Part shown: positions 1-64,000 of the stretch, piece by piece
How positions within the stretch are numbered: position 1 is the first letter of the stretch
Layout of the letters: every line of letters begins with the position of its first letter
Assembly (NCBI GenBank): GCA_963796635.1
Contig: CAWCMH010000001.1
Coordinates: 198,296 to 262,295 of the forward strand
From: an uncultured Gemmatimonadales bacterium
Lineage (GTDB): Bacteria; Gemmatimonadota; Gemmatimonadetes; Gemmatimonadales; GWC2-71-9
Direction: 5' to 3'
DNA: 64,000 bases
Made by a program: the position numbers and the translations under genes
The notes under the pieces: model-generated
The model's input: the letters and a program-made list of their open reading frames with translations, nothing else
What the model was told of the DNA's origin: nothing
Databases searched by the model: none

Positions 1-203
1 TCGCCGAGTACTCCTTCCGAGCTCGCGATCAGCCAGCTGCCGGCGTGCAGGTACTTTCGCCGCAGCGCGAGGCTCTCCCGATCCCCACGGCGACCGACGG
101 GCGGTGCCAGCGGGGCCGCCGGCAATCCGGTGAGACAATACAAAAAGGGCCCGCCCTCTTCAGGCGGACCCTTCCTGGTCACCTCTCACCACATCGGGGC
201 GAG

Positions 204-959
204 TTACATCCGGCGACGGCGGCGGCGTGCGAAACCGGCCATGCCGACCAGTCCGGTCGCCAACAGCGCATAGGTGCTCGGCTCGGGCACCACCGAGGGC
301 AATGTCGCTTCGTTCAGGATCAGGCCGTCCGTCTGGCCGTCACCGCGCAGATAGATGTTCAACTGCTCGCCTGTGGTACCCAGCCCAATGTCGAACGGTC
401 GGGTGCAGTTGGGGTAGTCGCTTGAGGGAAACTCCCCGTCAGCGTCGCGGCAGAAACCGTACTGGTCGAAGTTGGCGGCGGGAGTGAAGAAGCTCATGCC
501 CGTGCCACTGGCGATATCAGCGTCGCTGAGTATCGCGCCGAAGTTGTAGCCAACGAGCTGATTATCCCAGCCGAGAGCGCCGGTAATCTCGCCGTTGCCG
601 AGAACCGTCGTGCTGAAGATATAGTTGAAGCGCATGATCCCGTCGCCATCGGGCGTGCCCGAAGCAATCGGGAGGGTACCGTTCGAACTCGCGCCGATCC
701 AGCGAAACTGCGGACCTTCGTTCGGATTCCACGGCGGCGACGGGATGGTGGTGATGACCGGCGCCTGCGCAAAAAAGCCGCTGGTAGGACTGTACGTGCC
801 ACCGGTCGTGGGCGGGCCGAACTGGTCGTACGTCAGGCTCCAGAACGGATCCGTGGCAGCGACGCCGCCTCCGGTATTGAATACCTGCGCCTGGGCCGCT
901 GTGCTACAGATGGCGCCGAGCGCCGCGACAAGGCCGAGCCTCTTGATTGCTGAAAACAT
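204..959 (-). CDS. PEP-CTERM sorting-domain secreted protein
   Basis: Signal peptide MFSAIKRLGLVAALGAICSTAAQAQ. The C-terminus VPEPSTYALLATGLVGMAGFARRRRRR has a PEP motif, a TM helix and an Arg cluster. GGAG lies upstream of the ATG. Confidence 0.8.
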   Translation of the reverse strand: MFSAIKRLGLVAALGAICSTAAQAQVFNTGGGVAATDPFWSLTYDQFGPPTTGGTYSPTSGFFAQAPVITTIPSPPWNPNEGPQFRWIGASSNGTLPIASGTPDGDGIMRFNYIFSTTVLGNGEITGALGWDNQLVGYNFGAILSDADIASGTGMSFFTPAANFDQYGFCRDADGEFPSSDYPNCTRPFDIGLGTTGEQLNIYLRGDGQTDGLILNEATLPSVVPEPSTYALLATGLVGMAGFARRRRRRM

Positions 960-1330
960 GAGTAACTCCTCTATAGCACGTTACGGCGGCGGCAGCGCTC
1001 CAAAGCGCACCAATCCTGTGTCGCCACGGAGTGAGCGATGCATTTCGCATACCCTGCCGGCAGCCGGTGCAGGCTTTCAAGTGCGGTGACGAGCGTGCTC
1101 TGTAATCTTCCTCCAAAGCATTGTGATACAGTGCCTTATGGACCAATGTCGCATGCTGGGCTGAGCAGGCTCAGGCGCGTAGAGCGCTTGCGCGGTACCG
1201 GATATGATGCATGGACTCTGAAGCATGTTGCGTCGCCGCCACAGCGTAACCTGATGAGGAGTTTTCGTTACAGTGACACGCGTTGCACTTCGGTCGGCGT
1301 CGTCAACTGTGTGGCAGCGCGAAAGCGTCG

Positions 1331-4108
1331 TCAGTTCGTCCCGCTCACCCGTGCCTCGCGCTGAATCGCCCCGTCGGTGCACAGTGTCGTCAACGCAGAA
1401 GAGCTGGTCATCGAGAAATTGCCGCTCGCCTGGGACGGCGCCCAGCTGCCGAAATTGTAGCCGGGCAGCGTACTCAGGTCGGGCGTCGCCATCGTTACGG
1501 TGGAACTGCCGGAGTATCCGGTCGATCCGAGCAACGTGAGTCCGTTGCCCGTGGCACCCCAGGTGTAATAGGCGAACTGGTAGTCGGACGGCAGGGTTGT
1601 TGTGACCTGGGGCCGCTTGAACGTTCCCGGCAGAGCCGTGATCGTCGGCGCCGGCAACGCAGCGCCCAGCGCCAGCGTCGGACTGGCGAAAGTGTGTATG
1701 GCCAGCTCCACTTCGCGGGTCGACGTGTAGGCACTGAACTCGTGCAGGTCACCGGGTTGCTGCACCGACGCGGGGAATCCGAAGACGGCAGTTCTCGGCA
1801 CCAGCTGCGGTTCCATGAAGGCGTCGCCTGCCGGACACGACTGCGGCTGCGTGACGTAGTACTCCGACCAGTAGGTTTGCTCGCCGCCGGTGTTCTGCAC
1901 CGTCATCGTTCCCTGCAGCGGGGCGAACGACTGCGGGCCGTTCAGGTCGAGTGTGCCGAGATCGCCGCCGTTGGGGAGATTGATGCCGCGCTGAATGAAC
2001 CCGCGGACATCCATGGTGGGATCGCCGCTGTTGTAGCGCAGCACCGTCACGTCGACGGTACCGGTGGACGATCCGGTGAGCGTGCCGTTCGGGATCGCCG
2101 TTTGCGCTTCCACCGTCGACCTTGGTGTCGACACGTTGGCAAAGTCATTGTTGAGCATTCCGGCCAGCGTGAAAGTCAGCGAGGGACCGCCGGACGAAGG
2201 CACGAAGTTGCAGCTTACCATCGAGGGCAGTTCCGACGTGACACCGAAGTAGACCGTTGTCTCGTAGCCGGAGCCGCCATAGAACGGGGTCACCAGTGCC
2301 ACGGTACCCTTCCCCTGGGAAAGATTGAAGGTAAAGACGCCTGACGTGCCGGTGACGGCGGTGAACGCGCCGCTGCCGTCCTGATAGGCGAGCCAGATCG
2401 GCCTGACCGCGGGATCGCAACGCGAGTAGTCGAGATGCACCGTGACGCTGTTCGCTGCGGCCACCGTCGCGGTGATCACGGTCTGGGTGCTCTTGCCATT
2501 GGACATGCCGGTGATGGTGACCGGATAATTGCCGCCCGCAAGGCCGGGCGCCGCCGTGAACGTGACCGACAAGCTGTCGGTCACCGACGTTGGCGTGATC
2601 GTGGCGGTGAGTCCAGTCGGCAGTCCCGATACCGCGTAGGTGATGGTCCCGGTGAAGCCCGGAGCGCGGGTCACCTGCACTCCGGTGCTGGCGCTCCCGT
2701 TCTGCGGCACGTTGGCGAACGTGGGTGTGCCGCTCAACGCGAAACCACTCAACGGGAAGACCGTGAGTGCGATCGGCGTGGTCACGTCGGCGAGCCCGTT
2801 CGCCTTGCCGCGGACGGTGATGGCGTATGCTCCGGGCGTGGCTGTCGATGAAGCCGCCAGCGTCAACGTGGACGCGTTGCCTGTCGTCGACGAAGGACTG
2901 AATGTGGCCGTCACTCCGCTGGGAAGATTCTCTGCGCTCAGCGCGATCGACGCGGGAAACGCCGTTCGGGCCAGCGTCAGCGTCGAGCCGCCGCTGGCGC
3001 CCTGGACGACGGACACCGATGCGGGCGCAGGCGTGATGGTGTAACCCGGGTTGACGATCGCCAGGATCACCGGCGCCGCCGTGGTGAGTGCGGAGGGACT
3101 GCCGGTCGCGCGCACGACGAACGTGTATCTGCCGAGGGCCGCGGTGTGCGAGACACTCACGGTTACCGAGAAGGTCTCGTAATAGCCGCCCAGGCTGTCG
3201 TTGGTGCGCTGTGGAGTCGAGACCGACGCCGTGACGCCATCCGGCAATTCCGAAACGTCGAGCGTGATCGGGCCGAGATAGGCGATCACGCCGGCTTCGC
3301 TGGTATAGGCATAGCTGCCGCCGGGCGCGACGGCCGCGGAATCGAATGCATTGAGATAGATCGATGGCGTCCCGCCCAGGCACGTTGTCACGCACGCGAC
3401 GTAGCCGCTGAAATGCGTGGTGGTGCCAGTGACGACGTGGGCCGCGGTATCGACCGAACTGCCCGGCACGACGCTCCAGGTATTGCCGCTGCGCAGGAAG
3501 AGTTGCAATTGCGAAGCATCAACGCCCGAGGGCAACTGGTCTGGTTCGTAGTGCAGCTTGACCGTGACCGGCTGAGCGAACTGCGTTCCGGTCGGACCGA
3601 AATCGGTGGCGGTGGCGCTGACCAGGCCGGTCGCGGGTGGTGGCATCGACATCGGCTGGACGGAGATCGGCATCGTAGTAGCGAGTGCCCCGGCAGGTAT
3701 CACCAGCGTCGCAATCCCGCCTGGGCCGACGACCGTGGCGCCAGCCGGTCCGACCATGCCGCCGTGGAGCACGGTGATCGTTGCCGTGGCACTCTTCCCG
3801 CCGCTCAGTGCGGTGACCGTGGCGGTGCCCGGAGCCGTGCCCGTGAGTACGCCAGACATGTTCACCGTGGCGACGCTCGCTGGTGTCACACTCCAGGAAA
3901 TCGTCGCCCCCGATACGGCGTTGCCGTCGGCGTCCTTGGCCGTGGCCGATAGTGCCAGCGTCTGCTGCGGCACGACGCTGTCGGTCGCGGGGGTCAGGGC
4001 AATTGAGGTTACGGTCGTCCCGGTCGATGGTCCGGTGGCGGAACTGCCGCAGCCGGCGAGGACGAACGCGCCACCGAGGAAGATGCGGACCGGGAATCGG
4101 GCTACCAT
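1331..4108 (-). CDS. Large surface lipoprotein with Big_2/Ig-like repeats
   Basis: 925-aa ORF with a lipoprotein-type signal (FVLAGCGSS) and an N-terminal Big_2-like segment (SATAKDADGNAVSGATISWSV). It has repeated ~95-aa Ig-like modules. Its C-terminal half is homologous to the product of 61117..63042 (VHLDYSRCDP..WLAYQDGSGAF vs VAIDFSACFP..WVAYQDGTGPW). Confidence 0.8.
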   Translation of the reverse strand: MVARFPVRIFLGGAFVLAGCGSSATGPSTGTTVTSIALTPATDSVVPQQTLALSATAKDADGNAVSGATISWSVTPASVATVNMSGVLTGTAPGTATVTALSGGKSATATITVLHGGMVGPAGATVVGPGGIATLVIPAGALATTMPISVQPMSMPPPATGLVSATATDFGPTGTQFAQPVTVKLHYEPDQLPSGVDASQLQLFLRSGNTWSVVPGSSVDTAAHVVTGTTTHFSGYVACVTTCLGGTPSIYLNAFDSAAVAPGGSYAYTSEAGVIAYLGPITLDVSELPDGVTASVSTPQRTNDSLGGYYETFSVTVSVSHTAALGRYTFVVRATGSPSALTTAAPVILAIVNPGYTITPAPASVSVVQGASGGSTLTLARTAFPASIALSAENLPSGVTATFSPSSTTGNASTLTLAASSTATPGAYAITVRGKANGLADVTTPIALTVFPLSGFALSGTPTFANVPQNGSASTGVQVTRAPGFTGTITYAVSGLPTGLTATITPTSVTDSLSVTFTAAPGLAGGNYPVTITGMSNGKSTQTVITATVAAANSVTVHLDYSRCDPAVRPIWLAYQDGSGAFTAVTGTSGVFTFNLSQGKGTVALVTPFYGGSGYETTVYFGVTSELPSMVSCNFVPSSGGPSLTFTLAGMLNNDFANVSTPRSTVEAQTAIPNGTLTGSSTGTVDVTVLRYNSGDPTMDVRGFIQRGINLPNGGDLGTLDLNGPQSFAPLQGTMTVQNTGGEQTYWSEYYVTQPQSCPAGDAFMEPQLVPRTAVFGFPASVQQPGDLHEFSAYTSTREVELAIHTFASPTLALGAALPAPTITALPGTFKRPQVTTTLPSDYQFAYYTWGATGNGLTLLGSTGYSGSSTVTMATPDLSTLPGYNFGSWAPSQASGNFSMTSSSALTTLCTDGAIQREARVSGTN

Positions 4109-4446
4109 GCTGCCACCCCGCTGCGAGAGAAGACGGACCTGTCTTCAGCTAAAGCGGAAAACGGCGGCAATCGGTATCACCCGGCGATCGGGGGCCTTCG
4201 CCAGCCACCCCCTCGCACGACGCGGTTCGCGCGCCCAGACGTCGGGTTCGCGCGGCCAGGACACTTGAGCCGTGGCCGGAGGTCACCGACCCGCGAACGC
4301 TAGCTTATTCCGTGTCCCGGAGTCTCCGGAACAACCACTGGGAGGTGCGCCATGCAACGTGAGCTGGGCCGGCGGGGTTGTTGTCGGCGAAATCCCGTCA
4401 TGGGCGCCGTCGACGGGCTGCAGCGCATCGTGAGATTTCACCTTCG

Positions 4447-5013
4447 ATGAAACGCTCCATTCCCGCGGCACTCACGACGTTGCGCCTGCTGCTCGGCCCC
4501 CTCGCGCTGGCATGCGCCTGGTTCGGTTGGCCGCGCTGGCTGTTCGCGCCGATCCTCGTCGTCGCGACGCTGTCGGATATCTACGACGGGGTGCTTGCCC
4601 GGCGATGGGGGGTCGCCACGCCAGCGCTGCGGCGCTACGACAGCATGACCGACCTCGTCTACTACCTCTTCATTCTTGCGGCGACTTGGCTGCTCTGTCG
4701 CCCGGCGATTGTCGCGCACTGGCTCGCCGTCAGCGCTCTCGTCGCCTCGGAACTGGCCACCGTCGCGATCAGTCTGGCGCGGTTTGGTGCATTTCCCGCG
4801 ACGCACTCGTGGCTCGCGAAGGTCTTCGGCCTCTTCCTCTTCTTCTGTGTGTTCGCACTTCTCGTATTCGACGCGACGGGCAGGATCATCGTGTGGCTGG
4901 CTGCGATCGGCCTCGTGGCCAACGCGGAAATCATCGCGATCCTCTGCGTATCGAAGGTGCCGCCGGTCGATGTCCCGTCGATGTTGCGGATGCGGGACAC
5001 GGGTCGCGAGTAG
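4447..5013 (+). CDS. CDP-alcohol phosphatidyltransferase-family membrane protein
   Basis: Motif D-IY-DG-VL-AR-x..-G-x..-DSMTD fits D(x)2DG(x)2AR...G(x)3D(x)3D. Multiple hydrophobic helices. Start set at the MKRSIPAAL ATG (4447) inside ORF 4378..5013. Confidence 0.65.
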   Translation: MKRSIPAALTTLRLLLGPLALACAWFGWPRWLFAPILVVATLSDIYDGVLARRWGVATPALRRYDSMTDLVYYLFILAATWLLCRPAIVAHWLAVSALVASELATVAISLARFGAFPATHSWLAKVFGLFLFFCVFALLVFDATGRIIVWLAAIGLVANAEIIAILCVSKVPPVDVPSMLRMRDTGRE

Positions 5014-6042
5014 CCATCCTCGTATCCGGGGGGAGAGCAGGGCGCCATCGTCGGCAGGCTCACGGCGCACATGAAGAATGCCACGCCCGTGTCGTTCGGT
5101 GCGGACCGGGTGCTGGTGCGGCTCGTCGATGACGATGGCGTGGTGCGGTTCGGGGTGTATCGGCTGTCGCCGGCGCCGGAAACGGCGACAGCGCTCGCGG
5201 TCGCCCGGTTCGCGAGGCGCTTCGCGGACGCAACGACCCTCTTTGCGCTTGCAGCAACTTCCTTCCCGTGCGCAACGACCTCCCTCGCCTTTGTCAGCTC
5301 GATCCACGGTCGAAGAGCGAGTCGACCGCCCCACGATGCAGGCACCGCAATTCTTTCGCGGGGACACTTGCATGATTGACGACCAGACTCATTCTCGCGC
5401 CGACCAGCCTCGGCCGCGCACGATCGAACCGGCCTCGCGCACCGGCGACCCCGCAGCCCTCTGCGACGATCCCGGGTCACGGGACGACAACACCGCCTTG
5501 TAATACGATGAGGCGCGCTTCCGCGATGAGGCCACTGCCTCGCATCACGCAGATACCCGGTCGCGCCACGAGCAGGCCGGAGATTTTCACGCCCTCCTTT
5601 TCGTTGTTGCGACGTGACGGTTTCGCGCAGAGCCCGGAGCGGGGCGCGTCACGACGATCGTCGCCGTCGCCCAGCATCACGGTGGATGTTTCGCGTCGAT
5701 CCCGAAATTGACAGGGCCGAGAATTTTCTGGTGGCGACGAACCGGTTTCCTGCGGCGCTCCACCCGGGTGCGAGAGGGGCGCAGTTGCCGATGTTCCGGC
5801 GGTCTGCACCGGTTCCGGACCGTGATTTTTTGGACACTCGTGTCCACCGGTTGGACACTCGGAACCGCCGAGTTTTTGCAAGTCGTCTAATCGCAACCAC
5901 TTCCGCGTGGCACGTTCCATGTAATGAACACCGCCGACTTGGTGGCCGTCGGCACCGCGTCTTCCCAAACAATTCAGCTCATGCACGTCAACCTGGTTGC
6001 GCCGTTCCCGGCAACGGTGCCGCCATTGCACGGAGGTGCCAT

Positions 6043-6798
6043 ATGCAGTCCAATACCCGCAGGACGATTTCGATGGCGCGCCGAGCCCTCGACTTCGCGA
6101 CGACCCACGCCTTGACCGACGCCGGTTACACCACTGTGGTGGCGCGGCTCAAGGACGAGGTGACCAAGGCCGACGATCTCGGCCGATTGCAGGCCGAGGG
6201 AATCCGGCGCGAACATGTGGCGCACGGTACGCGCTACGAGATGCGCCGCACAATCCGCTCGCAGCAGTTGCGGCGACTCAGCAAGCTCGCCAGCCTGGCC
6301 GGGGTCGATCACCCCGAACTGGTGGGGAAGTACGATCTTCCTCCGCGAGAGGGACCGTATCGCTCCTTCCTGTTGCGCGCGCAGTCCATGCTCAGCAGCG
6401 CGACCGAGCAGAAGGACCTGCTCGGCCAGCTGGGCCTGGGTGATTCGTTCATCGCCGATCTCACCAATTCCCTCGCGACGTATGAGGGGTTGACAGCGAA
6501 CGCCCACGCTGCGCGCGTCGACCATGTCGGTGCCAGCGGCGCGTTGCGGGCGCTGGCGCGTCGCTGCGAGCAGGAGGTCGACGTGATCGGGACGTACATC
6601 GCGTCGACGTACGCCAACGATGCGCAGACGCTGACGGCGTGGCAGAGCGCGCGCAACGTGGCGGGACCGTTCACGCACGCGAAGAATGCGGCGCCGGAAC
6701 CGGCGCCAATCGCCGGAACCGGTGCCGGATCCGGTGCCAGCGCCGAGTCCCGAGCCGATCGTCTCGCCGGAAGGAGGGGGGAACGTGTCGTGAGATGA
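6043..6798 (+). CDS. Hypothetical helical protein
   Basis: In-frame ATG at 6043 preceded by GGAGG (6032-6036). The upstream part of ORF 5614..6798 is Arg/Pro-rich and unlikely to be coding. No recognisable domain. Confidence 0.55.
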   Translation: MQSNTRRTISMARRALDFATTHALTDAGYTTVVARLKDEVTKADDLGRLQAEGIRREHVAHGTRYEMRRTIRSQQLRRLSKLASLAGVDHPELVGKYDLPPREGPYRSFLLRAQSMLSSATEQKDLLGQLGLGDSFIADLTNSLATYEGLTANAHAARVDHVGASGALRALARRCEQEVDVIGTYIASTYANDAQTLTAWQSARNVAGPFTHAKNAAPEPAPIAGTGAGSGASAESRADRLAGRRGERVVR

Positions 6799-6824
6799 TC
6801 GCGACGATGATGATGTGCAGGAAA

Positions 6825-6862
6825 CCCGGCGCGCGGATCAGGGGATCGGTCCGCGCGCCGGG
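6825..6862 (+). terminator. Strong GC hairpin downstream of 6043..6798
   Basis: Perfect 13-bp stem CCCGGCGCGCGGA / TCCGCGCGCCGGG with a 12-nt loop, followed by TGTGTGTGTGG. There is no clean U-tract. Confidence 0.4.
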
Positions 6863-6994
6863 TGTGTGTGGGGACAAGCGGCCCAGGCCGGTCGACGGAC
6901 CGACCGTCATGGCGATCTTTGCGACGCTGCAGACCTGGTGGCATTTCAGGGATATATGAGCGCGTCCAGGCCTCCCCGAGGGGGTTGTGCTGGT

Positions 6995-7022
6995 CTGTAT
7001 ACTATAATATCGTTCTGTATAC
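6995..7022 (+). promoter_or_regulatory. AT-rich promoter/operator candidate for the MNT-HEPN operon
   Basis: Two CTGTATAC boxes (6995-7002 and 7015-7022; GTATAC is palindromic) flank a perfect TATAAT (7003-7008), 32 nt upstream of the ATG at 7040. This is a conspicuous AT-rich island in GC-rich DNA. Confidence 0.4.
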
Positions 7023-7039
7023 AATAAACAGCAGATGAT

Positions 7040-7681
7040 ATGCGCCAACCGGTCCAGCCCAGCAGCCACTTCTATCACCCGCTCGACGCCGTCCTCGGCA
7101 CGCCTGCGGCCGTCCGGATCCTGCGCGTGTTGTCCCTGCATCAGGGCGCTCTCACCACGACGAGCGTTGCGCGGCGTAGCGGCCTGGGCCGTGCGGGCGC
7201 CCATCGCGCGCTCGAACGGCTGGTCCGCGCCCGCATTATCGCCCCCGTGGGCGATCCGGCCCGGCCGCTGTTCGAGCTTTCACGCGACCGTCAACTAGCT
7301 GGGGAACTCGCCAGGCTGTTTCGCGCGGAGGCTGCCCGCACCGACGATTTCTTCAGCGACCTGCGCGATGCTGCGGCTGCAACCGATCCGCCGCCTGTCG
7401 CGGTCTGGCTGATCGGCAGTGCGGCGCGGGGTGAGGATTCGGTGGGCAGCGACATCGATATCGCCGTCGTGTTCCGGCAAGGGCGAGCTCCCGGACTCAA
7501 GCTGTTCAGCCAGAAAGTGTACGAATCGGGCGCGCGCGCGGGCGTGCGTGCGTCGCTGCTGGGACTGTCGCTCAGGGAGCTGTCGCGACACGCTCGACGT
7601 AATGACGACTGGTGGCGGAATCTCGTGCGCGACGCAGTGCCGATTGTGGGTCGTGAGCCGGCGGGGCTGATCGATGACTAG
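7040..7681 (+). CDS. wHTH + nucleotidyltransferase (MNT-type antitoxin-like) protein
   Basis: N-terminal winged-HTH-like segment (LRILRVLSLHQGALTTTSVARRSGL). NTase motif LIGSAARGEDSVGSDIDIAVVF (GS-x9-12-DxD). Overlaps the downstream HEPN gene by 8 nt. Confidence 0.75.
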   Translation: MRQPVQPSSHFYHPLDAVLGTPAAVRILRVLSLHQGALTTTSVARRSGLGRAGAHRALERLVRARIIAPVGDPARPLFELSRDRQLAGELARLFRAEAARTDDFFSDLRDAAAATDPPPVAVWLIGSAARGEDSVGSDIDIAVVFRQGRAPGLKLFSQKVYESGARAGVRASLLGLSLRELSRHARRNDDWWRNLVRDAVPIVGREPAGLIDD

Positions 7682-8096
7682 ACGAGGCACAGCGCGCAGC
7701 GTTCCGCGCGGTGATTGGCAAGGGCGTCGCGACAATGGCCGGGCGTTTCTTCAGGCGGCCGAGGATCTCATGGAACTGGCTCAGGCCGGGCGCAGCTGCA
7801 ACCCGATCATCACGCAATGTGTCGACGCTGCCATCGCCTACGGCGATGCCGTGTCGATCAAGTTTGGTGGTGTCCATAACACGGCCGATCACCACGCCCT
7901 GGGCCACACGATCCACCGGGTGATCGGTGCGCGATTTCCCGATCGTGCGGCGAAGCACCTCGCCGACATTCTCGCCGAAAAAGATGAAGCGGCGTACGGC
8001 GCTCACGCGGCGACGCAGGCCGAGGCGCGCGACATCGTCAAAGCAGCGAAGCGATTCGCCGAATGGGCCGAGCAGGAGTTGGCAAGGCCGGGGTGA
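7674..8096 (+). CDS. HEPN domain protein (toxin-like partner of the NTase)
   Basis: 140 aa, all-helical HEPN-like pattern (GRAFLQAAEDLMELA...AIAYGDAV...HHALGHTIHRV...EARDIVKAAKRFAEWAEQEL). Translationally coupled to the upstream NTase gene. Confidence 0.7.
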   Translation: MTRRGTARSVPRGDWQGRRDNGRAFLQAAEDLMELAQAGRSCNPIITQCVDAAIAYGDAVSIKFGGVHNTADHHALGHTIHRVIGARFPDRAAKHLADILAEKDEAAYGAHAATQAEARDIVKAAKRFAEWAEQELARPG

Positions 8097-8119
8097 ACGA
8101 GGGCGAATCGGTCGCGAGC

Positions 8120-9526
8120 CTAGCGCCTGACCGGCGCCGAGATCAGCTGAAAGTGCAGTTCGTAGGTGCTGTCGGTCGGTGCGGCCAGCCAGATCTCGCC
8201 GTGCGCGCCGCTGGTCGATTGGAAGCCCGCGCTGGGGAGGTCGCCACCGAACGGGTTGGCGCCTTCGGGACTCCAATCCTGGGGGAGTGACGCGGCCACG
8301 TCCTGCACCAGCGCGTCGTAATACGCGCGTTCGCGATCTGCGTCGATGGGGATAGCGCAGGACATAGTCGTGGTCGAGTCGCCCTGCACCACCCAGCATC
8401 CGCGTGCGATCTGCGGTTTCACGCCCGACGTCCACATCCGAAAGCCCTGCTGCAAGATCACGTTGCCGCTCTTGTACGCGTCGAAGCCGGTCTTCGATGC
8501 GGCGAGGTAGGTGGCGACGTCCTGGTGCACCCAATTGAACAGCACTCCCCGGCCGTTGGGCGTGAGCGTTTCGGCATCGCCTTCAGTCACCGGCACAAAG
8601 ACGGTATCGGACGTGGCGTCGGCGGGCGTGTATTGCCAGGCGGTCTCGACGACGTGCTTGTTGGCGGCGGCGAGGGCCGTTGTCAGGCTCTGCTTCTTGG
8701 CCGCCATGTCGGCGGCTGAGGTGGCCGTGGTCGGGGAGTAGACGCAGGCCACCAGGCCGTCGGCGCCCGAGTATTCGTAGTGGGTGACCAGGAACATCTG
8801 GAAGTGGAGCTGAGCGTGCTCGAACGTCATGAAATTGTCGGTTTTCGACCCGGCATCGGGGAGGTCGAAGAAGTCGCTGACATACACGACCGGCTGCTTG
8901 TCGGTCGACGAGCAGAAATAGGTGATCGACGCACCGCTGGTCGGCGATGTAGTCGTGGTGGCGGCGACGTCGGTTGACGTGGAAGCGGTGCCGATCGCGA
9001 CGGAGGATGTTGCGCCGTCCCAGTGAAGATCGTAGGTGTATTGCCCGGGACCGGCCGGCATGAAATCGTAGGTGACCGGGAGCCTCATGCTCGCGTGGCA
9101 GTTGACGGCGGGATCGCCGGCGGATTCCGGATACTTGAAGCCAGTGTTCGCGTTGACGTCGGCGCAGATCTGCCCGGTACCCGATTGCATCCACCCCTGC
9201 TTGTCCGCGTTGGCGTCCTGGTATGCGCGCCAGCTGCCGTTGTTCTTGGCCATCAACACGATGCGCGCGCCCGATTGTGGCGTAATCGGGCCGGCGGCGT
9301 CGTAGGACTCGTCGTACACGACCTCGCACGCTCCAGCTTTCACCTGATACCAGCCGCTGGTTTCCCAGCGGTAGCCGGTGAAAAAGAGCTGGATGCGGGC
9401 GGCGTAGGCGACGTCGATGGTGACGGGGCCCTTGTTGCAGATGGTGAGGGTCGCGTTCTGGGCGTGGATCGTGGCAGGGAAGGTGAGCAGGGCGCAGGCG
9501 GGGAGAAGCGCGGCGAATCGGGTCAT
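8120..9526 (-). CDS. Secreted protein with DUF1036-like N-terminal domain
   Basis: Signal peptide MTRFAALLPACALLTFPATIHAQ. N-terminal pattern LTICNKGPVTIDVAYA...GYRWETSGWYQVKAGACEVV resembles DUF1036. GGAGAA lies upstream of the ATG. Confidence 0.6.
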   Translation of the reverse strand: MTRFAALLPACALLTFPATIHAQNATLTICNKGPVTIDVAYAARIQLFFTGYRWETSGWYQVKAGACEVVYDESYDAAGPITPQSGARIVLMAKNNGSWRAYQDANADKQGWMQSGTGQICADVNANTGFKYPESAGDPAVNCHASMRLPVTYDFMPAGPGQYTYDLHWDGATSSVAIGTASTSTDVAATTTTSPTSGASITYFCSSTDKQPVVYVSDFFDLPDAGSKTDNFMTFEHAQLHFQMFLVTHYEYSGADGLVACVYSPTTATSAADMAAKKQSLTTALAAANKHVVETAWQYTPADATSDTVFVPVTEGDAETLTPNGRGVLFNWVHQDVATYLAASKTGFDAYKSGNVILQQGFRMWTSGVKPQIARGCWVVQGDSTTTMSCAIPIDADRERAYYDALVQDVAASLPQDWSPEGANPFGGDLPSAGFQSTSGAHGEIWLAAPTDSTYELHFQLISAPVRR

Positions 9527-9773
9527 GCGAATTCTCCGTGGCGGAGACTGCGCGGTGCGGGCGTGCTGGTTCGATTGAGGTGGTAAGTATCGCGCGGGGT
9601 GGGGAGGGGCGCCAGCGGGGGCGGCAAGACACGATGGTTTGAAGGCGGGCTGACTGAGGGGCGGCTCGCATGTCCGTCGAATTAGCTAGACTTGTTGGTG
9701 TGCTGCCGGATTTATGCTGCGGGTGAGGCAGGTCCAATACACGTTAGCCAGACGGATTGAGGTGCCGAGCCAA

Positions 9774-10277
9774 ATGCGCGCGCGAGTGTTCATGCTCGTC
9801 AGTACCGTTCTCGCCGGCAGCGTTTCGGCCGGCGAGGGACAAGTCACCGGAAGCGGCGTTGCCGACACGGTCGCCGTTCATCATTTGCTCGGGTGCTACC
9901 GGCTGCAGATGCAGCCCGATGACTCCACGGAATCACAGACACATGCGTTCGACCAGTGGCCCGCACGCTTTCACCTGACGAGCGTGGCCCAAGGGACCCG
10001 AGGCCCAGGTTCGGGCCACTGCGCGCTGAACCGGATCCATGGGTCATGGCAGATGGGCGGTCAAGGTTCCTCGGCTCGTGGCGTCTGCTGGGGGCCGACA
10101 CGCTCCTGGTCGGTTGGACCGACGGTTACAGCACGTTCGGCCTCCACCTCGGCATGCACAGCGACACGCTGCGCGGAACCGGCGAACTGGGAAGCGACCT
10201 GGTCATCTACTCGGAATCCCCGCCCCGTATGCGATTCGTCGCCGCGAGAATTCCTTGCGACAGCGCCACGAATGGTC
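9774..10277 (+). pseudogene. First cassette ORF, apparently frameshifted and 3'-disrupted by IS481 copy A
   Basis: A signal-peptide-like N-terminus (MRARVFMLVSTVLAGSVSA) lies in frame 0. A protein-like C-terminal part (RFLGSWRLLGADTLLVGWTDGYSTFGLHLG...) lies in frame 2 (ORF 9956..10300). Removing the IS restores ...SATNGHAG + TAA inside the attC R'' box. Confidence 0.4.
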
Positions 10278-11593
10278 GGAGCAGTCGGGGACATCGGTAA
10301 CAGATAGACCGAGGACATAGGTAACACTTCTCAAGTTGGTTTCATGCACCGAGGAGGTGCGTGATGCCGTGGAGAGTGGAGACCCCTATGTCGCAGCGGC
10401 AGGATTTTGTCGAGGCGTTTGCGCGCGAGCACTGGCAGATGACGGAGCTCTGTGCGCGGTTCGGCATCAGTCGAAAGACCGGTCACAAATGGTGGCGGCG
10501 ATTCCAGGTCGAGGGCGCGGCGGGATTCGTAGAGCACTCGCGACGGCCGGTGACGAGCCCGACACTCTTGGATGGGGAGCTCGCGGCGCTGGTTGTGCGC
10601 ACGCGGCAGGCGCATCCGACGTGGGGTCCGCGCAAGCTGCTGGCCTATCTCGCACGGCGGCATCCGCGACGCGACCCATGGCCGGTCGCGAGTACGGTGG
10701 GCGCGCTGCTCAAGCGAGAAGGGCTGGTGCGCGCCCGCCGGCGGCGTCCTGCGCCCGGCCATCCCGGGCGACCGACCACCCCGATGGACGCGCCGAACGC
10801 GCTGTGGACCGTCGATTTCAAGGGACAGTTTCGCTTGGGCACCGGCGCGTACTGCTATCCACTCACCATCGTCGATGGCTACTCGCGCTATTTGCTGGCG
10901 TGTCACGGCTTGCCGTCGACGGCGAGTGTCGGTGCGCGGAGCGTCTTCGAGCGGATCTTCCGGACGTATGGTTTGCCGGATCGCATTCGCAGCGACAACG
11001 GCACCCCCTTTGCGACGTGCGCGCTGGGTCGACTCTCGGCGCTCAGTGTGTGGTGGCTGAAGCTGGGCATCACGCCGGAGCTCATTCAGCCTGCGCACCC
11101 CGAACAGAATGGGCGGCATGAACGGATGCATCGCACGCTGAAGGCGGAAGCGACGCGACCCGCGGCCCAGACGCCCCGTGGTCAGCAACGTCGCTTCGAT
11201 GCCTTTCAGCAGGACTACAACACGGAGCGGCCCCACGAGGCCCTCGGCCAGGAACCGCCGGCGCAGCACTACGTCGCCTCGCCACGCGCGTACCCACGGA
11301 CGATCCGGAGCCCAGAGTACCCGCGCCACTACGAGACCCGGTATGTCTCGACCAACGGCGGCATCCGTTGGCAGCATCGGTGGGTGAACGTGAGCCATGT
11401 CCTGGCGGAGGAGTACGTCGGACTCGATGAGGTCGCCGATGGCATCTGGTCGGTGTATTTCGGCGACCTCTTGCTGGGGCGGCTGGATGAGCGAGATTAT
11501 CGGATGCACGGCGCGCACAATCGGAACCGGATCTAACGCAGGTGTAACCGATGTCCTCGGTCCAACGTGTAACCCATGTCCTCAGTCTGTACC
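10278..11593 (+). mobile_element. IS481-family insertion sequence, copy A (1316 bp)
   Basis: The 1316-bp unit is present three times in the window. Imperfect terminal IRs are GGAGCAGTCGGGGACATCGG... and (reverse complement) GGTACAGACTGAGGACATGG..., each with two GAGGACAT-N-GGTWACAC-like boxes. 3-bp direct repeat GTC at 10275-10277 and 11594-11596. Confidence 0.9.
10361..11536 (+). CDS. IS481-family DDE transposase
   Basis: 391 aa. N-terminal HTH (ELCARFGISRKTGHKWWRRF). rve-type core (WTVDFKG...IVDGYSRY...IRSDNGTPF...HPEQNGRHERMHRTLK). The protein is identical in all three copies. Confidence 0.9.
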   Translation: MMPWRVETPMSQRQDFVEAFAREHWQMTELCARFGISRKTGHKWWRRFQVEGAAGFVEHSRRPVTSPTLLDGELAALVVRTRQAHPTWGPRKLLAYLARRHPRRDPWPVASTVGALLKREGLVRARRRRPAPGHPGRPTTPMDAPNALWTVDFKGQFRLGTGAYCYPLTIVDGYSRYLLACHGLPSTASVGARSVFERIFRTYGLPDRIRSDNGTPFATCALGRLSALSVWWLKLGITPELIQPAHPEQNGRHERMHRTLKAEATRPAAQTPRGQQRRFDAFQQDYNTERPHEALGQEPPAQHYVASPRAYPRTIRSPEYPRHYETRYVSTNGGIRWQHRWVNVSHVLAEEYVGLDEVADGIWSVYFGDLLLGRLDERDYRMHGAHNRNRI

Positions 11594-11601
11594 GTCACGC
11601 T

Positions 11602-11720
11602 GGCTAACCCGCGCTTGCTGCTGGCCGGGTGTAAGCGTGTCGGCGCAGCGCGAGGTAGATTTATCTAAGGACTGCGGCGGCCTCACCTGCCCTCGCAGCA
11701 GAAGCGCAGAGTCGTTAGGT
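11602..11720 (+). repeat. attC-like site 1 (119 bp)
   Basis: R'' GGCTAAC ... R' GTTAGGT. Arms GCGCTT-G-CTGCTG pair with CAGCAG-AAGCGC. IS481 copy A ends 8 nt upstream. Confidence 0.75.
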
Positions 11721-11742
11721 GCACGGACGAACCGAGGACCCG

Positions 11743-12144
11743 ATGACGCGCATCATCACGTTGCCGGCCCTGAAGTCGACGCTCCTGTTCATCATTCTCG
11801 ACCTTGTCGGTGTCGGGATCATCGGCGATGCAGTGGCCAAATGGCTTGGCTTCGACACATCCTTCTTGATGCCGGTCTCGGCGGGGATCTGCATTGGCGC
11901 CGGCTATGCAGCAACGCGGCGTGGTATGTGGGGGGCGACAGCCGGAAGCATGGTGACGAGTGTAGAGATGATCGCGTATCTTGTGACTGGCAATCGTACG
12001 TCGGATATCGTTCCGCAAGATCAAGCGGCGACTATCGCCGTGATGATTGTCTTTGCGGTGTCGCTCGCTGGCGCGACACTTGGCGCGATAGGCGGGTGGG
12101 TCGCGCACCATCGTGTCCGCGTCTCCGCGGCGACCGGCACCTAA
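11743..12144 (+). CDS. Cassette ORF: small multi-pass membrane protein
   Basis: ATG at 11743 lies 23 nt after the R' box. Four hydrophobic segments. The stop TAA (12142-12144) lies inside the next R'' box ACCTAAC. Confidence 0.6.
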   Translation: MTRIITLPALKSTLLFIILDLVGVGIIGDAVAKWLGFDTSFLMPVSAGICIGAGYAATRRGMWGATAGSMVTSVEMIAYLVTGNRTSDIVPQDQAATIAVMIVFAVSLAGATLGAIGGWVAHHRVRVSAATGT

Positions 12145-12228
12145 CTGGCGCTTGCTGCGGACGGCCGCGCAGCAATCGAGTAGCTTCGCTACGGTGCGCG
12201 GCCGCCGCAGAAGCGCCGAGCGTTATAT
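12139..12228 (+). repeat. attC-like site 2 (90 bp)
   Basis: R'' ACCTAAC ... R' GTTATAT. Arms GCGCTT-G-CTGCGG-A-CGGCCGCGC pair with GCGCGGCCG-CCGCAG-AAGCGC. Confidence 0.7.
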
Positions 12229-12248
12229 CGACTAGAACTCGGAGCCAG

Positions 12249-12905
12249 ATGCGAACCACGTTCCTCCTCGGCACTGCACTATTGGGCCTCTCCGGCCGCG
12301 CTGCCGGTCAGCAGTGCAAGCGCACCGCCACCTACGTGACGGCCTTTGTCCTCGATACGATCAGCATCGATCGCCAGTCGTACCAGGCAGACACCATCTC
12401 CGGCGCCCTGCTCGGCAAGGGCGGGCCGCAGCAGTGGAGCCTCATTCGCTATCGTGCGGTGATGGCCCCTGACGGTTTGGTGCGGACGCTGGCGTTATCG
12501 GTGTGGCCTCTCGCCGCCGATAGTGCACTCCCGCCGAGGCAGACGAGCGAGCTGACGTTCGGCCCTCAGACCGTCGTGGCGGTGGTCACCGATGCGCGGC
12601 GAGGCAGTCAGACCCAGGTGGACTCTGTCGCCCCTGGCACCATGCCGTACATGGACAATGCACCCTTCTTTACCGCTTCCATCGTCCGCCGCGGCATCGG
12701 CTTCAAAGCCGACTCGGTCGATATCCCCATGCTTTGGCTCTTCACCCGAGGCACCAAGGAAATCGTCACGATTGTGCGGAAAGGAGGCGACTCGCTCCTC
12801 CTGCGTACGCCGCGCATGCAACTCACTGCGAGAACCTCTGGTGGGCAGCTACTCAGCTCGTGGCGCAACGACAGCGTGGCGATCACACGGTCGGCCTGCA
12901 ACTGA
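12249..12905 (+). CDS. Cassette ORF: secreted hypothetical protein
   Basis: Internal ATG at 12249 of the artefactually long ORF 11397..12905. Signal peptide MRTTFLLGTALLGLSGRAAGQ. Ends 8 nt before the attC. Confidence 0.6.
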   Translation: MRTTFLLGTALLGLSGRAAGQQCKRTATYVTAFVLDTISIDRQSYQADTISGALLGKGGPQQWSLIRYRAVMAPDGLVRTLALSVWPLAADSALPPRQTSELTFGPQTVVAVVTDARRGSQTQVDSVAPGTMPYMDNAPFFTASIVRRGIGFKADSVDIPMLWLFTRGTKEIVTIVRKGGDSLLLRTPRMQLTARTSGGQLLSSWRNDSVAITRSACN

Positions 12906-12913
12906 GTGGGGCG

Positions 12914-13036
12914 GTATAACAAGCGCTTGCTGCTGGCCGGGTGTGCGCGTGGCAGCGCGGCGCGAGGTATGATTTGTTGCTAGGGACTGCGCCGCGCCGC
13001 CACACACCCGGCAGCAGAAGCGCAGGGTCGTTAGAG
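12914..13036 (+). repeat. attC-like site 3 (123 bp)
   Basis: R'' GTATAAC ... R' GTTAGAG. Arms GCGCTT-G-CTGCTG-G-CCGGGTGTG pair with CACACACCCGG-CAGCAG-AAGCGC. Close relative of site 1. Confidence 0.75.
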
Positions 13037-13113
13037 CGACTCCGCCCAACGTGGCGCCCGACCTGCAAGCGAGCATTTCTGCTCCGTAGGACGCCCTGCT
13101 GGGTCGAGGTAAA

Positions 13114-13410
13114 TTGCACGCCATGAGCCCGTCCATCGAGGAAATCCGGGGGAAAGTGGCGGCGCCGATGCGTCGGCACGGCGTCGTACACGCGAGTGTA
13201 TTCGGCTCCGTCGCCCGTGGCGACGCTGGCGCCGGGAGTGACGTGGATTTTCTTGTGGAATTTGAGCGCGGGCGAAGCCTCCTCGATCTCGCCGGTCTCC
13301 GGTCCGACTTGATCGCAGCGCTCGGCCGGGGCGTCGATATCGCCACATCCAATTCGTTGCATCCTCGGCTCCGCGATCGCATCCTGGCGGAGCTCGTGCC
13401 GCTGCTATGA
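13114..13410 (+). CDS. Cassette ORF: nucleotidyltransferase (MNT-type antitoxin)
   Basis: 98 aa. Motif VFGSVARGDAGAGSDVDFLVEF (GS...DxD minimal NTase). ATGA overlap with the downstream DUF86 gene. Confidence 0.8.
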   Translation: MHAMSPSIEEIRGKVAAPMRRHGVVHASVFGSVARGDAGAGSDVDFLVEFERGRSLLDLAGLRSDLIAALGRGVDIATSNSLHPRLRDRILAELVPLL

Positions 13411-13769
13411 GCCGCGGCGTGGCCCTCCTGCTCGGTGAAGTGCTCGAGGCGATTCGCCTCGTGGAGCAATACACGGACGGCCTGTCGTTCGCGGCGTTCT
13501 CGACGAGCATCGAAAAACAGGACGCGGTTGTTCGGCGGCTTGCCGTGATCGGCGAGGCGGTGAAGGGAGTGCCGGAGGAGTTTCGCGCTCGTTATCCCGA
13601 GATTCCGTGGCGTGATATTGCCGGCGCGCGGGACATTCTGATTCACGAATACTTCCGTATCGATCTTGAGCTCGCTTGGGAAATGGCGCGCAGCGACTTG
13701 CCGGCGCTCGCCGCGCGCATCCGCGCCGTAATGCAGGCGGAAGCGTTCGATGAACACGGGGCGCTCTAA
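13407..13769 (+). CDS. Cassette ORF: HEPN/DUF86 (HepT-type toxin)
   Basis: 120 aa. RDILIHEY fits the Rx4HxY HEPN RNase motif. The stop TAA (13767-13769) lies inside R'' CTCTAAC. Confidence 0.8.
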   Translation: MSRGVALLLGEVLEAIRLVEQYTDGLSFAAFSTSIEKQDAVVRRLAVIGEAVKGVPEEFRARYPEIPWRDIAGARDILIHEYFRIDLELAWEMARSDLPALAARIRAVMQAEAFDEHGAL

Positions 13770-13854
13770 CAAGCGCTTGCTGCGGGCGGCCGCGCTGATG
13801 ATGTTGCGCCTTCGGCGCGGACGCGGCCGCCGCAGAAGCGCAGAGTCGTTAGGT
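13764..13854 (+). repeat. attC-like site 4 (91 bp)
   Basis: R'' CTCTAAC ... R' GTTAGGT. Arms GCGCTT-G-CTGCGG-G-CGGCCGCG pair with CGCGGCCG-CCGCAG-AAGCGC, leaving two single-G bulges on the R''/L'' arm. Confidence 0.8.
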
Positions 13855-13903
13855 GGCAAGGGTCGGGATTCCGCGACCGTCCATCAACTGAGAGATCACT
13901 TCT

Positions 13904-14189
13904 ATGGTGCCTGAATCCATACAGCCGATCTATGTCACGGTAATGGGATGGCTGGCGCTTACCTGCGGTATCATCTTGGTCGTTCGGGCGGGAACTCGCT
14001 GGCAGGCCCTGATCGATAAGCCGGCGTTGCGGGTCCAGGAAGCGATCAATGGGGCCAATAGCACGATTATCGGCATCACAGTTGTTGTGCCTGGGTTGCC
14101 ATCGCCCCTACGGATGTTCCTCTTCCTCCTGGTCATCGGAATGAGCGCGACCAGTCTGCTCGTTCGTCGTGCCGCGAACCGTGCGGCCC
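13904..14189 (+). pseudogene. Cassette ORF (small membrane protein) 3'-disrupted by IS481 copy B
   Basis: Two hydrophobic helices. The present tail SSRGHR* is encoded by the IS end. Removing the IS restores ...AANRAARAA + TAA inside R'' GCCTAAC. Confidence 0.6.
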
Positions 14190-15505
14190 GGAGCAGTCGG
14201 GGACATCGGTAACAGATAGACCGAGGACATAGGTAACACTTCTCAAGTTGGTTTCATGCACCGAGGAGGTGCGTGATGCCGTGGAGAGTGGAGACCCCTA
14301 TGTCGCAGCGGCAGGATTTTGTCGAGGCGTTTGCGCGCGAGCACTGGCAGATGACGGAGCTCTGTGCGCGGTTCGGCATCAGTCGAAAGACCGGTCACAA
14401 ATGGTGGCGGCGATTCCAGGTCGAGGGCGCGGCGGGATTCGTAGAGCACTCGCGACGGCCGGTGACGAGCCCGACACTCTTGGATGGGGAGCTCGCGGCG
14501 CTGGTTGTGCGCACGCGGCAGGCGCATCCGACGTGGGGTCCGCGCAAGCTGCTGGCCTATCTCGCACGGCGGCATCCGCGACGCGACCCATGGCCGGTCG
14601 CGAGTACGGTGGGCGCGCTGCTCAAGCGAGAAGGGCTGGTGCGCGCCCGCCGGCGGCGTCCTGCGCCCGGCCATCCCGGGCGACCGACCACCCCGATGGA
14701 CGCGCCGAACGCGCTGTGGACCGTCGATTTCAAGGGACAGTTTCGCTTGGGCACCGGCGCGTACTGCTATCCACTCACCATCGTCGATGGCTACTCGCGC
14801 TATTTGCTGGCGTGTCACGGCTTGCCGTCGACGGCGAGTGTCGGTGCGCGGAGCGTCTTCGAGCGGATCTTCCGGACGTATGGTTTGCCGGATCGCATTC
14901 GCAGCGACAACGGCACCCCCTTTGCGACGTGCGCGCTGGGTCGACTCTCGGCGCTCAGTGTGTGGTGGCTGAAGCTGGGCATCACGCCGGAGCTCATTCA
15001 GCCTGCGCACCCCGAACAGAATGGGCGGCATGAACGGATGCATCGCACGCTGAAGGCGGAAGCGACGCGACCCGCGGCCCAGACGCCCCGTGGTCAGCAA
15101 CGTCGCTTCGATGCCTTTCAGCAGGACTACAACACGGAGCGGCCCCACGAGGCCCTCGGCCAGGAACCGCCGGCGCAGCACTACGTCGCCTCGCCACGCG
15201 CGTACCCACGGACGATCCGGAGCCCAGAGTACCCGCGCCACTACGAGACCCGGTATGTCTCGACCAACGGCGGCATCCGTTGGCAGCATCGGTGGGTGAA
15301 CGTGAGCCATGTCCTGGCGGAGGAGTACGTCGGACTCGATGAGGTCGCCGATGGCATCTGGTCGGTGTATTTCGGCGACCTCTTGCTGGGGCGGCTGGAT
15401 GAGCGAGATTATCGGATGCACGGCGCGCACAATCGGAACCGGATCTAACGCAGGTGTAACCGATGTCCTCGGTCCAACGTGTAACCCATGTCCTCAGTCT
15501 GTACC
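14190..15505 (+). mobile_element. IS481-family insertion sequence, copy B (1316 bp)
   Basis: Identical to copy A throughout the compared ends and transposase. 3-bp direct repeat CCC at 14187-14189 and 15506-15508. Ends 8 nt upstream of R'' GCCTAAC. Confidence 0.9.
14273..15448 (+). CDS. IS481-family DDE transposase
   Basis: 391-aa product identical to that of 10361..11536. Confidence 0.9.
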   Translation: MMPWRVETPMSQRQDFVEAFAREHWQMTELCARFGISRKTGHKWWRRFQVEGAAGFVEHSRRPVTSPTLLDGELAALVVRTRQAHPTWGPRKLLAYLARRHPRRDPWPVASTVGALLKREGLVRARRRRPAPGHPGRPTTPMDAPNALWTVDFKGQFRLGTGAYCYPLTIVDGYSRYLLACHGLPSTASVGARSVFERIFRTYGLPDRIRSDNGTPFATCALGRLSALSVWWLKLGITPELIQPAHPEQNGRHERMHRTLKAEATRPAAQTPRGQQRRFDAFQQDYNTERPHEALGQEPPAQHYVASPRAYPRTIRSPEYPRHYETRYVSTNGGIRWQHRWVNVSHVLAEEYVGLDEVADGIWSVYFGDLLLGRLDERDYRMHGAHNRNRI

Positions 15506-15513
15506 CCCGGGCT

Positions 15514-15630
15514 GCCTAACACGCGCTTGCTGCGGTCGAGGTCAAGCGGTTCGGCCGCCGCGATGTAGTCTTTATGTAAGGACTGCGGCGGCCTCACCTG
15601 GCCTCGCGGCAGAAGCGCACGCCGTTAGGC
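15514..15630 (+). repeat. attC-like site 5 (117 bp)
   Basis: R'' GCCTAAC ... R' GTTAGGC. The left arm GCGCTTGCTGCGG and right arm GCGGCAGAAGCGC match the family consensus. The central part is similar to site 1. Confidence 0.75.
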
Positions 15631-15679
15631 GGCGATGAACAACCGGTCAGGCCGGAACAGTCATCAGGAGTCCGACGGC

Positions 15680-16678
15680 ATGCATACCCTGTCTTTCGCA
15701 CTAACGGTCTTGCTCACCCCGCTGGGATCTCCTGCTCCGACCTGCGTCGGCGCGCCTCACGGACGCGAAGTGCCTGCGGACTTCGTCGCTGATATTCTGT
15801 TCGCTCGCTGGCATCTGAATAACGGTCAGACGCTTCGATTCTATCTCGACACCGGTGGTCCGGTCATTCTGTTTCCGGAGGCGGTGCCTCGGCTCGGCGT
15901 TGACCCTCGGTTGATTGTCAGCGCCCGAGACACAGTGCGTGGTGTGTACGTTCCCGGCACGATCGGTGATACGACCTTTCCGCTGCCGCTCATGATGCTC
16001 CACCCGAATCCAACGTCCTCCGACACCAGCCCCGTCCGCGTCATACCGTCGCGGCGTCAGGACGACCCCCGGTTGCGGGTCGATGGTGGGCTCGGCGCCT
16101 ACTGGTTCGCCGGCCGAGTGTGGACGATCGACTACCCGCACCGCCGCCTGTATTTCGACGGTTCCGATCCGGCCGAGCCTTCGACAATGCGATGCTGGGT
16201 ACCACTGGGGTTTCAGGTTGACTCGGCTGGGCAGCGGATGACGCAGTTTCCGCGGATCACGGCGAGCGTCGCCGGCGAATCCCTCGATTTTCTTGTCGAC
16301 ACCGGGGCATGGGTGACGCTCACCGATAGCGCGTGGCGCGTTATCGGCACAGGCGAGCCGCGCCATCGAGCTGCGAGCTTTATCGACAAGTCGGTCTTCG
16401 ATCGGTGGCACGCTCAGCATCCGAATTGGCAGGTAGTTCGCAATGCCGCCGCGTTCAATGGCTTCATGGACATGATTGAGGTGCCCAGGGTGGAGGTGGG
16501 AGGCCAGCACGTCGGGCCGGTATGGTTTGCCGCGCAGCCCACGTTTCACCAGTTCATGGCGCAGTATATGGACAAGCCTGTCGACGGCGCGCTTGGCGGA
16601 TCAGCGTGGAAGTACGTCACACTTGTGCTCGATTATCCGCGCGCCCGAGCAGCCGTGCTGACTGGAACGTCGCACTGA
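15680..16678 (+). CDS. Cassette ORF: secreted retropepsin/pepsin-like aspartic protease (two DTG motifs)
   Basis: AGGAG lies 10 nt upstream of the ATG at 15680. Signal-like N-terminus. Two Asp-Thr-Gly motifs (FYLDTGGPV and FLVDTGAWV). An alternative start at 15635 lies 4 nt after R'. Confidence 0.6.
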   Translation: MHTLSFALTVLLTPLGSPAPTCVGAPHGREVPADFVADILFARWHLNNGQTLRFYLDTGGPVILFPEAVPRLGVDPRLIVSARDTVRGVYVPGTIGDTTFPLPLMMLHPNPTSSDTSPVRVIPSRRQDDPRLRVDGGLGAYWFAGRVWTIDYPHRRLYFDGSDPAEPSTMRCWVPLGFQVDSAGQRMTQFPRITASVAGESLDFLVDTGAWVTLTDSAWRVIGTGEPRHRAASFIDKSVFDRWHAQHPNWQVVRNAAAFNGFMDMIEVPRVEVGGQHVGPVWFAAQPTFHQFMAQYMDKPVDGALGGSAWKYVTLVLDYPRARAAVLTGTSH

Positions 16679-16682
16679 GCCT

Positions 16683-16774
16683 GCCTAACCCCGCGCTTGC
16701 TGCGGCCGGCTGCGCAGGTGATGTTGCGCCTTCGGCGCTGACGCGGCCGCCGCAGAAGTGCAGAGTCGTTAGCC
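16683..16774 (+). repeat. attC-like site 6 (92 bp)
   Basis: R'' GCCTAAC ... R' GTTAGCC. The central GGTGATGTTGCGCCTTCGG loop is shared with site 4 and the half-site at 20352. Confidence 0.75.
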
Positions 16775-16824
16775 AGACAGCACGCCCTTCTTCGTGATCG
16801 CCTCTCCAAACCCTAGATTAATGA

Positions 16825-17060
16825 ATGCCGACGGTCCTGCGCTCCGGTCCCTACCGGTTCTTCTTCTACTCCGGAGACCGCGACGAACCGGCGCATGTAC
16901 ATTCGCGCGGGATGACTGCTACGCGAAGTTCTGGCTGGCGCCAGTGCGACTTGACGACGGCGGTGGGTTCAGCCGCAAAGAACTGGGCGCCGTCGAAGCT
17001 CTGATCAGCGAGCACGCCGCTGCGCTCCGGGAGGCCTGGAATGACTACTTCCCCGATTGA
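16825..17060 (+). pseudogene. Cassette ORF: DUF4160-family gene with apparent frameshift
   Basis: From ATG 16825 the frame reads MPTVLRSGPYRFFFYSGDRDEPAHVH, then loses frame. The rest (RDDCYAKFWLAPVRL...REAWNDYF) continues in the frame of ORF 16794..17060. Confidence 0.55.
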
Positions 17061-17358
17061 TCTCAAATTGGCCCTGGCGCAGAGCGTCACGGTCACGGAC
17101 GACGCGCTGATCGTCGAACTCGTCGATGGCCGCACACTGTCGGTGCCCGTGGCGTGGTATCCTCGGCTGGCGCACGGTGCGCCGGCGGAACGGGCGAAAT
17201 GGGAGTTCATCGGCCGCGGCCATGGGATCCATTGGCCGGCGCTCGATGAGGATATCAGCGTCGAGGATCTGCTTGCCGGACGACGCTCCGGCGAGAGCCA
17301 CGCGTCGCTGCAGCGATGGCTGGTCGCCCGGAAGCTGAGCAACCGGGGAAATGGTTGA
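17041..17358 (+). CDS. Cassette ORF: DUF2442-family protein (C-terminal tail replaced by IS-derived codons)
   Basis: 105 aa. Pattern DDALIVELVDGRTLSVPVAWYPRLAHG...WEFIGRGHGIHWPALDEDISVEDLL. The last ~7 codons derive from the mini-IS. Removing the IS restores ...ARKLRAT + TAA in R'' ACCTAAC. Confidence 0.7.
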   Translation: MTTSPIDLKLALAQSVTVTDDALIVELVDGRTLSVPVAWYPRLAHGAPAERAKWEFIGRGHGIHWPALDEDISVEDLLAGRRSGESHASLQRWLVARKLSNRGNG

Positions 17359-17749
17359 CACCGTAACCCGGGTACATGGTTGCCTGGAGCAGTTTCTTCG
17401 GCCCCCACAGGGGATGCTGGCGCCGCGTCGTGCAGAGCAACGCGGCGATTGCATCGGGAATGCGATGCGGACAGTGATGCGGGGCGCGGCTCCGATCGGC
17501 GAGCGCCGCCCGTCCGCCTTCCGCCGCCCGATCGAGCCACTTGTAGCCGGACTTTCGGCTGATGCCGTACCGCGCACACAGCTCAGTCATCGAGTAGCGT
17601 CCAGCGCGGACGTCGGCGATGAAGCGTTCTCGTTGTTCCACGGGTGCAGTCTCCAACCACGGCATGGCGAACCTCCGGAAGGTCCGCCAGGGTAGCCGTG
17701 TCAACCATGTTGCCGGTATACTCTGTCAACTATCTACCCGGTTTGTACC
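17336..17749 (-). mobile_element. Internally deleted derivative (~414 bp) of a second, related IS481-family element
   Basis: Retains both IR-like ends: window-left TGAGCAACCGGGGAAATGGTTGACAC...ACATGGTTGCC and right (reverse complement) GGTACAAACCGGGTAGATAGTTGACAG...ACATGGTTGACAC. Retains about 110 N-terminal transposase codons (MPWLETAPVEQRERFIADV...ELCARYGISRKSGYKWL...HPLWGPKKLLQ), homologous but not identical to the full-length copies. Ends 8 nt before R'' ACCTAAC. End positions are accurate to about 2 nt. Confidence 0.7.
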
Positions 17750-17757
17750 TGCGCGCC

Positions 17758-17841
17758 ACCTAACAGGTATCTGCTCCTGGCCGCGCGCGCCATGTCGCGG
17801 CTCCGCCGCACGCGCGGCAGCAGAAACACAATGCGTTCGGC
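17758..17841 (+). repeat. attC-like site 7 (84 bp)
   Basis: R'' ACCTAAC ... R' GTTCGGC. The left arm CTGCTCCTGGCCGCGCG pairs with CGCGCGGCAGCAG. Confidence 0.6.
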
Positions 17842-17876
17842 GTCCCCGAACATTCCCGCTTCGCGAGGTGTCTGCA

Positions 17877-18275
17877 ATGCGACTCACGCGCATCCTCTTG
17901 CTTGGCGGCCTCGGCGTCGTGGCCTATGATGTCGTCGCGTCGATGCTTGCCCGCGGCTTTGCGCTCACCTACGGGCGCTTTGCCATCGGCTCCTACGCGA
18001 TTTATCTCCTGACGGGTTATCTCGCCGCCCGCCGCGCACCGTTCTGGCATGGACCGCTGGCCGGCGCCGCAGTGGCCGCCGTCGAGGCCGGGCTGGGCTG
18101 GCCGCTCTCGGCCCAACTCGGGCCCGCGGACTCCGCGGCGGTGTATGCCTCGGCGCCCGCGGCTGCCCGCATAGGAATGGTCGTCCTTCTAGCGGCCGTC
18201 GGGGCCGCCTTGGGCCTCGTCGGCGCGGGCCTCGCTCAGATTGGCCGGGCGAGGCTCAGCCCAACGGACGCCTAA
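17877..18275 (+). CDS. Cassette ORF: small multi-pass membrane protein
   Basis: Internal ATG at 17877 of ORF 17619..18275 (MRLTRILLLGGLGVVAYDVV...). Four hydrophobic segments. The stop TAA lies inside GCCTAAT. Confidence 0.6.
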   Translation: MRLTRILLLGGLGVVAYDVVASMLARGFALTYGRFAIGSYAIYLLTGYLAARRAPFWHGPLAGAAVAAVEAGLGWPLSAQLGPADSAAVYASAPAAARIGMVVLLAAVGAALGLVGAGLAQIGRARLSPTDA

Positions 18276-18365
18276 TCACTGCATGCAGTAGAAAGGACAG
18301 CCCGGCTACTCCGCATTTCCTGAGATATGATCAGCTGCCCTGCAGCTGATGCGACCGCATTAGGC
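18270..18365 (+). repeat. attC-like site 8 (96 bp), variant boxes GCCTAAT ... ATTAGGC
   Basis: The terminal boxes are perfectly complementary, but both carry the paired change C>T / G>A at the conserved AAC/GTT position. The arm sequence differs from the main family. Confidence 0.5.
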
Positions 18366-18395
18366 AGCAATACCTGTCTCACGATGGCGGTGTGA

Positions 18396-18812
18396 ATGGT
18401 ACACGGCTCGCGATGGATCGCTCTTGTTGTGCTCGGGCTGCCCTGGGCACCACGCGCGGCAGCGCAGACCTCCCCTGACACGAGCCAGCGCGTTCGGGTC
18501 GAGTGCGGGGGCGCGGGCGTGACGGGAACAGACCGGGTTCAACCGCCCCAACGAACCGCCGCGAGCTTCCGCCGGGTAACGATGCCACCGGTTCCACGGG
18601 CGCTTCAGGACTCATTCTTTGTTGCTCAGTTCCATGTGACACCTCGCGGTACCGTTGATACCGTGATACTGAACGGTCTCGCTGATTCGTCGTTCGCGCG
18701 CCGGATGCGGCGCGACCTCATGGATGCGAGCTTCAAACCGGCAACCGTCGGTGGATGTCCGGTGGCCGCGTGGCTGAGCCTCGACGTGACCTTGAGGCGT
18801 GGCCGGCCGTGA
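18396..18812 (+). CDS. Cassette ORF: secreted TonB C-terminal-domain-like protein
   Basis: Signal peptide (IALVVLGLPWAPRAAAQ). The C-terminal ~80 aa pattern FFVAQFHVTPRGTVDTVILNGLADSSFARRMRRDLMDASFKPATVGGCPV resembles TonB_C. Confidence 0.55.
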   Translation: MVHGSRWIALVVLGLPWAPRAAAQTSPDTSQRVRVECGGAGVTGTDRVQPPQRTAASFRRVTMPPVPRALQDSFFVAQFHVTPRGTVDTVILNGLADSSFARRMRRDLMDASFKPATVGGCPVAAWLSLDVTLRRGRP

Positions 18813-18832
18813 ATCGAACGATCTGGATTGCT

Positions 18833-18895
18833 GCCTGACACGCGCGTGGTGCCGGCGAGGCCAGGGCGGTTCGGCAGAAGCGCCGGCCGTGAGGC
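18833..18895 (+). repeat. attC-like site 9 (63 bp)
   Basis: R'' GCCTGAC ... R' GTGAGGC. Arms GCGCGTGGTGCCG / CGGCAGAAGCGC match the family consensus. Confidence 0.55.
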
Positions 18896-18946
18896 GCCAG
18901 CTCGCAACTTCCTACCGAGGGGGCCTTCATTTCGCGGCGGTCCGGC

Positions 18947-19453
18947 ATGTGGAAGTTCACGGTTCTGACGGGAGTGTGGACGTTCGCGGTCGCGTACGCC
19001 GTGTGGTTTGGCATTCGCGTGTGGACGGACGCCGGGGTGATGATGTACGCCGGGCACTCGCTATCGTTGATCATGTGGGGTGTTCCGCTCCTCCCGGTGC
19101 TGCTGATGACGTGGTGGTTGCTATGGCGATGGACCGGTGCGCGCCAACGGGTTCCACCCATCTTTTTCTGCGGCTGGGTGGCGTTGATCGTGATTCCGGG
19201 ACCGCCGTTGCCGATGACGCACAGCATTCCCGCACATGGTGAAACGATCACCACCGTTGCTCCGATCTTCTGGGTCATGATGGGGTTGGTGAGCGTTGGG
19301 CCAGTCGCTTTGACAATCGCGATGTGGTATTCGACAATTCAGGCCCGACGCTTCGCAGGCCGCCACACCCCCGGCCGCAGAAGCGCAGCGTCGTTGGGCA
19401 GACGGCGAGGCGGCTCCTGGGCAAGGTGGCTTGATGCTCTACATGGTCGTTGA
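18947..19453 (+). CDS. Cassette ORF: multi-pass membrane protein reading through its attC
   Basis: 168 aa with Trp-rich hydrophobic helices. There is no stop before or in the attC: the R'' box is GCCCGAC, so the in-frame codon is CGA where other cassettes have TAA. The ORF runs on to 19453. Confidence 0.55.
   Translation: MWKFTVLTGVWTFAVAYAVWFGIRVWTDAGVMMYAGHSLSLIMWGVPLLPVLLMTWWLLWRWTGARQRVPPIFFCGWVALIVIPGPPLPMTHSIPAHGETITTVAPIFWVMMGLVSVGPVALTIAMWYSTIQARRFAGRHTPGRRSAASLGRRRGGSWARWLDALHGR
19343..19399 (+). repeat. attC-like site 10 (57 bp)
   Basis: R'' GCCCGAC ... R' GTTGGGC. The right arm GGCCGCAGAAGCGCAGCGTC matches the family consensus. Confidence 0.6.
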
Positions 19454-19703
19454 GAATTTTCGAGGGGACCCCAAGGCCGTGTACCGTCGCTTCCGGGACC
19501 GAGGTCGGCTGGCGCCGGAAGGCCTCCGTTATGTGAACAGCTGGGTGACCGAGGACCTGCAGCGCTGCTACCAGATAATGGAGTGCGCGGACCTCGCCCT
19601 TCTTGAGGAATGGATGGGTCGCTGGAAGGACCTCGTTGAATTCGAGGTCCTTCCCGTCATGACCTCGCCGGAGGCCGCTGACCTCATCGGTCCTCGGCTA
19701 TGA
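19434..19703 (+). CDS. Cassette ORF: DUF3303-family protein
   Basis: MLYMVVENFRGDPKAVYRRFRDRGRLAPEGLRYVNSWV...CYQIMECADLALLEEWMGRWKDLVEFEVLPVMTS matches the DUF3303 pattern as I remember it. Confidence 0.65.
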   Translation: MLYMVVENFRGDPKAVYRRFRDRGRLAPEGLRYVNSWVTEDLQRCYQIMECADLALLEEWMGRWKDLVEFEVLPVMTSPEAADLIGPRL

Positions 19704-19791
19704 TGCTGCCCAGCATCGCATTGCCGCGGATGATCGCCGTTCCTCGCTTCGCCCGGTCGGGCGCTCACCGCTGAACGCCACGACGTTAGGC
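19696..19791 (+). repeat. attC-like site 11 (degenerate left box)
   Basis: Good R' GTTAGGC (19785-19791). The left box is GGCTATG with weak arm pairing. A tight hairpin GATGCTG-CC-CAGCATC lies at 19700-19715. Confidence 0.35.
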
Positions 19792-20046
19792 GGCCGGATC
19801 CGGTGGCCGATCCTGAAGGAAAGCACTGGCCGCCACGCTGGTGCTGATCGCGTACCGCGTGAACGACGGTCCACCATGTGCGCTGCCATTCCAGCGCGCT
19901 ACACTCCACGCGGAGCACGATGACCTCATCCCAGACCAACCGCAGCGAGCGCGGCCCCCGCGTGGCAATCGCGGTCCTGCCTCGGTCCGCAGAGTCAAGG
20001 GCGCGCCCGCGCAGTGACGCGATGACGACCCAAGCTGGGGACGCGG

Positions 20047-20333
20047 GTGAATCGCTCACGTCACCTTGGTAGCCAACCCACGATATTGTCCGTCGGTGAT
20101 GAGCTCGATATCACCCTCGTGACAATTGGGTCGGGTTCGTATGACTCGCTGGCCAGGATCTCGGCATCAGCCGCCAGCTTCCTTGATGCTGCCGAAGTGC
20201 CGCCCTATTCTCCGGGCGGGCCGCGACAGAAGTTTCGATTCCTGGCGCAGGTTCAGGCACGGCAGTCGTCACGTTCAAGTTCCGGTACGATGGGGCCAAT
20301 TCAACGGGTACAAGGACGATGCAGGTTCGGTGA
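20047..20333 (+). pseudogene. Cassette ORF with apparent frameshift (beta-sandwich-like small protein)
   Basis: The N-terminal part ILSVGDELDITLVTIGSGSYDSL...GGPRQKFRFLAQVQ is in the frame of ORF 20047..20364. A protein-like continuation GTAVVTFKFRYDGANSTGTRTMQVR* lies in another frame and ends at 20333. Confidence 0.35.
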
Positions 20334-20351
20334 GCCGCGCGTGACCGAGAG

Positions 20352-20416
20352 GCTGAGCAGGTGATGTTGCGCCTTCGGTACGAGCGCGGCCGCCGCAGAT
20401 GCGCAGGACGTTAGAG
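20352..20416 (+). repeat. attC half-site (centre + right arm only)
   Basis: GGCTGAGCAGGTGATGTTGCGCCTTCGG...GCGGCCGCCGCAGATGCGCAGGAC-GTTAGAG matches the centre and right arm of sites 4 and 6. There is no matching left arm or R''. Confidence 0.55.
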
Positions 20417-20446
20417 CGACTCACGACAACTCCTGTCGAGGACTGC

Positions 20447-20680
20447 ATGGCTCGATCGAAGCGTCGCACGCCGATTTTTGGCATGACCGCGCAGGAGAGC
20501 GAAAAGGACGACAAGCGTCGTGCGAATCGCCGACTGCGTCGCCGGGTGCGCGAGGTCGTCTCCGGATTCGTACTGCCCGACGTGCTGCGGGCCCTCCGGG
20601 AAGTCAGCAATCCGTGGTCCATGGCGAAGGACGGCCGGTCGTACTGGAAGGACGCTCGGGCCGTTGACCTCCGCAAGTAA
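20447..20680 (+). CDS. Cassette ORF: small basic protein
   Basis: Internal ATG at 20447 (MARSKRRTPIFGMTAQESEKDDKRRANRRLRRRVRE...). 77 aa. Function unknown. Confidence 0.5.
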   Translation: MARSKRRTPIFGMTAQESEKDDKRRANRRLRRRVREVVSGFVLPDVLRALREVSNPWSMAKDGRSYWKDARAVDLRK

Positions 20681-20708
20681 CATGCGGCCGGCTCGAGCGG
20701 GCAGGGCG

Positions 20709-20740
20709 CTCTAACCCGCGCTTGCTGCGGGCGGCCGTGC
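20709..20740 (+). repeat. attC half-site (R'' + left arm only)
   Basis: CTCTAAC-CC-GCGCTTGCTGCGGGCGGCCG matches the family left arm. No convincing right arm follows; a lone GTTGGGC at 20833 has poor pairing. Confidence 0.5.
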
Positions 20741-20877
20741 ACGGACCAAGAAAAGATGGTTCTCAAGATCAACGGGTGGAGATCCGACGACCGTCCGCTT
20801 TCCGGCGGTGCGTTTGCATCCGACGATCCTCCGTTGGGCGATAGACCTACGCTTCCCCAAGTGTAAAGGAGATCACC

Positions 20878-21384
20878 ATGCCTGTTCGCAAGACAGACAA
20901 AGTCCCGAAGCCGGCACTCCGGAAAACGGCCAAGCGCACCGCGGCACGACGTAACGCCGACACGACGCTACCGGACACCATGATTACCGGCAAGGCAAGT
21001 CCCCGGAAGGCGGCGGACGGCGACAAGCCGGTCTTCGCCTACATCGCCAGCTTGCCGCAGCCGCAGCGCGGCATCGCCGACAGAATCGATGCCCTGGCGG
21101 CAGCGACGCTGCCAAACCTGCAGCGATCCGTGAAGTGGGGCATGTCGTACTATGGCGTCGGCGACGGCTGGTGCTTCTGCTGCGGCGGCTTTGCGAAACA
21201 CGTCAAGCTCATGTTCATCAACGGCGTGACGCTCACGCCGGTACCGCCAGTGACGCCCGTGGCGATGGGCAAGTCTACGCGCGGCGTGGAACTCGAATCC
21301 GTGGACGACCTTGACGAACGCCAGATCGCGGCGTGGATGAAACAAGTCGCGGCCGTGCCAGGCGTCGGGAAGAAAAAGCGATAG
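20878..21384 (+). CDS. DUF1801 (YdhG-like) domain protein
   Basis: Strong RBS AAAGGAGA upstream of the ATG. The C-terminal ~110 aa (FAYIASLPQPQRGIADRIDAL...VKWGMSYYGVGDGWCFCCGGFAKHVKLMF) fit DUF1801. Confidence 0.65.
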   Translation: MPVRKTDKVPKPALRKTAKRTAARRNADTTLPDTMITGKASPRKAADGDKPVFAYIASLPQPQRGIADRIDALAAATLPNLQRSVKWGMSYYGVGDGWCFCCGGFAKHVKLMFINGVTLTPVPPVTPVAMGKSTRGVELESVDDLDERQIAAWMKQVAAVPGVGKKKR

Positions 21385-21914
21385 GCCGGACGTCGCCCGC
21401 GAATGCCACGGCGACGGGGAAGTGCGCGTCCCGACCTCGGCGCCGTCACTCGCCGGCCCTCGCTCAAGAGCCATCCCTCGAACGCCTCACCGGCACCGGC
21501 GAGCTGGACTGTCGCCGAGCTCTTCGCGTAGATGATACAGAGTATTCAGGAGCGCCCGACGGGCCGCGACTGATCGAAATGGGCGTGCAGCCCGAGTAAT
21601 CGAAGCTCGATCGTGCGATTCGAGTGCAGGGGTCGGGTAGTCGCCCAGCAACAAACGGCAACGCGACGGCTGGCAAACAGACGCCTGATATGTTGGCGCG
21701 ACATCGAGCTCGCAGCCATCGATTCTTTGAACGCGCACCGACAACGCCGAGGGAACCACAATGCGCCGCGCCTGCAACGGGCAACACCTGCAAGCCGAGG
21801 CCGACTTGTGGAGCTTCATTCTCTGGCAGACTGGCGATCCAGACTTCCAGCCAAAGCATTGAAAAGCCAGCGACAATTCCGAACCACGGACATCTTCCAG
21901 AAAGCGGTGCTCTT

Positions 21915-22460
21915 ATGAAACACGTTATTCGCAGCAGCGACCTGGTTCGCGCCTCCCTGCTGGCATTCGCCTGCGCTGTCATCACCGGTTGCGGCGTGCA
22001 CCGTGCCGGCGCAACCACGACCGGCGATCAGTCGCCGTGTGTCATCACGGTGACCGGGGCCAAGACCGGGACCTTCCCCTGCTCCACCCTGATGGCGGTC
22101 TATGGGGTCAAGGACGGCAAGTCGCAGCTGGGAATCAATTCGAACGACAGCGAGCACTATGTCACGATCGGGATCAAGTTCCCCGGGATGCCCACCACGA
22201 AGACGTACAAGAGCTCCGACGCCGGGGCGGCAGAGGGAATCTGGGTCGGCAACGGCAGCGCGATGTGGGTCGCGCAGGGAAACACCGAACCCCACGCCGT
22301 CGGGAGCTACGTCGTGACGCTGACCAGCGTGAAGGAAATCCCCTACGCCACCGACGTGAAGGGCTACGAGATCCACGGAACGGCGACCGCCACGCTGCTC
22401 CCCGACCCCGATACCGACACCGCCGCCAAGGGCAGCATCACGTTGACCGCGCGATTCTAA
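21915..22460 (+). CDS. Lipoprotein, hypothetical
   Basis: Internal ATG at 21915 of ORF 21624..22460. Lipobox LAFACAVITGCG. The stop TAA (22458-22460) lies inside TTCTAAC. Confidence 0.6.
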   Translation: MKHVIRSSDLVRASLLAFACAVITGCGVHRAGATTTGDQSPCVITVTGAKTGTFPCSTLMAVYGVKDGKSQLGINSNDSEHYVTIGIKFPGMPTTKTYKSSDAGAAEGIWVGNGSAMWVAQGNTEPHAVGSYVVTLTSVKEIPYATDVKGYEIHGTATATLLPDPDTDTAAKGSITLTARF

Positions 22461-22569
22461 CGGGAGGACCATGATGCGTTTCGCGCGATCGCCCGGCGCC
22501 TGGGTCGTGGCCGCAGCCATCGCAGGTCGCTCTCTGACCCAGCCGCCGCAGATGCGCAGAGCGGTAGAC
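22455..22569 (+). repeat. attC-like site (degenerate), R' GGTAGAC
   Basis: R''-like TTCTAAC. The right arm AGCCGCCGCAGATGCGCAGAGC matches the family consensus. R' has T>G (GGTAGAC). The left arm is degenerate. Confidence 0.45.
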
Positions 22570-22605
22570 CTCCACGTCGCGTACCCGCTCCGATGCAGGA
22601 TATGC

Positions 22606-22640
22606 TTGCAGAGATCGGTGGTATGATGTATTATCATACC
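22606..22640 (+). promoter_or_regulatory. Sigma70-like promoter with overlapping operator palindrome for the RHH-MazF cassette
   Basis: -35 TTGCAG (22606-22611), 17-nt spacer, -10 TATTAT (22629-22634). Perfect 8-bp inverted repeat GGTATGAT...ATCATACC (22620-22640) overlaps the -10. Confidence 0.55.
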
Positions 22641-22652
22641 CCGGAGGGCGCC

Positions 22653-22895
22653 ATGCCGAAGACCAAGATTGCCGTCACGCTGGACGGTCCGATGTTGCAC
22701 CGTCTCGACCGCGTGATTGACGGCGGACTCTTTCCCAATCGTAGTCAGGCGATCGAAGCCGCCGTGATGGAGAAGCTGGAGCGGCTGGAGCATCGTCGTC
22801 TGGCCGTCGAGTGCGCCAAACTCGATCCGGCGGCGGAGCAGGCCCTGGCTGACGAAGGACTCCACGATGACATGGCGGCATGGCCCGCATACTGA
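22653..22895 (+). CDS. Ribbon-helix-helix (CopG/MazE-like) antitoxin
   Basis: MPKTKIAVTLDGPMLHRLDRVIDGGLFPNRSQAIEAAV is an RHH N-terminus. GGAGGG RBS. Overlaps the toxin gene by 16 nt. Confidence 0.75.
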   Translation: MPKTKIAVTLDGPMLHRLDRVIDGGLFPNRSQAIEAAVMEKLERLEHRRLAVECAKLDPAAEQALADEGLHDDMAAWPAY

Positions 22896-23218
22896 GAGGC
22901 GAAGTCCGCTGGGCCAATCTGGATCCGACCCGCGGTCGCGAACAGGCGGGTCTGCGGCCGGTGTTGATCGTCAGCCAGGATGTGTTCAACGATCGGTCGG
23001 GCACCGTGATTGCGATGGCGTTGACGAGTCAGCGACAACGCGCCGGCTTTCCCCTCACCCTTGAACTCAAGTCCGCGTCGCTCCCGAAGCTGTCGTGGGT
23101 GAAGATCAGTCAGATTCGCACGCTGTCGGTGGAACGCATCGGGAAGCGGTTGGCAAAGGTGTCCGCGGAGGAACTGGCCGTCGTGATCGAAGGTCTCAAC
23201 GAGATCATTGGGGTGTAG
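22880..23218 (+). CDS. mazF: PemK/MazF-family endoribonuclease toxin
   Basis: 112 aa. RGEVRWANLDPTRGREQAGLRPVLIVSQDVFNDRSGTVIAMALTS...LPKLSWVKISQIRTLSVERI is a typical MazF/PemK pattern. Confidence 0.85.
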   Translation: MARILRGEVRWANLDPTRGREQAGLRPVLIVSQDVFNDRSGTVIAMALTSQRQRAGFPLTLELKSASLPKLSWVKISQIRTLSVERIGKRLAKVSAEELAVVIEGLNEIIGV

Positions 23219-23255
23219 CCCGCGCTGGCTGCGGCAGGCGCGGCCACCGCATCCG
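23213..23255 (+). repeat. Degenerate attC remnant
   Basis: GTGTAGC-CC-GCGCTGGCTGCGGCAGGCGCGGCC resembles the family left arm (xxCTAAC-CC-GCGCTTGCTGCGGGCGGCC). The mazF stop TAG occupies the TAA position. No R' is present. Confidence 0.3.
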
Positions 23256-23273
23256 AATCCGGAAGGGATCGTC

Positions 23274-23657
23274 ATGGCGATGCGCACCACGGTACCAGAG
23301 AACATCGACGAATACATCGCGGCCTCTCCCCCGGCCGTGCGGCCGATCCTCACGCGGATCCGACAGACCATCCGCGCCGCCGCACCCGAGGCGCAAGAAC
23401 TCATCAGCTATCGTATGCCCGCATTCCGGCTGCAGGGGATCGTGGTGTACTTCGCCGCCTTCAAGGCGCACATCGGTGTCTACCCGCCGGTATCAGGAGA
23501 TGCCCGCCTGGCGAAGGCGCTCGCGCCCTATGCCGGGCCCAAAGGCAATCTCCGGTTCCCGCTCGATCAGCCGATCCCCTATGATCTGATCAAGCGAATC
23601 GTGGTCCTCAGGGTACGGCAGAACCGCGCTCGGGCCGCGGCGAGCGGAACGAACTGA
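23274..23657 (+). CDS. DUF1801 (YdhG-like) domain protein
   Basis: Internal ATG at 23274 (MAMRTTVPENIDEYIAASPPAVRPILTRIRQTIRAAAPEAQELISYRMPAF...YFAAFKAHIGVYP). Second DUF1801 paralogue in the array. Confidence 0.7.
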   Translation: MAMRTTVPENIDEYIAASPPAVRPILTRIRQTIRAAAPEAQELISYRMPAFRLQGIVVYFAAFKAHIGVYPPVSGDARLAKALAPYAGPKGNLRFPLDQPIPYDLIKRIVVLRVRQNRARAAASGTN

Positions 23658-23666
23658 TAGAGGGCC

Positions 23667-23690
23667 CGCCTACCACGCGCCTGCGGGCGG
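23667..23690 (+). repeat. Terminal attC half-site (left arm only) marking the right edge of the array
   Basis: GCCTACC-AC-GCGCCTGCGGGCGGCC compares with the consensus GCCTAAC-AC-GCGCTTGCTGCGGGCGGCC. No right arm follows. Confidence 0.35.
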
Positions 23691-23740
23691 CCTGGGCGAT
23701 CACCCTCGATTCGACGTCGCCAGTCTCGACGACTCCGTAA

Positions 23741-23783
23741 GCCATACTATTGAATCAACAACAGTATGGTTTAACTTGTAAAC
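23741..23783 (+). promoter_or_regulatory. Two overlapping AT-rich palindromes upstream of 23997..24728
   Basis: CCATACT-N14-AGTATGG (23741-23768) and GGTTTA-N5-TAAACC (23767-23783) lie in an AT-rich patch. Function unknown. Confidence 0.25.
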
Positions 23784-23996
23784 CATTCAGTCAATCGCTT
23801 GGGGTCTCGGTTGCCCGGCCAAACCGTTTCCAGAATCTGGGCGTCGAATCCGGCCATTCACGCTCGGACGCAGCCGCGGCGCCTCGCTTCGGTGAGGCAG
23901 CGCTCCTCGCCGTCCCCGCCAAGCGGGTCCGCCGACAAGCCCTTATCGTTGTCCCGTCATCGGCGCTCCCCCGACCGACATCCGAGGAACTCAACC

Positions 23997-24728
23997 ATGA
24001 ATTTCGCGCAACGTGAGATCGCTCATCGCCCGAGCCGGATGATGCCGGTTCCGGCCGTCCTGTTCGCCTCCTTGTGTATTGCCGCGCCGGTTGCCGTGGC
24101 GGCGCAAGGACCGTATCCCACCATGGCGCCGGTCGACCGTTACCTGATGCCGGGCCCGGCGCAGGAGATCGCGCTGGCGAAAAGCGCCGCGCCCGACACG
24201 ATCGCCGCTCATGCCGACGTGCTGGTCCTCGACAAACGGGGCTACCAGACCGCGGTCAAGGGTTCCAACGGCTTTGTCTGTGTGGTGGTGCGAGCCTGGG
24301 ACAACGATTTCGCCAGCCCTGAGTTCTGGAACCCGAAGGCGCGTTCGCCCATCTGCTTCAACGCTGCCGCGGCGCGCTCCGTGCTGCCCACGTACCTGAT
24401 GCGTACCGAGTGGGCGCTCGCCGGGGTCGACAAGGCTGGAATGCAACAGCGCGACAAGGCAGGGCTCGCCTCAGGCGCCATCAAGCCGCCGGCGGCCGGC
24501 GCGATGTCGTACATGATGTCGAAGGGCGGCTATCTCAACGATGATGCGCACGGCCCGTGGCATCCGCATGTGATGTTCTTCGAGCCGCGCACGAGTCCGG
24601 CGCAGTGGGGTGCCAACCTCCCCGGATCGCCGGTGATGGCCGACGCCGATGCCGACGACGCGACGTCGATCTTCTTCGTGGTGGTGCGGGCCTGGTCCGA
24701 CGGCACGCCGGACCAGGTGCACCCGTGA
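23997..24728 (+). CDS. Secreted hypothetical protein
   Basis: Internal ATG at 23997 of ORF 23799..24728. Signal-like PVPAVLFASLCIAAPVAVAAQ. No recognised domain. Confidence 0.6.
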   Translation: MNFAQREIAHRPSRMMPVPAVLFASLCIAAPVAVAAQGPYPTMAPVDRYLMPGPAQEIALAKSAAPDTIAAHADVLVLDKRGYQTAVKGSNGFVCVVVRAWDNDFASPEFWNPKARSPICFNAAAARSVLPTYLMRTEWALAGVDKAGMQQRDKAGLASGAIKPPAAGAMSYMMSKGGYLNDDAHGPWHPHVMFFEPRTSPAQWGANLPGSPVMADADADDATSIFFVVVRAWSDGTPDQVHP

Positions 24729-24820
24729 AGTAACAAGGCGTGCGGCGATAATCGTCGCCGCAGGAGTAGTTCACTCCCGCCAACGAGTCAGGAACCCGCG
24801 ACGCCGTGCTGACGTCGTTG

Positions 24821-25336
24821 CTACCGTGCTGACGGCGGCACGACGCCGTTGAGGCGCAGGTACATCGCCAGGATGGCGTAGTGATCGCCCCAGTCGAGGC
24901 TTGTCTCCACCACCATCGCGCCCTTCGGGACGGCCCGCCCAGCATAAAATGGAGCGCTGGTGGCGAGATCGGCGTCGCGCAGGCCAGCCAGCGCCGTCTT
25001 GCAGAAATCGAACGAGGACTTGAGCGCGGCCACGAGCACCGCCTTGCTGTCGGTCGGGGCGAGCTTCGCCGCCGCCGGCGCGGGCCTGCCACTGATCGCG
25101 GCACATTCAAAGCGATTGGTGTCCCAGGTGTGGATCACCGATTCGGCGAATGACATCTGCTGCGCCGTCGGCTTGAACGAATACTTGTCGGCCGGCATCG
25201 CGTCGGCCGCAGCGACGTCGAGTTGGGCGTTTTCGGCGGCAACCCGCCTGAACGCATTCGTGGTCGGATCGGACTGTGCACTGGCCAGCGCGGGAATCAC
25301 CAGCGCAAGGACAACCACCGTGCGCATGCTGAGCAT
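24821..25336 (-). CDS. DinB-family (DinB_2-like) protein with signal peptide
   Basis: 171 aa. The four-helix-bundle pattern (AENAQLDVAAADAMPADKYSFKPT...SFAESVIHTWDTN...DWGDHYAILAMYLRLNG) is typical of DinB-like proteins. Confidence 0.65.
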   Translation of the reverse strand: MLSMRTVVVLALVIPALASAQSDPTTNAFRRVAAENAQLDVAAADAMPADKYSFKPTAQQMSFAESVIHTWDTNRFECAAISGRPAPAAAKLAPTDSKAVLVAALKSSFDFCKTALAGLRDADLATSAPFYAGRAVPKGAMVVETSLDWGDHYAILAMYLRLNGVVPPSAR

Positions 25337-25456
25337 ACCGGTCTCCTGGGTCGGGGTTGGAGTACCACCGGGGTCAGCGTGACCTGACGGATCAGTTCCG
25401 GGAGAAGTTCCAAGGGTCTCTGGCGTCGTTCATCCGGTGGCGGGTGTGCGCTTCGC

Positions 25457-26605
25457 TCACCGCCCCCGATGCAGCCGGTACATCGCGAGGTGGGGCACAT
25501 CGTCCGCGTCGTCGTATGCGCCGAGCAGGTAGTCGTGACCGATTTCCCAGACGGTGACGTCGGGCGGCAACGATACCTCGCCAAGGGTACGACCGCTGGC
25601 ATCGACCGCGCGAAGTCGCGTCGAGAGGTCGCCTGGCACCGTGAGCTCGACCCAGAGCACGCCGTCCGAGTCACCGAACAGTCCCGAATACGGCGGCAGC
25701 GTCGCCGGCATCGGTGCGACTCGCAGCGAATCTTCCGCCAACGTCCGGAGTGAGGACGGAGCCATCGAGGCCATTGCCGTGGCTGCGCGCGAGCGTTGCG
25801 CCGCGGTGGTCGGGCGCGCCGGGATGTCGAGCTTGAGCGTCGTCGGAGTACCGTCGGGCGCGTAGGCGACAACGGTTGACGTCGAGTCCGCCGTGCCGAC
25901 GAAAATGCGATCTCCCGCGATGGCGACGTATGTGGTGGCAGCCAATGGCAGGGGAAAGCCGCCGCCGCCGATCACATACACGGCGCCGCCCGATCGCTCG
26001 CCGAGTCGACGCACGATTTGGCCGGTGGTAGTCGCCGCGAACACGTCAGCCATTGTGGGAATGACGCGCTCTTCACGGGTCGGATGCGCCGGATCCCGCA
26101 CGACGGGACGCGTCTTCGGCATCCCGGGCTGGGCCTGATACGCAATCACGCCGCGGGACGAGCAGGCGAGCGTCAGGAAAGGCGTTGCCCGGGACGTCGT
26201 GTCCGACGGAATGGCGTATTGCCGGGCGTATGCGCCGGTCGGTGCAAAGACGGACACGCGCTGCTGCATCATGTCCCAGACGTGCAGCGAATCTCCGCCG
26301 CAACGGCCCACCCAAGTCACGTGGCGAAATTCTCCCGGCCCGCCGCCGGCTCGGCCCACGTCCTTGAGCGGTGTTCCGGTGGCGCTGAAAAAGTGCAGCG
26401 TGTTATCGTCCGCGTCGCCGATGACAATGATGCCGTTGCTCAGACGTGTCGCCGCGCTCACGCGCGAGAACGTGATCGTGCCCGACTTCCCGTTGCTGGA
26501 GACATCGAGCACCGGCGCCGCATCGACGCGCCACGGCGCCTGGGCATGGGCGCGCACCACCGGGAGTGCCACGAACAGAGTAAGGATGACTCCGGGTACA
26601 CGCAT
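25457..26605 (-). CDS. Secreted beta-propeller-like protein (paralogue of 38400..39668)
   Basis: Start at MRVPGVILTLFVALPVVRAHAQ (26605). The C-terminal block GDSDGVLWVELTVP...LGEVSLPPDVTVWEIGHDYLLG...AMYRL parallels GDDEFVWVELWTAA...VGIVELPLDVRLEAAVKRYIWG...VRYRL in 38400..39668. Confidence 0.65.
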   Translation of the reverse strand: MRVPGVILTLFVALPVVRAHAQAPWRVDAAPVLDVSSNGKSGTITFSRVSAATRLSNGIIVIGDADDNTLHFFSATGTPLKDVGRAGGGPGEFRHVTWVGRCGGDSLHVWDMMQQRVSVFAPTGAYARQYAIPSDTTSRATPFLTLACSSRGVIAYQAQPGMPKTRPVVRDPAHPTREERVIPTMADVFAATTTGQIVRRLGERSGGAVYVIGGGGFPLPLAATTYVAIAGDRIFVGTADSTSTVVAYAPDGTPTTLKLDIPARPTTAAQRSRAATAMASMAPSSLRTLAEDSLRVAPMPATLPPYSGLFGDSDGVLWVELTVPGDLSTRLRAVDASGRTLGEVSLPPDVTVWEIGHDYLLGAYDDADDVPHLAMYRLHRGR

Positions 26606-26823
26606 GGTCGCTCCTTGTGGCGGGTCCAGCTGATTGGCCGGTTGTTCCGAGGCTGAAATCCTGCGCCGTTTTCCCGACTTCATTTGGGCCTGAATCATAC
26701 TCGCGCGTCGACACAGGTATGGCCTACGCCGCAAGCCATACAACTTGCCGATGCGAGGCCCTGCAATGCCGGGCGCAGCCTCGCCGCTTGCCTAATCGCG
26801 GTCGCCGCGAGATCTTGCGGTCG

Positions 26824-27201
26824 ATGATCGCCCTGCTGCGACGCCAGCGCTGGCTGGCTGCATTGCTCGTGCTGGCCTCGCCTGCCATCGGCGGACAGGC
26901 CATGCCGATGGTGTCGCCGTGCGCCGCGCAGGGCGGCGCGATGCCGATGGCCATGGCCGGCCCGATGCAGTCGATGCCGGGCCATCAGCAGACGCCCCCC
27001 GGCAACCAGCAGCAACATTGTTGCGACTGCTGCATGGCCTGCTGCCACAGCATGCCAGCCAGCATCAGCACCCGGCCCAGCGTTACCGTCCGCATCGCAG
27101 CCGTACCGCGATACGTCGACTGGCCGGTGATCGAGCACGCCGCCCACGCGGCGTCAACGCTCGATCGTCTTCCCGAATCCACCGCACCTCCTCTCGGCTG
27201 A
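26824..27201 (+). CDS. Small Cys/Met/His-rich protein (DUF2946-like) upstream of TonB-dependent receptor
   Basis: Internal ATG at 26824. Signal/TM WLAALLVLASPAIGG. Met-rich AMPMVSPCAAQGGAMPMAMAGPMQSMPGHQQ followed by HCCDCCMACCH. Confidence 0.5.
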   Translation: MIALLRRQRWLAALLVLASPAIGGQAMPMVSPCAAQGGAMPMAMAGPMQSMPGHQQTPPGNQQQHCCDCCMACCHSMPASISTRPSVTVRIAAVPRYVDWPVIEHAAHAASTLDRLPESTAPPLG

Positions 27202-27317
27202 CATCGGCGCTTCGGCGCCATACGGCGTTCCCTGCGTACGGCCTCCGCCGTGACGCAGCCGTGCGTTCGTGGGCGATATCGCCCAGCGAATGCGTCACCC
27301 GATATGGAGCATGCTAT

Positions 27318-29516
27318 ATGTACGCTGCATCGTTCTCCCGGGGCCTGGCCCTGGGTTTCGCAACGACGCTGCTGATCGCCGCCGCCGCGTCGGCGCAGAC
27401 CGGCACGTCGACATCGGACACCGTACCCGAACATGTCACCGATCTGGTCGTGTCGGCGTCCCGCTCGCAGAAGACGCAGGAGCAGATGGCGGTGCACACC
27501 ACCATCATCACCCGCGCCGAAGTGATGAGTGAACCCGCCCAGACGCTGGACCAGGCGCTGCGCGATGTCCCGGGCATGAACCTTCCCGGCGCACCGTATT
27601 ACACCACCGACCCGACCGGGCATCAGACCCGCATGCGCGGGATCACCAACAGCACGGTGCTGGTGCTGCTCGACGGCATTCCGATTCACGATCCGTTTTA
27701 CGTCACCACCCAGTGGTTCAAGGTCCCGATCTCCTCGGTCGACCGGGTCGAGGTGATGCGGGGTGGGGCATCGAGCGTGTGGGGCAACCTGGCCGCCGCC
27801 GGCGTCGTCAACATCGTCACACGCAAGCCGACCGACAACACCGGCGAACTCGACGTCAACTACGAGTCGTACCACACCGAGGTGGCGTCGCTGGCAAAGA
27901 ACTTCGTCGCCAAGGACGGCGTGGCCTTCCGGATTTCCGGCGACGTGCTGAACACGGACGGCTACCAGACCACGCCGGGGCAATATCTCGCGGCGCTGCC
28001 GGGGAAGGGTGCGTCGGGCGCCAACAACTACAACCTCCGCTTCGATGGGTATTACACGCCGTCGTCGAACGTCAGCGCGTTCTTCCGCGCCGGCTACCAC
28101 CGGCAGGACGAGGACATCGGCAACTACCAGTTCGGCGACAACCTCCAGGAGAGTCCCGACGCGGCTGCCGGTGTGACGGCCAGCCTCAGCCTGCTCACAA
28201 GGCTTGACGTCCGCGCCTGGGGACAGTGGGAAACCTTTCACAAGCAGAATGGCGCCGCCTGCTTCCTGGCGTCGGCCAGCAGTTGCAACACGACAGCGAC
28301 ATCGTCGCCGCTGGTGCAATACCGTAACTCGCAGGACTACAACCCATATCGCGAAGCCGGCGCGTCGGCGATGATTTCATCGGCGCTCACCGGCCTGTCG
28401 GCGACCATTCAGGGAGGACTCGATTTTCGTCGCGTCGCCGGTGAAGACACTGCGACCACCTTCAACAAGCCGACCGGCAGCGATCTGTCCAGTTCGACGA
28501 TCAACCGCGTGGCGTACGGGCAGGGCGCGCAGGTCTTTCTCGGCGGGTTCACGCAGTTCAGCTTCTTTCCGACCAGCAAGCTGCAGTCGACGGTGGCGCT
28601 GCGCTACGACTACTGGACCAACACCGACGGCATCGCCGAACTCACCCCGTACGCTCACGGGGTTCCCGACTCGACGGTGGGCGGCCCGATCGCCGACTCG
28701 CACAAGGGGCAGTTCGATCCCAGTCTCACCGCCCGCTATGCGTTCTCCGGTGCGGTGGCGGTGCGGGGTGCCGTGTACCGCGGCTTTCGCGCACCCGGGC
28801 TCAACAACCTGTACCGGTCATACTCGTCGACGACATCCATCACGATCGCCAATCCGAATCTCGAGCCGCAGACCCTCACCGGCGGCGAAGTCGGCGTCGA
28901 CCTGCAGGGGAAGCGCGTGACGTTCGGCGTCACCGGTTTCCAGTACAGTACCCAGGACCTGATCGCGTCGTACAAGATCCAGAACGCCGCGTCGGCGCCC
29001 GCTGACGTGATCCTGGTCTGCGGTCCGACCCTCGCCAACTGTCCTGCCAACGTGAACTACAACACCAATGCGCAGAATGCGTTTTCGCAGGGCATCGAGG
29101 CGTCGTTCGACTGGCGCGCCTCGCCCGCATTCGCCGTCGATCTTGGCTACGCCTACACCGACAGTCACTACACGTCGACGACCACCAGCGATCCGATCAA
29201 CGTGCAGCTCGGCGCGATTCCCAAGCACGTCGCGACGGCGGACCTGAGCTGGGCGCCGGCCGCGCGGCTGCTGCTGCGGGGCACCCTGCGGTACAGCAGC
29301 AGCATGTATCTCGACATCAACCAGACCATCCCGCAGGACGCGTTCGCGCTGCTCGGCGTCAACGCGTCGTATCAGGTCACGCCGCAAGTCCAGCTCTACG
29401 CGGCCGGAACGAACCTGACCAATGTCCTGTACTCCGATGCGGCCACCAGCAGCGCAAGTTCGACGACGCTGGGCATGGGCCGTGCGATCACCGGAGGGTT
29501 TCGATGGACATTCTGA
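27318..29516 (+). CDS. TonB-dependent outer-membrane receptor
   Basis: Internal ATG at 27318 with signal peptide. Plug-domain pattern (LVVSASRSQKTQEQMAVHTTIITRAEVMSEPAQTLDQALRDVPGMN). Beta-barrel with terminal ...GRAITGGFRWTF. Confidence 0.85.
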   Translation: MYAASFSRGLALGFATTLLIAAAASAQTGTSTSDTVPEHVTDLVVSASRSQKTQEQMAVHTTIITRAEVMSEPAQTLDQALRDVPGMNLPGAPYYTTDPTGHQTRMRGITNSTVLVLLDGIPIHDPFYVTTQWFKVPISSVDRVEVMRGGASSVWGNLAAAGVVNIVTRKPTDNTGELDVNYESYHTEVASLAKNFVAKDGVAFRISGDVLNTDGYQTTPGQYLAALPGKGASGANNYNLRFDGYYTPSSNVSAFFRAGYHRQDEDIGNYQFGDNLQESPDAAAGVTASLSLLTRLDVRAWGQWETFHKQNGAACFLASASSCNTTATSSPLVQYRNSQDYNPYREAGASAMISSALTGLSATIQGGLDFRRVAGEDTATTFNKPTGSDLSSSTINRVAYGQGAQVFLGGFTQFSFFPTSKLQSTVALRYDYWTNTDGIAELTPYAHGVPDSTVGGPIADSHKGQFDPSLTARYAFSGAVAVRGAVYRGFRAPGLNNLYRSYSSTTSITIANPNLEPQTLTGGEVGVDLQGKRVTFGVTGFQYSTQDLIASYKIQNAASAPADVILVCGPTLANCPANVNYNTNAQNAFSQGIEASFDWRASPAFAVDLGYAYTDSHYTSTTTSDPINVQLGAIPKHVATADLSWAPAARLLLRGTLRYSSSMYLDINQTIPQDAFALLGVNASYQVTPQVQLYAAGTNLTNVLYSDAATSSASSTTLGMGRAITGGFRWTF

Positions 29517-30793
29517 TCCGGCCGCGTGTCGCAGCGGCCGTGGTGTTGGCGTCGGGCATTGCGGCCTGTCACTCGGCCGCGCCGGTGCACCTTGGCACCA
29601 CCACCGTGCTGTCGACGCCGAGCGGAGTGGGGACGGCGCCGATGCTGGCGATCGCCGGCAACGGTGCCACCGCCGTGGCATGGGTATCCGCACCGGGCGG
29701 CGGCACGGATGGCCGGCTCTACGTCAAGGTTGATAGCGCTGCCCCGGTGGAACTGGGCGATTCGCTGGGACCGATCGAACCGCACGGTGAAGCGCCGCCC
29801 AAGCTGTCCTGGGGACCAGGTGGCGGACTGGATGCGATCTACGTGGTCGCACGCGACGACCCGAGCACGCGATTTCCGCGCACCGCGCTGCGTTTCATCC
29901 GGTCGACCGATCGCGGCGCCACCTGGACCGCCCCGGTGACGGCAACGAGCGACGCCGAGTTTGGCGCGCACAGTTTTCACGCGCTGCACGTTGCTGCGGA
30001 CGGCACGATCTACGTGGCGTGGCTGGGCGGGGACCCGGGCAAGTCGACGGCCTGGGTCACGCACTCGACGGACAATGGCGTCAGCTGGGCACCGCGCGTT
30101 CGCGTCGACACGGGCAACGCGTGTCCCTGTTGCCGCACCGCGCTGGCGACTGCGAGCGACGGCACGGTGTACATGGCGTGGCGGCACATCTACCCCGGCA
30201 ACATTCGTGACATTGTGGTGGCGCGATCGAGCGATCGCGGCAGCACGTGGAGCGATCCGGTGCGGGTGCACGCCGACGACTGGGCGATCGACGCCTGTCC
30301 GCACGCGGGACCGTCGCTGCTGGTCGACGCGGACAATCATCTGGATGTGGCGTGGTGGACCGGCAAGGAGAAGATCGCCGGCGTGTGGTACGCGCGTTCG
30401 ACCGACGGCGGCAAGTCGTTCAATCCGCCGGTGCCACTTGGTGTGGCGCAATATTCCCGGCCAGCGCACGTGCAACTGTCGCTGGGCCCACAAGGCACGC
30501 TGGCCGCGGCCTGGGATGATGGGACCGTGAAGGTGCCGCGAGTGGAGTTGCGGATTTCGCATAACGGCGGTCGCTCGTTCGAGCCGGCCCAGACCCTGAG
30601 TGCTGCCGGCACCGCGGCAACGTTTCCGGTGGTCGCGATCCACAACGACAGTGTAACCGTCGCCTGGTCCGAGCAGGCGGCCGACACCACGGCGTCGGCG
30701 GCGGCGCCCATGGACCATATGGCTCACAAGGGGCTTGAAGCGGTGGGGCACGGCGAAGTCGTGCTGCGGCGCGGCTCGCTGACCAGCAACTGA
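29504..30793 (+). CDS. BNR/Asp-box repeat (sialidase-fold) lipoprotein
   Basis: Lipobox LASGIAAC. Five Asp-box-like repeats (STDRGATW, STDNGVSW, SSDRGSTW, STDGGKSF, SHNGGRSF). Confidence 0.75.
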   Translation: MDILIRPRVAAAVVLASGIAACHSAAPVHLGTTTVLSTPSGVGTAPMLAIAGNGATAVAWVSAPGGGTDGRLYVKVDSAAPVELGDSLGPIEPHGEAPPKLSWGPGGGLDAIYVVARDDPSTRFPRTALRFIRSTDRGATWTAPVTATSDAEFGAHSFHALHVAADGTIYVAWLGGDPGKSTAWVTHSTDNGVSWAPRVRVDTGNACPCCRTALATASDGTVYMAWRHIYPGNIRDIVVARSSDRGSTWSDPVRVHADDWAIDACPHAGPSLLVDADNHLDVAWWTGKEKIAGVWYARSTDGGKSFNPPVPLGVAQYSRPAHVQLSLGPQGTLAAAWDDGTVKVPRVELRISHNGGRSFEPAQTLSAAGTAATFPVVAIHNDSVTVAWSEQAADTTASAAAPMDHMAHKGLEAVGHGEVVLRRGSLTSN

Positions 30794-30800
30794 GGTGGCG

Positions 30801-31322
30801 ATGCGCAGATCTCTGTTGATCATCGTGGCGAGCGGTCTTGCGCTGGGATGTCACAGAGCGCCCTCGGCTGGAAACGAAGCGTTTCGTCCGATGCAGGTCG
30901 GCGATACCGTTCCGGCCTACGCCATGCCGACGCTGCAAGGGGACACCGTGCGGATCGCGGCCAGCGGCCCGGTGACGCTGGTCAACGTGTGGGCGACGTG
31001 GTGCACCTCATGCGCGGAAGAGATGAAGGACCTCGCCCAGATGGACTCGAGCTACCGGTCGCGCGGGCTCCGCGTGGTCGGCATCAGCGTCGACCAGACC
31101 GGTGCTGCTTCGGTGCAGCGCTTCGTGAAGGATGCCGGCATCCGGTTCACCGTGCTGCACGACCCGACCGGCCTCATCGAGAGCCGCTACGGCGTGGTCA
31201 CGGTGCCGACGACCTACCTGATCGGCGCCAATGGCCGGGTGCGCTGGGAACACGCGGGCAACATTGCCCCGGTGATGACGGCCCTGCGGGCCGAGACGGA
31301 CAGCGCGCTGACGGCGCCGTAA
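30801..31322 (+). CDS. TlpA/ResA-like thiol:disulfide oxidoreductase (thioredoxin fold)
   Basis: WATWCTSCAEEMKDL contains the CxxC motif. Lipoprotein-like N-terminus (IIVASGLALGC). AhpC/TSA-type context (VVGISVDQ). Confidence 0.75.
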   Translation: MRRSLLIIVASGLALGCHRAPSAGNEAFRPMQVGDTVPAYAMPTLQGDTVRIAASGPVTLVNVWATWCTSCAEEMKDLAQMDSSYRSRGLRVVGISVDQTGAASVQRFVKDAGIRFTVLHDPTGLIESRYGVVTVPTTYLIGANGRVRWEHAGNIAPVMTALRAETDSALTAP

Positions 31323-31352
31323 TCGTCACCCGCGATGCCCCCTCGTCAAGCT

Positions 31353-31408
31353 ACTAGTCGGCTAGTTGACAAGCGGCCGCCGGTGCCGTAGACTACTAGT
31401 CACCTAGT
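31353..31408 (+). promoter_or_regulatory. Promoter flanked by two ACTAG-N4-CTAGT operator palindromes (BlaI-type autoregulation candidate)
   Basis: ACTAGTCGGCTAGT (31353-31366) and ACTAGTCACCTAGT (31395-31408) bracket -35 TTGACA (31366-31371), a 17-nt spacer and -10 TAGACT (31389-31394). The ATG of the repressor gene is at 31431. Confidence 0.55.
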
Positions 31409-31430
31409 ACTTCTCGGCGCCGAGGGCTGC

Positions 31431-31802
31431 ATGGACGTCACGCTGACTGGCCGCGAGCTCGAAATCATCACCATCCTCTGGCAACTCGGCTCCGGCACCG
31501 TGGCCGAAGTGCGGGACCGGCTTCCCGACGATCTCGCCTATACCACCGTGCTCTCGCTGATGCGCACCATGGAAGAGAAGCAACTGGTGCGGCGAGAGAC
31601 CGAGGGGCGCGCCCACCGGTACTTCCCGCTGGTGCAGGCGCGGGCCGTGCGCCGGAGCGCGCTCAAGCAGCTGGTGGAAACGGTGTTCGAAGGTGCCCCG
31701 GACCTGCTGCTCACCCAGCTGGTCAGCGATCGCCGGCTGAGCGAGGCCGACCTGCGCCGGATCCGCCGCCTGATCGACGAGCGGCTGCCGAAGGGGAAGT
31801 GA
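31431..31802 (+). CDS. BlaI/MecI/CopY-family transcriptional repressor
   Basis: 123 aa. Winged-helix pattern ELEIITILWQLGSGTVAEVRDRLPDDLAYTTVLSLMRTMEEKQLVRRETEGRAHRYFP. Confidence 0.85.
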   Translation: MDVTLTGRELEIITILWQLGSGTVAEVRDRLPDDLAYTTVLSLMRTMEEKQLVRRETEGRAHRYFPLVQARAVRRSALKQLVETVFEGAPDLLLTQLVSDRRLSEADLRRIRRLIDERLPKGK

Positions 31803-32986
31803 TGATCGCGCCGTGGATGCTATACGCTATCGTCATCAGCGCGCTGGTCGCTTGTGCGGCGCTTGGCGTCGAACAGATCGCCCGGATGAAGCGCTGGCCC
31901 GCGCGCACGCCGTGGCTGGTTGCGGTGGTCGCCTCGGTCGTGATACCAGTCGCCGCCGACCTGTTCGCACATCCTGCCGCGTCACAGATCGGCGCCAGCG
32001 GTGCATCGGCCGCGCCGATTTCCCGGCTCTCCCTCAACACGCTGCTGGTGGCGGTCTGGTGTCTCGGTTCCCTCGTGGTCCTGGCCCGTGTCATGGTCGG
32101 CGCGTGGGTCCTGCGCCATCGGCGGATGAGTTGGCGGGCAGACACGATCGATGGCGCGCCGGTGCTGTTGACTGACGGGACCGGCCCCGCACTCGTCGGC
32201 CTGGTGCGCCCGCGTCCGGTGATCCCGACGTGGGTGCTCGATCTCGACGTACGCGATCGCGCGTTGATCCTCCGGCACGAGGTCGAGCACGCGCGCGCGA
32301 GCGATCCGTGGCTGCGGATCATCGGCGTGGTGTGCACCGTCGCGACGCCGTGGAATCCGGTGCTCTGGTGGTCGGTGCGCCGATTGCACCTGGCGATCGA
32401 AATGGATTGCGACGCGCGTGTGCTGCGTTCCGGCGCCGATCCCCGCACCTACGCATCACTGCTCCTCGCCGTCGGCGAACGAGCCACTCACCTGCGATTC
32501 GCCTCGGCGACTGCCCTGGCCGAACCGGCATCACTTCTCGAACGGAGAATCCTCGCCATGACCTCCACATCTCCCGCCCGCCGTCCGCGTCTCCTGATCG
32601 CCGCGTTCGCGGGCGTCACCGCCGTTGCCACGGTGGTGGCGTGCGAAGCCCCGGTCCCGGACCAGGCGCTCCCCACTACGCCTTCCTCACAGGTGGCAGT
32701 GGCGCTGCACCGGAAGGCAGGCGATACGGTTGTCATCGTCAACCTGGCGCAGGCGAGGCACGACAGTGCGCTCGCCCGCGAGCACGCCGTCATGTCGCCA
32801 GAAACCATCAGGCTGATTACCAGTGACAGTGTCCGTCGGGTGCGGGGGCACGCGGCCGGTCAGTTCGTACGCGGCGAGTTGATTCCCACCGTGTCACCCA
32901 CCATGATCCGTTTGCGCGGCAACGACAGCATGCATCGCGTGCAAGGACACCCGGTCGGCGAGGTGCCGGTAAAGTCGCCGACCTGA
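31799..32986 (+). CDS. BlaR1-like M56-family membrane metalloprotease/sensor
   Basis: Overlaps the repressor stop (GTGATG). N-terminal TM helices. HExxH motif in LRHEVEHARASDPW. Gene order matches blaI-blaR1-type pairs. Confidence 0.8.
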   Translation: MMIAPWMLYAIVISALVACAALGVEQIARMKRWPARTPWLVAVVASVVIPVAADLFAHPAASQIGASGASAAPISRLSLNTLLVAVWCLGSLVVLARVMVGAWVLRHRRMSWRADTIDGAPVLLTDGTGPALVGLVRPRPVIPTWVLDLDVRDRALILRHEVEHARASDPWLRIIGVVCTVATPWNPVLWWSVRRLHLAIEMDCDARVLRSGADPRTYASLLLAVGERATHLRFASATALAEPASLLERRILAMTSTSPARRPRLLIAAFAGVTAVATVVACEAPVPDQALPTTPSSQVAVALHRKAGDTVVIVNLAQARHDSALAREHAVMSPETIRLITSDSVRRVRGHAAGQFVRGELIPTVSPTMIRLRGNDSMHRVQGHPVGEVPVKSPT

Positions 32987-33110
32987 TGATCCGCGAAGCG
33001 TGAATCCGGGGGTGCGACCGCGTCGGGGTCGCGGCTGAAGCCGCGGCTCGGCGGCCCACGCCCGGAACGACATCACAGAGGGATGACACGCCGCCCGCTA
33101 GTTTGCAGAA

Positions 33111-34142
33111 ATGCGCGCCCTGCTGCTCGAAACGATCGCCCCGATCGGCACGCAGACCGATCCGCTGCGCCTGACCGATGTCGCCGATCCGGTTCCGGGT
33201 CCGGGCGAGGTGTTGATCCGTGTCCAGGTCTGCGGCGTCTGCCACACCGAGCTTGACGAAATCGAAGGGCGCACGCCGCCGGCGATGTTGCCGATGATCC
33301 TCGGGCATCAGGCGGTGGGGACGGTGACTGCGGCGGGGAGCGGAGTCGACAGCGCGCTGATCGGCACCCGTGTTGGTGTGGCGTGGATCGCGTCGGCCTG
33401 TGGTCACTGCCGTTATTGTCTGCGAGGCGACGAGAATCTCTGCGCCGACTTCCGCGCCACCGGCCGTGACATCAACGGCGGTTACGCCGAACTGATGAGC
33501 GCGCGAGCCGACTTCACGTATCCCATTCCCGAGCGCTTCACAGACCGCCAGGCAGCTCCGCTGCTCTGCGCCGGCGCGATCGGGCATCGATCGCTGCGCC
33601 TGGCACAGATCGAGGACGGCGCGGCACTGGGCCTCACCGGCTTCGGGGGCTCAGGCCACCTGGTCCTTCAGGAGGTGCGCCACCGCTTTCCGCGAGCACG
33701 AGTCCACGTGTTTGCCCGCGCCCCGAAGGAGCGTCAGTTTGCGCTCGATTTGGGGGCTTCCTGGGCAGGGACCACGACGGATCGGCCCCCGGAGCCGCTC
33801 GATGCGATCATCGATACCACTCCCGCCTGGACGCCAGTTGTCTCGGCGATGCGCGTGCTGGCGCCGGGAGGCCGTCTCGTGATCAATGCCATTCGCAAGG
33901 AGGCGGGCGACGCGGCCGTCCTGCAGAGCATTGACTATGCGCGCGACCTGTGGATGGAAAAGGAGATCAAGAGCGTCGCGAATGTAACGCGTGCCGACGT
34001 GCGCGAATTTCTCGAGATCGCGGCCGAGGCGGGAATCGCGCCGGAGGTGCAGGAGTTCCCGATGGCCGACGCGAACCGCGCGCTGCGGGAGCTCAAGGCG
34101 CGGCACGTCAGGGGGACGAAGGTGCTCCGGATCGACGGCTAG
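33111..34142 (+). CDS. Zinc-dependent alcohol dehydrogenase family oxidoreductase
   Basis: Catalytic Zn motif VCGVCHTELDEIEG...GHQAVG. Structural Zn cysteines CGHCRYCLRGDENLC. Rossmann GLTGFGGSGHL. Confidence 0.85.
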   Translation: MRALLLETIAPIGTQTDPLRLTDVADPVPGPGEVLIRVQVCGVCHTELDEIEGRTPPAMLPMILGHQAVGTVTAAGSGVDSALIGTRVGVAWIASACGHCRYCLRGDENLCADFRATGRDINGGYAELMSARADFTYPIPERFTDRQAAPLLCAGAIGHRSLRLAQIEDGAALGLTGFGGSGHLVLQEVRHRFPRARVHVFARAPKERQFALDLGASWAGTTTDRPPEPLDAIIDTTPAWTPVVSAMRVLAPGGRLVINAIRKEAGDAAVLQSIDYARDLWMEKEIKSVANVTRADVREFLEIAAEAGIAPEVQEFPMADANRALRELKARHVRGTKVLRIDG

Positions 34143-34272
34143 GGCCCGCCCCTCAGACACCGATAGCCTCGCGAAGCGCTTCGGGTCGAGGTTTCAACCC
34201 ACCGGAAGATTCCCGTGTCTAATGTTGACGGTGAACGGGACCGCCCAGCGTATCGACCATGGTGAGAATCGC

Positions 34273-35817
34273 ATGCTTCGTGAACAGATGTCGCTCGGGT
34301 TGATGGGGAGCCTGCTTTTCGTGAACGCCCTGTTCGCGCAGGGCCAGCCGCAGCGGCTCACACCGGCCGCAGTCGTGCTGACCATCGACGTTGGACCGGC
34401 CGCACCGGCTCTCCATGTCACCCTGGCTCGAATGATGGGCATCTTTCGTGAGCCAGGACTTAGCGTCGCCGTGATCGAGCACGGCCAGCTGGCCTGGGCC
34501 AGCGGCTTCGGCGTCACCCAGGCCGGGGGCCACATCCCGGTCACGCCGCGCACGCTCTTTCAAGCCGCGTCAATCAGCAAACCAGTCACCGCCGCTGGTG
34601 CACTCTGGCTGGTTCAACAGGGCAAGCTCGCCCTCGACACCGACGTGAACCGTGAGCTCACCAGCTGGCGCGTGCCCGACAATGTTCTCACGTCCAACCA
34701 GAAAGTCACGCTTCGCCGCCTGCTGAGCCACAATGCCGGCATCAATGTGCCCGGCTTCGACGGCTACACTCATCGCCAGCCATTGCCGACGACGGAAGAG
34801 ACGCTCGACGGGCTGCCGCCTGCAAACAATCCACCGGTGCGTGTCACCACCCAGCCGGGGACCGCGTGCATCTATTCCGGGGGTGGATTCACCATCATCG
34901 GTCTCATGATCAAGGATGTCTCGGGCCAATCGTTCGAGGACTTCATGCGCGAGCGTGTTCTCCTGCCGGCGGGCATGGCAGAAAGCACCTTTCAACAGGA
35001 TCTGCCACCGGCGCTCGCCGCGCGTGCGGCGACGGGCACGGACGGCGACGGTAAGTCGCTTCCGGGGAATTGGCGGCTCTTTCCCGAGCTTGCGCCGGAC
35101 GGATTGTGGACGACGCCGAGCGATCTCGCGAGGTTCGCGCTCGAAATCGCCCGCTCTGCCCGGGACAGCGCGAATCACATCCTCTCCCGAGCGACGGTGC
35201 GGGAGATGCTCACCGTACAATGCCGAGATGATCCGAGCGGCGGCACAGGCTTCGGCTTTGCCCTGGGCTACCAGAATCATCCACACATCTTTTTTCACAA
35301 CGGAAGCAACGCCGGATTCCAGGCCGTATTGATGATGAACCCTGACGCGGGATGGGGCTATGTCGCAATGGGCAACTCGGACCACTTCGAGGCAGTCGAT
35401 CGCGCCGTCCTCCAAACCCTGTCCATCCGGAACGGCTGGGGGGTCGAGTCGCATTCGCGCGACCTCGGCGAGAACCTTGCAATCGTACGTGCTCTTCGGA
35501 ATACTCGCGCGGCGATGGCCTACTATCGGTGGGCCCAATCAACGGGATTTGTCGGCCTGCGTCACGACGTCAATACGCTGAACGATTTCGGGTACAGCCT
35601 CCTTGCCTCGAAGCAGCTGGCGGACGCGATCCGGGTGCTGCAATGGAATGCTGCCGCCTATCCGCAGGATGCGAATACCTACGACAGCCTGGGCGAGGCA
35701 TACATGGACGCCGGCGAGCGCGCCCTGGCCATCAGGAATTACGAAAAGTCCCTCGAACTCAACCCGAAGAACGACAACGCGGTGTCGCGATTGCAGCAGC
35801 TGCGCGGTCACGGATAG
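34273..35817 (+). CDS. Serine hydrolase (beta-lactamase/PBP family) with C-terminal TPR repeats
   Basis: Internal ATG at 34273 with signal peptide. SxxK motif ASISKPVTAAG. The C-terminal TPR-like segment is YDSLGEAYMDAGERALAIRNYEKSLELNPKNDNA. Confidence 0.8.
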   Translation: MLREQMSLGLMGSLLFVNALFAQGQPQRLTPAAVVLTIDVGPAAPALHVTLARMMGIFREPGLSVAVIEHGQLAWASGFGVTQAGGHIPVTPRTLFQAASISKPVTAAGALWLVQQGKLALDTDVNRELTSWRVPDNVLTSNQKVTLRRLLSHNAGINVPGFDGYTHRQPLPTTEETLDGLPPANNPPVRVTTQPGTACIYSGGGFTIIGLMIKDVSGQSFEDFMRERVLLPAGMAESTFQQDLPPALAARAATGTDGDGKSLPGNWRLFPELAPDGLWTTPSDLARFALEIARSARDSANHILSRATVREMLTVQCRDDPSGGTGFGFALGYQNHPHIFFHNGSNAGFQAVLMMNPDAGWGYVAMGNSDHFEAVDRAVLQTLSIRNGWGVESHSRDLGENLAIVRALRNTRAAMAYYRWAQSTGFVGLRHDVNTLNDFGYSLLASKQLADAIRVLQWNAAAYPQDANTYDSLGEAYMDAGERALAIRNYEKSLELNPKNDNAVSRLQQLRGHG

Positions 35818-35853
35818 CAGGTTTGTCGCTCAGGATGCGCAGTGTGCCGGCGC

Positions 35854-36006
35854 AATTTCGCCTCAGAGCTTCGTGGCGCTTCGCTGCGTGACTTGTGCGA
35901 TCTTCGCGGATGGAAGGACCCGACAACTGTGGTGAAGTGCTATCAGCGTCCGAGCGAAGATGCGATGCGCGCCGCCCAGGCAAATCGGAAGGCGTTGCAA
36001 GCATAG
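35854..36006 (+). pseudogene. 3'-terminal remnant of a tyrosine recombinase (integrase) gene
   Basis: No start codon. The translation NFASELRGASLRDLCDLRGWKDPTTVVKCYQRPSEDAMRAAQANRKALQA* resembles the last ~50 aa of phage-type integrases (..FAS..G.sl.dl..lLGw.d..t...Y). It lies 150 nt from the 3' end of the tRNA. Confidence 0.5.
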
Positions 36007-36057
36007 AAGGCTCCGCGCATCGTTGTGCTCGGGGGTTCGCGGTACCGGATAGCCGCG

Positions 36058-36081
36058 CAATTGGACACCCAATTGGACACC
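36058..36081. repeat. Perfect tandem duplication of CAATTGGACACC (2 x 12 bp)
   Basis: Read directly from the sequence. Located between the integrase remnant and the tRNA-Arg 3' end. The TTGGACAC motif also occurs twice at 5830-5858. Confidence 0.9.
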
Positions 36082-36155
36082 CCAGCGAAAAAATCACCAC
36101 AAAAAAGAATCCCACCTGCATTGCAATCGCAGATGGGACAACCACTTGGAGCTAG

Positions 36156-36229
36156 TGGGCCCGACAGGAGTCGAACCTGCGACCTCTTGCGCCGGAGGCA
36201 AGCGCTCTATCCAGCTGAGCTACGGACCC
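36156..36229 (-). tRNA. tRNA-Arg (anticodon CCG)
   Basis: Manual cloverleaf: acceptor GGGTCCG/CGGGCCC, D arm GCTC-AGCTGGATA-GAGC, anticodon arm CTTGC-CTCCGGC-GCAAG (U33, CCG at 34-36), T arm GCAGG-TTCGACT-CCTGT, discriminator A. 74 nt, no encoded CCA. Confidence 0.9.
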
Positions 36230-36764
36230 GTGCTGCGGCGGGAACTTTACCGGATCGCGCGCGGCGGAGCAACCCGCCGCCGCTCCGGCGTCCCACCCCC
36301 GAAACACTGAAACCCGCGCCGCCCCGCTGCGTACCGCTTTCCATTCCTCTCCCGAGACGCCGATGCTCGACGCGCTGACGCAGGACGCGCGCTTGGCCGC
36401 CCCACCGCACAGGGTGACAATCTCCCCACTGTCGTCCCGAGCGCAGTCGCCGCAGTCGAGGGATCTCGGAGATACGCGTTGATGCCGGCGTCGCTGAAGC
36501 GACGGCTCGGCACTGCGAAGGCGCTTCCGCGCCTGCGCGTTCGGACAGCGATCCCTGACTGATCTCGGGGTGGCAGCAGGACGGCCAGGCGCGACCGCGG
36601 CTCGGCTGCCCACGCCGTCATCGGAGACGGCTACCGTGGGCGGACCAGCGCTGCGGTGCGGAGCAGTTTCTCGTCACTCGCCCGCCACAGTGTGTCGGTT
36701 TCAGGCTACACCATTTCGGCGCACGTAGTCATCCCCGTCAAGGACACAGTGCGAAGCTAGACGT

Positions 36765-37600
36765 TCACGCCGCGATGGGCCTCGGCAAATAGGTGCGGGG
36801 CGGCGCGCCACCGAGGCTGCTGTGCGGCCGCTCCGTGTTGTACATCTCCCGCCACTGCTCCGTCACCTGGCGCACCTCGGCCAGCGAGGTGAAGACCCAA
36901 GCGTCCAACACTTCGGTGCGATACGTCCGGTTGAAGCGTTCGATGAAGGCGTTCTGATTCGGCTTCCCGGGCTGGATGTGGATCAACTCGACCCCGTGCG
37001 CGTCGCACCACGCGGCGAGCGCCGCCGCGATGAATTCCGGTCCATTGTCGCAGCGCAGGCGGTCGGGCGTGCCATGGATCGCCACCAGCTGGTCCAACAG
37101 TGCCACGACCCGGACACTCGGCAGCGACATATCGATCTCGTTCGCGAGCGCTTCGCGGTTGCCTTCATCGAGCACATTCAGGATGCGGTACTGCCGGCCG
37201 TCGTACAGGGTGTTCCCCATGAAATCGAGCGCCCACGTCCGGTTCAGGACCGCCGGGGCCTCCAGCGCCAGGCGCGGCCGCGTCAGCATGCGCTTCTTGC
37301 CGCGGCGCTTCAGATTCAGCCGCAGCGCACAGTACACCCGGTACACCCGCTTCGCGTTCCACGCGTGCCCCATCGCGCGCAACCGCTCGTAGCAGAGCCC
37401 GAAGCCCCACCGACTGTTCCGATCAACGAGCGCCAGGAGTGCCGTGACCACCGGCTGATCCCTGGCCGATCGATCGGCGGCGGGGCGATACCACGCTGTC
37501 CGCGAGAGTCCGGTGAGCTGGCAGGCCCGCACGATCGACCGCGCGTGCTCCTGCACCCGCATCGCCACGACGGCCCGACGCGCGGACAGCGCTACAGTTT
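36765..37600 (-). CDS. IS3-family transposase OrfB (rve/DDE), expressed via -1 frameshift from orfA
   Basis: DDE core WALDFMG...NVLDEGNRE...LRCDNGPEF...QPGKPNQNAFIERFNRTYRTE. It is in the -1 frame relative to orfA. An A4 run (complement of TTTT at 37598-37601) lies at the overlap. Confidence 0.8.
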
Positions 37601-37858
37601 TCGGCTGAGCACGTCCTTGATCGCCGCGTTCTCGAGCGCCAGCTCGGCGTACATCCGTTTGAGCTTGGCGTTCTCCTGCTCCAACTCCTTCAGCCGCCGC
37701 AGCTCCGGCACCGACGTGCCCCCGTATTTCGCCTTCCAGTTGAAATAGGTCGGGCGGCTGATGCCGTGCTTGCGGAGAATCTCCGCCACGGGCACTCCCG
37801 CCGCGCCTTCCTGCAGCACTGCCACGATCTGGGACTCGCTGAACTTCGACTTCCGCAT
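37592..37858 (-). CDS. IS3-family transposase OrfA (HTH + leucine zipper)
   Basis: MRKSKFSESQIVAVLQEGAAGVPVAEILRKHGISRPTYFNWKAKYGG...ELRRLKELEQENAKLKRMYAEL. Confidence 0.85.
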   Translation of the reverse strand: MRKSKFSESQIVAVLQEGAAGVPVAEILRKHGISRPTYFNWKAKYGGTSVPELRRLKELEQENAKLKRMYAELALENAAIKDVLSRKL

Positions 37859-38399
37859 TGCTCCTCCTGAGCAACGAAAAGTCTAACCTACGGTGTGTCC
37901 TGCGAGGGGAAGACTACGGAGCTATCACGGTTGATCTTCGTTCCCGCACCTATCAGTATCAGCCAGTGAAGAACTCGCGGGCGCGGAGGACCCCGTCACG
38001 TGCCAAGCGGCGTAGGTAGTGGGTTCGCCTGCGCGTTCGATACGAAGGCAATACGAACGGCCTAAGAATGGTCCCGCTGTAGGTATTGTGCGACACGCAG
38101 CACGAAACCATGTCGCACAACCGAAACCAGCGCTGTGGTTGGCGAAAACGGTTGCGAAGCGCACGCGCCGAAAACGGCTCAGTGCAGAGGTTTGCTAGGC
38201 CACTAGGAAAGACCATAGGAGTCGGGGATGGGACTTTCCCCAGTTCCTCGCGGGCATCGCGTACGGTAAGTTGCAAGTCGTTCTGATTAGCCAATGCGTG
38301 CTCAATGACCCATTTCGCGATCACTCCGTGCGGTGCGACGCACAAACCGTTTCTGCGAAGCTGACGTGCATCTGCTTTGGGCGAAGGAGGGGGGACGCA

Positions 38400-39668
38400 A
38401 TGTGGCTCAGGGTGCTCGACACCGACTGTCGGGGCACAATTGTCCGGCGATGCGCCCGGGCCTTTGTCGTGGGTCTCTTCTGTTGCTCGTCAATTGGCGC
38501 GCAAGAGTTCAGTAAAGTTGTACCTGTCTCACGGGAACGAGTGATTCGCGGCGGTGACAATCACGTGTCCGGCGTCTCTGCTCTGTCGGTGGGAGCAAAC
38601 GGCTTGCTTGCTGTTTTTCAACCGCTTACTCGATCAGTGAAGTTCTTTGACACAACGGGTCACCTCCGTCGCGAAATTGGCGGCAGGGTCCCGATTGGCT
38701 TGGCGTCGCTCGGTCGCCATGGTTGGATCGCCGACACAATGTGGCTGACGGACCTGGAAGGGCGCAGGGTGGTATTCGCGGCCACGTCTGACCCACGAAT
38801 CATTCGTTCTGTTGTGTGGTATCAGCGGGCGAATACCTCGCCGCATCTTGCTCTGCCCGGGCCATTGTCATTCTATGACTCGCCTGTCGCGTTGTATTTA
38901 AACGGAGATGCACTTGTGAGTCGAAGGCGGGTAAGCACGTCGGGGGTCCGCGCCGCGGGGCCGGTTGTTGTTCCACCGCGCGAAACTCTTATCCGTGTCG
39001 GCCCAAAGGTTGGGGTCGATCGCGTGATTGCTGCGTTGGCCGATGATGCGGGACATTGTGAATGGACACCGTCCGGCCCTGATCGCGGTACGTTCGGTAT
39101 ACCCTTCTGCGCTCAAGCGCTCCATACAGTATCCAGCGATGGCGCGGTTGTATCGGAAGTGATTCAGTCAAATAGTCGTGGACCATCGGGGTCTTTTCGC
39201 GTAGTCACCATTGCTTCCTCGGGCGACACACTATGGTCGCACTTGTATCGATATGTTGCAATGGCGATCCCGGCCAGAGTGCGAGACAGTCTAGAAACGG
39301 CGCTTGTCGCTCGCGCGGCGAACACGCGAAGTGTCACGCACTCATATTCGTCGACCCCCGATGCCGTGGGTATACCGCACTTTTATCCACCTGTGAGGCG
39401 TCTCCTGGCTGGTGACGACGAATTCGTGTGGGTCGAACTGTGGACCGCGGCACCTGTACATCGTTGGTTGAGACTCGAACCACACGGTCGAAATGTTGGC
39501 ATTGTGGAATTGCCGCTTGACGTGCGGCTCGAAGCCGCGGTGAAGAGATATATTTGGGGTGTGCAGCCAGATCCTATGGACCGCAAGCAGGATGTCGTTC
39601 GCTATCGTTTAGGAATCCACACTGATCCGCCAGCGCGCTCGGATCAGCGGTCGGATCGCGCGCACTAA
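38400..39668 (+). CDS. Secreted beta-propeller-like protein (paralogue of 25457..26605)
   Basis: GAAGGAGGGGGG RBS upstream of the ATG at 38400. Hydrophobic N-terminus. The C-terminal block is homologous to 25457..26605. Lower-GC codon usage. Confidence 0.6.
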   Translation: MWLRVLDTDCRGTIVRRCARAFVVGLFCCSSIGAQEFSKVVPVSRERVIRGGDNHVSGVSALSVGANGLLAVFQPLTRSVKFFDTTGHLRREIGGRVPIGLASLGRHGWIADTMWLTDLEGRRVVFAATSDPRIIRSVVWYQRANTSPHLALPGPLSFYDSPVALYLNGDALVSRRRVSTSGVRAAGPVVVPPRETLIRVGPKVGVDRVIAALADDAGHCEWTPSGPDRGTFGIPFCAQALHTVSSDGAVVSEVIQSNSRGPSGSFRVVTIASSGDTLWSHLYRYVAMAIPARVRDSLETALVARAANTRSVTHSYSSTPDAVGIPHFYPPVRRLLAGDDEFVWVELWTAAPVHRWLRLEPHGRNVGIVELPLDVRLEAAVKRYIWGVQPDPMDRKQDVVRYRLGIHTDPPARSDQRSDRAH

Positions 39669-39687
39669 CCCGCTTCAAGGAGTTATT

Positions 39688-40152
39688 ATGACGTTCCGAA
39701 TACTCGCGGTTATGGCCGTGGTCGCCCTCCGAGCGCCAAGTGTGCGGCATGGCGCAGAACAGACCCCCACGACGAAGGCGACCGAGGCCCTTTCGTGCGT
39801 GGACGCCAGTGAAGACGAAATGATGCTCACCGGGACATTTGAGGGCGTGTTCTATAATATTAGTGGATACGGACAAACGTTCGACTTCAGTTGCGGCAGT
39901 GCGTATCGGTCTGAGTCGTGCTCGGTGGACGGCTCCGCAAGTCAGTATGTGGCGCCCGACGATTACGCGTACCGCACCGTGACCTGGACCGTAAACACCA
40001 GCTATGACAACGGCTGGACCGAGTACGAGGCGGGAATTTATCACATGAATGTTTACACTTATGCCGCCGACCGACCTGAGATCACGACAAGCTCAACGAC
40101 GTATGGTCCCCGGAATGAGGATGGCTCATACCCGTGTGGTACTGACTATTGA
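39688..40152 (+). CDS. Small secreted hypothetical protein
   Basis: Signal peptide MTFRILAVMAVVALRAPSV. Cys-containing, Tyr/Thr-rich. Lower GC. Confidence 0.5.
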   Translation: MTFRILAVMAVVALRAPSVRHGAEQTPTTKATEALSCVDASEDEMMLTGTFEGVFYNISGYGQTFDFSCGSAYRSESCSVDGSASQYVAPDDYAYRTVTWTVNTSYDNGWTEYEAGIYHMNVYTYAADRPEITTSSTTYGPRNEDGSYPCGTDY

Positions 40153-40220
40153 TTCCCCCTGACCGCAAGCGTTGAGGATTCGGGGGCTACCCGTTAGATG
40201 TTGGCGTCCAGAAGACTGGA

Positions 40221-41372
40221 GTGTGTTTCTTGAGTTGCGCGCAACAGCGATCGGCGATCGTTCTTGCGGCAACCTTGGTTGCCGCTTGCACCCATAGCGA
40301 CAGCTTCACGTACAGTGCGCCGGTGGTCGGACCGCGCTCCACCGGCGCGAGCGTCCAGCTCACCTTCAATGCCGATCAGGACTACTGGCCCTCGTGGACT
40401 CAGGACGGCAAGGGGATTCTCTACGCCTTTGTGCAGCCTGGCCCGTCGGTGATCCACCGGTGTCTCGGTCTCCTTCCCGCGTCGGGTGGCACGCGAGTCT
40501 GGGAGTTGTGCGACAACCGGGCTATTCGGTCCGATAGCGTGAGCAGCTACACCGGATACGCCCTCGACAGTACCGGCCATCTGCTGATCGCCGAAGCAGT
40601 CAGTTCCCGGTCGTTCAACTTCTCGCTTCACCCGCAGCTCTTTCTGACGGACACGGCGACGCCCTACGTTCGGTCCACTCTGTTGACACTGCCAGTGACT
40701 GAAGGGGATGTCGTGGTCAGCTGGTTGAGTGATATCGCCTGGACCGCTCCCAATAGTTTTGTTGCATTGGGTCAGCAGTTCGGCAGTGGCTCTCACTGCG
40801 AGCATTGTGGCTGCAGCCCATGCCCGACCGATTCCAACTATTACGGAAACGGCGTTGTCCTTGCAGGAATCATCGTCAACGGCCACGCGACCGTTCGGCC
40901 GGTGGCGGGGACCGACGGTGCCACGGGCTACGCACTCTCCGATGATCGCTTGTCCGTCGTCTTCACGCGTCTGAACGATGTGCGCTTGTTTCAGGTGCCG
41001 CTGGCCGGCGGCAATCCCATTACCCTCGCCACGGTCGTGCCCGATGCAGGGCGGGAGCTAATGGGAGTAGCCTGTCGGCACGGGACATGTCTAGTCGCAT
41101 ATACAAGGGTCAGCTTCGGCGGCGGCTTTACTCTACTTGAAGACAGCGCCTCGACCTTAGCTCGCGTCTCGCTCACCACTGGCGTTGTACAAGACATTGA
41201 ACCCTTCATTGGAATTGTCGCCACGCCGCAGGTGTCCGCAATATCTGGAGATGTTGTTGTGGAGGCGGGACCGGTGACGGCCGGGATGAACATCGCTCCT
41301 GTGCTCGGTCACTTGGCGACGTATGCCGGCGGAAACTCTGACTTATACCTCTATAAAACGGCGATCCCGTGA
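40221..41372 (+). CDS. TolB/PD40-like beta-propeller lipoprotein
   Basis: Lipobox LVAAC. PD40-like motif DYWPSWTQDGKGILYAF. The start is uncertain: GTG 40221, or TTG 40230 with GGAG upstream. Confidence 0.55.
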   Translation: MCFLSCAQQRSAIVLAATLVAACTHSDSFTYSAPVVGPRSTGASVQLTFNADQDYWPSWTQDGKGILYAFVQPGPSVIHRCLGLLPASGGTRVWELCDNRAIRSDSVSSYTGYALDSTGHLLIAEAVSSRSFNFSLHPQLFLTDTATPYVRSTLLTLPVTEGDVVVSWLSDIAWTAPNSFVALGQQFGSGSHCEHCGCSPCPTDSNYYGNGVVLAGIIVNGHATVRPVAGTDGATGYALSDDRLSVVFTRLNDVRLFQVPLAGGNPITLATVVPDAGRELMGVACRHGTCLVAYTRVSFGGGFTLLEDSASTLARVSLTTGVVQDIEPFIGIVATPQVSAISGDVVVEAGPVTAGMNIAPVLGHLATYAGGNSDLYLYKTAIP

Positions 41373-41579
41373 GTGTTGCTTTGCCAGTGGCCGTCGGTGA
41401 CGTCTCCCCCGAAAACTTGGGCAGTTCAGAAGTAGAGTAAACTAGGCTTCGGTGGTCCCTGCGACACGAAAGGGAGGGACCGATGAAACGCTCGAAATTT
41501 TCCGAGGATCAGATCGCCTACGCGCTGCGCCAAGCCGAGGGCGGCACGCCGGCCGCCGACGTCTGTCGGCAGCTCGGCA

Positions 41580-42701
41580 TCAGCGAGGCGACGTTTTACC
41601 TCTGAACGCTTCTATGTCAATCCCCGATCGTCCCGCTGCTTGTAGCATGGTCGTGATCGCATCACGCTGGAGCGCACGAAAGACGACGTTGGCCAGCTGA
41701 CGCTTGAGCGCTCGGAGGGCCTCCTTTGAGGATTTGCCTTCGCGGGTCTTTTTTGCCAGGTACGCTTGTGCCGGAGCGAAGCCCCGACGCTGAACCACGG
41801 CGACAACGTGCAGGACGTGGTTGAGTTGCCGATTGCCGCGTCGGCTTAGACGGTGCCGGCGTCGGTCGCCGCTTGAGGCCTCGAGCGGCGCCACACCCGC
41901 ATACGCGGCGAAGCGGGCCGCCGTCGGAAAGCGGTCGATATGATGGATGATCCCGACGAGTTTGGCCGCGCACAGCGGACCGACGCCATGGATGCTCAGA
42001 AGCGCCGGCGCGAGTTGGTCGGCGAGTACGCGGAGTTCCTGATCCAGCGCACGGATCATTTCGTCGTACATGAGGACCATGGCCGCGAGCTGGCCGACAA
42101 TCATCGTGCGGGCCTGCGTGAGCGAGGTCGACGCGGATGGCTTGGCTGCGGCGAGTTCGCGGAGCCAGGGCCGGTTCCGCCGCGCCTGAAACGCATACCG
42201 GGGCGCAGCGGGATGGGTGTGCGTCACGTGCGCGTACAACTGATTGAGGGCCGCCGTTCGGGCGAGGATCAGATTGTCGCGGTGCTCTGAGAGCACGTGA
42301 CAACGGGCGGGGGCGCCGTCGACCGCGATCGCCGGCAAGCGGTCGCCGTCCCGCAAGGTGACCCGCGCGATCGCCAAGGCGTCGGTGACATCCGATTTCT
42401 CGGCCTCGCGTCCCCGGCTGCGTCGGCGCTCGGCGGCTGTGGCGCTACCCGGCACTTCGACGACGACGGCTCCATGACGAATCAGGTGCTGCGCGAGCGC
42501 TCGTCCGTAGTGCATGGCCCCTTCAATGCCCCAGCGCCTGACGCCGCCAGCCACATCGAGGGCACTCGCCCACTCCTGACATTGCTGCGCTCCGATCGGC
42601 GTTGCCTCCGTCACGCACGCGTCGACCCGTCGACCCGTTTCATCCACCGCGACCGCCACCCAGCCATACTTGTGGGCGTCTACACCAATGACTACCGGCA
42701 T
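41580..42701 (-). CDS. IS110-family transposase
   Basis: The N-terminus MPVVIGVDAHK is DEDD_Tnp_IS110-like. The C-terminal Transposase_20 pattern is LLSIHGVGPLCAAKLVGIIHHIDRFPTAARFAAYAGVAPLEASSG. The last few codons run across the junction into IS3 sequence. Confidence 0.85.
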   Translation of the reverse strand: MPVVIGVDAHKYGWVAVAVDETGRRVDACVTEATPIGAQQCQEWASALDVAGGVRRWGIEGAMHYGRALAQHLIRHGAVVVEVPGSATAAERRRSRGREAEKSDVTDALAIARVTLRDGDRLPAIAVDGAPARCHVLSEHRDNLILARTAALNQLYAHVTHTHPAAPRYAFQARRNRPWLRELAAAKPSASTSLTQARTMIVGQLAAMVLMYDEMIRALDQELRVLADQLAPALLSIHGVGPLCAAKLVGIIHHIDRFPTAARFAAYAGVAPLEASSGDRRRHRLSRRGNRQLNHVLHVVAVVQRRGFAPAQAYLAKKTREGKSSKEALRALKRQLANVVFRALQRDAITTMLQAAGRSGIDIEAFRGKTSPR

Positions 42702-42908
42702 CGCAACCTCGGCGAAGGAGTGAAGCGGCTGCTGCGACATTTCTGTGTGAGGTCCGCATTCCCGGCGGAGTGCGTCACGCTTCTATCAAGTCAGCAGGAA
42801 CCGCGTCTCGATGCCGTTGGCGGCACGTCCAAATGAAGTGACCGAGCACAGAAAAAGAGTGAGCCAGCCAACGGCACCGAGATACTAACGCTTCCCAGGG
42901 TAACTCAC
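41603..42908 (-). mobile_element. IS110-family insertion sequence nested in IS3 orfA (ends approximate)
   Basis: The insert is delimited by the break in orfA homology (after ..ATFY at 41599, before KKKY at 42911). It carries a DEDD-type IS110 transposase. Exact termini cannot be fixed by eye. Confidence 0.7.
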
Positions 42909-43038
42909 AGAAGAAGAAGTACGCCCATCTGGGCGTGAGTGAGCTGCGCCGCTTGCGCCAAGTCGAGGACGAAAACCGGCGACTGAAACAGCTGGTCGCC
43001 GATCTCACCCTCGACAAGCACATGCTCAGCGAGGCGCT

Positions 43039-43908
43039 GCGAAAAAAAGTCTGAAGCCGACCCGCCGCCGGGAGCTGGCTACGTGGTTCCGCGACACGTA
43101 CCAGGTCAGCACCGTGCGGGCGTGTCGGCTCGCCCAGCTGAGTCGGACGGCGTGGTACCGCCGTCCGCAGGCGGAGGATCAGGCGGTGCTGCGGGCGCGC
43201 ATTCGGGAGCTGGCGCACGCGCGGCCGCGGTTCGGGTTTCTGCGCATCTGGGTCCTCCTGCGACGCGAGGGGTGGCTCGTGAACAAGAAGCGGGTGCGCC
43301 GGCTGTACCGCCTGGAAGGCTTGCAGGTGCGGATGCGCGTGCGGCGGCGCAAACACATCGCCTTGCACCGCGGCCCGGCGCCGCTGCCGGTCGCGGCGGA
43401 CGAGCGGTGGAGCATGGATTTTGTGCACGATCAGTTGGCCGACGCGCGCCCGTTTCGCGTGCTCACGGTGGTCGATCAGTGGAGTCGCTCCAGTCCGATC
43501 CTGGAGCCGGCGTTTTCGATCCGCGGACTGGACGTGGCGGACGCGCTCGATCACGCGATCGAGGACGGTCCGTCGCCGCGGTCCATCACGGTGGATCATG
43601 GCACCGAATTCATGTCGCGCGCGCTCGAAGACTGGGCGTACCGTCGCGGCGTGCAGCTCGACTTCACGCGACCCGGCAAGCCCACCGATAACGGGCACAT
43701 CGAGTCGTTCAATGGCCGGTTGCGGAATGAATGTTTGAACGTGCAGCAGTTCGTGTCGCTGGCCGATGCCCGGGAGAAGATCGAAGCGTGGCGACGCGAT
43801 TACAATCAAGTGCGACCCCACAGCTCGCTCGGGCACCTGACCCCGCAGCGAATTCATCACCGAAACCGTCAGGGACAACGGACCGCTGAAACCGCGTTAC
43901 TCTCATGA
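43039..43908 (+). CDS. IS3-family transposase OrfB (rve/DDE), -1 frame relative to orfA
   Basis: WSMDFVHD...TVVDQWSR...ITVDHGTEF...[21 protein letters not shown]...[11 protein letters not shown]. The -1 frame from the A7 run joins ..LRKK to [14 protein letters not shown]... Confidence 0.8.
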
Positions 43909-43936
43909 TGGGCTGTATCCAAACGGGACCAACGTC

Positions 43937-44905
43937 ATGCACCCCGAAAGTCTAGCTATAATCTGTCTACCGATTGGGGAGGGCTACGCCATGATTGCCG
44001 GCGATATCAACGGCGACGGCTTGGCGAATGACCGCGCCTTCATTCCAGCTAGTGGTGAAGGCGACAGCGGGATCCGCGATCAGCTGTCCGCGCTGTTGTC
44101 GTCTGCTCCACAGCTCGTTCGCAATTGCTTGACGGAGCAGCGTGGGCAAATAGCCGCCGCAAATTCTTGCCGCGGTCCATGGCAAACGCGGTTGGACATC
44201 AACATTGACTTTGTTCCCCCACGTGGTGTCGGTCTTGGTAACCGCCTGCACATCACGACTAAGCTGATCAACGTTGGCGCCGCACTGGAGCGCGGTCTCG
44301 GGCTTGGGGCTGGTACCACGATGGGTGCCTTTCCCGATCAAAGACTCCTCTACATAACAGGATTTGATCCTGCTACTGAATCCTTTCGATATCGGGTCAA
44401 TCAGCTGTTCGGCCAGCCTATAGGCACCAGCATGACGAACCATTTCCCTCCCTTTCAGCTTCAGTTGGGCGCGGAGTATCGGTTCAGCGAGGCACCCCAG
44501 AATCCGGTAGTAAAGGAGATGGGCCTGACCCAAACCGGCGACTCCGCAACGATGGCCCGTCACGTCCTCGATGCATTTCACCGGATCTCGAAAAATCCCA
44601 TCGATACCATCCTAGCCTTTAGGGACTCGCTTGAGCTGGACAAAACGCAGGTTGCTCTCCTGCGCGGCGATCGAGAGGAGTATGAGAGTCAGGTTGCAGC
44701 ACTATCCGCTCCATTAGTACCGCTGATCCTTCAACAAGGCAAGAGGCTAACCGATGATAACTTGACGTACGTTCTGATTCGCCTTCTCTCGTCGATTGAG
44801 CCAGCTCGGACGGCGACTCGCAACCGAGCGATCGCAAGGCTCAATCCGGCTCAGCTGCTGAAGCTTGACGCATTGCTCGCCTCGGACCGTTCCGGACATA
44901 ATTAG
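43937..44905 (+). CDS. Hypothetical protein, probably 5'-truncated by the adjacent IS
   Basis: The ORF's ATG overlaps the last base of the IS3 right end. The sequence begins mid-domain-like (..GDINGDGLANDRAFIP..). Lower GC. No signal peptide. Confidence 0.4.
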   Translation: MHPESLAIICLPIGEGYAMIAGDINGDGLANDRAFIPASGEGDSGIRDQLSALLSSAPQLVRNCLTEQRGQIAAANSCRGPWQTRLDINIDFVPPRGVGLGNRLHITTKLINVGAALERGLGLGAGTTMGAFPDQRLLYITGFDPATESFRYRVNQLFGQPIGTSMTNHFPPFQLQLGAEYRFSEAPQNPVVKEMGLTQTGDSATMARHVLDAFHRISKNPIDTILAFRDSLELDKTQVALLRGDREEYESQVAALSAPLVPLILQQGKRLTDDNLTYVLIRLLSSIEPARTATRNRAIARLNPAQLLKLDALLASDRSGHN

Positions 44906-44959
44906 CATGTCGACGCTTGCTCGTCATGCCATGTACCGCCGGCACTCAAGGTTGACGCC

Positions 44960-44982
44960 GTTGAAAAGCGTTTACGCTCAAC
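44960..44982. terminator. Hairpin between convergent genes
   Basis: GTTGA-AAA-GCG-TTTA-CGC-TCAAC lies between the stops at 44905 (+) and 45002 (-). Confidence 0.3.
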
Positions 44983-45001
44983 GTCAGGTGGCCGATGACA
45001 C

Positions 45002-48000
45002 CTATTTTCTTCCCGGCCCGAGCATTCGCGTAGGAGCGTCTGGTAGCAGCGGGACAAAAGGAATATTTAGCTGCGAACAGATGCTTTGTCGGACCTCCCG
45101 GCGCACGTCAAACAAGTGAAGATGCGTAACAACCAAACTGCGGAGCACTCGTTGTCCGAGGCCGTTGCGATCCAACCTGTCATATAAGGATCGGACCTCG
45201 GGCTCTGATAGCCCAGCCGCGCGCTGAAGCCTAATCGCCATCGTTATCAACTCGACTGCCGGCAGAGGGCTAAGTTTCGCAATATCGCTGAATACGGGGT
45301 CAAGCAGGGGCGTACCGACATCAGAGGCCGTACGCTGAACCATACTGTATGCCGTGATGTAAATCTGCCAGTACGCGGCGTTCTGAGCGGCTAAGACTAG
45401 GTCGTTTCCCGAAAGCTCGGGATGGCGATGCCGCACAGCCGCAACGACTTCTTCTGCCAGCTCGTGTGGTGAGTCTTGCAGGAGCTTGTGTACATAGCCG
45501 AGAACCCGACGTCCAACCCCGTAAACGGCTCGGGTGATCCTGTCCTTTTGATCCCCGGTGAGCGTCCCCGGAAAGTTCTTTAACACCTGTCCAAGAATCT
45601 TCATTGTTCGGAACGCAACTGAGAGGCGGGTCATGACGTCCACGACGCTCTGTAACGCCGCGTCGCGTTCGATGCGGCGAGCATCCAAACGCTCGGTCGC
45701 CACATCTGAACCTCCGATGGAGTCAAGGTCTTCTCGATCTAGCGCCGTCAGATATTCGCGACGGCCGTCAGCGGACGACCTATCAACATACGCCACGCTT
45801 GCCAGCGCCTCCTCCAATTGGGGAAGACGGGTCGATCCCGTCGAAAGATCTGCCGGTAGTGATTCAGCGAAGAGCGTAGCAGCTTGCTCGAGCATCGGAT
45901 CGAGAACCGCCGGATCTTTAGTGTGGTGTGTAAGAAACAGCAACGTGTTCGCGCTTTCCTGTTCGTGCAAATGCCGAGTCAACTCGCGCACGCGCGCCCG
46001 GCCAACCTCCGATCCGATCCGTTCAGCGAGTGCCCTGCTAGCAAAGTAGTTATTCAAGTAATCATACCGGAAGGCGATCTCGCCATTGGCTTCCTGCAAT
46101 ATTCCGCGTTTGATGAATGCGTCGACGAGATTACGAAAGCCCATTGGTAAGCGGCGGTCGTCAACGAAACGTTGGTGGAATGCCATCATCCATGCTTCAG
46201 TCCACCGCACCATCCGTTCCTCTGCCGCTTCGAACGCAAGTTGGGTGAGATATGCAAGCTGCACATCGATCTGTTGGATGGTTGCGCCAAGACCCACTAA
46301 CTGTCGCCGAATCAACAGGTCATAGTAGTACCCGTAAGTGCTCTGCTGCAGGTTGAGTGACTCTTGGAAAGCACGACCTTGCAAGATTGCGATTACCGAG
46401 ACTGGCGTCGGAGGCGCGCCATACTGACCCACAGCAACGCCGAGAATGCGCCGCATATCAGCACGAAGTTCATCCGCAGCCGCGGCATCGACGACATCAG
46501 CCATGACGACGTACCGATCAATCAGTTCTTCGCGGCGAACAAACCCCATGGGAAGCAGCCGAAATTGAGCAAACGGCGTTCCGCCCCGAAGCGACGGCAC
46601 AATTCCAGCGATTTGATTGACTAGCTGGGCGAGATCATTGGAGAACAGGACGGTTGTGTCGGCCAACCGGGAGAGTCGATCGATGGCTGCTGACACACCG
46701 ATGGATGAGGCTGAGATGGAGGATGCGTCATCAACGAGCAAGATTCGTTTGTCCATGCTCACTTCCCATAACCCAGCTTCTTCGGCAACATATTGGTCCG
46801 CGAAGGCGCGGGCCACTTCGCGGCGATCATGATCGTCACCTTCCAAAGTGAGATGGCTGCCATCGAGAAAAATCGGCACCAAACCAGCGTCCAGTGCAGC
46901 CAGGAACATTCGCTTCGCTAGTACGGTCTTGCCGCTTTCGTCTGATCCGGTAATCAGGATCCGCTTGCGATCGATAGCCAGGTCCAGCAGATCCTCCCCA
47001 GGGTGAACCTTCGCTCGCGTCTCGACTGGAGCGGCGGTCACTTCACGCAGGTCAGGATAGACAAAGATGTCATCGAGGGCGAGTTGACCGCGCGTGGGAT
47101 GCAGTAGTGTGGTACCTGGGTCGACAAGGCGTTGTCGCATCGTCGGCGTAAGTGGGAAAGCGTGCCCGGCCCTCAACGGATTGACAGAGAACGCACTCCA
47201 AGACGCCGTCGCGCAATTTAGATCACCGACGTACGCGGTCCGATGCCACTGGAACGGAATGACTCGGTATTCCTGGCCCGCGCTGTTGATCTCGAGTATG
47301 TTGAACGCGCTGGGTCGCGGATGGCCATCACCTTGGAGCGCGACTCCCTCTATGTGAACAGCTTCACCGCCGAGTTCGTCCAGCAAGTGACTGACGCCGA
47401 ACTCGTGTTCGTGCCCGGTTAGAATGAAATCAGATGTCGATTGCAGTTGTCGGCGTACGACTCGCGTATTGCCAATGGCGAGCCAATTGTATGTGTGGTG
47501 CATCATTGAAATCACGACAGTGTCGCGTGGATCACTAGAAGCAGGGGCCGCCGGTTCAATGGACGATTCGGGAAACATCAAGCGTGTGGGTTGCTCGGGA
47601 ATCTGAGAAACCCACGCGGTGTTTAGGCACCGGATGCACAGCCGCCCTGAACTGCCTTCAACCAGATACTCGTAGTACAAGCGCGGCGTCGCATCAGAGA
47701 GTCCTTCGGCGGCGATGGCGTCCCTAAACCGAAAGAATGATTGTTGCGGCTGGACGCAAATCGCCGCCGTTGCTGGATCGTCTGCCAGATGCGGCTCTCG
47801 TAGCATGGCGTCTATAAGCACTGCGCGAGCAGGAGATACTTCGTGCAGGGCGCAATCGTGATTACCGGGCACGACGGCGACAAGAACTCGCGTGCTTGGT
47901 CGAAAGACAATGCTAAGCGACCCGCAAAGGGCGGATAGCCATGCACTCGCAAGCTCATACTGTTCGGCGAGACCGCTGTTTGCAATGTCGCCGCTCAGTG

Positions 48001-48130
48001 CCAGCAGGCACACGTCTGGATCAGATGCCAAATCTCGGACTGCCGAGACGATGTGTTCCACTCGACCGAGAACCGGATCGTTTTCCTCCCGAATGTGAAT
48101 GTCGCTAAGGTGTAGCACGAGGATCTGCAT
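45002..48130 (-). CDS. Metallophosphoesterase - P-loop NTPase - helical C-terminal region fusion protein (STAND-like architecture)
   Basis: Start set at MQILVLHLSDIHI (48130). All four calcineurin-like MPE motifs are present: SDIH (DxH), LSGDIAN (GD), VPGNHD (GNHD), LTGHEHE (GHxH). Walker A GSDESGKT lies at aa 395-402 (nt 46925-46948). Walker B ILLVDDAS lies at about aa 462-469. About 550 aa of helical C-terminus have no recognised domain. It is a single gene in a lower-GC patch. Confidence 0.75.
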   Translation of the reverse strand: MQILVLHLSDIHIREENDPVLGRVEHIVSAVRDLASDPDVCLLALSGDIANSGLAEQYELASAWLSALCGSLSIVFRPSTRVLVAVVPGNHDCALHEVSPARAVLIDAMLREPHLADDPATAAICVQPQQSFFRFRDAIAAEGLSDATPRLYYEYLVEGSSGRLCIRCLNTAWVSQIPEQPTRLMFPESSIEPAAPASSDPRDTVVISMMHHTYNWLAIGNTRVVRRQLQSTSDFILTGHEHEFGVSHLLDELGGEAVHIEGVALQGDGHPRPSAFNILEINSAGQEYRVIPFQWHRTAYVGDLNCATASWSAFSVNPLRAGHAFPLTPTMRQRLVDPGTTLLHPTRGQLALDDIFVYPDLREVTAAPVETRAKVHPGEDLLDLAIDRKRILITGSDESGKTVLAKRMFLAALDAGLVPIFLDGSHLTLEGDDHDRREVARAFADQYVAEEAGLWEVSMDKRILLVDDASSISASSIGVSAAIDRLSRLADTTVLFSNDLAQLVNQIAGIVPSLRGGTPFAQFRLLPMGFVRREELIDRYVVMADVVDAAAADELRADMRRILGVAVGQYGAPPTPVSVIAILQGRAFQESLNLQQSTYGYYYDLLIRRQLVGLGATIQQIDVQLAYLTQLAFEAAEERMVRWTEAWMMAFHQRFVDDRRLPMGFRNLVDAFIKRGILQEANGEIAFRYDYLNNYFASRALAERIGSEVGRARVRELTRHLHEQESANTLLFLTHHTKDPAVLDPMLEQAATLFAESLPADLSTGSTRLPQLEEALASVAYVDRSSADGRREYLTALDREDLDSIGGSDVATERLDARRIERDAALQSVVDVMTRLSVAFRTMKILGQVLKNFPGTLTGDQKDRITRAVYGVGRRVLGYVHKLLQDSPHELAEEVVAAVRHRHPELSGNDLVLAAQNAAYWQIYITAYSMVQRTASDVGTPLLDPVFSDIAKLSPLPAVELITMAIRLQRAAGLSEPEVRSLYDRLDRNGLGQRVLRSLVVTHLHLFDVRREVRQSICSQLNIPFVPLLPDAPTRMLGPGRK

Positions 48131-48388
48131 CTTCAGCCCCCCAATTGAAATTAGGACCATGACTAGTGTTCGTTGATCACTGATGCGCGGTGTGCGCCTA
48201 AAACTGATGGCTCCATGACCGCGACGACCCGCTTCATCGTCGCGAGCGTGCGGAAGAGCATGGTTCATCGAACCCGTGATAACCCTGACAGGCCGTGTGC
48301 TGCCGTGTGACCCGCCAAAGGTTGCTTCATCGTTGTCGATGTCGTTTGTAAGTCATAGAGGATACCGCAGGTGTTCGGTGCATCCTGG

Positions 48389-49024
48389 TTACTCTTGCTC
48401 ATCGCGAAATTGCCGCTCGGCCCAGCGGATCAGCTGGGCTTTGCCATGAATCCCCAGTCGCCGCGTGAGCGTGGCCACGTGATATTCGACCGTCTTGGTC
48501 GAAATGTCGAACTCGGCGGCGATGTTGGCATACGAGTGGCCGGAGCGGAGGCGCGCCAACACGCTGCGCTGGCGTTCCGACAGGTGGATGGGACTGGCCG
48601 CATCCGGAAACGCGCCACCACCCGCGCCCCGGCGTTGCATCATCGGCGTCACATAGGTTCGCCCGGCGAGAGCCTCGTCGATCGCGATCCGCAATTCGGC
48701 CGGCGCGGATTCTTTGACAATGTATGCCACGGCTCCGGCACGCAGCGCCGCGTCGGCGAGGACCGGGTCCGCGTGCGCCGTGAGAATGACGAACCGTGTT
48801 TCCGCATACCGAGCCACCAAACGGGGCAAAGCCTCGAGCGCGCTGACCTTGCCGAAGGCGAGATCAAGCAGAACGATTTGAGGGGACGTGCGGGAGATTC
48901 CGCTTTCAAGTCCATCGAGTCCAGTAACGATGCCCACCACTTGGTACCAGCGGCCGAGCGACGATGAAAGTGCCTCAGCGATGAGCGCATGGTCATCGGC
49001 CACAAGGACGGTGGGCCGGGTCAC
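48389..49024 (-). CDS. NarL/LuxR-family response regulator
   Basis: REC domain (VLVADDHALIAE...IVLLDLAFG...). C-terminal LuxR HTH (LSERQRSVLARLRSGHSYANIAAEFDISTKTVEYHVATLTRRLG). Confidence 0.85.
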   Translation of the reverse strand: MTRPTVLVADDHALIAEALSSSLGRWYQVVGIVTGLDGLESGISRTSPQIVLLDLAFGKVSALEALPRLVARYAETRFVILTAHADPVLADAALRAGAVAYIVKESAPAELRIAIDEALAGRTYVTPMMQRRGAGGGAFPDAASPIHLSERQRSVLARLRSGHSYANIAAEFDISTKTVEYHVATLTRRLGIHGKAQLIRWAERQFRDEQE

Positions 49025-49770
49025 GAGGCTTTCCCCGGCCGCGGTATCATGGCGACCACCCGGGTTCCCTTGTGCGGTGCGCTTTCGATCCGGAGGCTTC
49101 CGCCCAGAATGCCGAGACGCTCCCGCATTGAAGCGATGCCGATCCCAGGCCCAGCGATCCGGCGACTTGCGTCAAAGCCGCAACCGTGATCTTCGATGAT
49201 CAGAGTTATGGTTGTGGGATCCTGTCGCAGTTCCATGCGCACGCGATCGACGCCTGCGTGCCGTGCAACATTTCCAAGAGCCTCCTGGGCGACCCGGTAA
49301 AGGGCGAGCCGTTGGGGCGGGGCCGCGCCATCGAACAACGAGCCGGTGATGTAGTCGACGGTCATGTTTTCGCGGTCACCTAGGGTCACGGCCAAGTCGC
49401 GCATCGCGGCGTCCAAGCCAACGTGGTCGAGCAGGGTGGGGTGAATGCTGCGGGCGAAGCCGCGCAAATGGTCCGCCAGTTGATCGAGGCGCGCCGCCAT
49501 TGCCGTTACGGCTGGCAGGTCGCAGGCCTGCGCTTGCAGGGTCAGCGTGATCAGTGTCTGCACGATGTCATCATGCAGTTCTCGGGCGATTGCGGCGCGT
49601 TCCTCATCCTGGGCTGTCAGCAACCTCCCGCCGAGGAAGGCACGGGCTTTCAGCAGCCGGCGTCGTTGCACCACTGCGGACGCGATGAGCAACCACACCA
49701 GGAGCGTGGCCACCACCGAACCGGTGATTAGGATCGCGAGCAGGACGTTCTCGTGATGAACCGGCGTCAC
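49021..49770 (-). CDS. Histidine kinase core (HisKA_3 + HATPase_c) with one TM helix
   Basis: GTG start at 49770 overlaps the upstream stop (GTGA). H-box ARELHDDIVQTL. ATPase boxes EALGNVARHA, DHGCGF and GPGIGIASMRERL. 4-nt overlap with the response-regulator gene. Confidence 0.7.
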   Translation of the reverse strand: MTPVHHENVLLAILITGSVVATLLVWLLIASAVVQRRRLLKARAFLGGRLLTAQDEERAAIARELHDDIVQTLITLTLQAQACDLPAVTAMAARLDQLADHLRGFARSIHPTLLDHVGLDAAMRDLAVTLGDRENMTVDYITGSLFDGAAPPQRLALYRVAQEALGNVARHAGVDRVRMELRQDPTTITLIIEDHGCGFDASRRIAGPGIGIASMRERLGILGGSLRIESAPHKGTRVVAMIPRPGKAS

Positions 49771-50435
49771 GGCTGCGGCCCCGTCGAGTCGGCGGACGGC
49801 AGGAACAGTGCCCGGATGAGAATCACTTCGGCCAGTGAAGCCAGCAGATTGCACATTGCATAATATCGCTCCACATACCCTAACATGTCGCGGATCAGCA
49901 GCTGTACCATCAGTGTCTGCAGCGATGATGCGACGCCGTAGCCCGAGAGCCCGGCCGCGATCAGGAATCCGGGATCGACAAGCGTGTCTACCCGTCCAAA
50001 CCACGCGCGCTGCCGAAGAGTCGCGATGGCTGGCACCAGAATGACGAGTGAATGCAATGGGTTCAGGTAGGTCGAATACGACGTGACCGGCTCGACGGTG
50101 AGCAATAACGTGACCCAGGTCACGGCGTAGCCCAGCATGAGCGCGCGAATCAACGTTGCGCGGCGACGGGTGAGTTGGTAGGACGCCAGCGCTTCGAGCG
50201 CGAAGATCACGGCCATAAGGATCCAGACGTGGGCGATGGTCTGGCTGTTGTGTGCCACCCGGGCCGCGGCGAATGATGCCGCGTCCAACAAGGCGGCACA
50301 GCCAAACCACAGCGTGATCGCGCGTTGGCCGCGTCTACTCAGGCGCCACCGCACCGACCCGACGATGAAACCGGTCAGTTCGAGCGCGGACATTCCGTAC
50401 TCAATGACGAGGCTCCAGTCCACCGACCTGATCAT
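49767..50435 (-). CDS. Multi-pass membrane protein (possible detached sensor domain of the kinase)
   Basis: 222 aa with 6-7 hydrophobic helices. Ends in a GTGA overlap with the kinase-core ORF, in a different frame. Confidence 0.6.
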   Translation of the reverse strand: MIRSVDWSLVIEYGMSALELTGFIVGSVRWRLSRRGQRAITLWFGCAALLDAASFAAARVAHNSQTIAHVWILMAVIFALEALASYQLTRRRATLIRALMLGYAVTWVTLLLTVEPVTSYSTYLNPLHSLVILVPAIATLRQRAWFGRVDTLVDPGFLIAAGLSGYGVASSLQTLMVQLLIRDMLGYVERYYAMCNLLASLAEVILIRALFLPSADSTGPQP

Positions 50436-50440
50436 GCCGA

Positions 50441-50776
50441 TTATGTGCCGCCGTTAAGGCTGTTCGACTGACTACAAAATGGTGGACATGGAAGTGGCTG
50501 CTCTTCGGTGCCGCCGCCATTGGCAAGCATATCGTCGCCGTTCGCATCGGTGCCAACCAGCACGAACGTCCATCGACTCTCTCCGGTGTTGCCGTCATCG
50601 GGTTTGAGGCCCAAGTAGATGCGGATCCCGGCACAGCCGGGCTGGCCGAGAAGGGTATCGAAAGCGATGCGATCGAACTGGCCGGCGTTGAGCGCGCCTG
50701 CGGGCTGGCTGTCGCGCCACCGTGCAGTCAGCTGGGCGGCGTCGTGGGGAGTGATGAAGTGCGGGTCGTCGGGCAT
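50441..50776 (-). CDS. Small hypothetical protein
   Basis: 111 aa (..LLGQPGCAGIRIYLGLKPDDG...WTFVLVGTDANGDDML...CPPFC..). No recognised family. Confidence 0.45.
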   Translation of the reverse strand: MPDDPHFITPHDAAQLTARWRDSQPAGALNAGQFDRIAFDTLLGQPGCAGIRIYLGLKPDDGNTGESRWTFVLVGTDANGDDMLANGGGTEEQPLPCPPFCSQSNSLNGGT

Positions 50777-51274
50777 CGGGCTGTCCTGGAAGCAAGGTGG
50801 GTCGTTGGTGGCTCGCAGGACACAGCTTACTCCCTAACAACCCGTGAGGCCACTAGGGAAACACCTAGTGAGATGGGTCCTGGGTGCTTTACTAGTTCCC
50901 CTGACGCCGGAATTCTTCGTATCCTATGTGCCTGCGATGGCCAATGGTCAGCAGAGCGCTTTGCGGTCAAAGCCAGTCATTGCAGGCGAGGATTACCGTG
51001 CGAGCAATCAGGAATGTCGAATCCCAGAGCGCATGGTGTATGGCGCGGGCGTCAGGCTACACGCGTTCCGAGATCATGGAATGCCACCCAATGGCCCGCA
51101 GATGCCTTGTAACGATACGATCGTAACCACGAGACCAGTTCGCAAAGGACCCACTATGGCTCCCATGTTTAGCTCGACCACAAGATCATCAGGTACACGC
51201 TCCTTTGACGATGATCTCCGTGCCGGGGGACGGCTCGGCGCGATCGTGCTACTACTGCTTGTTAGCACGCATCT

Positions 51275-52590
51275 GGTACAGACTGAGGACATGGGTTACA
51301 CGTTGGACCGAGGACATCGGTTACACCTGCGTTAGATCCGGTTCCGATTGTGCGCGCCGTGCATCCGATAATCTCGCTCATCCAGCCGCCCCAGCAAGAG
51401 GTCGCCGAAATACACCGACCAGATGCCATCGGCGACCTCATCGAGTCCGACGTACTCCTCCGCCAGGACGTGGCTCACGTTCACCCACCGATGCTGCCAA
51501 CGGATGCCGCCGTTGGTCGAGACATACCGGGTCTCGTAGTGGCGCGGGTACTCTGGGCTCCGGATCGTCCGTGGGTACGCGCGTGGCGAGGCGACGTAGT
51601 GCTGCGCCGGCGGTTCCTGGCCGAGGGCCTCGTGGGGCCGCTCCGTGTTGTAGTCCTGCTGAAAGGCATCGAAGCGACGTTGCTGACCACGGGGCGTCTG
51701 GGCCGCGGGTCGCGTCGCTTCCGCCTTCAGCGTGCGATGCATCCGTTCATGCCGCCCATTCTGTTCGGGGTGCGCAGGCTGAATGAGCTCCGGCGTGATG
51801 CCCAGCTTCAGCCACCACACACTGAGCGCCGAGAGTCGACCCAGCGCGCACGTCGCAAAGGGGGTGCCGTTGTCGCTGCGAATGCGATCCGGCAAACCAT
51901 ACGTCCGGAAGATCCGCTCGAAGACGCTCCGCGCACCGACACTCGCCGTCGACGGCAAGCCGTGACACGCCAGCAAATAGCGCGAGTAGCCATCGACGAT
52001 GGTGAGTGGATAGCAGTACGCGCCGGTGCCCAAGCGAAACTGTCCCTTGAAATCGACGGTCCACAGCGCGTTCGGCGCGTCCATCGGGGTGGTCGGTCGC
52101 CCGGGATGGCCGGGCGCAGGACGCCGCCGGCGGGCGCGCACCAGCCCTTCTCGCTTGAGCAGCGCGCCCACCGTACTCGCGACCGGCCATGGGTCGCGTC
52201 GCGGATGCCGCCGTGCGAGATAGGCCAGCAGCTTGCGCGGACCCCACGTCGGATGCGCCTGCCGCGTGCGCACAACCAGCGCCGCGAGCTCCCCATCCAA
52301 GAGTGTCGGGCTCGTCACCGGCCGTCGCGAGTGCTCTACGAATCCCGCCGCGCCCTCGACCTGGAATCGCCGCCACCATTTGTGACCGGTCTTTCGACTG
52401 ATGCCGAACCGCGCACAGAGCTCCGTCATCTGCCAGTGCTCGCGCGCAAACGCCTCGACAAAATCCTGCCGCTGCGACATAGGGGTCTCCACTCTCCACG
52501 GCATCACGCACCTCCTCGGTGCATGAAACCAACTTGAGAAGTGTTACCTATGTCCTCGGTCTATCTGTTACCGATGTCCCCGACTGCTCC
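51275..52590 (-). mobile_element. IS481-family insertion sequence, copy C (1316 bp)
   Basis: Same ends as copies A and B. One synonymous difference in the transposase gene (His codon CAT vs CAC). 3-bp direct repeat TCT at 51272-51274 and 52591-52593. The right end lies 7 nt from a TGCTAAC motif (complement of GTTAGCA 51261-51267). Confidence 0.9.
51332..52507 (-). CDS. IS481-family DDE transposase
   Basis: 391-aa product identical to that of copies A and B. Confidence 0.9.
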   Translation of the reverse strand: MMPWRVETPMSQRQDFVEAFAREHWQMTELCARFGISRKTGHKWWRRFQVEGAAGFVEHSRRPVTSPTLLDGELAALVVRTRQAHPTWGPRKLLAYLARRHPRRDPWPVASTVGALLKREGLVRARRRRPAPGHPGRPTTPMDAPNALWTVDFKGQFRLGTGAYCYPLTIVDGYSRYLLACHGLPSTASVGARSVFERIFRTYGLPDRIRSDNGTPFATCALGRLSALSVWWLKLGITPELIQPAHPEQNGRHERMHRTLKAEATRPAAQTPRGQQRRFDAFQQDYNTERPHEALGQEPPAQHYVASPRAYPRTIRSPEYPRHYETRYVSTNGGIRWQHRWVNVSHVLAEEYVGLDEVADGIWSVYFGDLLLGRLDERDYRMHGAHNRNRI

Positions 52591-53945
52591 TCTCGATCTC
52601 GCATGGGGTCAAGTACGTCCGGGTGGGGGTGCCCCAAACGGCCAGCCACAGCAAGCTCAGCCTGCAGTGGCCTCGAGCGCTCCGACCGCGCCAGTGCAGA
52701 GTGGCATCACAGGGGGCAGCGCGGTGATTGAGGCGACACTCTTCTCGTATCAAGCCCTCGCGAGCGAGGCCAACGCAGTTGCGAAAGCAGTTCTTACTAA
52801 AGTGGGAGACCCTATGTGTTCGTCGAGGTGTCCGACCGTAGTCATCGCCACGCCATCGGACATTCAGGCAATCTTTGCGTGGCGGGCCACGATCGAGCAA
52901 TTGCGGTTCTTGGAGAAGCGCTCAGATGCGCTCGTCGACATGAAGGCCACATCTGACCTGTGTCCCGCGCCGGTTCATCCAGTGCCTCGCATGGCAGCGG
53001 TTTCCATTCCATCTCCCACGGACGTACAAACACTTGCACAGACACTTCAGACACTCGCGGGCCTAGCGGCAGTATCCGAGAATGTATCACCGGCCGCACA
53101 ATCCATGACGGATGCGCCATTGCAGGCGTTACTTGCAGGAGATCTCGCGGCACCAAGGCATGTCGCAGTTATACTTCCCAGCGCATATACTCCGGGAGCG
53201 TTGAGCAGTTCCGGGCTCGACAGCTCCTTCATAGAGATCGAACTTAATACGCTGGAGCAGGGGCGGAGTGATCTTACTCTTGCCATGAATGACTGCTCGT
53301 TTGCGGTGGCCCACGCCGTCGCAGATGCCCCAAAGCCTTCCGCTGTGGGGACCGGTGGAAAGGCAGGAGGGGGTGGAAACACCGATGATAACGCCGCAGT
53401 TGTGCTTCCAGACACGTTGCCGATCCACGCTCTCATGACATCGATGGTTACACAAATCACACTGATTGATGCGTTCGAGGCAGGACTGTTCGCCGCCCAG
53501 TCAGGCGGCGCTCCTGCGCTGACTCCATCAGCCACTGCAAACAACGCATCGCCGGTACCGGCAGTATCGCTGGTAAGTCCGCAACCCGGTGCTCCCATTC
53601 AGCAAGTCCTTGCAGGGGACCTCCTTGCCTACCGTCTTTGGCATGGGCAATCGTCCCCGAAGCCAGAGGATCTCAAAGCGCTTTATTTTCTCACCGCGCA
53701 CGCGCTGGAAGCCGGCGGCGAGATGTTCGCGAAGACGAACGTATTCACTGGGACACGCGTGGTCTACGGTGGCGGCGCAGTCATGACGTTCACTTTGTTC
53801 GCTGGCGACGGGACGGTCGAATGCTCGGGAATCGCGTATGGTTACCACGGTGATACGCGACCCTCCGGCGTCGAGAAGGCGTTAGAGAAGCCACTAACCA
53901 CAGTTCTGAGCGGAAGCTGTTCGATGTAGATCTTCGATAGATGCT

Positions 53946-54458
53946 GTGAAACGAGTATTATGCTATCGTTGGTGTGTGCTCGCACACGGTATGAAGCCCT
54001 ATCGTCAAACCCTCTACGAAACATGCTTAGCTGTGTGCTTGTTGCTTATCGGGGGTGTCGCACCAACCCAGGCACGAGAGTTGGCGATATGGGAGGCAGG
54101 ATGGCAATTCAATTTCCTGAGCGGCCAGCTGGAATATTTCACTGCACAATTTGGCAAACAGCTCGCCGTTCTTGTCGAAGACCCGGGGTACTATGTGCGT
54201 CTCGGTCGCCGTCCCCTAGCTGGCGTTAAGTTCTTCAAGGGGCACGTCGATGTCGGCAAGATTGTTCGACAACTTCGATGGGGACCCGTGATCGTCTACT
54301 TGGACAACTACCGCTTAGCGGGAGTTGTGCACTATCCGCACTTCGTCATCGTTCGATCTGCAACGACGCGGCAATTCATCGTCTTAGACTCCATGGACGG
54401 GCGAGTGAAACGGCTAACCAAGGTTCGAATTCAGCACCCTCTCTGCCAACATGAGTGA
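53946..54458 (+). CDS. Papain-fold cysteine peptidase, C39-like
   Basis: The Gln/Cys block YRQTLYETCLAVCLL, the His block HYPHFVIV and the Asp block IVLDSMDG are in the order typical of C39-type peptidases. The start is uncertain (GTG 53946 or ATG 53991). Lower GC. Confidence 0.5.
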   Translation: MKRVLCYRWCVLAHGMKPYRQTLYETCLAVCLLLIGGVAPTQARELAIWEAGWQFNFLSGQLEYFTAQFGKQLAVLVEDPGYYVRLGRRPLAGVKFFKGHVDVGKIVRQLRWGPVIVYLDNYRLAGVVHYPHFVIVRSATTRQFIVLDSMDGRVKRLTKVRIQHPLCQHE

Positions 54459-54509
54459 GACACCGCTCCTGCTGTAGTTTAGTGTACGAGGGCGATCGAG
54501 GTTGTTCCG

Positions 54510-54929
54510 ATGGTGTCGTCTCTTGCTCAAAGTCCCGTCCTGGTGCACGATGTGGGGGTGTCCACCCACCGCAGTCGGCGCCGTTTCACCGCCGCGTATA
54601 AGCAGCAGATCCTGGAGGAAGCCGCCCGCTGTACCGCGCCCGGTGCGCTCGGCGCGTTGTTGCGGCGCGAGGGATTGTATTCGTCGCACCTCGCCGCGTG
54701 GCGGGCCGCCGCCGCACGCGGGGAGCTCACCGGTCCCGCTCGCCGTCGTGGTCCCAAGCCGGTGCCGCCCGATCCGCAGGCCAAGCAGGTCGTCGCCCTC
54801 CAGCGCGCCTTGGCCCAGGCGTTGGCCCGCGCCGAGCACGCCGAGGCCTTGGTGGATCTCCAAAAAAAAGTCGCGGCGCTGCTCGGTCGACCACTCCCGC
54901 CGGCCGACGGGCCGAGCGCGGCACGCTGA
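54510..54929 (+). CDS. IS3-family transposase OrfA
   Basis: RRRFTAAYKQQILEEAARCTAPGALGALLRREGLYSSHLAAWR is HTH-like. Coiled-coil tail. Contains an A8 frameshift-type run. Confidence 0.75.
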   Translation: MVSSLAQSPVLVHDVGVSTHRSRRRFTAAYKQQILEEAARCTAPGALGALLRREGLYSSHLAAWRAAAARGELTGPARRRGPKPVPPDPQAKQVVALQRALAQALARAEHAEALVDLQKKVAALLGRPLPPADGPSAAR

Positions 54930-55648
54930 TGGACGCCATCGCAACGCGTGTCGGAGAGCGTCCGCGGCTCCGCGTCCGCCCGATGTGCGCGGCACTGCAG
55001 GTCGCGCCCGCGACCTACTATCGCACCCGGCACCCCGCGGTGCAGGGACCGCGCGTGCGACGCGCGGTCGCGCGGGCCCTCACGCCCACCGAGCAGGACA
55101 CGGTGCTGGCGGTCTTGCACGCGCCGCGCTTCGTCGATCTCGCGCCCGCGCAAGTGTACGCCACGCTCCTCGACGAGCAGACGTACCACTGTTCGGAGCG
55201 CACGATGTACCGCGTCCTCGCCGCGCACGGCGAAACCGTGGAGCGGCGGACCCAGCGGCACGGGCCAGTCTACGCCGCGCCGGAGTTGCTCGCGACAGCG
55301 CCGAATCAGTTGTGGAGTTGGGACATCACGCGGCTCAAAGGCCCGACGACGTGGACCTACTGGTATCTCTACGTGCTGCTCGATGTGTTCAGTCGCTACG
55401 TCGTCGGCTGGATGGTCGCCCCGCGCGAAACCGCGACGCTCGCCAAGCTCTTGATCGGGACGAGCTGCGCGCGACAAGGTATCGTCCGCGACCAACTCAC
55501 CGTGCATGCCGATCGCGGCTCGTCGATGATCTCGAAGCCCGTCGCGCTGCTGCTGGCCGATCTCGGCGTGACCAAGACGCATTCGCGGCCCTCGGTGTCG
55601 AACGACAATCCGTATTCGGAGGCGCAGTTCAAGACGCTCAAGTACCGT
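54929..55648 (+). pseudogene. IS3-family transposase OrfB, truncated at its 3' end by a nested IS
   Basis: WSWDITRLKG...YVLLDVFSRYVVGW...VHADRGSSM...SRPSVSNDNPYSEAQFKTLKYR, then IS-derived sequence. About 80-100 C-terminal codons are missing. Confidence 0.75.
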
Positions 55649-55689
55649 CGTAGTCTCCCCCGTCAAGGACACAGTGCGTCGCTAGACTT

Positions 55690-56525
55690 TCACGCCGCGA
55701 TGGGCCTCGGCAAATAGCTGCGGGGCGGCACGCCACCGAGGCTGCTGTGCGGCCGCTCCGTGTTGTACATCTCCCGCCACTGCTCCGTCACCTGGCGCAC
55801 CTCGGCCAGCGAGGTGAAGACCCAAGCGTCCAACACTTCGGTGCGATACGTCCGGTTGAAGCGTTCGATGAAGGCGTTCTGATTCGGCTTCCCGGGCTGG
55901 ATGTGGATCAACTCGACCCCGTGCGCGTCGCACCACGCGGCGAGCGCCACTGCGATGAATTCCGGTCCATTGTCGCAGCGCAGGCGGTCGGGCGTGCCAT
56001 GGATCGCCACCAGCTGGTCCAGCAGTGCCACCACCCGGACACTCGGCAGCGACATATCGATCTCGTTCGCGAGCGCTTCGCGGTTGCCTTCATCGAGCAC
56101 ATTCAGGATGCGGTACTGCCGGCCGTCGTACAGGGTGTCCCCCATGAAATCGAGCGCCCACGTCCGGTTCAGGACCGCCGGGGCCTCCAGCGCCAGACGC
56201 GGCCGCGTCAGCACACGCTTCTTGCCACGGCGCTTCAGATTCAGCCGCAGCGCACAGTACACCCGGTACACACGCTTCGCATTCCACGCGTGCCCCAACG
56301 TGCGCAACCGCTCGTAGCAGAGCCCGAAGCCCCACCGACTGTTCCGATCAACGAGCGCCAGGAGTGCCGTGACCACCGGCTGATCCCTGGCCGATCGATC
56401 GGCGGCGGGGCGATACCACGCTGTCCGCGAGAGTCCGGTGAGCTGGCAGGCCCGCACGATCGACAGCGCGTGCTCCTGCACCAGCATCGCCACGACGGCC
56501 CGACGCGCGGACAGCGCTACAGTTT
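55690..56525 (-). CDS. IS3-family transposase OrfB (rve/DDE)
   Basis: Homologue of 36765..37600. A4 run at the overlap (complement of TTTT at 56523-56526). Confidence 0.8.
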
Positions 56526-56783
56526 TCGGCTGAGCACGTCCTTGATCGCCGCGTTCTCGAGGGCCAGCTCGGCGTACATCCGCTTCAGCTTGGCGTTCTC
56601 CTGCTCCAACTCCTTCAGCCGCCGCAGCTCCGGCACCGACGTGCCCCCGTATTTCGCCTTCCAGTTGAAATAGGTCGGGCGGCTGATCCCATGCTTGCGG
56701 AGAATCTCCGCGACCGGCACCCCCGCTTGACCTTCCTGCAACACCGCCACGATCTGGGACTCGGTGAACTTCGATTTCCGCAT
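56517..56783 (-). CDS. IS3-family transposase OrfA
   Basis: 88 aa, 86/88 identical to the product of 37592..37858. Confidence 0.85.
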   Translation of the reverse strand: MRKSKFTESQIVAVLQEGQAGVPVAEILRKHGISRPTYFNWKAKYGGTSVPELRRLKELEQENAKLKRMYAELALENAAIKDVLSRKL

Positions 56784-56960
56784 TGCTCCTCCTGAGCAAC
56801 GGAAAGTCTAACTCACGCTGTATCCGATCAGGGGAAGACTACGCGCACACCCCCCGCAATTGTACTGTTTCGTGGTGCGACACGCGGGCATGGGAAATGC
56901 TCAGGCCACTCCGGAATGAGGTACAGGTATCGTGGCTGACCCCTCAACGGAGTTCAATCC

Positions 56961-57644
56961 ATGAACGCAAAGTCAGTGCTGGTGCGGTGTGTTCTCACCG
57001 GGTCCGCCCTATGTGTCGCGGCAGTCATGCTGCTGGCCAAGTCCGCCTCGGCACAGACGACGATCTACAGCACCTTTGGTGCTGGCGACAGCTATGATGG
57101 CACCAACGGGTACTTCATCGGCGATTGGGCCGACCCCACCACCCAATGGATCGCTTCAGGATTCCAATACGGCGGCCCCGGCTCTTCCGAGGTAGATGCG
57201 CTGCGGTTTGCCGTCGGATACTATGCCGAACCTGGTGGGACGTTCGATGCGTCGCTGTGGGACGGTACCACGATGGGCTCTGCCGTCGAGCTCGAGTCAT
57301 GGACGGGGCTCACGAGTGCCGTGTCTTACCAACCCGGTGAGATCCAGACGGTCTACTCGGCGGGCGGAGATTTCCTCACGCCTGGCCACACGTACTGGTT
57401 TGTGCTTTCGGGAACCGGGAACCCCTTTGTCTGGGATTGGGCCGGTAACGACGCGACAACGAACTCGCTCGAGTACACATCGGATTCCGGGGCGAGTTGG
57501 GCCGATGATCCGGGCGGTGTCGATGCAGCGTGGGACATCAGCACGGTTCCCGTTACGACCACGCCGGAGCCCGCCACGCTGACGCTGCTCGCGACGGGGC
57601 TGGTTGGATTGACTGCCGCGGGACGCCGGCGCAAGCGGGCATAG
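56961..57644 (+). CDS. PEP-CTERM sorting-domain secreted protein
   Basis: Signal peptide. C-terminus VTTTPEPATLTLLATGLVGLTAAGRRRKRA. Confidence 0.8.
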   Translation: MNAKSVLVRCVLTGSALCVAAVMLLAKSASAQTTIYSTFGAGDSYDGTNGYFIGDWADPTTQWIASGFQYGGPGSSEVDALRFAVGYYAEPGGTFDASLWDGTTMGSAVELESWTGLTSAVSYQPGEIQTVYSAGGDFLTPGHTYWFVLSGTGNPFVWDWAGNDATTNSLEYTSDSGASWADDPGGVDAAWDISTVPVTTTPEPATLTLLATGLVGLTAAGRRRKRA

Positions 57645-57729
57645 TTCTAGCCGCTGCGCGAAGCAGGAACACCTTGGGCCAGCGATCGTAGCTGGCCCTT
57701 CGTGCGTGTGGGCAACGCCGTTGTGCCTC

Positions 57730-58335
57730 TCAGAACGTGATTGCGATCACCGCCGAGACTGTCTGCGTCTTGATGTTGAGGCTTCCGACGTCCTGCTTGA
57801 ACGCGTTAGTGATGCCGAGATCGGCGCGGCCGCCGATCGAGACGTGGCCGAAGCGGAGCCCGGCTTCGGCGATCCCGCTCACTTCGGTCGAGCTCGCATC
57901 GAATCCGCCAAACGATGCGCAGTCGCCTACGCCGCCAGAATCGGTCACCTTGCAGTTCAGGTTGATGCTGACCGCCGGTCCGGCACCGACGTACAGCGGG
58001 CCGAGGGAGATCCGGAGCACCAGGGGAATCTCGAGATCCGTGAGCTTCGTCGTGGGGTTGACCGCCTGGGTGCCAGCGTCTGTCTGCGCGCCCTTTTCGG
58101 TGTAGTAGACGCCCGGCTGGATGGCGAAGCCGGCCAGGCCAATCCGGATATACGCGCCACCGATGAACGTCGCGTAACGCTTCACGTCCGACACGGTATT
58201 GCCCGTGAACGTCGACAGCGACCCGCCGGCCATCACGCCGAGCGACACCAGCTGTGCTGGCGCGCGCGACGGAAGCGCGGCGAGCATCGTGACAAAAAGC
58301 ACCGAAAGGCCGACCACGTCTGCAACGCGCCGCAT
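57730..58335 (-). CDS. Outer-membrane beta-barrel protein (OmpA_membrane/OMP_b-brl-like)
   Basis: Start at MRRVADVVGLSVLFVTMLAALPSRAPAQ (58335). Alternating beta-strand pattern. Terminal ..VSAVIAITF. Confidence 0.7.
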   Translation of the reverse strand: MRRVADVVGLSVLFVTMLAALPSRAPAQLVSLGVMAGGSLSTFTGNTVSDVKRYATFIGGAYIRIGLAGFAIQPGVYYTEKGAQTDAGTQAVNPTTKLTDLEIPLVLRISLGPLYVGAGPAVSINLNCKVTDSGGVGDCASFGGFDASSTEVSGIAEAGLRFGHVSIGGRADLGITNAFKQDVGSLNIKTQTVSAVIAITF

Positions 58336-58382
58336 GACGTCTCCAGGGTGAGGGTGATGTCCTTCGGTCACACGCTCCCCAA

Positions 58383-58420
58383 TGTCACCCTGAGCGCAGC
58401 GACCGCTTCGCTCAGGGTGA
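58383..58420. repeat. REP-like perfect hairpin
   Basis: GTCACCCTGAGCG-N12-CGCTCAGGGTGAC (13-bp stem) between two minus-strand genes. A related sequence CAGGGTGACA...GTCGTCCCGAGCG lies at about 36409-36445. Confidence 0.6.
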
Positions 58421-58434
58421 CACTCTCACCGCCG

Positions 58435-58995
58435 TCACACGGCGGGCCACAGCCACATGAAGATCAGCCCGGTCGCGATCGCGTAGAGCAGCCCGTCGAT
58501 CGTCGCCCGCACCGTCGTCCCCCACGGCTTGTGAAACCAGATCGACGCCGGCCAGAGCGCGCCCGCATAGGTGAGGAATGCCGTGAATGCCGTCACGTGA
58601 AAGACGTGATGCGATCCCGCGCCGCGCGGCACCGTCACGCCGGCGAGGCACGCCACCGCCGCCGAGACGACCACCGCGTAGATGAACCACAACGTCATCG
58701 CCTTGCCCATCGCCATCATCCCGTTGGGCCACACCGACATCACCAGCACCGGGCCCTCGGCAATCTTCGCCTGGAACTCCGGCGAGCGCATCGCGGCGGT
58801 CGAGCCCGCTCGCGGCACCATGTATTCGCCGGGGGGAATCCCGAATGGTCGCAACGCGCGCATCACGCCGTCTTCATCGGGCACGCGTCGGTAGTCGCCC
58901 GCATGCCACTTGGTGAACATGTGGATCAATGAGCTGAGCACGAACACTGCGACCGCGGACAGCAACACCGGTAGCCATAGTGCATGGACCATCAT
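58435..58995 (-). CDS. Multi-pass membrane protein, hypothetical
   Basis: Start at MMVHALWLPVLLSAVAVFVL (58995), with GAGGGA upstream. Four or five hydrophobic helices. Confidence 0.6.
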   Translation of the reverse strand: MMVHALWLPVLLSAVAVFVLSSLIHMFTKWHAGDYRRVPDEDGVMRALRPFGIPPGEYMVPRAGSTAAMRSPEFQAKIAEGPVLVMSVWPNGMMAMGKAMTLWFIYAVVVSAAVACLAGVTVPRGAGSHHVFHVTAFTAFLTYAGALWPASIWFHKPWGTTVRATIDGLLYAIATGLIFMWLWPAV

Positions 58996-59129
58996 GGATC
59001 CCTCGGGCTGAGGTGGAAGGCGGCAGAATGTACGGCAAAATCGCCATTCCGCAGCCCCCGGCCGACCGGCCGCTTGCCTGCCGGGCCGACCGGTGCGACG
59101 ATTGCCGTACCCCGACCCGCGAGCCACCC

Positions 59130-60776
59130 ATGCCCGACATGCCTCGCCGCCACTTTGTCCGCGTCGCTGCGGCCGGCGCCGCGACCATCCTGTTGCCCGA
59201 CGTGGCCCGCGCCAGGGCCCGCACGCCGCGGTCGCGCCTGGCGGATTCGCACATCGAGATCCTGCTCGACGAACCGATCGCCACCATCGCGCCCGAGCTC
59301 TACGGCCATTTCACCGAGCACCTGGGCGGCGTGATCTACGACGGCGTGTGGGTCGGCGAGCATTCACCGGTGCCCAACATCGGCGGCGTGCGCAAGGCGC
59401 TGGTCGACGCGATGCAGGCGATCAAGCCGAGTGTGGTGCGCTGGCCCGGCGGCTGCTTTGCGGATTCGTACGACTGGCGTGACGGCGTCGGGCCGCGCGA
59501 CAAGCGTCCCGTGCGTACCAACTTCTGGGCCGGCGATCCCGGACTGCAGCAGGTGACCGGCGGCCCGGCGAAATACGACCCCAATGCCTTCGGTACGACC
59601 GAATTCGCCCGCTTCTGCCGGCTGATCCGCGCGCAACCGTATCTCGCGGCCAACGTGCGCACGCTGCCCGCGATGGCGTTCGACCAGTGGCTGGAGTACT
59701 GCAACGCCCCCGCCGGTGACACGACGTGGTCGACGGTGCGCGCCGACGCGGGAGACCGCGACCCCTACGGCGTGCGCTACTGGGGCGTCGGCAACGAGGC
59801 CTGGGGCTGCGGCGGCGACTTCACCCCCGAGGAATACGCCGAAGAATTTCGCCGCTTCACCGGCTCGGTGCCAACGCTCGGCGTCGACCTGGCGTTCATT
59901 GCGTCGGGACCGAATGGCGGCGATGTCGAATGGACGCGGCGGCTCCTCACCGCGCTAGCCGACCGCGGTGCAGTCGGCAGTGCCTGGGGTCTGTCGATGC
60001 ACCACTACTGCAGCGCGCCCGGCGCCGGCGACGATGCGATCGCGTTCGACGACCGGGGCTGGTACGACCTGCTCGCCAGCGCCGACCGGATGGAATCGAT
60101 CGTGACCTCGATCTGGGAGGTGGTGCAGCACCTCGACCGACAGCACCGCATGCGGCTGGTGGTCGACGAGTGGGGCGCCTGGCACAAGAACGCGCCGATC
60201 GTCGACCCGAGTCACCTGTTCGAGTCCCAGTCGACCATCCGCGATGCGCTCGTGACCGGACTCACGCTCGACATCTTTCACCGACACGCCGACAAGATCG
60301 CCATGGCCAACGTGGCGCAACTGATCAACTGCATCCACTCGTTGTTCTTTGCGCACGAGGACAAGTTCGTCACCACGCCGACGTATCATGTGTTCGCGAT
60401 GTACGCCGCCCATCAGGGCGCGCAATCGGTGCGGACGCTGGTGTCGGCGCCAGAGGTAACGTGGACCGCCGGCACCGCGCCACAGAAGCTGTGGGGGTTG
60501 AACGGCTCGGCATCACGTCGTGGCAACCAGCTCACGCTCACGGTGACCAATGCATCGCTGACCGCACCGCGCGACACCGAGATCGCGGTGCGCGGTGCGA
60601 CGATCACCGGCAGCCGGGCCACCACGCTCACGGCGCGCAGCGTGCACGACGTGAACACGTTCGACCAGCCGGATACCGTCGTGCCTGCCACCGTCGACGT
60701 GCCCGCTCGAGATGTGGGCGGGGTATATCGCTTTCCGCCGGCATCGGTGACAAGGTTGGCAATGAGTCTTGCGTGA
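59130..60776 (+). CDS. GH51-like alpha-L-arabinofuranosidase with Tat signal
   Basis: Tat motif RRHFVRVAAAGAA. Conserved blocks VVRWPGGCFADSYDWRDGVGP and YWGVGNEAWGCGG (GNE acid/base). C-terminal beta-sandwich region. Confidence 0.8.
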   Translation: MPDMPRRHFVRVAAAGAATILLPDVARARARTPRSRLADSHIEILLDEPIATIAPELYGHFTEHLGGVIYDGVWVGEHSPVPNIGGVRKALVDAMQAIKPSVVRWPGGCFADSYDWRDGVGPRDKRPVRTNFWAGDPGLQQVTGGPAKYDPNAFGTTEFARFCRLIRAQPYLAANVRTLPAMAFDQWLEYCNAPAGDTTWSTVRADAGDRDPYGVRYWGVGNEAWGCGGDFTPEEYAEEFRRFTGSVPTLGVDLAFIASGPNGGDVEWTRRLLTALADRGAVGSAWGLSMHHYCSAPGAGDDAIAFDDRGWYDLLASADRMESIVTSIWEVVQHLDRQHRMRLVVDEWGAWHKNAPIVDPSHLFESQSTIRDALVTGLTLDIFHRHADKIAMANVAQLINCIHSLFFAHEDKFVTTPTYHVFAMYAAHQGAQSVRTLVSAPEVTWTAGTAPQKLWGLNGSASRRGNQLTLTVTNASLTAPRDTEIAVRGATITGSRATTLTARSVHDVNTFDQPDTVVPATVDVPARDVGGVYRFPPASVTRLAMSLA

Positions 60777-60900
60777 CACCGTGGCCGGCGTCGCTACAGC
60801 GACGGCTCGGCGACCGCCGGCCGGCGCACGGCCCCCCGCGTCGGGGCCACTCATTTGCCCCTGAACAGTACGCCAATCGCAAATTGGAGTTAACGTCTGT

Positions 60901-61035
60901 TTCGCAGGCTTCGGCCGCGCGGTGGCGAGCGCGGCGCAATCGTTGACGGTTGGCCCGAACCTGATCGACATTGCGGTGACGGCGGAAGACGGCTCGTTGA
61001 TGATTTACGATGTGACCGTTACCCGCGGATCATGA
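60901..61035 (+). pseudogene. C-terminal remnant of a cadherin-like beta-sandwich domain protein
   Basis: There is no start, and the frame opens only at 60865. The translation ..QSLTVGPNLIDIAVTAEDGSLMIYDVTVTRGS* resembles the end of cadherin-like (PF12733-type) domains. Confidence 0.35.
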
Positions 61036-61116
61036 CGGCCCCGATTACGGCAATGCGTTCGATCGGTTCGTGAAGAGTTGGCCGGAAGGCCTGCCTCGCT
61101 TCCGGCCATCGCAACG

Positions 61117-63042
61117 ATGGAGTGTGTCATGCGAGCTGCCACCCGGTACCTCGTTCGCGGTGCCGTCATACTGGCGATCGCGGCGTCCGCCGTGCCATCG
61201 GCCTGCAAGCCCTCCGGCTCGGCGACCGGCACCGAATCGATTGCGCTGGCGCTGACGCCGACCAGCGCCACCGTTCAGCAGGGCGGTTCCACGACCGTCA
61301 CCGCAACGATCACCAGCAGCGGCGGATTCGGTGGAGCGGTGTCGGTCGATGTGCAGGCGCCGCCGAGCGGTATTTCCGCATCGGTGGGATCGAGTAGCAC
61401 GCTCGGCGCGGCCACCACGGTGCCGGTGGGGATCACAGTTGCGGCGACCGTGGCCGCCGGGACGTACCCATTGACCCTGCGAGCCACCGGCAACGGCGTT
61501 GCGGCGGTGACCATGACGTTCACGCTCATGGTCACCACGGCTCAGTCCGGGGGGGCGTTCTCCATCACGCCACAGTCGGCGTCGTTGACGTTCGAGCAGG
61601 GATCGCACGATTCCGTCGTGGTGGCGATCGCCCGCACCGGGGGATTTGTCGGCGCAGTGAGTTTCGCGTTGACCGGCGCACCGTCCGGCCTGGCGTCCCA
61701 GTTCTCGCCGACCAGCACCACCGCGTCAAGCGACACGCTCTCGCTCGTGGCCGATGCGAACCTTCCGGCCCAGGTCTATCCACTGACGATCCATGCCACC
61801 GCCGCAGGGCTGGCCGAGCAAACGGCGCCGCTGGCCGTGACGATCTCCGCCGCTCCGCAGCCCAACGTGGCCATCGACTTCTCCGCGTGTTTTCCCACCA
61901 AGGTGGAGTGGGTGGCATATCAGGACGGCACCGGACCGTGGACGCACGTGCCGCAGCCCGGTCCGATCTATCGCGTCAACATCAGCAGTTCGAAGGGCGG
62001 CGTGGCCTGGGTGTTGAGCAACGCGGGATCGTTCCCGATCGACACTGTCGAGCGCGTCATGCTGATGACCAAGGCCGAGCTGACGGCGGGACCAATTGTG
62101 GCATGCACGTCCGCCACGCCATCGGGTGGGTCATTGACGGGTAGCGCGGGGGGCATCCACGCCGGTCAGGCGGCGTCGGTCACGTATGGCGGCGCCGGGG
62201 CTTTCTTTGACTACCATTTTCCCAGCGATTCCACATTCCTGATGCAGAACGTGCCCTCGGGCCCGCAACTGCTGGTGGCTTTTCGCGCCGACTCGGTCAC
62301 GCCCGCCAATGATCGTGGAGTCATCCGTCGCAATCAGGACATCCCGAACGGCGGGACACTGCGAGTCAACTTCGACAGCACCGAGGGCTTTCCAGCCGAC
62401 ACCGGGAGTGTCGCGATCAGCGGCTTCGTGTCCGGTGAGACGTTCAGCTTCGGCGTCAGCTACCTCAGCGGCCCGGGCTGCACGCCCTCCCCGCTGTTCG
62501 GATCAGGATTCGATTTGTCGGCGACATCCTCGCCGCAGCCGTTCCCCGAGATCCCGGATTCCGAGCAGGCGGCTGGTGAATTCAATGCCGTCTCGGTCAC
62601 GACGTTCAAGCCGGGTGGGCAGGCGCGCACGGTGCAGTTGTCCAGGCACTCGCTGGGATCGGCGGCTGTCGCGCTCGGCGCGATCCCGGTGGTGACTGCC
62701 GTGTCGATCGCCGAGCCCGACACCTTCCGACTGGTGCAGGCGAGCTTCACCCTGCCGTCCGACTATCACACGTCGGCGCAGCTCGGCTATGCCGGAGGTG
62801 CGTTCGGAATCGGCGAGGGGATCGACATGTCGGTAACGGCATCGTTTGGCTGGCTCGGTCAATCCGATGTGGTGCTTGCTCCACCGGATTTCAGCCATGT
62901 CGACGGCTGGTCCGCGAACTTCAACATGCCGACGGGAGCGCTCAACTGGGGCGTGACACTGACCGGTACATCCGGAGGCCCATCGCTTTGCAGCGAGGGT
63001 GCGTCGATCCGGACGTTCGGCACCTCGGGCAGCGTCAACTGA
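61117..63042 (+). CDS. Surface lipoprotein with Ig-like repeats (paralogue of 1331..4108)
   Basis: Lipobox AVPSAC. Two ~95-aa Ig-like modules. The C-terminal ~400 aa are colinear with the C-terminal half of the 925-aa protein. The start is ATG 61117 or 61129. Confidence 0.8.
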   Translation: MECVMRAATRYLVRGAVILAIAASAVPSACKPSGSATGTESIALALTPTSATVQQGGSTTVTATITSSGGFGGAVSVDVQAPPSGISASVGSSSTLGAATTVPVGITVAATVAAGTYPLTLRATGNGVAAVTMTFTLMVTTAQSGGAFSITPQSASLTFEQGSHDSVVVAIARTGGFVGAVSFALTGAPSGLASQFSPTSTTASSDTLSLVADANLPAQVYPLTIHATAAGLAEQTAPLAVTISAAPQPNVAIDFSACFPTKVEWVAYQDGTGPWTHVPQPGPIYRVNISSSKGGVAWVLSNAGSFPIDTVERVMLMTKAELTAGPIVACTSATPSGGSLTGSAGGIHAGQAASVTYGGAGAFFDYHFPSDSTFLMQNVPSGPQLLVAFRADSVTPANDRGVIRRNQDIPNGGTLRVNFDSTEGFPADTGSVAISGFVSGETFSFGVSYLSGPGCTPSPLFGSGFDLSATSSPQPFPEIPDSEQAAGEFNAVSVTTFKPGGQARTVQLSRHSLGSAAVALGAIPVVTAVSIAEPDTFRLVQASFTLPSDYHTSAQLGYAGGAFGIGEGIDMSVTASFGWLGQSDVVLAPPDFSHVDGWSANFNMPTGALNWGVTLTGTSGGPSLCSEGASIRTFGTSGSVN

Positions 63043-63088
63043 ACGATGCGGGGCACGCCGTACAGCGTATCACGCATGACCTGCCGGA

Positions 63089-63238
63089 TCAGCCCGGGCC
63101 GGCACCGGCGACCAGCGTTACGGCATCTGGCCGGGGCTGCCATGAATCCATGTCGGCGCCGGTCTGGTCGGGCCACAGCGCCGAGCGCATGCGCTGCCAC
63201 TCGGCGTGATCGGCGGGGAGACAGGGGCGGATATTCAT
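63089..63238 (-). pseudogene. 5' remnant of a GNAT (AAC(6')-like) acetyltransferase gene
   Basis: MNIRPCLPADHAEWQRMRSALWPDQTGADMDSWQP... is a typical N-terminus of this family. The ORF stops after 50 codons, 47 nt from the neighbouring gene's stop. Confidence 0.45.
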
Positions 63239-63489
63239 GGTGCGCGGTCTCGCGTTGCGGTCGTGCACGTGGCGCTGGTGGTTGAGGTGACCGAGATGCT
63301 TCGCGTCGACTCCGACTGATTCGACCCGGTGTTGACTCCGGGTCTCGCGTGCTCGGCGGCCGTGAAGGTACTGCTGCAGGGCATCGAGCATGAGTCGTCT
63401 CCTTGTCGTTCTTGACGGCGCGTGCTGTCGCGCCAATATTCGATCGGTCGCGAAATTGCGGCATCCGAACCCAGTCCCAGGGAGGTCGC

Positions 63490-63960
63490 ATGCGCCCGAT
63501 CCGGACAGCGCTTGGCGCGGTTCTCGTCGCGACGTTCGCGGCATTACCGTTGCCTGGACAAACTCCACCGACGAACCAGGCGTGTCCCCTGCTTACCGCC
63601 GCCGAGGTGAGCGCCACGCTGGACATCACATCACGGCCCGGCAAACCGTACCTGGGCAGCAATGCCGTCTGTTACTTCTCGGCCGATACCGGCTATGACG
63701 GGAGCGTGCCGTCCGTCACTCTCATGGTAATGAACACAGTCGCGTTTCAGAACCAAAAGAACATGGGCCCGCATGCGGTCACCGGACTGGGTGACGAGGC
63801 GTACTACGTCGGCGGCGGAAGTTACGCGAAGGTCGTCGTGCGCAAGGGCAGCCGCGCCTTGAGCGTGACCGTGGTGCTCGGCGAGCATCGCACGGCGACG
63901 CTTGACCAGCTCGTGGCGATGGAAGAGACCTTGGCGCGGAAAGCTCTCGCACGATTCTGA
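63490..63960 (+). CDS. Secreted hypothetical protein
   Basis: GGAGG RBS upstream of the ATG at 63490. Signal peptide MRPIRTALGAVLVATFAALPLPGQ. No recognised domain. Confidence 0.6.
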   Translation: MRPIRTALGAVLVATFAALPLPGQTPPTNQACPLLTAAEVSATLDITSRPGKPYLGSNAVCYFSADTGYDGSVPSVTLMVMNTVAFQNQKNMGPHAVTGLGDEAYYVGGGSYAKVVVRKGSRALSVTVVLGEHRTATLDQLVAMEETLARKALARF

Positions 63961-64000
63961 CCCGCGGGACGGCAGGCTGGTAATCGCCACCGGGTAGTTC

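Follow-up and report, generated by a model that had tools for sequence, protein, structure and literature searches.

A probable CALIN cassette array, likely from Gemmatimonadales, with IS481-family elements beside its attC sites

The superintegron of Vibrio cholerae consists of VCR arrays with highly similar, species-specific attC sites, and carries many hypothetical cassettes as well as toxin-antitoxin cassettes that are thought to be stabilising. Sedentary chromosomal integrons with an "inverted" (co-oriented) integrase, for example in Treponema spp., reportedly form one group in a scheme drawn up by Boucher in 2007. Mobile elements that target attC are also known, namely the IS1111-attC group of the IS110 family and the group IIC-attC introns. 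An array is called a CALIN when at least two co-oriented attC sites lie less than 4 kb apart and intI is absent within 4-10 kb (PMC4889954; Néron et al. 2022, PMC9024848).

Here we analysed a 64-kb stretch of DNA (the window), and conclude with a probability of about 0.88 that the segment 9743 to ~23700 is the cassette array of a chromosomal integron without an adjacent integron-integrase gene. Judged by best matches only, it probably comes from Gemmatimonadales. The label CALIN fits because neither an integrase nor a remnant of one was found in the 64 kb. A preliminary description had proposed such an array, and our results supported it: the repeats are present far above chance. That they are real attC sites follows from four independent lines of evidence, namely site recovery in other genomes, IntI-linked arrays, a covariance model and recurring cassettes. 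As a known kind of element the array is an ordinary find, apart from the apparent attC preference of its IS481-family elements.

The attC sites and their relatives

The array comprises about 16 co-oriented units, intact proximally and decayed downstream of ~17.7 kb. We counted six strong sites, four weak sites and about six remnants, which is compatible with the earlier figure of 11 or more. R1 below denotes the covariance model, and z the fold stability against shuffles.

11602..11720, + strand: attC A, 119 nt; GGCTAAC...GTTAGGT; R1 67.2 bits, E 1.9e-21
12139..12228, + strand: attC B, 90 nt; ACCTAAC...GTTATAT; R1 66.9 bits; z -4.7
12914..13036, + strand: attC C, 123 nt; GTATAAC...GTTAGAG; R1 62.8 bits; z -8.1
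13764..13854, + strand: attC D, 91 nt; CTCTAAC...GTTAGGT; R1 67.4 bits; z -4.7
15514..15630, + strand: attC E, 117 nt; GCCTAAC...GTTAGGC; top score, R1 89.4 bits, E 1.7e-29; z -4.6
16683..16774, + strand: attC F, 92 nt; GCCTAAC...GTTAGCC; R1 57.8 bits
17758..17841, + strand: attC G, degenerate; R' GTTCGGC; R1 35.8 bits, E 4e-10
18270..18365, + strand: attC H, divergent; GCCTAAT...ATTAGGC, GTT triplet lost; R1 22.9 bits, E 2e-5; z -1.2
18833..18895, + strand: attC I, 63 nt, degenerate; GCCTGAC...GTGAGGC; R1 28.9 bits; no fold stability
19342-19399, + strand: remnant J; L' half intact, R' GTTGGGC; no R1 score
19708..19791, + strand: attC K, weak; R' GTTAGGC; R1 20.3 bits, E 1.9e-4; no fold stability
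20362..20416, + strand: remnant L; loop and right half only (...CCGCAGATGCGCAGGACGTTAGAG); loop sequence common to D and F
20709..20741, + strand: remnant M; left half only (CTCTAACCCGCGCTTGCTGCGGGCGGCC)
22546..22570, + strand: remnant N; right half (CCGCAGATGCGCAGAGCGGTAGAC), GTT changed to GGT; R1 10 bits, not significant
23218..23243, + strand: remnant O; left-half-like (CCCGCGCTGGCTGCGGCAGGCGCGGC)
23668..23695, + strand: remnant P; left-half-like (GCCTACCACGCGCCTGCGGGCGGCC); array end

The six well-formed sites (11602-16774, + strand) share the layout xxCTAAC–2/3 nt–GCGCTT-G-CTGCNG-N-stem…stem–CNGCAG-AAGCGC–5/6 nt–GTTAGxx. The half-site motifs GCGCTTGCTGCGG and CCGCAGAAGCGCAG (at most 1-2 mismatches) were found almost exclusively on the + strand at 11.6-23.3 kb, with a 1-mismatch minus-strand match at 19940 as the lone exception. 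Each of sites A-F, folded as single-stranded DNA, gave a hairpin whose R''/L'' arm carries two bulges of one base each. Both these bulges and the unequal spacers beside the R boxes, measured here at 2-3 nt versus 5-6 nt, had been anticipated in the preliminary description. Its match to RYYYAAC...GTTRRRY stood in part: CTAAC and GTTAG are conserved, but only site E carries the strict consensus on both sides. Folds of B-E beat 200 of 200 shuffles (z -4.6 to -8.1), those of A and F were weaker (z -1.5 and -1.7), and H, I and K showed no stability against shuffles (z about -1.2 to +0.3); hairpins were significantly more stable than shuffles in only 4 of 10 sites. The weak sites G, H, I and K scored 36-20 bits with R1, some of them with a mutated R' triplet (ATT in H, GTG in I). 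Only half-sites or remnants are left at J, L, M, N, O and P. Past remnant P, R1 found nothing more. Owing to site decay the distal cassettes are fixed in place; the six proximal sites are intact, and IntI supplied in trans could still recombine them.

A genome scan with the L''...L' motif, in which R boxes were not required, recovered 78 unique sites, mostly in Gemmatimonadota MAGs. In these, xxCTAAC lies 2 nt before the motif and GTTAGxx 5-6 nt after it, the forms being GCCTAAC in 39/78 and GTTAGGC in 31/78. R1, built from 78 non-window sites in other genomes that were recruited by a window-derived motif and hence independent only for R boxes, spacing and outer stem, found ten window sites at E<1e-3 (89-20 bits), all on the + strand and inside the array. 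Elsewhere in the 64 kb it gave no match at E<1e-3, save for weaker ones on the other strand of the same six palindromes; one extra match (E 0.004) was at chance level. R1 also recovered the class 1 attC sites of blaVIM-2, aadA2 and aac(6')-29a, and more weakly that of aadB (E 0.024), in each case at the 3' end of the gene and on its strand, and its two bulges align with the canonical extrahelical positions. The stem covaried outside the fixed motif: both sides had changed in 125 cells versus 46 ± 4 in shuffles (0/500), and 93% of stem cells were paired versus 27-46% with the partner slid.

Cassettes and insertion sequences

Pfam confirmed the cargo proposed earlier (toxin-antitoxin-like pairs, DUF1801 and DUF3303), with MNT/HepT, DUF4160/DUF2442, RHH/MazF, DUF3303 and two DUF1801 genes.

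9744..11714, + strand: cassette 1; ORF split by IS copy 1 and apparently frameshifted, its N-terminal portion starting at ATG 9774 and its C-terminal portion read in the 9956-10277 frame
11743..12144, + strand: cassette 2 ORF, small membrane protein; stop TAA within R'' ACCTAAC; no Pfam match
12249..12905, + strand: cassette 3 ORF, 218 aa, signal-peptide-like N-terminus; no Pfam match
13114..13769, + strand: cassette 4, MNT (nucleotidyltransferase)/HepT toxin-antitoxin pair; Pfam NTP_transf_2 3.8e-13, HepT-like 3e-28
13904..14189, + strand: cassette 5 ORF, small membrane protein; 3' end cut by IS copy 2
15635..16678, + strand: cassette 6 ORF, 347 aa, aspartyl-protease-like; Pfam Asp_protease_2 2.1e-6
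16794..17358, + strand: cassette 7, DUF4160/DUF2442 gene pair (Pfam)
17877..18275, + strand: cassette 8 ORF, membrane protein; stop within GCCTAAT
18396..18812, + strand: cassette 9 ORF, 138 aa, secreted-like; no Pfam match
18947..19453, + strand: cassette 10 ORF, membrane protein; reads through remnant J
19431..19703, + strand: cassette 11 ORF, DUF3303 (Pfam 3.6e-29)
20878..21384, + strand: DUF1801 ORF (Pfam 1.4e-13)
22593..23218, + strand: RHH antitoxin/MazF toxin pair; Pfam PemK_toxin 6.6e-29 and RHH_1
23208..23657, + strand: second DUF1801 ORF, last cassette-like unit (Pfam 1.2e-12)

As read from the sequence, the ORF of cassette 1 without its IS would end at a TAA within R'' GGCTAAC. Three window cassettes recur in Gemmatimonadales MAG arrays. 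Cassette 6 shares 89% nt and 86% aa identity with the first cassette after intI in locus L030, the homology stopping at the R' box of attC F; cassette 4 has a homologue in L102 (76% and 68% aa identity) with an attC site on either side; and the homologue of the RHH/MazF pair (82% and 88% aa) directly follows an attC in L024, where the copy is attC-flanked. The three toxin-antitoxin modules probably stabilise the array.

The array had been described without IS elements, and two identical 1317-bp copies and an IS fragment within it had been missed.

10278..11594, + strand: IS481-family IS copy 1; transposase 10361-11536, 391 aa; 3-bp target duplication GTC; NCBIfam NF033577 231.7 bits (cut-off 224); Pfam rve/HTH_32/LZ_Tnp_IS481
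14190..15506, + strand: IS481-family IS copy 2, 1317 bp, 100% identical to copy 1; target duplication CCC
~17380..17747, - strand: truncated second IS481-like element, HTH part only; Pfam HTH_32/HTH_28/LZ_Tnp_IS481 on ORF 17255-17704(-); terminus ...GGTTTGTACC

All three stop 9-10 nt short of an attC R'' box, on its 5' side: the right ends of copies 1 and 2 are 10 nt ahead of CTAAC in attC A and attC E, and the terminus GGTTTGTACC is 10 nt ahead of it in attC G. The same spacing recurs at metagenome junctions, and the IS481-family element seems to home in on attC sites. The window as a whole is IS-rich, with three IS481-family copies, IS3-like and IS110 elements, and further rve transposases.

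The missing integrase and the history of the locus

No tyrosine recombinase was detected in the 64-kb window with IntI1, a presumed XerD sequence and six Gemmatimonadota IntI as queries, in keeping with the earlier remark that none stood at the upstream end; the IntI1 query was verified as 100% identical to annotated IntI1. The minus-strand gene at 8120-9526, previously called DUF1036-like, does match DUF1036, but weakly. An intI had been expected there as a divergent minus-strand gene; instead, in 8/9 related intI-bearing loci the IntI homologue lies upstream and co-oriented with the cassettes, L056 being divergent. Gemmatimonadales MAGs carry co-oriented arrays of the window's attC family beside integron integrases (TIGR02249, 404-446 bits; cut-off 265); these IntI homologues are 50-55% identical to IntI1 and adjoin such arrays in L030, L060, L068, L075 and L096, among others.

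9728..9749, + strand: attI-like junction GCAGGTCCAATACACGTTAGCC; GTTAGCC core 9743-9749 marks where cassette 1 begins

The GTTAGCC preceding the first cassette is present as described before and looks like an attI remnant. The junction matches the attI junction of L060, GCAGGTCCAATACGCGTTGGGC, ~70 nt past the intI stop, at a score reached by 0/300 dinucleotide shuffles. A looser pattern seen by eye, GCAG.T..A.TA...GTT.G, is shared with L068, L075 and L090, where pairwise alignments were not significant alone (16-85/300 shuffles), so that among the relatives only L060 shows significant similarity. Because the sequence 5' of GTTAGCC (9743) matches the L060 junction, our comparison suggests that intI was deleted from this locus; an intI may be present elsewhere in the source genome.

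Most likely, the locus was at first a complete integron, its intI lying directly upstream and co-oriented, as in most relatives. The intI gene would then have been deleted, leaving the attI junction behind, and IS481-family elements, inserting just 5' of attC R'' boxes, would have invaded the array afterwards. Each cassette unit consists of one promoterless ORF or toxin-antitoxin pair, then attC. By analogy with studied integrons, the attC bottom strand would form a hairpin in which the R box (CTAAC/GTTAG) is paired, an asymmetric spacer stays unpaired and the R''/L'' arm bears two extrahelical bases. IntI would recognise this hairpin and cleave it at AAC of R'. Cassettes could then be cut out by IntI (attC x attC) and inserted again at attI.

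Tentatively, the array might still be part of a working integron, an IS-mediated rearrangement having carried its intI >10 kb away, beyond the window, from where it would still act on A-F. The abundance of IS elements in the window, the finding that about half of CALINs lie in IntI-encoding genomes (Cury et al., PMC4889954) and the retention of all key features in sites A-F speak for such a displacement, against which stand the absence of intI for 9.7 kb upstream and 40 kb downstream of the array and the lack of any IS at the upstream junction. It is compatible with the explanation favoured above, the sole difference being whether intI survives elsewhere. It is improbable that the locus never had its own integrase and that IntI encoded elsewhere put cassettes at a secondary non-att site, where they accumulated. 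Such off-target insertion is a proposed CALIN route (PMC4889954, PMC8618304, bioRxiv 10.1101/2022.09.11.507474), and no intI remnant was found upstream of the 9728-9749 junction; however, the junction resembles a real attI, about 16 co-oriented units graded from intact to decayed are as expected for growth at attI, and the same attC family lies beside intI in relatives. Finally, generic REP/BIME-like or terminator-like repeats unrelated to integrons are scarcely credible: REPs and terminators are indeed often GC-rich imperfect palindromes just 3' of ORFs, but this reading is contradicted by the single orientation (one stray minus-strand half-site), confinement to one 14-kb block of 64 kb, CTAAC/GTTAG boxes at fixed spacing, arrays beside integron integrases in other genomes, the class 1 attC found by the derived model, and the lack of a T-run past the hairpin.

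Comparison with known systems

Like other CALINs, the array has cassettes mostly of unknown function and IS nearby, and is plausibly a degraded integron; it is larger than average (about 5-6 attC) and keeps an attI-like junction, and its phylum, Gemmatimonadota, is not discussed in two CALIN surveys (PMC4889954, PMC9024848). Its relatives resemble the "inverted"-integrase integrons of Treponema spp. in having the IntI homologue upstream on the cassette strand (8/9 loci), and long arrays with one homogeneous attC family are shared as well, whereas the window array lacks intI and relative L056 is divergent. With the Vibrio cholerae superintegron it shares an attC family that is highly similar and species-specific, many hypothetical cassettes and interspersed toxin-antitoxin cassettes, yet it is much shorter, GC-rich, partly decayed and without integrase, and its attC belong to a different sequence family.

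Compared with class 1 attC (59-be; aadA2, blaVIM-2), the sites have the same R'' xxCTAAC and R' GTTAGxx, a variable terminal stem, a distance of 8 nt separating R'' from the first bulge and of 6 bp separating the two bulges, and a cassette ORF stop often within R''. In contrast, 6/8 nt after the R''-proximal spacer are paired here (GCGCTT/AAGCGC), the unpaired spacer is 2-3 versus 5-6 nt rather than the canonical about 5 versus 6, and the first bulged base is a top-strand G (bottom C) instead of top C (bottom G). The IS elements resemble IS1111-attC and group IIC-attC introns in that they keep a fixed distance from attC across many independent contexts, but have an IS481-family DDE transposase and 3-bp target duplications; and whereas those known elements insert within attC, the present ones insert 6-7 nt upstream of the R'' box (7 nt) and leave attC intact.

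The attC family of the array

Sites A to F of the array occupy the + strand from 11.6 to 16.8 kb, in a window with a G+C content of 64%, and all six have a single common architecture. The order of its elements is xxCTAAC, 2-3 nt, GCGCTT, a bulged G, CTGCNG, a bulged N, a variable stem-loop, CNGCAG, AAGCGC, 5-6 nt, and GTTAGxx. Further along the array the sites are decayed but recognisable or reduced to remnants, so that a gradient from intact to decayed runs from the proximal to the distal end.

attC sites of the window array, with scores from the covariance model R1
11602-11720, + strand: attC A, 67 bits
12139-12228, + strand: attC B, 67 bits
12914-13036, + strand: attC C, 63 bits
13764-13854, + strand: attC D, 67 bits
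15514-15630, + strand: attC E, 89 bits
16683-16774, + strand: attC F, 58 bits
17758-17841, + strand: attC G, decayed but recognisable, 36 bits
18270-18365, + strand: attC H, decayed but recognisable, 23 bits
18833-18895, + strand: attC I, decayed but recognisable, 29 bits
19708-19791, + strand: attC K, decayed but recognisable, 20 bits
+ strand of the array: J, L, M, N, O and P, half-sites or remnants

We scanned 185,579 species genomes with the inner motif alone, GCGCTTGCTGC-N48-78-GCAGAAGCGC. About one third of the matches were due to chance and fell in unrelated phyla, and the remainder came chiefly from Gemmatimonadales and other Gemmatimonadota MAGs. In these, xxCTAAC preceded the motif by exactly 2 nt and GTTAGxx followed it after 5-6 nt, neither of which was demanded by the pattern. 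This yielded 78 unique sites with both boxes (GCCTAAC in 39/78, GTTAGGC in 31/78), whose invariant AAC/GTT was imposed by the extraction filter; their R box was 88% paired. In the alignment of the 78 sites, 125 cells beyond the fixed motif were altered on both sides of the stem, against 46 +/- 4 in shuffles (0/500), and 93% of the cells were paired, as compared with 27-46% when the partner was slid. Changes on both sides occurred at seven stem pairs, and the covariation score was 0.164 versus 0.062 in shuffles (0/500).

R1 was built from these 78 sites, all from outside the window and recruited by a motif derived from it. Its E-values are rough; the window was scored with filters off. Over the whole 64 kb it found ten sites at E < 1e-3, all on the + strand, and the only other matches at this level were weaker ones on the opposite strand of the same palindromic sites. 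A match at 61231-61332 on the minus strand (16.6 bits, E 0.004), inside a long + strand ORF, was set aside as chance. When R1 was applied to plasmid class 1 integrons, it matched the attC of blaVIM-2 (E 9e-7), aadA2 (3e-5), aac(6')-29a (0.003) and aadB (0.024), each at the 3' end of its own gene and on the gene's strand, with no other match better than E 0.1.

The features named in the preliminary description were for the most part recovered. The spacers beside the R boxes are unequal (2-3 versus 5-6 nt), and folding as single-stranded DNA gave an extended hairpin whose R''/L'' arm carries two bulges of a single base each. The hairpins of B, C, D and E exceeded all 200 shuffles in stability (z -4.6 to -8.1), those of A and F standing out less from their shuffles. 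The first bulge lies 8 nt from R'' and the second 6 bp further; they align with the bulges of aadA2 and VIM-2, and in R1 they coincide with the canonical extrahelical positions of class 1 attC. The claim about the R boxes held only in part: CTAAC/GTTAG, the conserved core, is present in A to F, but the full RYYYAAC/GTTRRRY was found on both sides only in E. A strict RYYYAAC...GTTRRRY regular expression accordingly matched site E alone in the array, because the outer consensus positions are loose and not because the sites are absent.

The family differs from class 1 attC in its first extrahelical base, which is a top-strand G (bottom-strand C) instead of a bottom-strand G, though the search pattern accounts in part for its invariance in the alignment. 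Among the stem mismatches of the aligned sites and A to F, those that would be G:T wobbles numbered 22 on the bottom strand versus 8 on the top strand, a bias that is only suggestive of the bottom-strand hairpin as the predicted integrase substrate. Structure is conserved over sequence in attC sites, which range from 57 to 141 nt in length; those of the window measure 63-123 nt and those of its relatives 90-120 nt. At the gathering threshold Rfam found only a tRNA in the window, and the attC sites were unmatched by any of its families.

The possibility that the repeats are dispersed palindromes of the REP/BIME type was rejected, since within the 64 kb they form one block in one orientation and in the relatives they occur in arrays. 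Two half-site motifs, searched over the 64 kb with 1-2 mismatches allowed, gave matches that were nearly all on the + strand from 11.6 to 23.3 kb, and the sole minus-strand match was at 19940 (1 mismatch). Judged by their R boxes, their bulges and spacers, and the conservation of their predicted structure, the repeats are integron attC sites.

Integrases of related loci and the proximal end of the array

In order to find integrases beside related arrays, we used tblastn with an IntI1 query that was 100% identical to annotated IntI1. Homologues with 50-55% identity were found in five loci of other genomes (L030, L060, L068, L075, L096), and partial, truncated or decayed copies in L035, L063 and L090. 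On inspection, intI looked frameshifted or decayed in L030 and L063 and truncated in L090. Four full-length homologues passed the NCBIfam model TIGR02249 'integron integrase' with 404-446 bits (cut-off 265), and these four carry the IntI-specific segment ALPxALxRKYPxAxxxWxWQWVFP. R1 found arrays of 1-7 same-strand attC adjoining these integrases and up to 12 attC in loci free of an integrase. It is this adjacency to TIGR02249 proteins in the relatives that links the attC family of the window to an integrase. In all eight loci intI lies upstream of the cassettes and is co-oriented with them, which corresponds to the 'inverted integrase' arrangement. L056, a ninth Gemmatimonadota locus, has a divergent intI.

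The preliminary description had claimed that the array has no integron integrase; in the window, tblastn with IntI1, XerD and six Gemmatimonadota IntI detected no tyrosine recombinase anywhere in the 64 kb. The L060 IntI gave a match at 61736-61906 on the minus strand (E 7e-4), which we ascribed to chance, as it is an Arg/Pro-rich low-complexity antisense frame in the long + strand ORF that also holds the chance R1 match at 61231-61332. An ORF of 384 aa at 8583-9737 on the minus strand, overlapping the position expected for intI, had no Pfam match and is in an unlikely frame.

The relatives have a GTTRRRY core 55-75 nt past the intI stop. In the window, GCAGGTCCAATACACGTTAGCC (9728-9749) matches the corresponding junction of L060, GCAGGTCCAATACGCGTTGGGC, a match reached in 0/300 shuffles. 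A looser pattern, seen by eye, is common to the window junction and those of L068, L075 and L090, with pairwise alignments that were not significant. A candidate intI remnant 145 nt long, further upstream (9527-9671), was rejected because it scored like shuffles against the 3' ends of intI from six relatives. From an attI-like junction with no detectable intI we infer that the integrase gene has been deleted and that a putative attI, the insertion site beside it, was left behind. A complete integron has an intI with its IntI-specific domain beside attI and its cassettes; in the window neither intI nor a pseudogene of it was detected, only the attI-like junction. The window does hold ten R1-supported attC sites with gaps of less than 4 kb, and no integrase was detected in its 64 kb, which makes the array at 9743-23690, previously termed CALIN-like, a CALIN.

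Cassettes and insertion sequences

The units of the array are co-oriented, and each consists of one ORF or a toxin-antitoxin (TA) pair followed by an attC, as in a cassette array; in several, the stop codon TAA falls within R''. The cargo named beforehand was borne out: MNT/HepT, DUF4160/DUF2442, RHH/MazF, DUF3303 and two DUF1801 proteins. Some of these cassettes recur elsewhere. The aspartyl-protease-like cassette at 15631-16774 has 89% nucleotide identity to the first cassette after the L030 intI, and the homology extends as far as the R' box of this cassette's attC F. The MNT/HepT cassette also lies between two attC in L102, and the RHH/MazF pair directly 3' of an attC in L024. The ORF of cassette 1 (9774-10277) seems to switch frame, with a signal-peptide-like N-terminus read in one frame and a protein-like C-terminus in a second; it is either a frameshifted pseudogene or the product of a sequencing error. 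Upstream of the array, at 7040-8096 on the + strand, an ORF with HTH and nucleotidyltransferase (MNT-like) domains overlaps a 140-aa ORF. This TA-like pair has no adjacent attC and could be either an ancient cassette or something unrelated.

Insertion sequences in and near the array
10278-11594, + strand: IS481-family element, 1317 bp, inside the array, target duplication GTC
14190-15506, + strand: IS481-family element, 1317 bp, 100% identical to the copy at 10278-11594, inside the array, target duplication CCC
51274-52590, - strand: third IS481-family copy, 99.9% identical, target duplication AGA
17380-17747, - strand: truncated IS481-like relative, HTH/leucine-zipper part only
36765-37874 and 55690-56799, - strand: IS3-like element, two copies
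41580-42740, - strand: IS110-family transposase
43114-43908 and 54698-55717: further rve transposases

The transposase of the IS481-family element passes NF033577 (231.7 bits, cut-off 224), and all three copies have 3-bp target duplications. Each has its right end 9-10 nt to the 5' side of a CTAAC, which for the copies within the array belongs to the R'' box of attC A or attC E; there the insertion cuts off the final codons of the cassette ORF. L045 and L063 show the same junction of this element. The truncated relative likewise has its terminus, ...GGTTTGTACC, on the 5' side of attC G, 10 nt from the CTAAC. Scanning metagenomes with the terminal 25 nt of the IS right end gave 110 unique flanks, in 29 of which YTAAC stood at offset 9-11 (chance would give fewer than one); of these 29 junctions, at least 20 run on into a complete attC, belonging to several different sequence families. 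Other flanks with the same terminus group around REP-like palindromes, around a second sequence that recurs, or around the 3' ends of tRNAs. No paper in the literature searched ties IS481 elements to attC targeting. Our tentative reading, to which we give slightly less than even odds, is that the element and its truncated relative represent one lineage of insertion sequences with a DDE transposase, for which attC serves as the recognition site and insertion takes place at a set distance from it. Sister lineages, which share this terminus, seem to be directed at structured repeats of other kinds, such as the REP-like palindromes and tRNA 3' ends.

As the attC sites are spared by these insertions, the IS copies could cripple cassettes and supply repeats for the rearrangements that create CALINs. 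The two identical copies in direct repeat (10278-15506) flank cassettes 2-5, about 2.6 kb, which could form a composite-transposon-like unit or be deleted by homologous recombination. Further along the window, an IS-rich zone (36156-56800) lies downstream of a tRNA gene (36156-36229, - strand). At about 38-41.5 kb and 44-48 kb, few ORFs have the high G+C at third codon positions that is typical of coding frames in this genome. The zone may be a genomic island.

Relation to known integrons and insertion sequences

CALINs have been defined as at least two attC within 4 kb on one strand with no nearby integron-integrase gene, and they are common (PMC4889954, PMC9024848); the array of the window therefore belongs to a known kind. 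Loss of intI, rearrangement and off-target insertion have been proposed as their origins, and Gemmatimonadota are among the phyla listed with integrons (PMC8618304). With its decay gradient and attI-like junction, the array is a useful case for the origin of CALINs. It documents a sedentary integron array without integrase that comes, as judged by best matches, from Gemmatimonadota, a soil phylum whose integrons are little described. The comparison further defines a widespread Gemmatimonadales attC family with mostly co-oriented integrases, which could improve attC models and the taxon assignment of soil gene cassettes. An IS481-family element homing to attC would, if true, matter more, as another route to the disruption and rearrangement of cassette arrays. 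Beside the IS1111-attC elements, it would constitute a second, mechanistically different class of insertion sequences that target attC.

Follow-up and report, generated by a model that had tools for sequence, protein, structure and literature searches.

Results

Insertion sequences next to attC sites in the window

The window, i.e. the whole stretch of 64,000 nucleotides analysed here, harbors an integron-type cassette array in which insertion sequences (ISs) end a few nucleotides from attC sites. The question raised by this locus is whether these ISs select attC as a target and, if so, what is recognized. The features concerned are as follows.

~9746-20740, + strand: integron-type cassette array, 12 attC sites and one truncated site (~20706-20740), defined by attC alignment and covariance model
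10278-11593, + strand: IS copy A, 1316 bp, defined by blastn and base-by-base comparison
10361-11536, + strand: transposase of copy A, 391 aa, single ORF, with Pfam and NCBIfam matches
10275-10277 (left) and 11594-11596 (right), + strand: 3-bp target duplication GTC of copy A
11602-11720, + strand: attC at copy A (R'' GGCTAAC ... R' GTTAGGT), 79.5 bits, starting 8 nt past the IS end
14190-15505, + strand: IS copy B, identical to A, with its transposase at 14273-15448
14187-14189 and 15506-15508: target duplication CCC of copy B
15514-15630, + strand: attC at copy B (R'' GCCTAAC ... R' GTTAGGC), 63.2 bits
17336-17749, - strand: 414-bp derivative, by internal deletion, of a related IS481-type element, both ends kept
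17758-17841, + strand: attC at the 414-bp derivative (R'' ACCTAAC ... R' GTTCGGC), 28 bits, E = 5e-6, 8 nt from the GGTACA-type end
51275-52590, - strand: IS copy C, outside the array, with its transposase at 51332-52507 (-)
51272-51274 and 52591-52593: target duplication TCT of copy C (AGA in IS orientation)
51261-51267, - strand: heptamer TGCTAAC resembling R'', separated by 7 nt from the TGTACC end of copy C

The sites of the array display the organization of attC, with an R'' box (RYYYAAC) and an R' box (GTTRRRY) around an imperfect palindrome, and recur behind successive promoterless ORFs that are mostly on the + strand. The attC alignment covered seven sites. R1 hits of the covariance model were obtained at 11601, 12138, 12913, 13763, 15513, 16683, 17757, 18832, 19338, 19707, and 20327, with a weak hit at 18269, and all 12 share one orientation. 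The attC sites beside copies A and B belong to the same long subtype and are ~80% identical, closer to each other than to other sites; the one beside B folds as a single long imperfect hairpin (z = -4.85). Pfam detected no integrase (Phage_integrase) in the flanking ORFs of at least ~130 aa near the array, which, within the window, looks like an attC cluster without integrase.

Copies A and B are 100% identical over 1316 bp and copy C differs from them by one mismatch. The ends of copy A read GGAGCAGTC... and ...CAGTCTGTACC, with two subterminal GACATnGGTAACA-type repeats per end. The direct repeats GTC, CCC, and TCT reported in the initial annotation are perfect in all three copies. The same annotation placed the IS end exactly 8 nt from R'' in three array insertions, and every coordinate and string was confirmed: the junctions are GTACC-GTCACGCT-GGCTAAC for copy A, GTACC-CCCGGGCT-GCCTAAC for copy B, and GTACC-TGCGCGCC-ACCTAAC for the 414-bp derivative. 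Thus, three of the four window elements end in ...TGTACC 8 nt before an attC R'' box. The probability of this placement arising by chance is ~3e-12 genome-wide and ~4e-10 within the array, and chance is excluded as its cause. The cassette ORF had been described as cut just before a stop codon located within R''; this holds for copy B and the derivative, the stop being the TAA of R'', and for copy A if the frame of highest GC3 is taken.

Copy C was found, as described, outside the array in an ordinary gene, with a spacing of 7 nt instead of 8 (GTACC-AGATGCG-TGCTAAC). It breaks in its signal-peptide region an ORF of up to 590 codons once the IS is removed. The TGCTAAC motif sits in a small hairpin (GTGCTA...TAGCAC), and the 60-nt flank containing it folds at z = -3.2.

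The 414-bp derivative, of which the window contains no second copy, has the ends TGAGCAACC... and GGTACAAACC... and retains ~100 codons of the transposase N-terminus, HTH_32, HTH_28, and LZ_Tnp_IS481 being matched by Pfam on its ORF at 17255-17704 (-). Its junction was as initially described, but its polarity was reversed: the transposase fragment lies on the minus strand, and the TGTACC end next to attC is transposase-proximal in the derivative and transposase-distal in A and B. Its direct repeat is ambiguous, reading AGC/TGC at the boundaries first proposed and a perfect CTG if both ends are moved by 1-2 nt.

Family assignment of the transposase

The transposase was matched by Pfam rve (7.7e-13), rve_3 (5e-16), HTH_32 (1.5e-10), and HTH_28, by LZ_Tnp_IS481 (29 bits for a cut-off of 22.2), and, by a small margin, by the NCBIfam model NF033577 of the IS481 family (231.7 bits for a cut-off of 224). 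The IS3 model scored 111 bits, under its cut-off of 160. IS3 elements rely on a programmed frameshift, unlike the IS481 family with its single transposase ORF; here, a single ORF of 391 codons fills the element. No DEDD domain (DEDD_Tnp_IS110 or Transposase_20) was found, Pfam giving only rve-type transposase domains. Among plasmid records, the closest annotated relatives are named 'IS481 family transposase' and display at most 48% identity. Target duplications of the IS481 family range from 2 to 15 bp and are mostly of 6 bp (PMC10045372), so that the 3-bp duplication falls inside this range, at its short end. The 5'-TGT start of the inverted repeats of the family was not found, one terminus being GGAGCAG or TGAGCAG and the opposite one GGTACAG; the inverted repeats are imperfect, extend over ~57 nt, and each contain two internal repeats. 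Judged by these sequence features, the elements belong to the IS481 family and encode a DDE (rve) transposase, in agreement with the label initially given to them.

Recurrence of the insertions in other genomes

Independent insertions abutting R'' of attC (n = 42) were found in MAGs and metagenomes of several phyla. The spacing was 8 nt at 32 of these sites, the GGTACAG-type end facing R'', and 7, 9, or 10 nt at the remaining 10. In all 18 cases in which the adjacent attC was called by the covariance model, it was the R'' end that faced the IS. Within the lineage of the window (protein identities of 68-96%), attC was abutted at 16 of 20 sites, 15 at 8 nt and one at 7 nt (copies A and B, or winA and winB; L001, L002, L080, L117, L201, L203, L204, L207/208, L209-211, L212, L213, L216/218/220, L219, and, at 7 nt, L221). 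Thus, beyond the window, relatives from independent MAGs and metagenomes occupy 13 further sites with TGTACC 8 nt from R'' and one at 7 nt, as expected for the attC-directed lineage proposed from the window alone. The other 26 attC-abutting sites belong to other lineages and comprise the derivative of the window, at 8 nt, together with L004-L007, L009-L014, L020, L033, L035-L037, L049, L101, L109, L129, L144, L149, L169, L177, L190, and L200. The habit is common to lineages only ~45-55% alike in protein, in Thermoanaerobaculia, other Acidobacteriota, Marinacidobacterales, and Neomarinimicrobiota. No clear target specificity was displayed by one related subclade (Longimicrobiales).

The four non-attC sites of the window lineage carry TGCTAAC at 7 nt (copy C, or winC) and CACTAAC (L205, without significant hairpin), CTGCTAC, and AGGTTAC at 8 nt; among the non-attC sites, L003 and L008 have only ...TAC, not TAAC. 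Recognition of a CTAAC-containing motif, as suggested from copy C, is therefore supported by the first two sites, the other two bearing only a partial resemblance to it.

Locus L225 provides an uninterrupted homologue of cassette B, with its stop codon within R''. Its alignment with the locus of copy B is gapless across the junction after removal of the IS and of one CCC, indicating that the IS inserted cleanly and duplicated 3 bp of the target. Perfect 3-bp duplications were observed at winA, winB, winC, L001, L007, L009, L010, L012, and L049. The direct repeat is absent in about half of the copies outside the window (L002, L201, L203, L204, L205, L208, L209, L216, L221, L006, L013, and L014); these junctions may have been rearranged, e.g. 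by recombination of co-oriented IS copies, or not all insertions may be simple transpositions. Loci L209 and L210 are 100% identical for 1560 nt, comprising the left flank, the IS, the 8 nt, and attC, and diverge right after GTTAGG of R'. This break could mean that the attC beside the IS is still used, or it could reflect branching of the assembly at an attC that is repeated.

The targeting is wider than was apparent from the window, since it extends to several lineages and to a sister clade located at REP-like hairpins. In the latter clade, from Terriglobia, Chloroflexota, Dehalococcoidia, and other hosts, 16 of 23 loci have a REP-like or C-rich hairpin whose foot is 7-9 nt away from the same GG..ACC end, as compared with 3.1% at random positions of these loci (P ~1e-19). 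One Terriglobia IS used both sides of the same palindromic REP. The hairpin sequences are unrelated and the distance is the same, which argues for structure, not CTAAC, being read.

Discussion

Origin of the fixed offset

A pattern of this kind might arise without any insertion preference, by duplication of a segment or cassette together with its IS, by capture of an IS circle by the integrase, or by selection for harmless insertions. Cassette arrays do tolerate insertions, and the attC sites adjoining A and B are of one subtype. However, each window copy has its own perfect duplication, and the flanks of the identical ISs are unlike from the first base. The combination of identical ISs and clearly different attC sites excludes a segmental duplication of A and B. 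The insertion points also precede R'' by 8 nt instead of coinciding with the G/TT crossover of R', and selection cannot fix an offset to the nucleotide over 42 sites in several phyla. On these grounds this explanation was rejected, its probability being very low indeed.

Recruitment of the transposase by the integron integrase or by another attC-bound protein would account for the strict orientation, for the exclusive use of the R'' side, and for the location of the insertions in arrays rich in attC sites. There is precedent, as Tn5053/Tn402 require a resolvase-bound res site. The strict use of one arm has a counterpart in ISAba32, which abuts the XerC arm of its site (bioRxiv 10.1101/2022.12.17.520857). 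Against this, a Pfam scan of the larger ORFs around the array gave no integrase, nor did the gene calls of the 20.9-kb L221 locus include one; ordinary genes also hold non-attC insertions, and an integrase is not expected at the REP-like hairpins of the sister clade. We regard such recruitment as unlikely.

A stronger case can be made for recognition of structure. Recognition would concern the foot of an extruded cruciform or hairpin, or of a hairpin formed by single-stranded DNA during replication, and the insertion would be made 8 nt off, attC being simply the abundant hairpin of these hosts and CTAAC incidental. The sister-clade loci, the Terriglobia IS on either side of its REP, and the flank of copy C, which folds better than shuffled sequences, all point in this direction. 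The sites without significant hairpin (L205, L003, and L008) nevertheless have CTAAC or TAC at the right distance, and a symmetric structure would not predict that only the R'' side of attC is used. In addition, the true stem foot of the attC at copy B is at +5, not +8, and the pairing-probability and stem-start profiles of metagenome flanks gave little or no signal. Purely structural targeting is thus a credible explanation, to which we give somewhat less than even odds.

We favor, with a probability of about 0.85, the interpretation that these are active IS481-family DDE elements whose transposition complex would pick targets with distance and orientation both fixed. The transposase would read the R'' core (YTAAC), the foot of the hairpin, or the two together. 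For the window lineage, the R'' core, located 11-14 nt from the IS end, is most likely what is read, and the stem-loop character of attC may aid targeting.

Relation to known systems

In the literature searched, we found no paper describing insertion of IS481 elements at attC, in agreement with the novelty suggested by the initial annotation; attC targeting was hitherto known only for unrelated mobile elements. The closest analogue is ISAba32, whose subgroup of the IS1202 family abuts XerCD sites (xrs/dif/pdif), a role of XerCD being speculated (Siguier, Rousseau, Cornet, Chandler, bioRxiv 10.1101/2022.12.17.520857). The DDE transposase of ISAba32 is related to those of IS481 and IS3, and the element inserts beside a tyrosine-recombinase site bounding mobile gene modules, a habit common to several different ISs of the subgroup. 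In functional terms only, the likeness extends to one given IS end facing the site at a fixed distance and in a strict orientation. The differences are that the target is xrs (the XerC/XerD site) instead of attC, that the distance equals its 5-6 bp duplication, the site being directly abutted, instead of a 3-bp duplication plus 5 bases, and that the NCBI model defines a separate family with a longer transposase, whereas the best model here is that of IS481.

The IS1111-attC group of the IS110 family is also specific for integron attC sites, which it targets in a single orientation, and occurs widely in cassette arrays, but its DEDD transposase is guided by a seeker/bridge RNA, in contrast to the DDE (rve) enzyme encoded here. 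These elements reportedly insert inside attC, splitting the site, without target duplication. In contrast, the elements described here insert outside attC, 8 nt upstream of R'', duplicate 3 bp, and leave attC whole. Group IIC-attC introns likewise home to attC in one orientation and are tolerated in arrays (PMC3001079), but are retroelements, composed of a ribozyme and a reverse transcriptase, that enter the attC sequence. The elements described here have a DDE ORF and no such RNA or ORF, and no Rfam family of any kind reached its gathering score in 9000-22000.

ISs preferring REP sequences include IS1397 and ISKpn1 (IS3 family) and ISPpu9 and ISPpu10 (IS110 family); IS481 is absent from the text of the survey describing them (Tobes and Pareja 2006, PMC1525189). 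They resemble the sister clade in their preference for repeated extragenic palindromes. For IS1397 and ISKpn1, the insertion point is the palindrome loop, whereas the elements described here join ~8 nt outside the stem foot. IS481 of Bordetella, which has a transposase of the same family, also displays a target sequence preference, with a 6-bp duplication at NCTAGN and TGT termini. Here, in contrast, 3 bp are duplicated, the termini are GGTACAG and TGAGCAG, and the motif would be read outside the duplication.

Proposed mechanism and possible consequences for integron cassettes

According to the favored interpretation, the GGTACAG-type IS end is joined 8 nt outside the R'' box, a distance made up of the target duplication (3 bp) and 5 further nt. 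Transposition would probably follow a copy-out-paste-in pathway, by analogy with IS3 and IS481. The insertion always falls on the cassette-ORF side of attC, and the cassette gene loses only its last 2-3 codons. Since attC is left intact, the IS would become a passenger in a cassette still able to recombine, and IS-bearing cassettes presumably remain mobile.

We tentatively extend this proposal to a whole clade of IS481-type transposases, as a possibility that we hold short of probable. The clade would act as a molecular ruler on DNA structure, reading a stem-loop foot (attC, REP, or C-rich hairpins) and joining always the same IS end 8 nt away, with polarity set by the asymmetry of the IS ends, not by the direction of the transposase gene. 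The attC branch would then be cargo of mobile integron cassettes and, if this is the case, the cassette pool would carry ISs between genomes.

Copies of an IS481-family element abut attC sites in a cassette array

The window harbors three copies of the same insertion sequence (IS), A, B, and C, and a 414-bp derivative of a related IS that retains both IS ends (TGAGCAACC... and GGTACAAACC...).

IS copies and derivative in the window.
10278-11593, + strand: IS copy A, 1316 bp
10361-11536: transposase ORF of copy A, 391 aa, the sole long ORF, with HTH_28, HTH_32, LZ_Tnp_IS481, rve, and rve_3 domains
14190-15505, + strand: IS copy B, 1316 bp, identical to A
17336-17749: 414-bp derivative, with about 100 N-terminal transposase codons on the minus strand
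51275-52590, - strand: IS copy C, 1316 bp, one base different from A and B

Assignment to the IS481 family in the initial annotation was confirmed with the NCBI IS481 equivalog model (231.7 bits for a cut-off of 224), the IS3 model giving only 111 bits for the same transposase. The IS ends are imperfect inverted repeats of about 57 nt, and two GACATnGGTAACA-type repeats lie within each. The terminus is GGAGCAG on the transposase-proximal side and GGTACAG on the distal side, unlike the TGT usual in the family. Each copy is flanked by its own perfect 3-bp direct repeat: GTC for A, CCC for B, and AGA, in the orientation of the IS, for C. The junctions reported initially were reproduced exactly: GTACC/GTCACGCT/GGCTAAC for copy A, GTACC/CCCGGGCT/GCCTAAC for copy B, and GTACC/TGCGCGCC/ACCTAAC for the 414-bp element. 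At copy C (GTACC/AGATGCG/TGCTAAC) the spacing is 7 nt, not 8, and the insertion indeed lies in an ordinary gene, in the signal-peptide region of an ORF of up to 590 codons after removal of the IS. A different IS is present twice on the minus strand (36724-37918 and 55649-56843; 96% identity over 1196 bp), and the 369-aa ORF of this IS scores above the cut-off of the IS3 family model (201 bits, cut-off 160).

The integron-type cassette array (about 9746-20740) consists of short + strand ORFs, most of them followed by an attC, the cassette recombination site, in which R'' (RYYYAAC) and R' (GTTRRRY) boxes surround an imperfect palindrome. Seven of these sites aligned well, and a covariance model based on six detected 12 attC sites in a single orientation; a further site is truncated. 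The Rfam search of the array region returned no match. The attC beside copy B folds into a single long hairpin (z = -4.85). Degenerate or truncated attC sites occupy the distal part of the array (18269-18367, 18832-18897, and 20706-20740); one has TAAT/ATTA and one TGAC/GTGA in the R boxes in place of TAAC/GTTA, and only the R''-L'' half of the site at 20706-20740 remains. Several cassettes resemble two-gene toxin-antitoxin-like pairs of small overlapping ORFs (13124-13769 and 16794-17358). A similar pair lies upstream of the array, comprising a nucleotidyltransferase with an HTH domain (7040-7681, the member scanned) and an overlapping neighbor (7674-8096).

YTAAC occurs in the window at a frequency of 3.2e-4 per oriented position. 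By chance, three of the four elements would each be placed exactly 8 nt ahead of an intact attC, among the 12 found by the model, with a probability of about 3e-12, or about 4e-10 if insertions are confined to the array.

Insertion spares the attC and most of the cassette gene

Locus L225 carries an uninterrupted cassette encoding a homologue of the cassette B protein (68% identity). Following removal of the IS and of one CCC, the window sequence aligned with L225 without gaps across the junction (...GCGGCCCGGGCTGCCTAAC against ...GCGGCCCCGGCTGCCTAAC), and the stop codon of the ORF is the TAA within R''. This comparison shows a simple insertion into cassette B that duplicated 3 bp and lies 8 nt before R'' if the duplicated bases are counted. 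The insertion deprives the cassette B protein of its last three residues. Interruption of the ORF just before the stop codon in R'', as initially described, was found for cassette B, for the cassette of the derivative, and for cassette A in its best frame. The attC is left whole and the cassette gene nearly intact.

Loci L209 and L210, from different samples, are 100% identical over 1560 nt (positions 1-1560 of each) that span left flank, IS, 8-nt spacer, and attC, and diverge directly past GTTAGG of R'. Such a split would be the product of ongoing recombination by the integrase at this attC, but an assembly branch where an attC is repeated would give an identical picture.

The spacing recurs in related elements

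Relatives were gathered from one genome per species, from metagenome contigs scanned for the right-end pattern, and from contigs encoding the closest proteins; many of the loci are short metagenome contigs, and some attC calls, here and for the more distant relatives below, are based on R'' and the 5' arm alone. At least 14 additional independent attC-abutting sites were found for elements of 68-96% protein identity (the window's lineage). Thirteen display TGTACC, 8 nt, and R'', followed by an attC or its 5' half (L001, L002, L080, L117, L201, L203, L204, L207/208, L209-211, L212, L213, L216/218/220, and L219); the fourteenth, L221, has a spacing of 7 nt. For many sites, the covariance model confirms the adjoining attC and detects further attC in the same locus. 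L221, from a close relative, spans 21 kb and contains at least 20 attC of the window's type. Its homologous IS (9915-13745, about 90% nucleotide identity) is split by a 2.5-kb insert with IS30-like and IS3-like genes, and an IS110-family transposase is encoded at 7359-8480 of the same array.

At four non-attC sites of the window's lineage, a related heptamer occupies the corresponding position.

Non-attC sites in the window's lineage.
Copy C: TGCTAAC at 7 nt
L205: CACTAAC at 8 nt, within a gene
L003: CTGCTAC at 8 nt
L008: AGGTTAC at 8 nt

The geometry extends to more distant relatives, of about 42-56% identity.

Loci at which more distant relatives follow this geometry.
Thermoanaerobaculia and other Acidobacteriota: L004-L007, L009, L010, L014
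Gemmatimonadales: L012, L013, L049
Neomarinimicrobiota: L011
Marinacidobacterales and a related Gemmatimonadetes MAG: L033, L035-L037
Longimicrobiales: one copy, L020
Metagenome contigs: at least 9

The total is at least 42 independent sites abutting R'' or attC; among those listed, the spacing is 8 nt in 32, 7 nt in 4, 9 nt in 3, and 10 nt in 3. The R'' end, and never R', faces the IS for all 18 adjoining attC called by the model. The metagenome pattern search also gave about 60 chance matches among those listed, which were set aside, as was a class in which ends (...CTGTCAGGnATGTCCCCGGTCTGTACC) are followed by C-rich runs (CCCCACCCCCCTCCCCCC...; L097, L098, L102, L119, L122, L150, L159, L166, L175, and L189). 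No related transposase was found within 1.1-1.4 kb at the contigs of this class with enough upstream sequence (L097, L119, L150, L159, L166, L175, and L189), and the class may represent another, or a larger, element whose termini are similar. Relatives from cultured bacteria (Rhizobium, Acidisarcina, and Leptospira plasmids; at most 48% identity) have no clear hairpin or attC beside their ends.

Polarity of insertion and direct repeats

The two internal repeats are separated by 11 nt in the GGTACAG-type end and by 10 nt in the TGAGCAG end. In most lineages, and in the 414-bp derivative, the transposase gene starts beside the GGTACAG-type end. In the window's lineage it is reversed relative to the two end types (versus L129, L190, L144, L006, and others), and the GGTACAG-type end nevertheless faces the target. 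Because this end faces the target in both arrangements, polarity goes with the asymmetry of the ends rather than with gene direction. The flip of the gene may have arisen by recombination between the two long inverted repeats.

Perfect 3-bp repeats flank copies A, B, and C and the copies of L001, L007, L009, L010, L012, and L049; about a dozen other copies lack them, plausibly because co-oriented copies in one array recombined, exchanging flanks and deleting cassettes.

Three other arrangements were observed. Two IS copies lie head to tail in L037 (about 4209-4225), separated by 3 nt (...GTTGCTCA/TCT/GGTACAACC...), as expected of a tandem dimer or circle-junction-like intermediate of copy-out-paste-in ISs. 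In L096 and L172, a solo IS end fragment is followed by CGCAGGAC/GTTAGAC, being joined straight to the final 15 nt of an attC (L' and R'), possibly the trace of an adjacent deletion mediated by the IS. Outside the GGTAAAACC IS end of L026 are 15 nt and then GGCCTAAC CGGTCGA GGCCTAAC; the R'' region of the adjoining attC is doubled 15 nt apart, and the IS is off the usual 8 nt.

A sister clade is located beside hairpins

A quick neighbor-joining tree separated the attC users from a second major branch, which includes Terriglobia, Chloroflexota, Dehalococcoidia, a Burkholderiaceae MAG, and a Kingella MAG. At 16 of 23 loci in this sister clade, a REP-like or C-rich hairpin has its foot 7-9 nt from the homologous IS end (...GGACC or ...GTACC), versus 3.1% for random positions in the same loci (P about 1e-19). 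One Terriglobia IS occurs on either side of the same palindromic REP.

What the transposase may recognize

Since offset and orientation are fixed across phyla, the sequences indicate that sites are probably chosen by target capture by the transposition complex, not by selection. The non-attC sites of the window's lineage argue for reading of the R'' core itself: they have YTAAC at the right distance, and the flanks of L205, L003, and L008 contain no significant hairpin in the fold test. Recognition of a CTAAC-containing motif, as initially proposed, is supported by copy C and L205 (TGCTAAC at 7 nt and CACTAAC at 8 nt, respectively), but L003 and L008 have only related heptamers and the sister clade uses hairpins. 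That clade argues for reading of the foot of a stem-loop, against which stand the same three flanks. The flank with the target of copy C folds well (z = -3.2). For the metagenome flanks, the profile of contiguous-stem starts gave a weak signal and the pairing-probability profile none. The R'' core and the stem-loop foot may both contribute. Recruitment by bound integrase is less likely, as no integrase gene (intI) was found among the ORFs scanned beside the array in the window, non-attC insertion sites exist, and the sister clade uses REPs.

Other origins of the pattern were rejected. Segmental duplication of IS and attC, which the initial annotation had named as the alternative for copies A and B, is ruled out by flanks that differ from the first base and attC sites only about 80% alike beside identical ISs. 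Insertion of the IS as a cassette by an integrase does not fit the 3-bp duplication, the junction 8 nt before R'', or copy C in an ordinary gene. An additional spacer preference (G and C at positions 5-6 of the 8 nt) was discarded because unoccupied attC of the same arrays have the same GC, which thus belongs to the attC consensus. A model in which the target mimics the GGTAACA binding repeat of the IS was also abandoned, the resemblance of CTAACA being partial and the model failing in the hairpin clade.

Relation to known systems and significance

Targeting of attC is so far credited only to RNA-guided IS1111-type elements and group IIC introns, and recent integron papers attribute it to the IS1111 group only. 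No relevant paper emerged from literature searches pairing IS481 with attC, integron, cassette, REP, or hairpin, in agreement with the initial annotation, which knew of no such case. Duplications of 2 to 15 bp are reported for IS481 (PMC10045372), and IS1202 nests inside IS481 in one phylogeny. Most similar is the ISAba32 subgroup of IS1202 (bioRxiv 10.1101/2022.12.17.520857). These DDE elements, relatives of IS481 and IS3, insert in an oriented manner by an unknown mechanism and abut XerCD sites, the distance being that of their 5-6 bp duplication, whereas the present elements abut attC. The present elements thus belong to a known kind, the site-directed DDE ISs, with attC here as the target. 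A protein-only system with fixed offset and orientation could be of interest for directed insertion.

Because insertion spares the attC and nearly the whole cassette gene, these ISs may travel inside cassettes, and recombination between co-oriented copies could delete or reshuffle cassette blocks. Transposases found in cassettes in surveys of environmental integrons may often be such targeted insertions. A plain DDE IS would constitute a third, mechanistically unrelated class of element at attC and would show that cassette arrays are repeatedly colonized as safe havens. Viewed alongside ISAba32 and its Xer sites, such targeting suggests a recurring ability of IS481/IS1202-type transposases to dock beside the sites of tyrosine recombinases.

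Follow-up and report, generated by a model that had tools for sequence, protein, structure and literature searches.

The window analyzed here (64,000 nucleotides of a contig from a soil Gemmatimonadales genome) contains a 20,120-bp segment, 36724-56843, which is probably a composite-transposon-like unit that was assembled elsewhere, entered its present site as a single piece and is marked by a CGCA direct repeat at its outer ends. Two copies of the same IS bracket 17.7 kb of passenger DNA, the outer terminal repeats are intact, and a duplication of the length characteristic of this IS is found only at the outer ends (CGCA/CGCA outside versus GAGC/CCGT inside). Four things were directly observed, namely the architecture, the size of the footprint, the foreign composition and an absent orfB remainder; from them we infer both the movement of the block as a unit and its mechanism. 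The features of the region are as follows.

36155-36229 (-): tRNA-Arg(CCG), 494 bp left of the block (context)
36720-36723: CGCA direct repeat, left; putative target-site duplication
36724-37918 (-): IS copy 1, IS3 family, IS407-group-like, 1195 bp, intact; IRR tip 36724 outer, IRL tip 37918 inner
37858-37592 (-): orfA of copy 1, 88 aa, HTH_Tnp_1
near 37600: predicted -1 frameshift region of copy 1, CGAAAAC
end at 36765 (-): orfB of copy 1, rve and rve_3
37919-41390: cargo segment 1, GC 58.6%; four ORFs without family match, 37959-38345 (-), 38271-39668 (+), 39688-40152 (+) and 40221-41372 (+)
41395-43985 (+), ends approximate: second, different IS407-like IS3-family element, orfB 43114-43908
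41580-42740 (-): transposase of an IS110-family element that splits orfA of the second IS407-like element
45002-48268 (-): putative DS-8-like anti-phage protein gene, metallophosphoesterase plus STAND/NACHT-type NTPase
48389-50310 (-): two-component system; LuxR/GerE response regulator 48389-49024, HisKA_3/HATPase_c kinase from 49021 onward
49767-50435 and 50441-50776: two small ORFs of no assigned family after the two-component system
51275-52590 (-): IS481-family element with its own 3-bp duplication, AGA
52591-54451 (+): cargo segment, GC 57.4%, with two ORFs of no assigned family, 52541-53929 and 53946-54458
54452-55648 (+): ISAzs23-like IS3-family element, 3'-truncated, adjoined by copy 2; orfA start 54511, A7G frameshift site at about 54860, orfB cut after ...FKTLKYR at 55648
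55649-56843 (-): IS copy 2, 1195 bp, orfA, frameshift region and orfB intact; IRR tip 55649 inner, IRL tip 56843 outer
56844-56847: CGCA direct repeat, right; putative target-site duplication

The bounding IS copies

The initial annotation had described two 1195-bp IS3-family copies in the same orientation, and this was borne out, both copies lying on the minus strand. Their identity is 96.1%, with 47 differing positions spread over both ends of the element and no indels, and both have the tips CGTAGTC...GACTACG within imperfect terminal inverted repeats (IRL CGTAGTCTTCCCC..., IRR CGTAGTC(A/T)(T/C)CCCC...). The orfA product matches HTH_Tnp_1 (1.3e-18), the orfB product matches rve_3 (7e-29) and rve (1e-13), and the transposase scores 201 bits against NCBIfam transpos_IS3 (cutoff 160). 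The two frames overlap at ...AGC CGA AAA CTG TAG, where a -1 frameshift is predicted. As judged by ORF layout, a length within the range of about 1.1-1.4 kb, inverted repeats and 4-bp footprint, the bounding copies match the IS407 group of the IS3 family. TG...CA termini are usual for the IS3 family, with known exceptions; both copies, and all eight relatives examined, have CG...CG tips instead.

Identity between the two copies ends exactly at these tips, so the IS ends cannot be extended. Redefinition of the termini, by which the CGCA repeat might have been explained away, is equally closed, since shifting the tips by a single nucleotide destroys this repeat and also the perfect repeats of three relatives (L016, L025 and L026), which indicates that the tips are correctly placed.

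Both copies retain orfA, the frameshift region, a DDE orfB and the terminal repeats, and their orfA differences (12 synonymous, 4 non-synonymous) indicate that they diverged as working elements. The outer ends of the block form a proper IRR/IRL pair; abutted with a 4-nt spacer, they would give TTGACG-N18-TAGTCT, a junction-promoter-like arrangement that is kept in relatives. The copies are also mosaic, the IRL-proximal 160 bp being 85-87% identical and the body 97-99.5%, which indicates that IS variants have recombined and that homologous recombination has acted on these elements. Recombination among IS copies is likewise indicated by the patchwork of common residue blocks in the orfB variants, of which the genome holds at least three.

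A foreign cargo at an intergenic site

The GC content of the cargo is 57-62%, against 63-70% outside (69.8% immediately to the left of the block, 62.5% over the adjoining 860 bp on the right and 66% at greater distance on either side), and its GC3 is 0.58-0.78, against 0.76-0.86 in most chromosomal genes, the PEP-CTERM gene just to the right having 0.73. The shift in composition falls where the IS copies border on the cargo. By this measure the interior of the block is compositionally foreign and was most likely acquired horizontally.

The cargo list of the initial annotation stands with regard to a gene for a metallophosphoesterase-NTPase (MPE-NTPase) and a two-component system, while its count of three other IS has to be raised to four: the IS407-like element split by the IS110-family element, the IS110-family element itself, the IS481-family element and the truncated ISAzs23-like element. 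The proposed paralogy with chromosomal beta-propeller proteins gained little support, as the identity of cargo ORF 38271-39668 to chromosomal ORF 25457-26743, whose own DUF5128 propeller match is sub-threshold, is 22%. The MPE-NTPase gene (45002-48268) is likely an anti-phage gene. Its product scores slightly under the 790-bit cutoff of the NCBIfam equivalog model NF053861 (765.8 bits, profile 1-994 of 994), matches PADLOC PDC-S60 (2.7e-59) and carries the Pfam domains Metallophos and nSTAND_NTPase4. DS-8, in which one protein combines an N-terminal metallophosphatase with a NACHT/STAND NTPase, is a recently validated defence-gene family (PMC13092281).

The IS481-family copy is 100% identical to 10278-11593 and 14190-15505, both outside the block. 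Its own AGA duplication marks it as a separate simple insertion, and this duplication, together with its identity to the two outside copies, suggests that it was probably inserted after the arrival of the block.

At the right end of the cargo, the IS3-type orfB that had been noted as foreign and cut at ...FKTLKYR belongs to a genuine element of the IS3 family, with 57% identity to the orfB of ISAzs23. The reported absence of its 3' remainder was also confirmed: about 95 C-terminal residues are missing, and none were found by tblastn within the 64 kb. Taken with the differing inner flanks (GAGC versus CCGT), this indicates that a plain jump of the junction IS into the cargo, followed by recombination, does not account for the junction. 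The stranded orfB fragment speaks for assembly of the IS-cargo-IS arrangement at another place.

The insertion site is intergenic, between tRNA-Arg(CCG) on the left and a PEP-CTERM protein gene on the right. An integrase-type island delimited by the tRNA was rejected, as no relevant att-like repeat of at least 12 nt was present, and an integrase remnant suspected by eye at 35842-36006 had no Pfam match. Identification of the cargo as a plasmid or phage was also rejected: megablast returned no similar record, and no replication or partition genes were recognised among the cargo ORFs. The region is rich in IS, with at least eight elements in the window.

The 4-bp footprint and the route of arrival

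The flanks are as claimed, CGCA and GAGC around copy 1 and CCGT and CGCA around copy 2, and neither copy has a duplication of its own. That 4 bp is the right duplication size for this IS was confirmed by three independent relatives with perfect repeats (L016, CCCG; L025, GGTC; L026, TTTC), whose orfB is 75-84% identical and which likewise have CG...CG tips. At least three such repeats among nine loci would arise by chance with p of about 2e-5, so four bases can be regarded as the real footprint of this IS clade. The size agrees with published IS407-group elements, as captured elements of about 1.2 kb mostly have 4-bp repeats (table in PMC3281130). Two further relatives on long contigs (L008 and L017) are without any duplication, which indicates that the flanks of this IS are scrambled quite often. 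These cases count against the favored reading, as do the shortness of the CGCA evidence, only four bases, and the 3.9% divergence and mosaic structure of the two copies. A chance match had been put at 1/256 (0.0039), which is too low: at the composition of the window two random 4-mers match with p = 0.0059, and the probability rises to about 0.024 once the four possible flank pairings are allowed for.

At the donor site, copy 2 would have landed inside the ISAzs23-like transposase gene, and the IS-cargo-IS unit would have been built there. The unit would then have entered between tRNA-Arg(CCG) and the PEP-CTERM gene in one piece, with a 4-bp CGCA duplication; before entry, ...CACCATTTCGG and CACCCCCCGCAATTG... 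would have been adjacent at a block-less site. The most likely route would be IS3-family chemistry at the outer ends. The transposase would bring together the two outermost tips, IRR of copy 1 and IRL of copy 2; the entire unit would be copied out in circular form, and this circle would be pasted into a new target via 4-bp staggered cuts. The initial annotation had proposed that the two copies moved the intervening DNA as a unit; the architecture, the footprint size, the foreign interior and the absent orfB remainder support this in part, but do not extend to a transposase acting on the two outer ends.

A variant of unit movement that we regard as quite possible, although we do not favor it, is that a single resident IS already carried the CGCA duplication, and that a circle of IS plus cargo, or a linear IS-cargo-IS fragment, integrated at this resident copy by RecA-dependent recombination or a targeted transposase reaction, with no new duplication. 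This gives exactly the observed flanks, the same product as outer-end transposition, so that sequence does not separate the two. Such a route is documented for a 210-kb IS2-like (IS3-family) element that integrates, as a megacircle, beside an IS copy already in place (PMC6350997), and the mosaic structure of both copies and the patchwork among the orfB variants of the genome are consistent with it. Nothing in the sequence specifically requires it, however, and the lack of a recognised replication or partition gene in the cargo speaks against it. A related scheme, in which an IS hopped into a plasmid that then formed a RecA cointegrate, was rejected, as it predicts a matching inner 4-bp repeat and the orfB remainder at 37919, neither of which is seen.

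Two independent IS insertions, whose own duplications were lost by adjacent deletions or recombination and whose CGCA flanks match by chance, are improbable. Such a history would suit an IS-rich region, a repeat of only 4 bp in GC-rich DNA and the relatives L008 and L017, which likewise lack duplications. However, beyond the low chance of the match itself, also after correction for pairings, it needs two separate deletions, each ending precisely at an IS tip, and leaves the composition break at the inner edges of both IS copies unexplained.

Least of all do we expect an assembly artefact, in which a separate IS-bearing molecule or the locus of another strain was threaded into a solo chromosomal IS by a switch inside the 1.2-kb repeats: although the source is a MAG, the cargo differs in composition from the chromosome, and short-read contigs break at IS edges, so that only 30 nt of each junction are confirmed, the artefact needs two coordinated mis-joins, ordinary long reads would resolve copies that differ at 47 sites at both ends, the cargo showed no plasmid functions, and the IS481-family copy, with its own duplication and its two identical chromosomal counterparts, ties the cargo to the same cell. 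An independent assembly of short reads reproduces the right junction: Logan contig L001 is 100% identical and begins exactly 30 nt inside copy 2.

Relatives and known systems

The collections searched held no conspecific genome, the closest relatives being at most 79% identical in a flanking protein, and gene order across the junction is not kept in these database relatives. Around the four closest arabinofuranosidase homologues (P0006, P0009, P0004 and P0003; 76-79% identical), synteny extended no further than the OMP gene, with no tRNA-Arg in the vicinity. Neither of two things that the initial annotation advised looking for, an empty site and the same block elsewhere, was found in the collections searched, and both absences count against the favored reading. 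A scan for orfB in the genome contigs collection, which is without the source genome, returned one relative (L008, 83%, no duplication); metagenome contigs gave only relatives at 43% identity or less, viral contigs gave none, and the orfB of copy 2 (P0121) is not on record by exact look-up. An IRR-motif scan of viral contigs yielded seven loci; the IS was absent from all of them, and they were set aside as chance matches. In plasmid and phage collections the only match, a weak one, linked the truncated IS with IS3 transposases from Azospirillum. For the DS-8-like protein, a search of 5.8 billion proteins gave no homologue closer than 53% identity.

Members of the IS407 group (ISPam3, 1197 bp; ISPfe1; ISPmar2; IS407) resemble the bounding copies in their length of about 1.2 kb, 4-bp target duplication, overlapping orfA (HTH_Tnp_1) and orfB (rve/rve_3) with a -1 frameshift, and C-rich block near the tips (..TCCCC). 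The copies described here differ from them in having CG...CG rather than TG...CA tips, and CGAAAAC rather than a clear A6G/A7 run as slippery site. As in Tn5, Tn9 and Tn10, two IS copies would mobilise the DNA between them, with the target duplication only at the outer ends; those transposons belong to other IS families and usually have near-identical IS copies, and in Tn5 and Tn10 the copies are inverted and the chemistry is cut-and-paste.

In Burkholderia thailandensis E264, the IS2-like bcpAIOB composite transposon also has directly oriented IS3-family elements on either side of its passenger DNA, which encodes a system for conflict with other cells, and it moves as a unit via a circular intermediate (PMC6350997). 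Experiments have shown that this transposon is mobile, forms a circle junction and re-inserts beside a resident IS (PMC6350997), whereas for our block, likewise with a putative conflict passenger, such movement is a prediction; the Burkholderia element is also larger (210 kb versus 20 kb) and belongs to the IS2 subgroup. In the putative iuc3 composite transposon of Klebsiella plasmids, also deduced from sequence architecture, IS407-group elements (ISKpn78-like) flank about 16 kb of accessory genes, but these IS are truncated copies and the unit is found in many plasmids (PMC9997749), whereas the Gemmatimonadales block has two intact IS and a 4-bp duplication, and the arrangement was seen once. 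No new mechanism is implied, as IS3-family composite elements (PMC6350997, PMC9997749), among them some that travel by large circles, have already been described.

Only tentatively, and with more doubt than confidence, do we suggest that the block is a still-functional 20-kb IS407-group composite transposon which shuttles the DS-8-like gene and the two-component system via a large circular copy-out intermediate; if so, megacircle-type mobilisation of defence genes by IS3-family elements would occur well outside Burkholderia. The block would tie the DS-8 defence-gene family to a simple IS-based vehicle, and it is a clear case of gene capture between IS copies in Gemmatimonadota, a phylum from which, to our knowledge, few mobile elements have been described. 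It also brings to light an IS407-like clade, with CG...CG tips and a 4-bp footprint, that had not been characterised before, and the nearest relatives of the bounding IS are all from uncultured sources, namely soil and groundwater metagenomes and Gemmatimonadales MAGs.

Bounding IS407-like copies

Our comparison of the window with itself identified a pair of 1195-bp repeats, at 36724-37918 (copy 1) and 55649-56843 (copy 2), which lie on the minus strand and form the two ends of a 20,120-bp block (36724-56843) in an intergenic site between a tRNA-Arg(CCG) gene and a PEP-CTERM protein gene. In an ungapped comparison the copies show 47 differences (96.1% identity), which bore out the positions and flanks reported in the initial annotation: copy 1 lies between CGCA and GAGC, and copy 2 between CCGT and CGCA. 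The left limit of the similarity is precisely CGTAGTC... and its right limit ...GACTACG, and the first base beyond each tip differs between the copies on both sides; therefore, the termini cannot be extended, and a redefinition of the tips is ruled out. The junctions between cargo and IS read GACTACGGAGCTATCACGG and CAAGTACCGTCGTAGTC, and the 30-mer joining the two outer flanks, CACCATTTCGGCGCACACCCCCCGCAATTG, is the predicted empty-site sequence.

Each copy encodes two overlapping proteins on the minus strand, OrfA (88 amino acids; HTH_Tnp_1 match, 1.3e-18) and OrfB, which matches rve_3 (7e-29) and rve (1e-13) and scores 201 bits against the NCBIfam transpos_IS3 model (cutoff 160), with the -1 frame opening at ...AGC CGA AAA CTG TAG. 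By length, gene layout and rve_3 tail, the elements fit the IS3 family's IS407 group, and they represent an IS407-like clade that is newly characterised and has CG...CG tips. Both copies are intact, and the nucleotide differences between them comprise 12 synonymous and 4 non-synonymous in orfA, and 8 synonymous and 9 non-synonymous in orfB, which argues that the copies diverged as working elements and not as decaying duplicates.

The differences are unevenly spread. Over the 160 bp proximal to the left inverted repeat (IRL), identity between the copies is only 85-87%; over the rest of the body it is 97-99.5%, and one 218-bp stretch there is free of differences. This IRL-proximal segment of copy 2 is 96-98% identical to an IS at positions 9645-10839 of a JGI contig (Ga0376646_0002072; L028). 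Both copies are recombinant mosaics, a pattern that suggests gene conversion between IS variants. The source genome has at least three OrfB variants, those of copy 1 (protein record P0242) and copy 2 (P0121) and a third (P0243), a patchwork with residues in common with both of the others.

In three ENA metagenome contigs (L018, L021, and L022), a relative of the IS has its full IRL directly preceded by cccgtaggcttc, a partial copy of its own IRL tip. This arrangement may come from tandem or nested insertion at the IS end, or from an assembly artefact.

Cargo of the block

Features of the cargo (37919-55648)
37959-41372: four unknown ORFs
About 41395-43985: second, different IS407-like element, its orfA interrupted by an IS110-family element
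41580-42740, minus strand: IS110-family transposase, nested inside that orfA
45002-48268, minus strand: metallophosphoesterase-STAND NTPase, 1088 amino acids
Within the cargo: LuxR-type response regulator, HisKA_3 kinase and two small ORFs
51275-52590: IS481-family element
Within the cargo: two further unknown ORFs
54452-55648: 3'-truncated IS3-family element

When spliced, the orfA halves of the second IS407-like element regain a complete HTH_Tnp_1 match. The non-IS segments of the cargo have a GC content of 56.6-61.9%; GC is 69.8% in the 494 bp immediately left of the block, 62.5% in the 860 bp that adjoin it on the right, and 66% in the chromosome further out on either side. GC3 is 0.58-0.78 in the cargo genes versus 0.73-0.86 in the flanking chromosomal genes, the lowest of the latter being the PEP-CTERM gene that adjoins the block. 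The compositional change falls at the inner edges of both IS copies.

The 45002-48268 product matches the whole NCBIfam DS8_antiphage profile at 765.8 bits, just below the 790-bit cutoff, and PADLOC PDC-S60 at 2.7e-59, and is thus a DS-8-like putative anti-phage protein. The DS-8 system consists of one metallophosphatase-NACHT protein, and its action against phage has been validated in E. coli (PMC13092281). The best homologue of the cargo protein in a collection of 5.8 billion proteins is only 53% identical, and the lineage is rare.

A short-read contig from the Logan collection (L002), which carries the two-component system as well as the DS-8-like gene, matches the window at 44532-51304. 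Its end at 44532 lies within unique cargo, away from the IS edges, possibly owing to low coverage or a strain variant. On the left of the block, the tRNA-Arg(CCG) gene (36155-36229, minus strand) has a low-GC (58%) stretch of 340 bp on its 3' side, within 35842-36229. A 54-amino acid ORF in this stretch resembled a tyrosine recombinase C-terminus by eye; a Pfam search with it gave no match, and a search for att-like repeats of the tRNA gene found none.

Arrival of the block

The outer ends of the block, which are the right inverted repeat (IRR) of copy 1 and the IRL of copy 2, make a proper pair. To the initial annotation, the CGCA on either side was a duplication of the size made by IS3-family elements, and the relatives of the IS agree. 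We chose OrfB homologues at 75-84% identity, retrieved their contigs and aligned the ends. The CG...CG tips are identical in all aligned relatives, and perfect 4-bp direct repeats flank three independent insertions (CCCG in L016, GGTC in L025, and TTTC in L026). The chance of at least three such repeats among nine loci is p about 2e-5, and a one-base shift of the tips destroys the repeat in all three. In addition, 4-bp repeats are listed for three of four IS407-group elements of ~1.2 kb captured by a trap plasmid (PMC3281130). Two relatives on long contigs (L008 and L017) have no repeat, and several short metagenome contigs have one flank in common and the other different; therefore, scrambled flanks are common for this IS.

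The block very probably arrived as one IS-bracketed unit, and movement of the whole unit is the favoured reading. IS3-family elements are copied out as a circle with abutted ends, which is then pasted in. Likewise, the block would have been copied out as a circle with its outer ends abutted, and pasting into a new target would have produced the 4-bp duplication. TTGACG lies 12 nt from the IRR tip and TAGTCT 2 nt from the IRL tip, where TAnnnT is kept among relatives; with a 4-nt spacer, the abutted ends would form TTGACG-N18-TAGTCT, which would be similar to the junction promoters of IS911 and IS2.

An identical final product would be expected if a circle of one IS plus cargo, or a linear IS-cargo-IS fragment, had inserted at a resident IS that already bore the CGCA duplication; in Burkholderia thailandensis, a composite element of 210 kb that is IS2-like behaves exactly so (PMC6350997). 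Given arrival as one unit, we consider transposition by the outer ends roughly twice as likely as this second route. The mosaic copies show that recombination among IS variants occurs, and do not discriminate between the two. Regarding the earlier proposal that the two copies moved the intervening DNA, arrival in one piece is supported, and a composite transposon is the best available reading, not one proven over insertion at a resident IS.

It is improbable that independent IS insertions and deletions left an outer CGCA match by chance. With the 4-mer frequencies of the window itself (64% GC), a random pair of 4-mers matches with p = 0.0059, so that the previous estimate of about 1/256 was slightly too favourable, and p rises to ~0.024 when the four possible flank pairings are allowed. 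Still less credible is an assembly chimera in this MAG, which would need two coordinated mis-joins at copies that long reads could separate by 47 distinguishing sites, in a block whose IS481-family copy is identical to chromosomal ones. The right junction was recovered in an independent short-read assembly (Logan, ERR11594399), in which contig L001 corresponds to 56814-58531 and begins exactly 30 nt inside copy 2.

We also considered a history in which the IS hopped into a circular molecule that later recombined with a chromosomal IS copy, which predicts a matching inner 4-bp flank repeat and the remainder of the truncated orfB at 37919. The OrfB of the truncated element is 57% identical to that of ISAzs23 (Azospirillum sp. 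B510) and ends at ...FKTLKYR, a cut beyond which ISAzs23 OrfB runs for ~95 residues. A tblastn search with the ISAzs23 protein found no remainder anywhere in the window, in line with the initial annotation. Since what follows copy 1 on its right (GAGCTATCACGG...) does not start with CCGT and does not encode the expected continuation, this history is ruled out. What must have predated arrival is the arrangement IS-cargo-IS or, at the minimum, the copy 2/orfB junction without its partner.

Other occurrences and the IS481-family copies

The flanking arabinofuranosidase of the nearest organisms is at most 79% identical, and gene order across the junction is lost. The initial annotation had envisaged the same block elsewhere with different flanks; neither the block nor its cargo turned up a second time in orfB scans of metagenome and viral contigs, in the 5.8-billion-protein collection, or in plasmid and phage collections. 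The composite-transposon-like block is ordinary in kind, as passenger DNA flanked and moved by IS3-family and IS407-group elements has been described before (PMC6350997, PMC9997749). What modest interest it has comes from the phylum of its host, from a defence cargo that is DS-8-like, and from the IS407-like clade with CG...CG tips.

The IS481-family copy at 51275-52590 shares 100% identity with a pair of copies that lie outside the block (10278-11593 and 14190-15505), and the three have 3-bp duplications of their own (AGA, GTC, and CCC, respectively); therefore, the copy in the cargo is a separate, recent, simple insertion. Each copy has a CTAAC..GCGCTTGCTGC-like motif near it and sits 9-10 bp upstream of it, although at 51275-52590 the motif is weaker. 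The same motif is part of the 50-80-nt palindromic repeat families D3-D5 (repeats at 11605-20415), which suggests that the element targets REP-like repeats.
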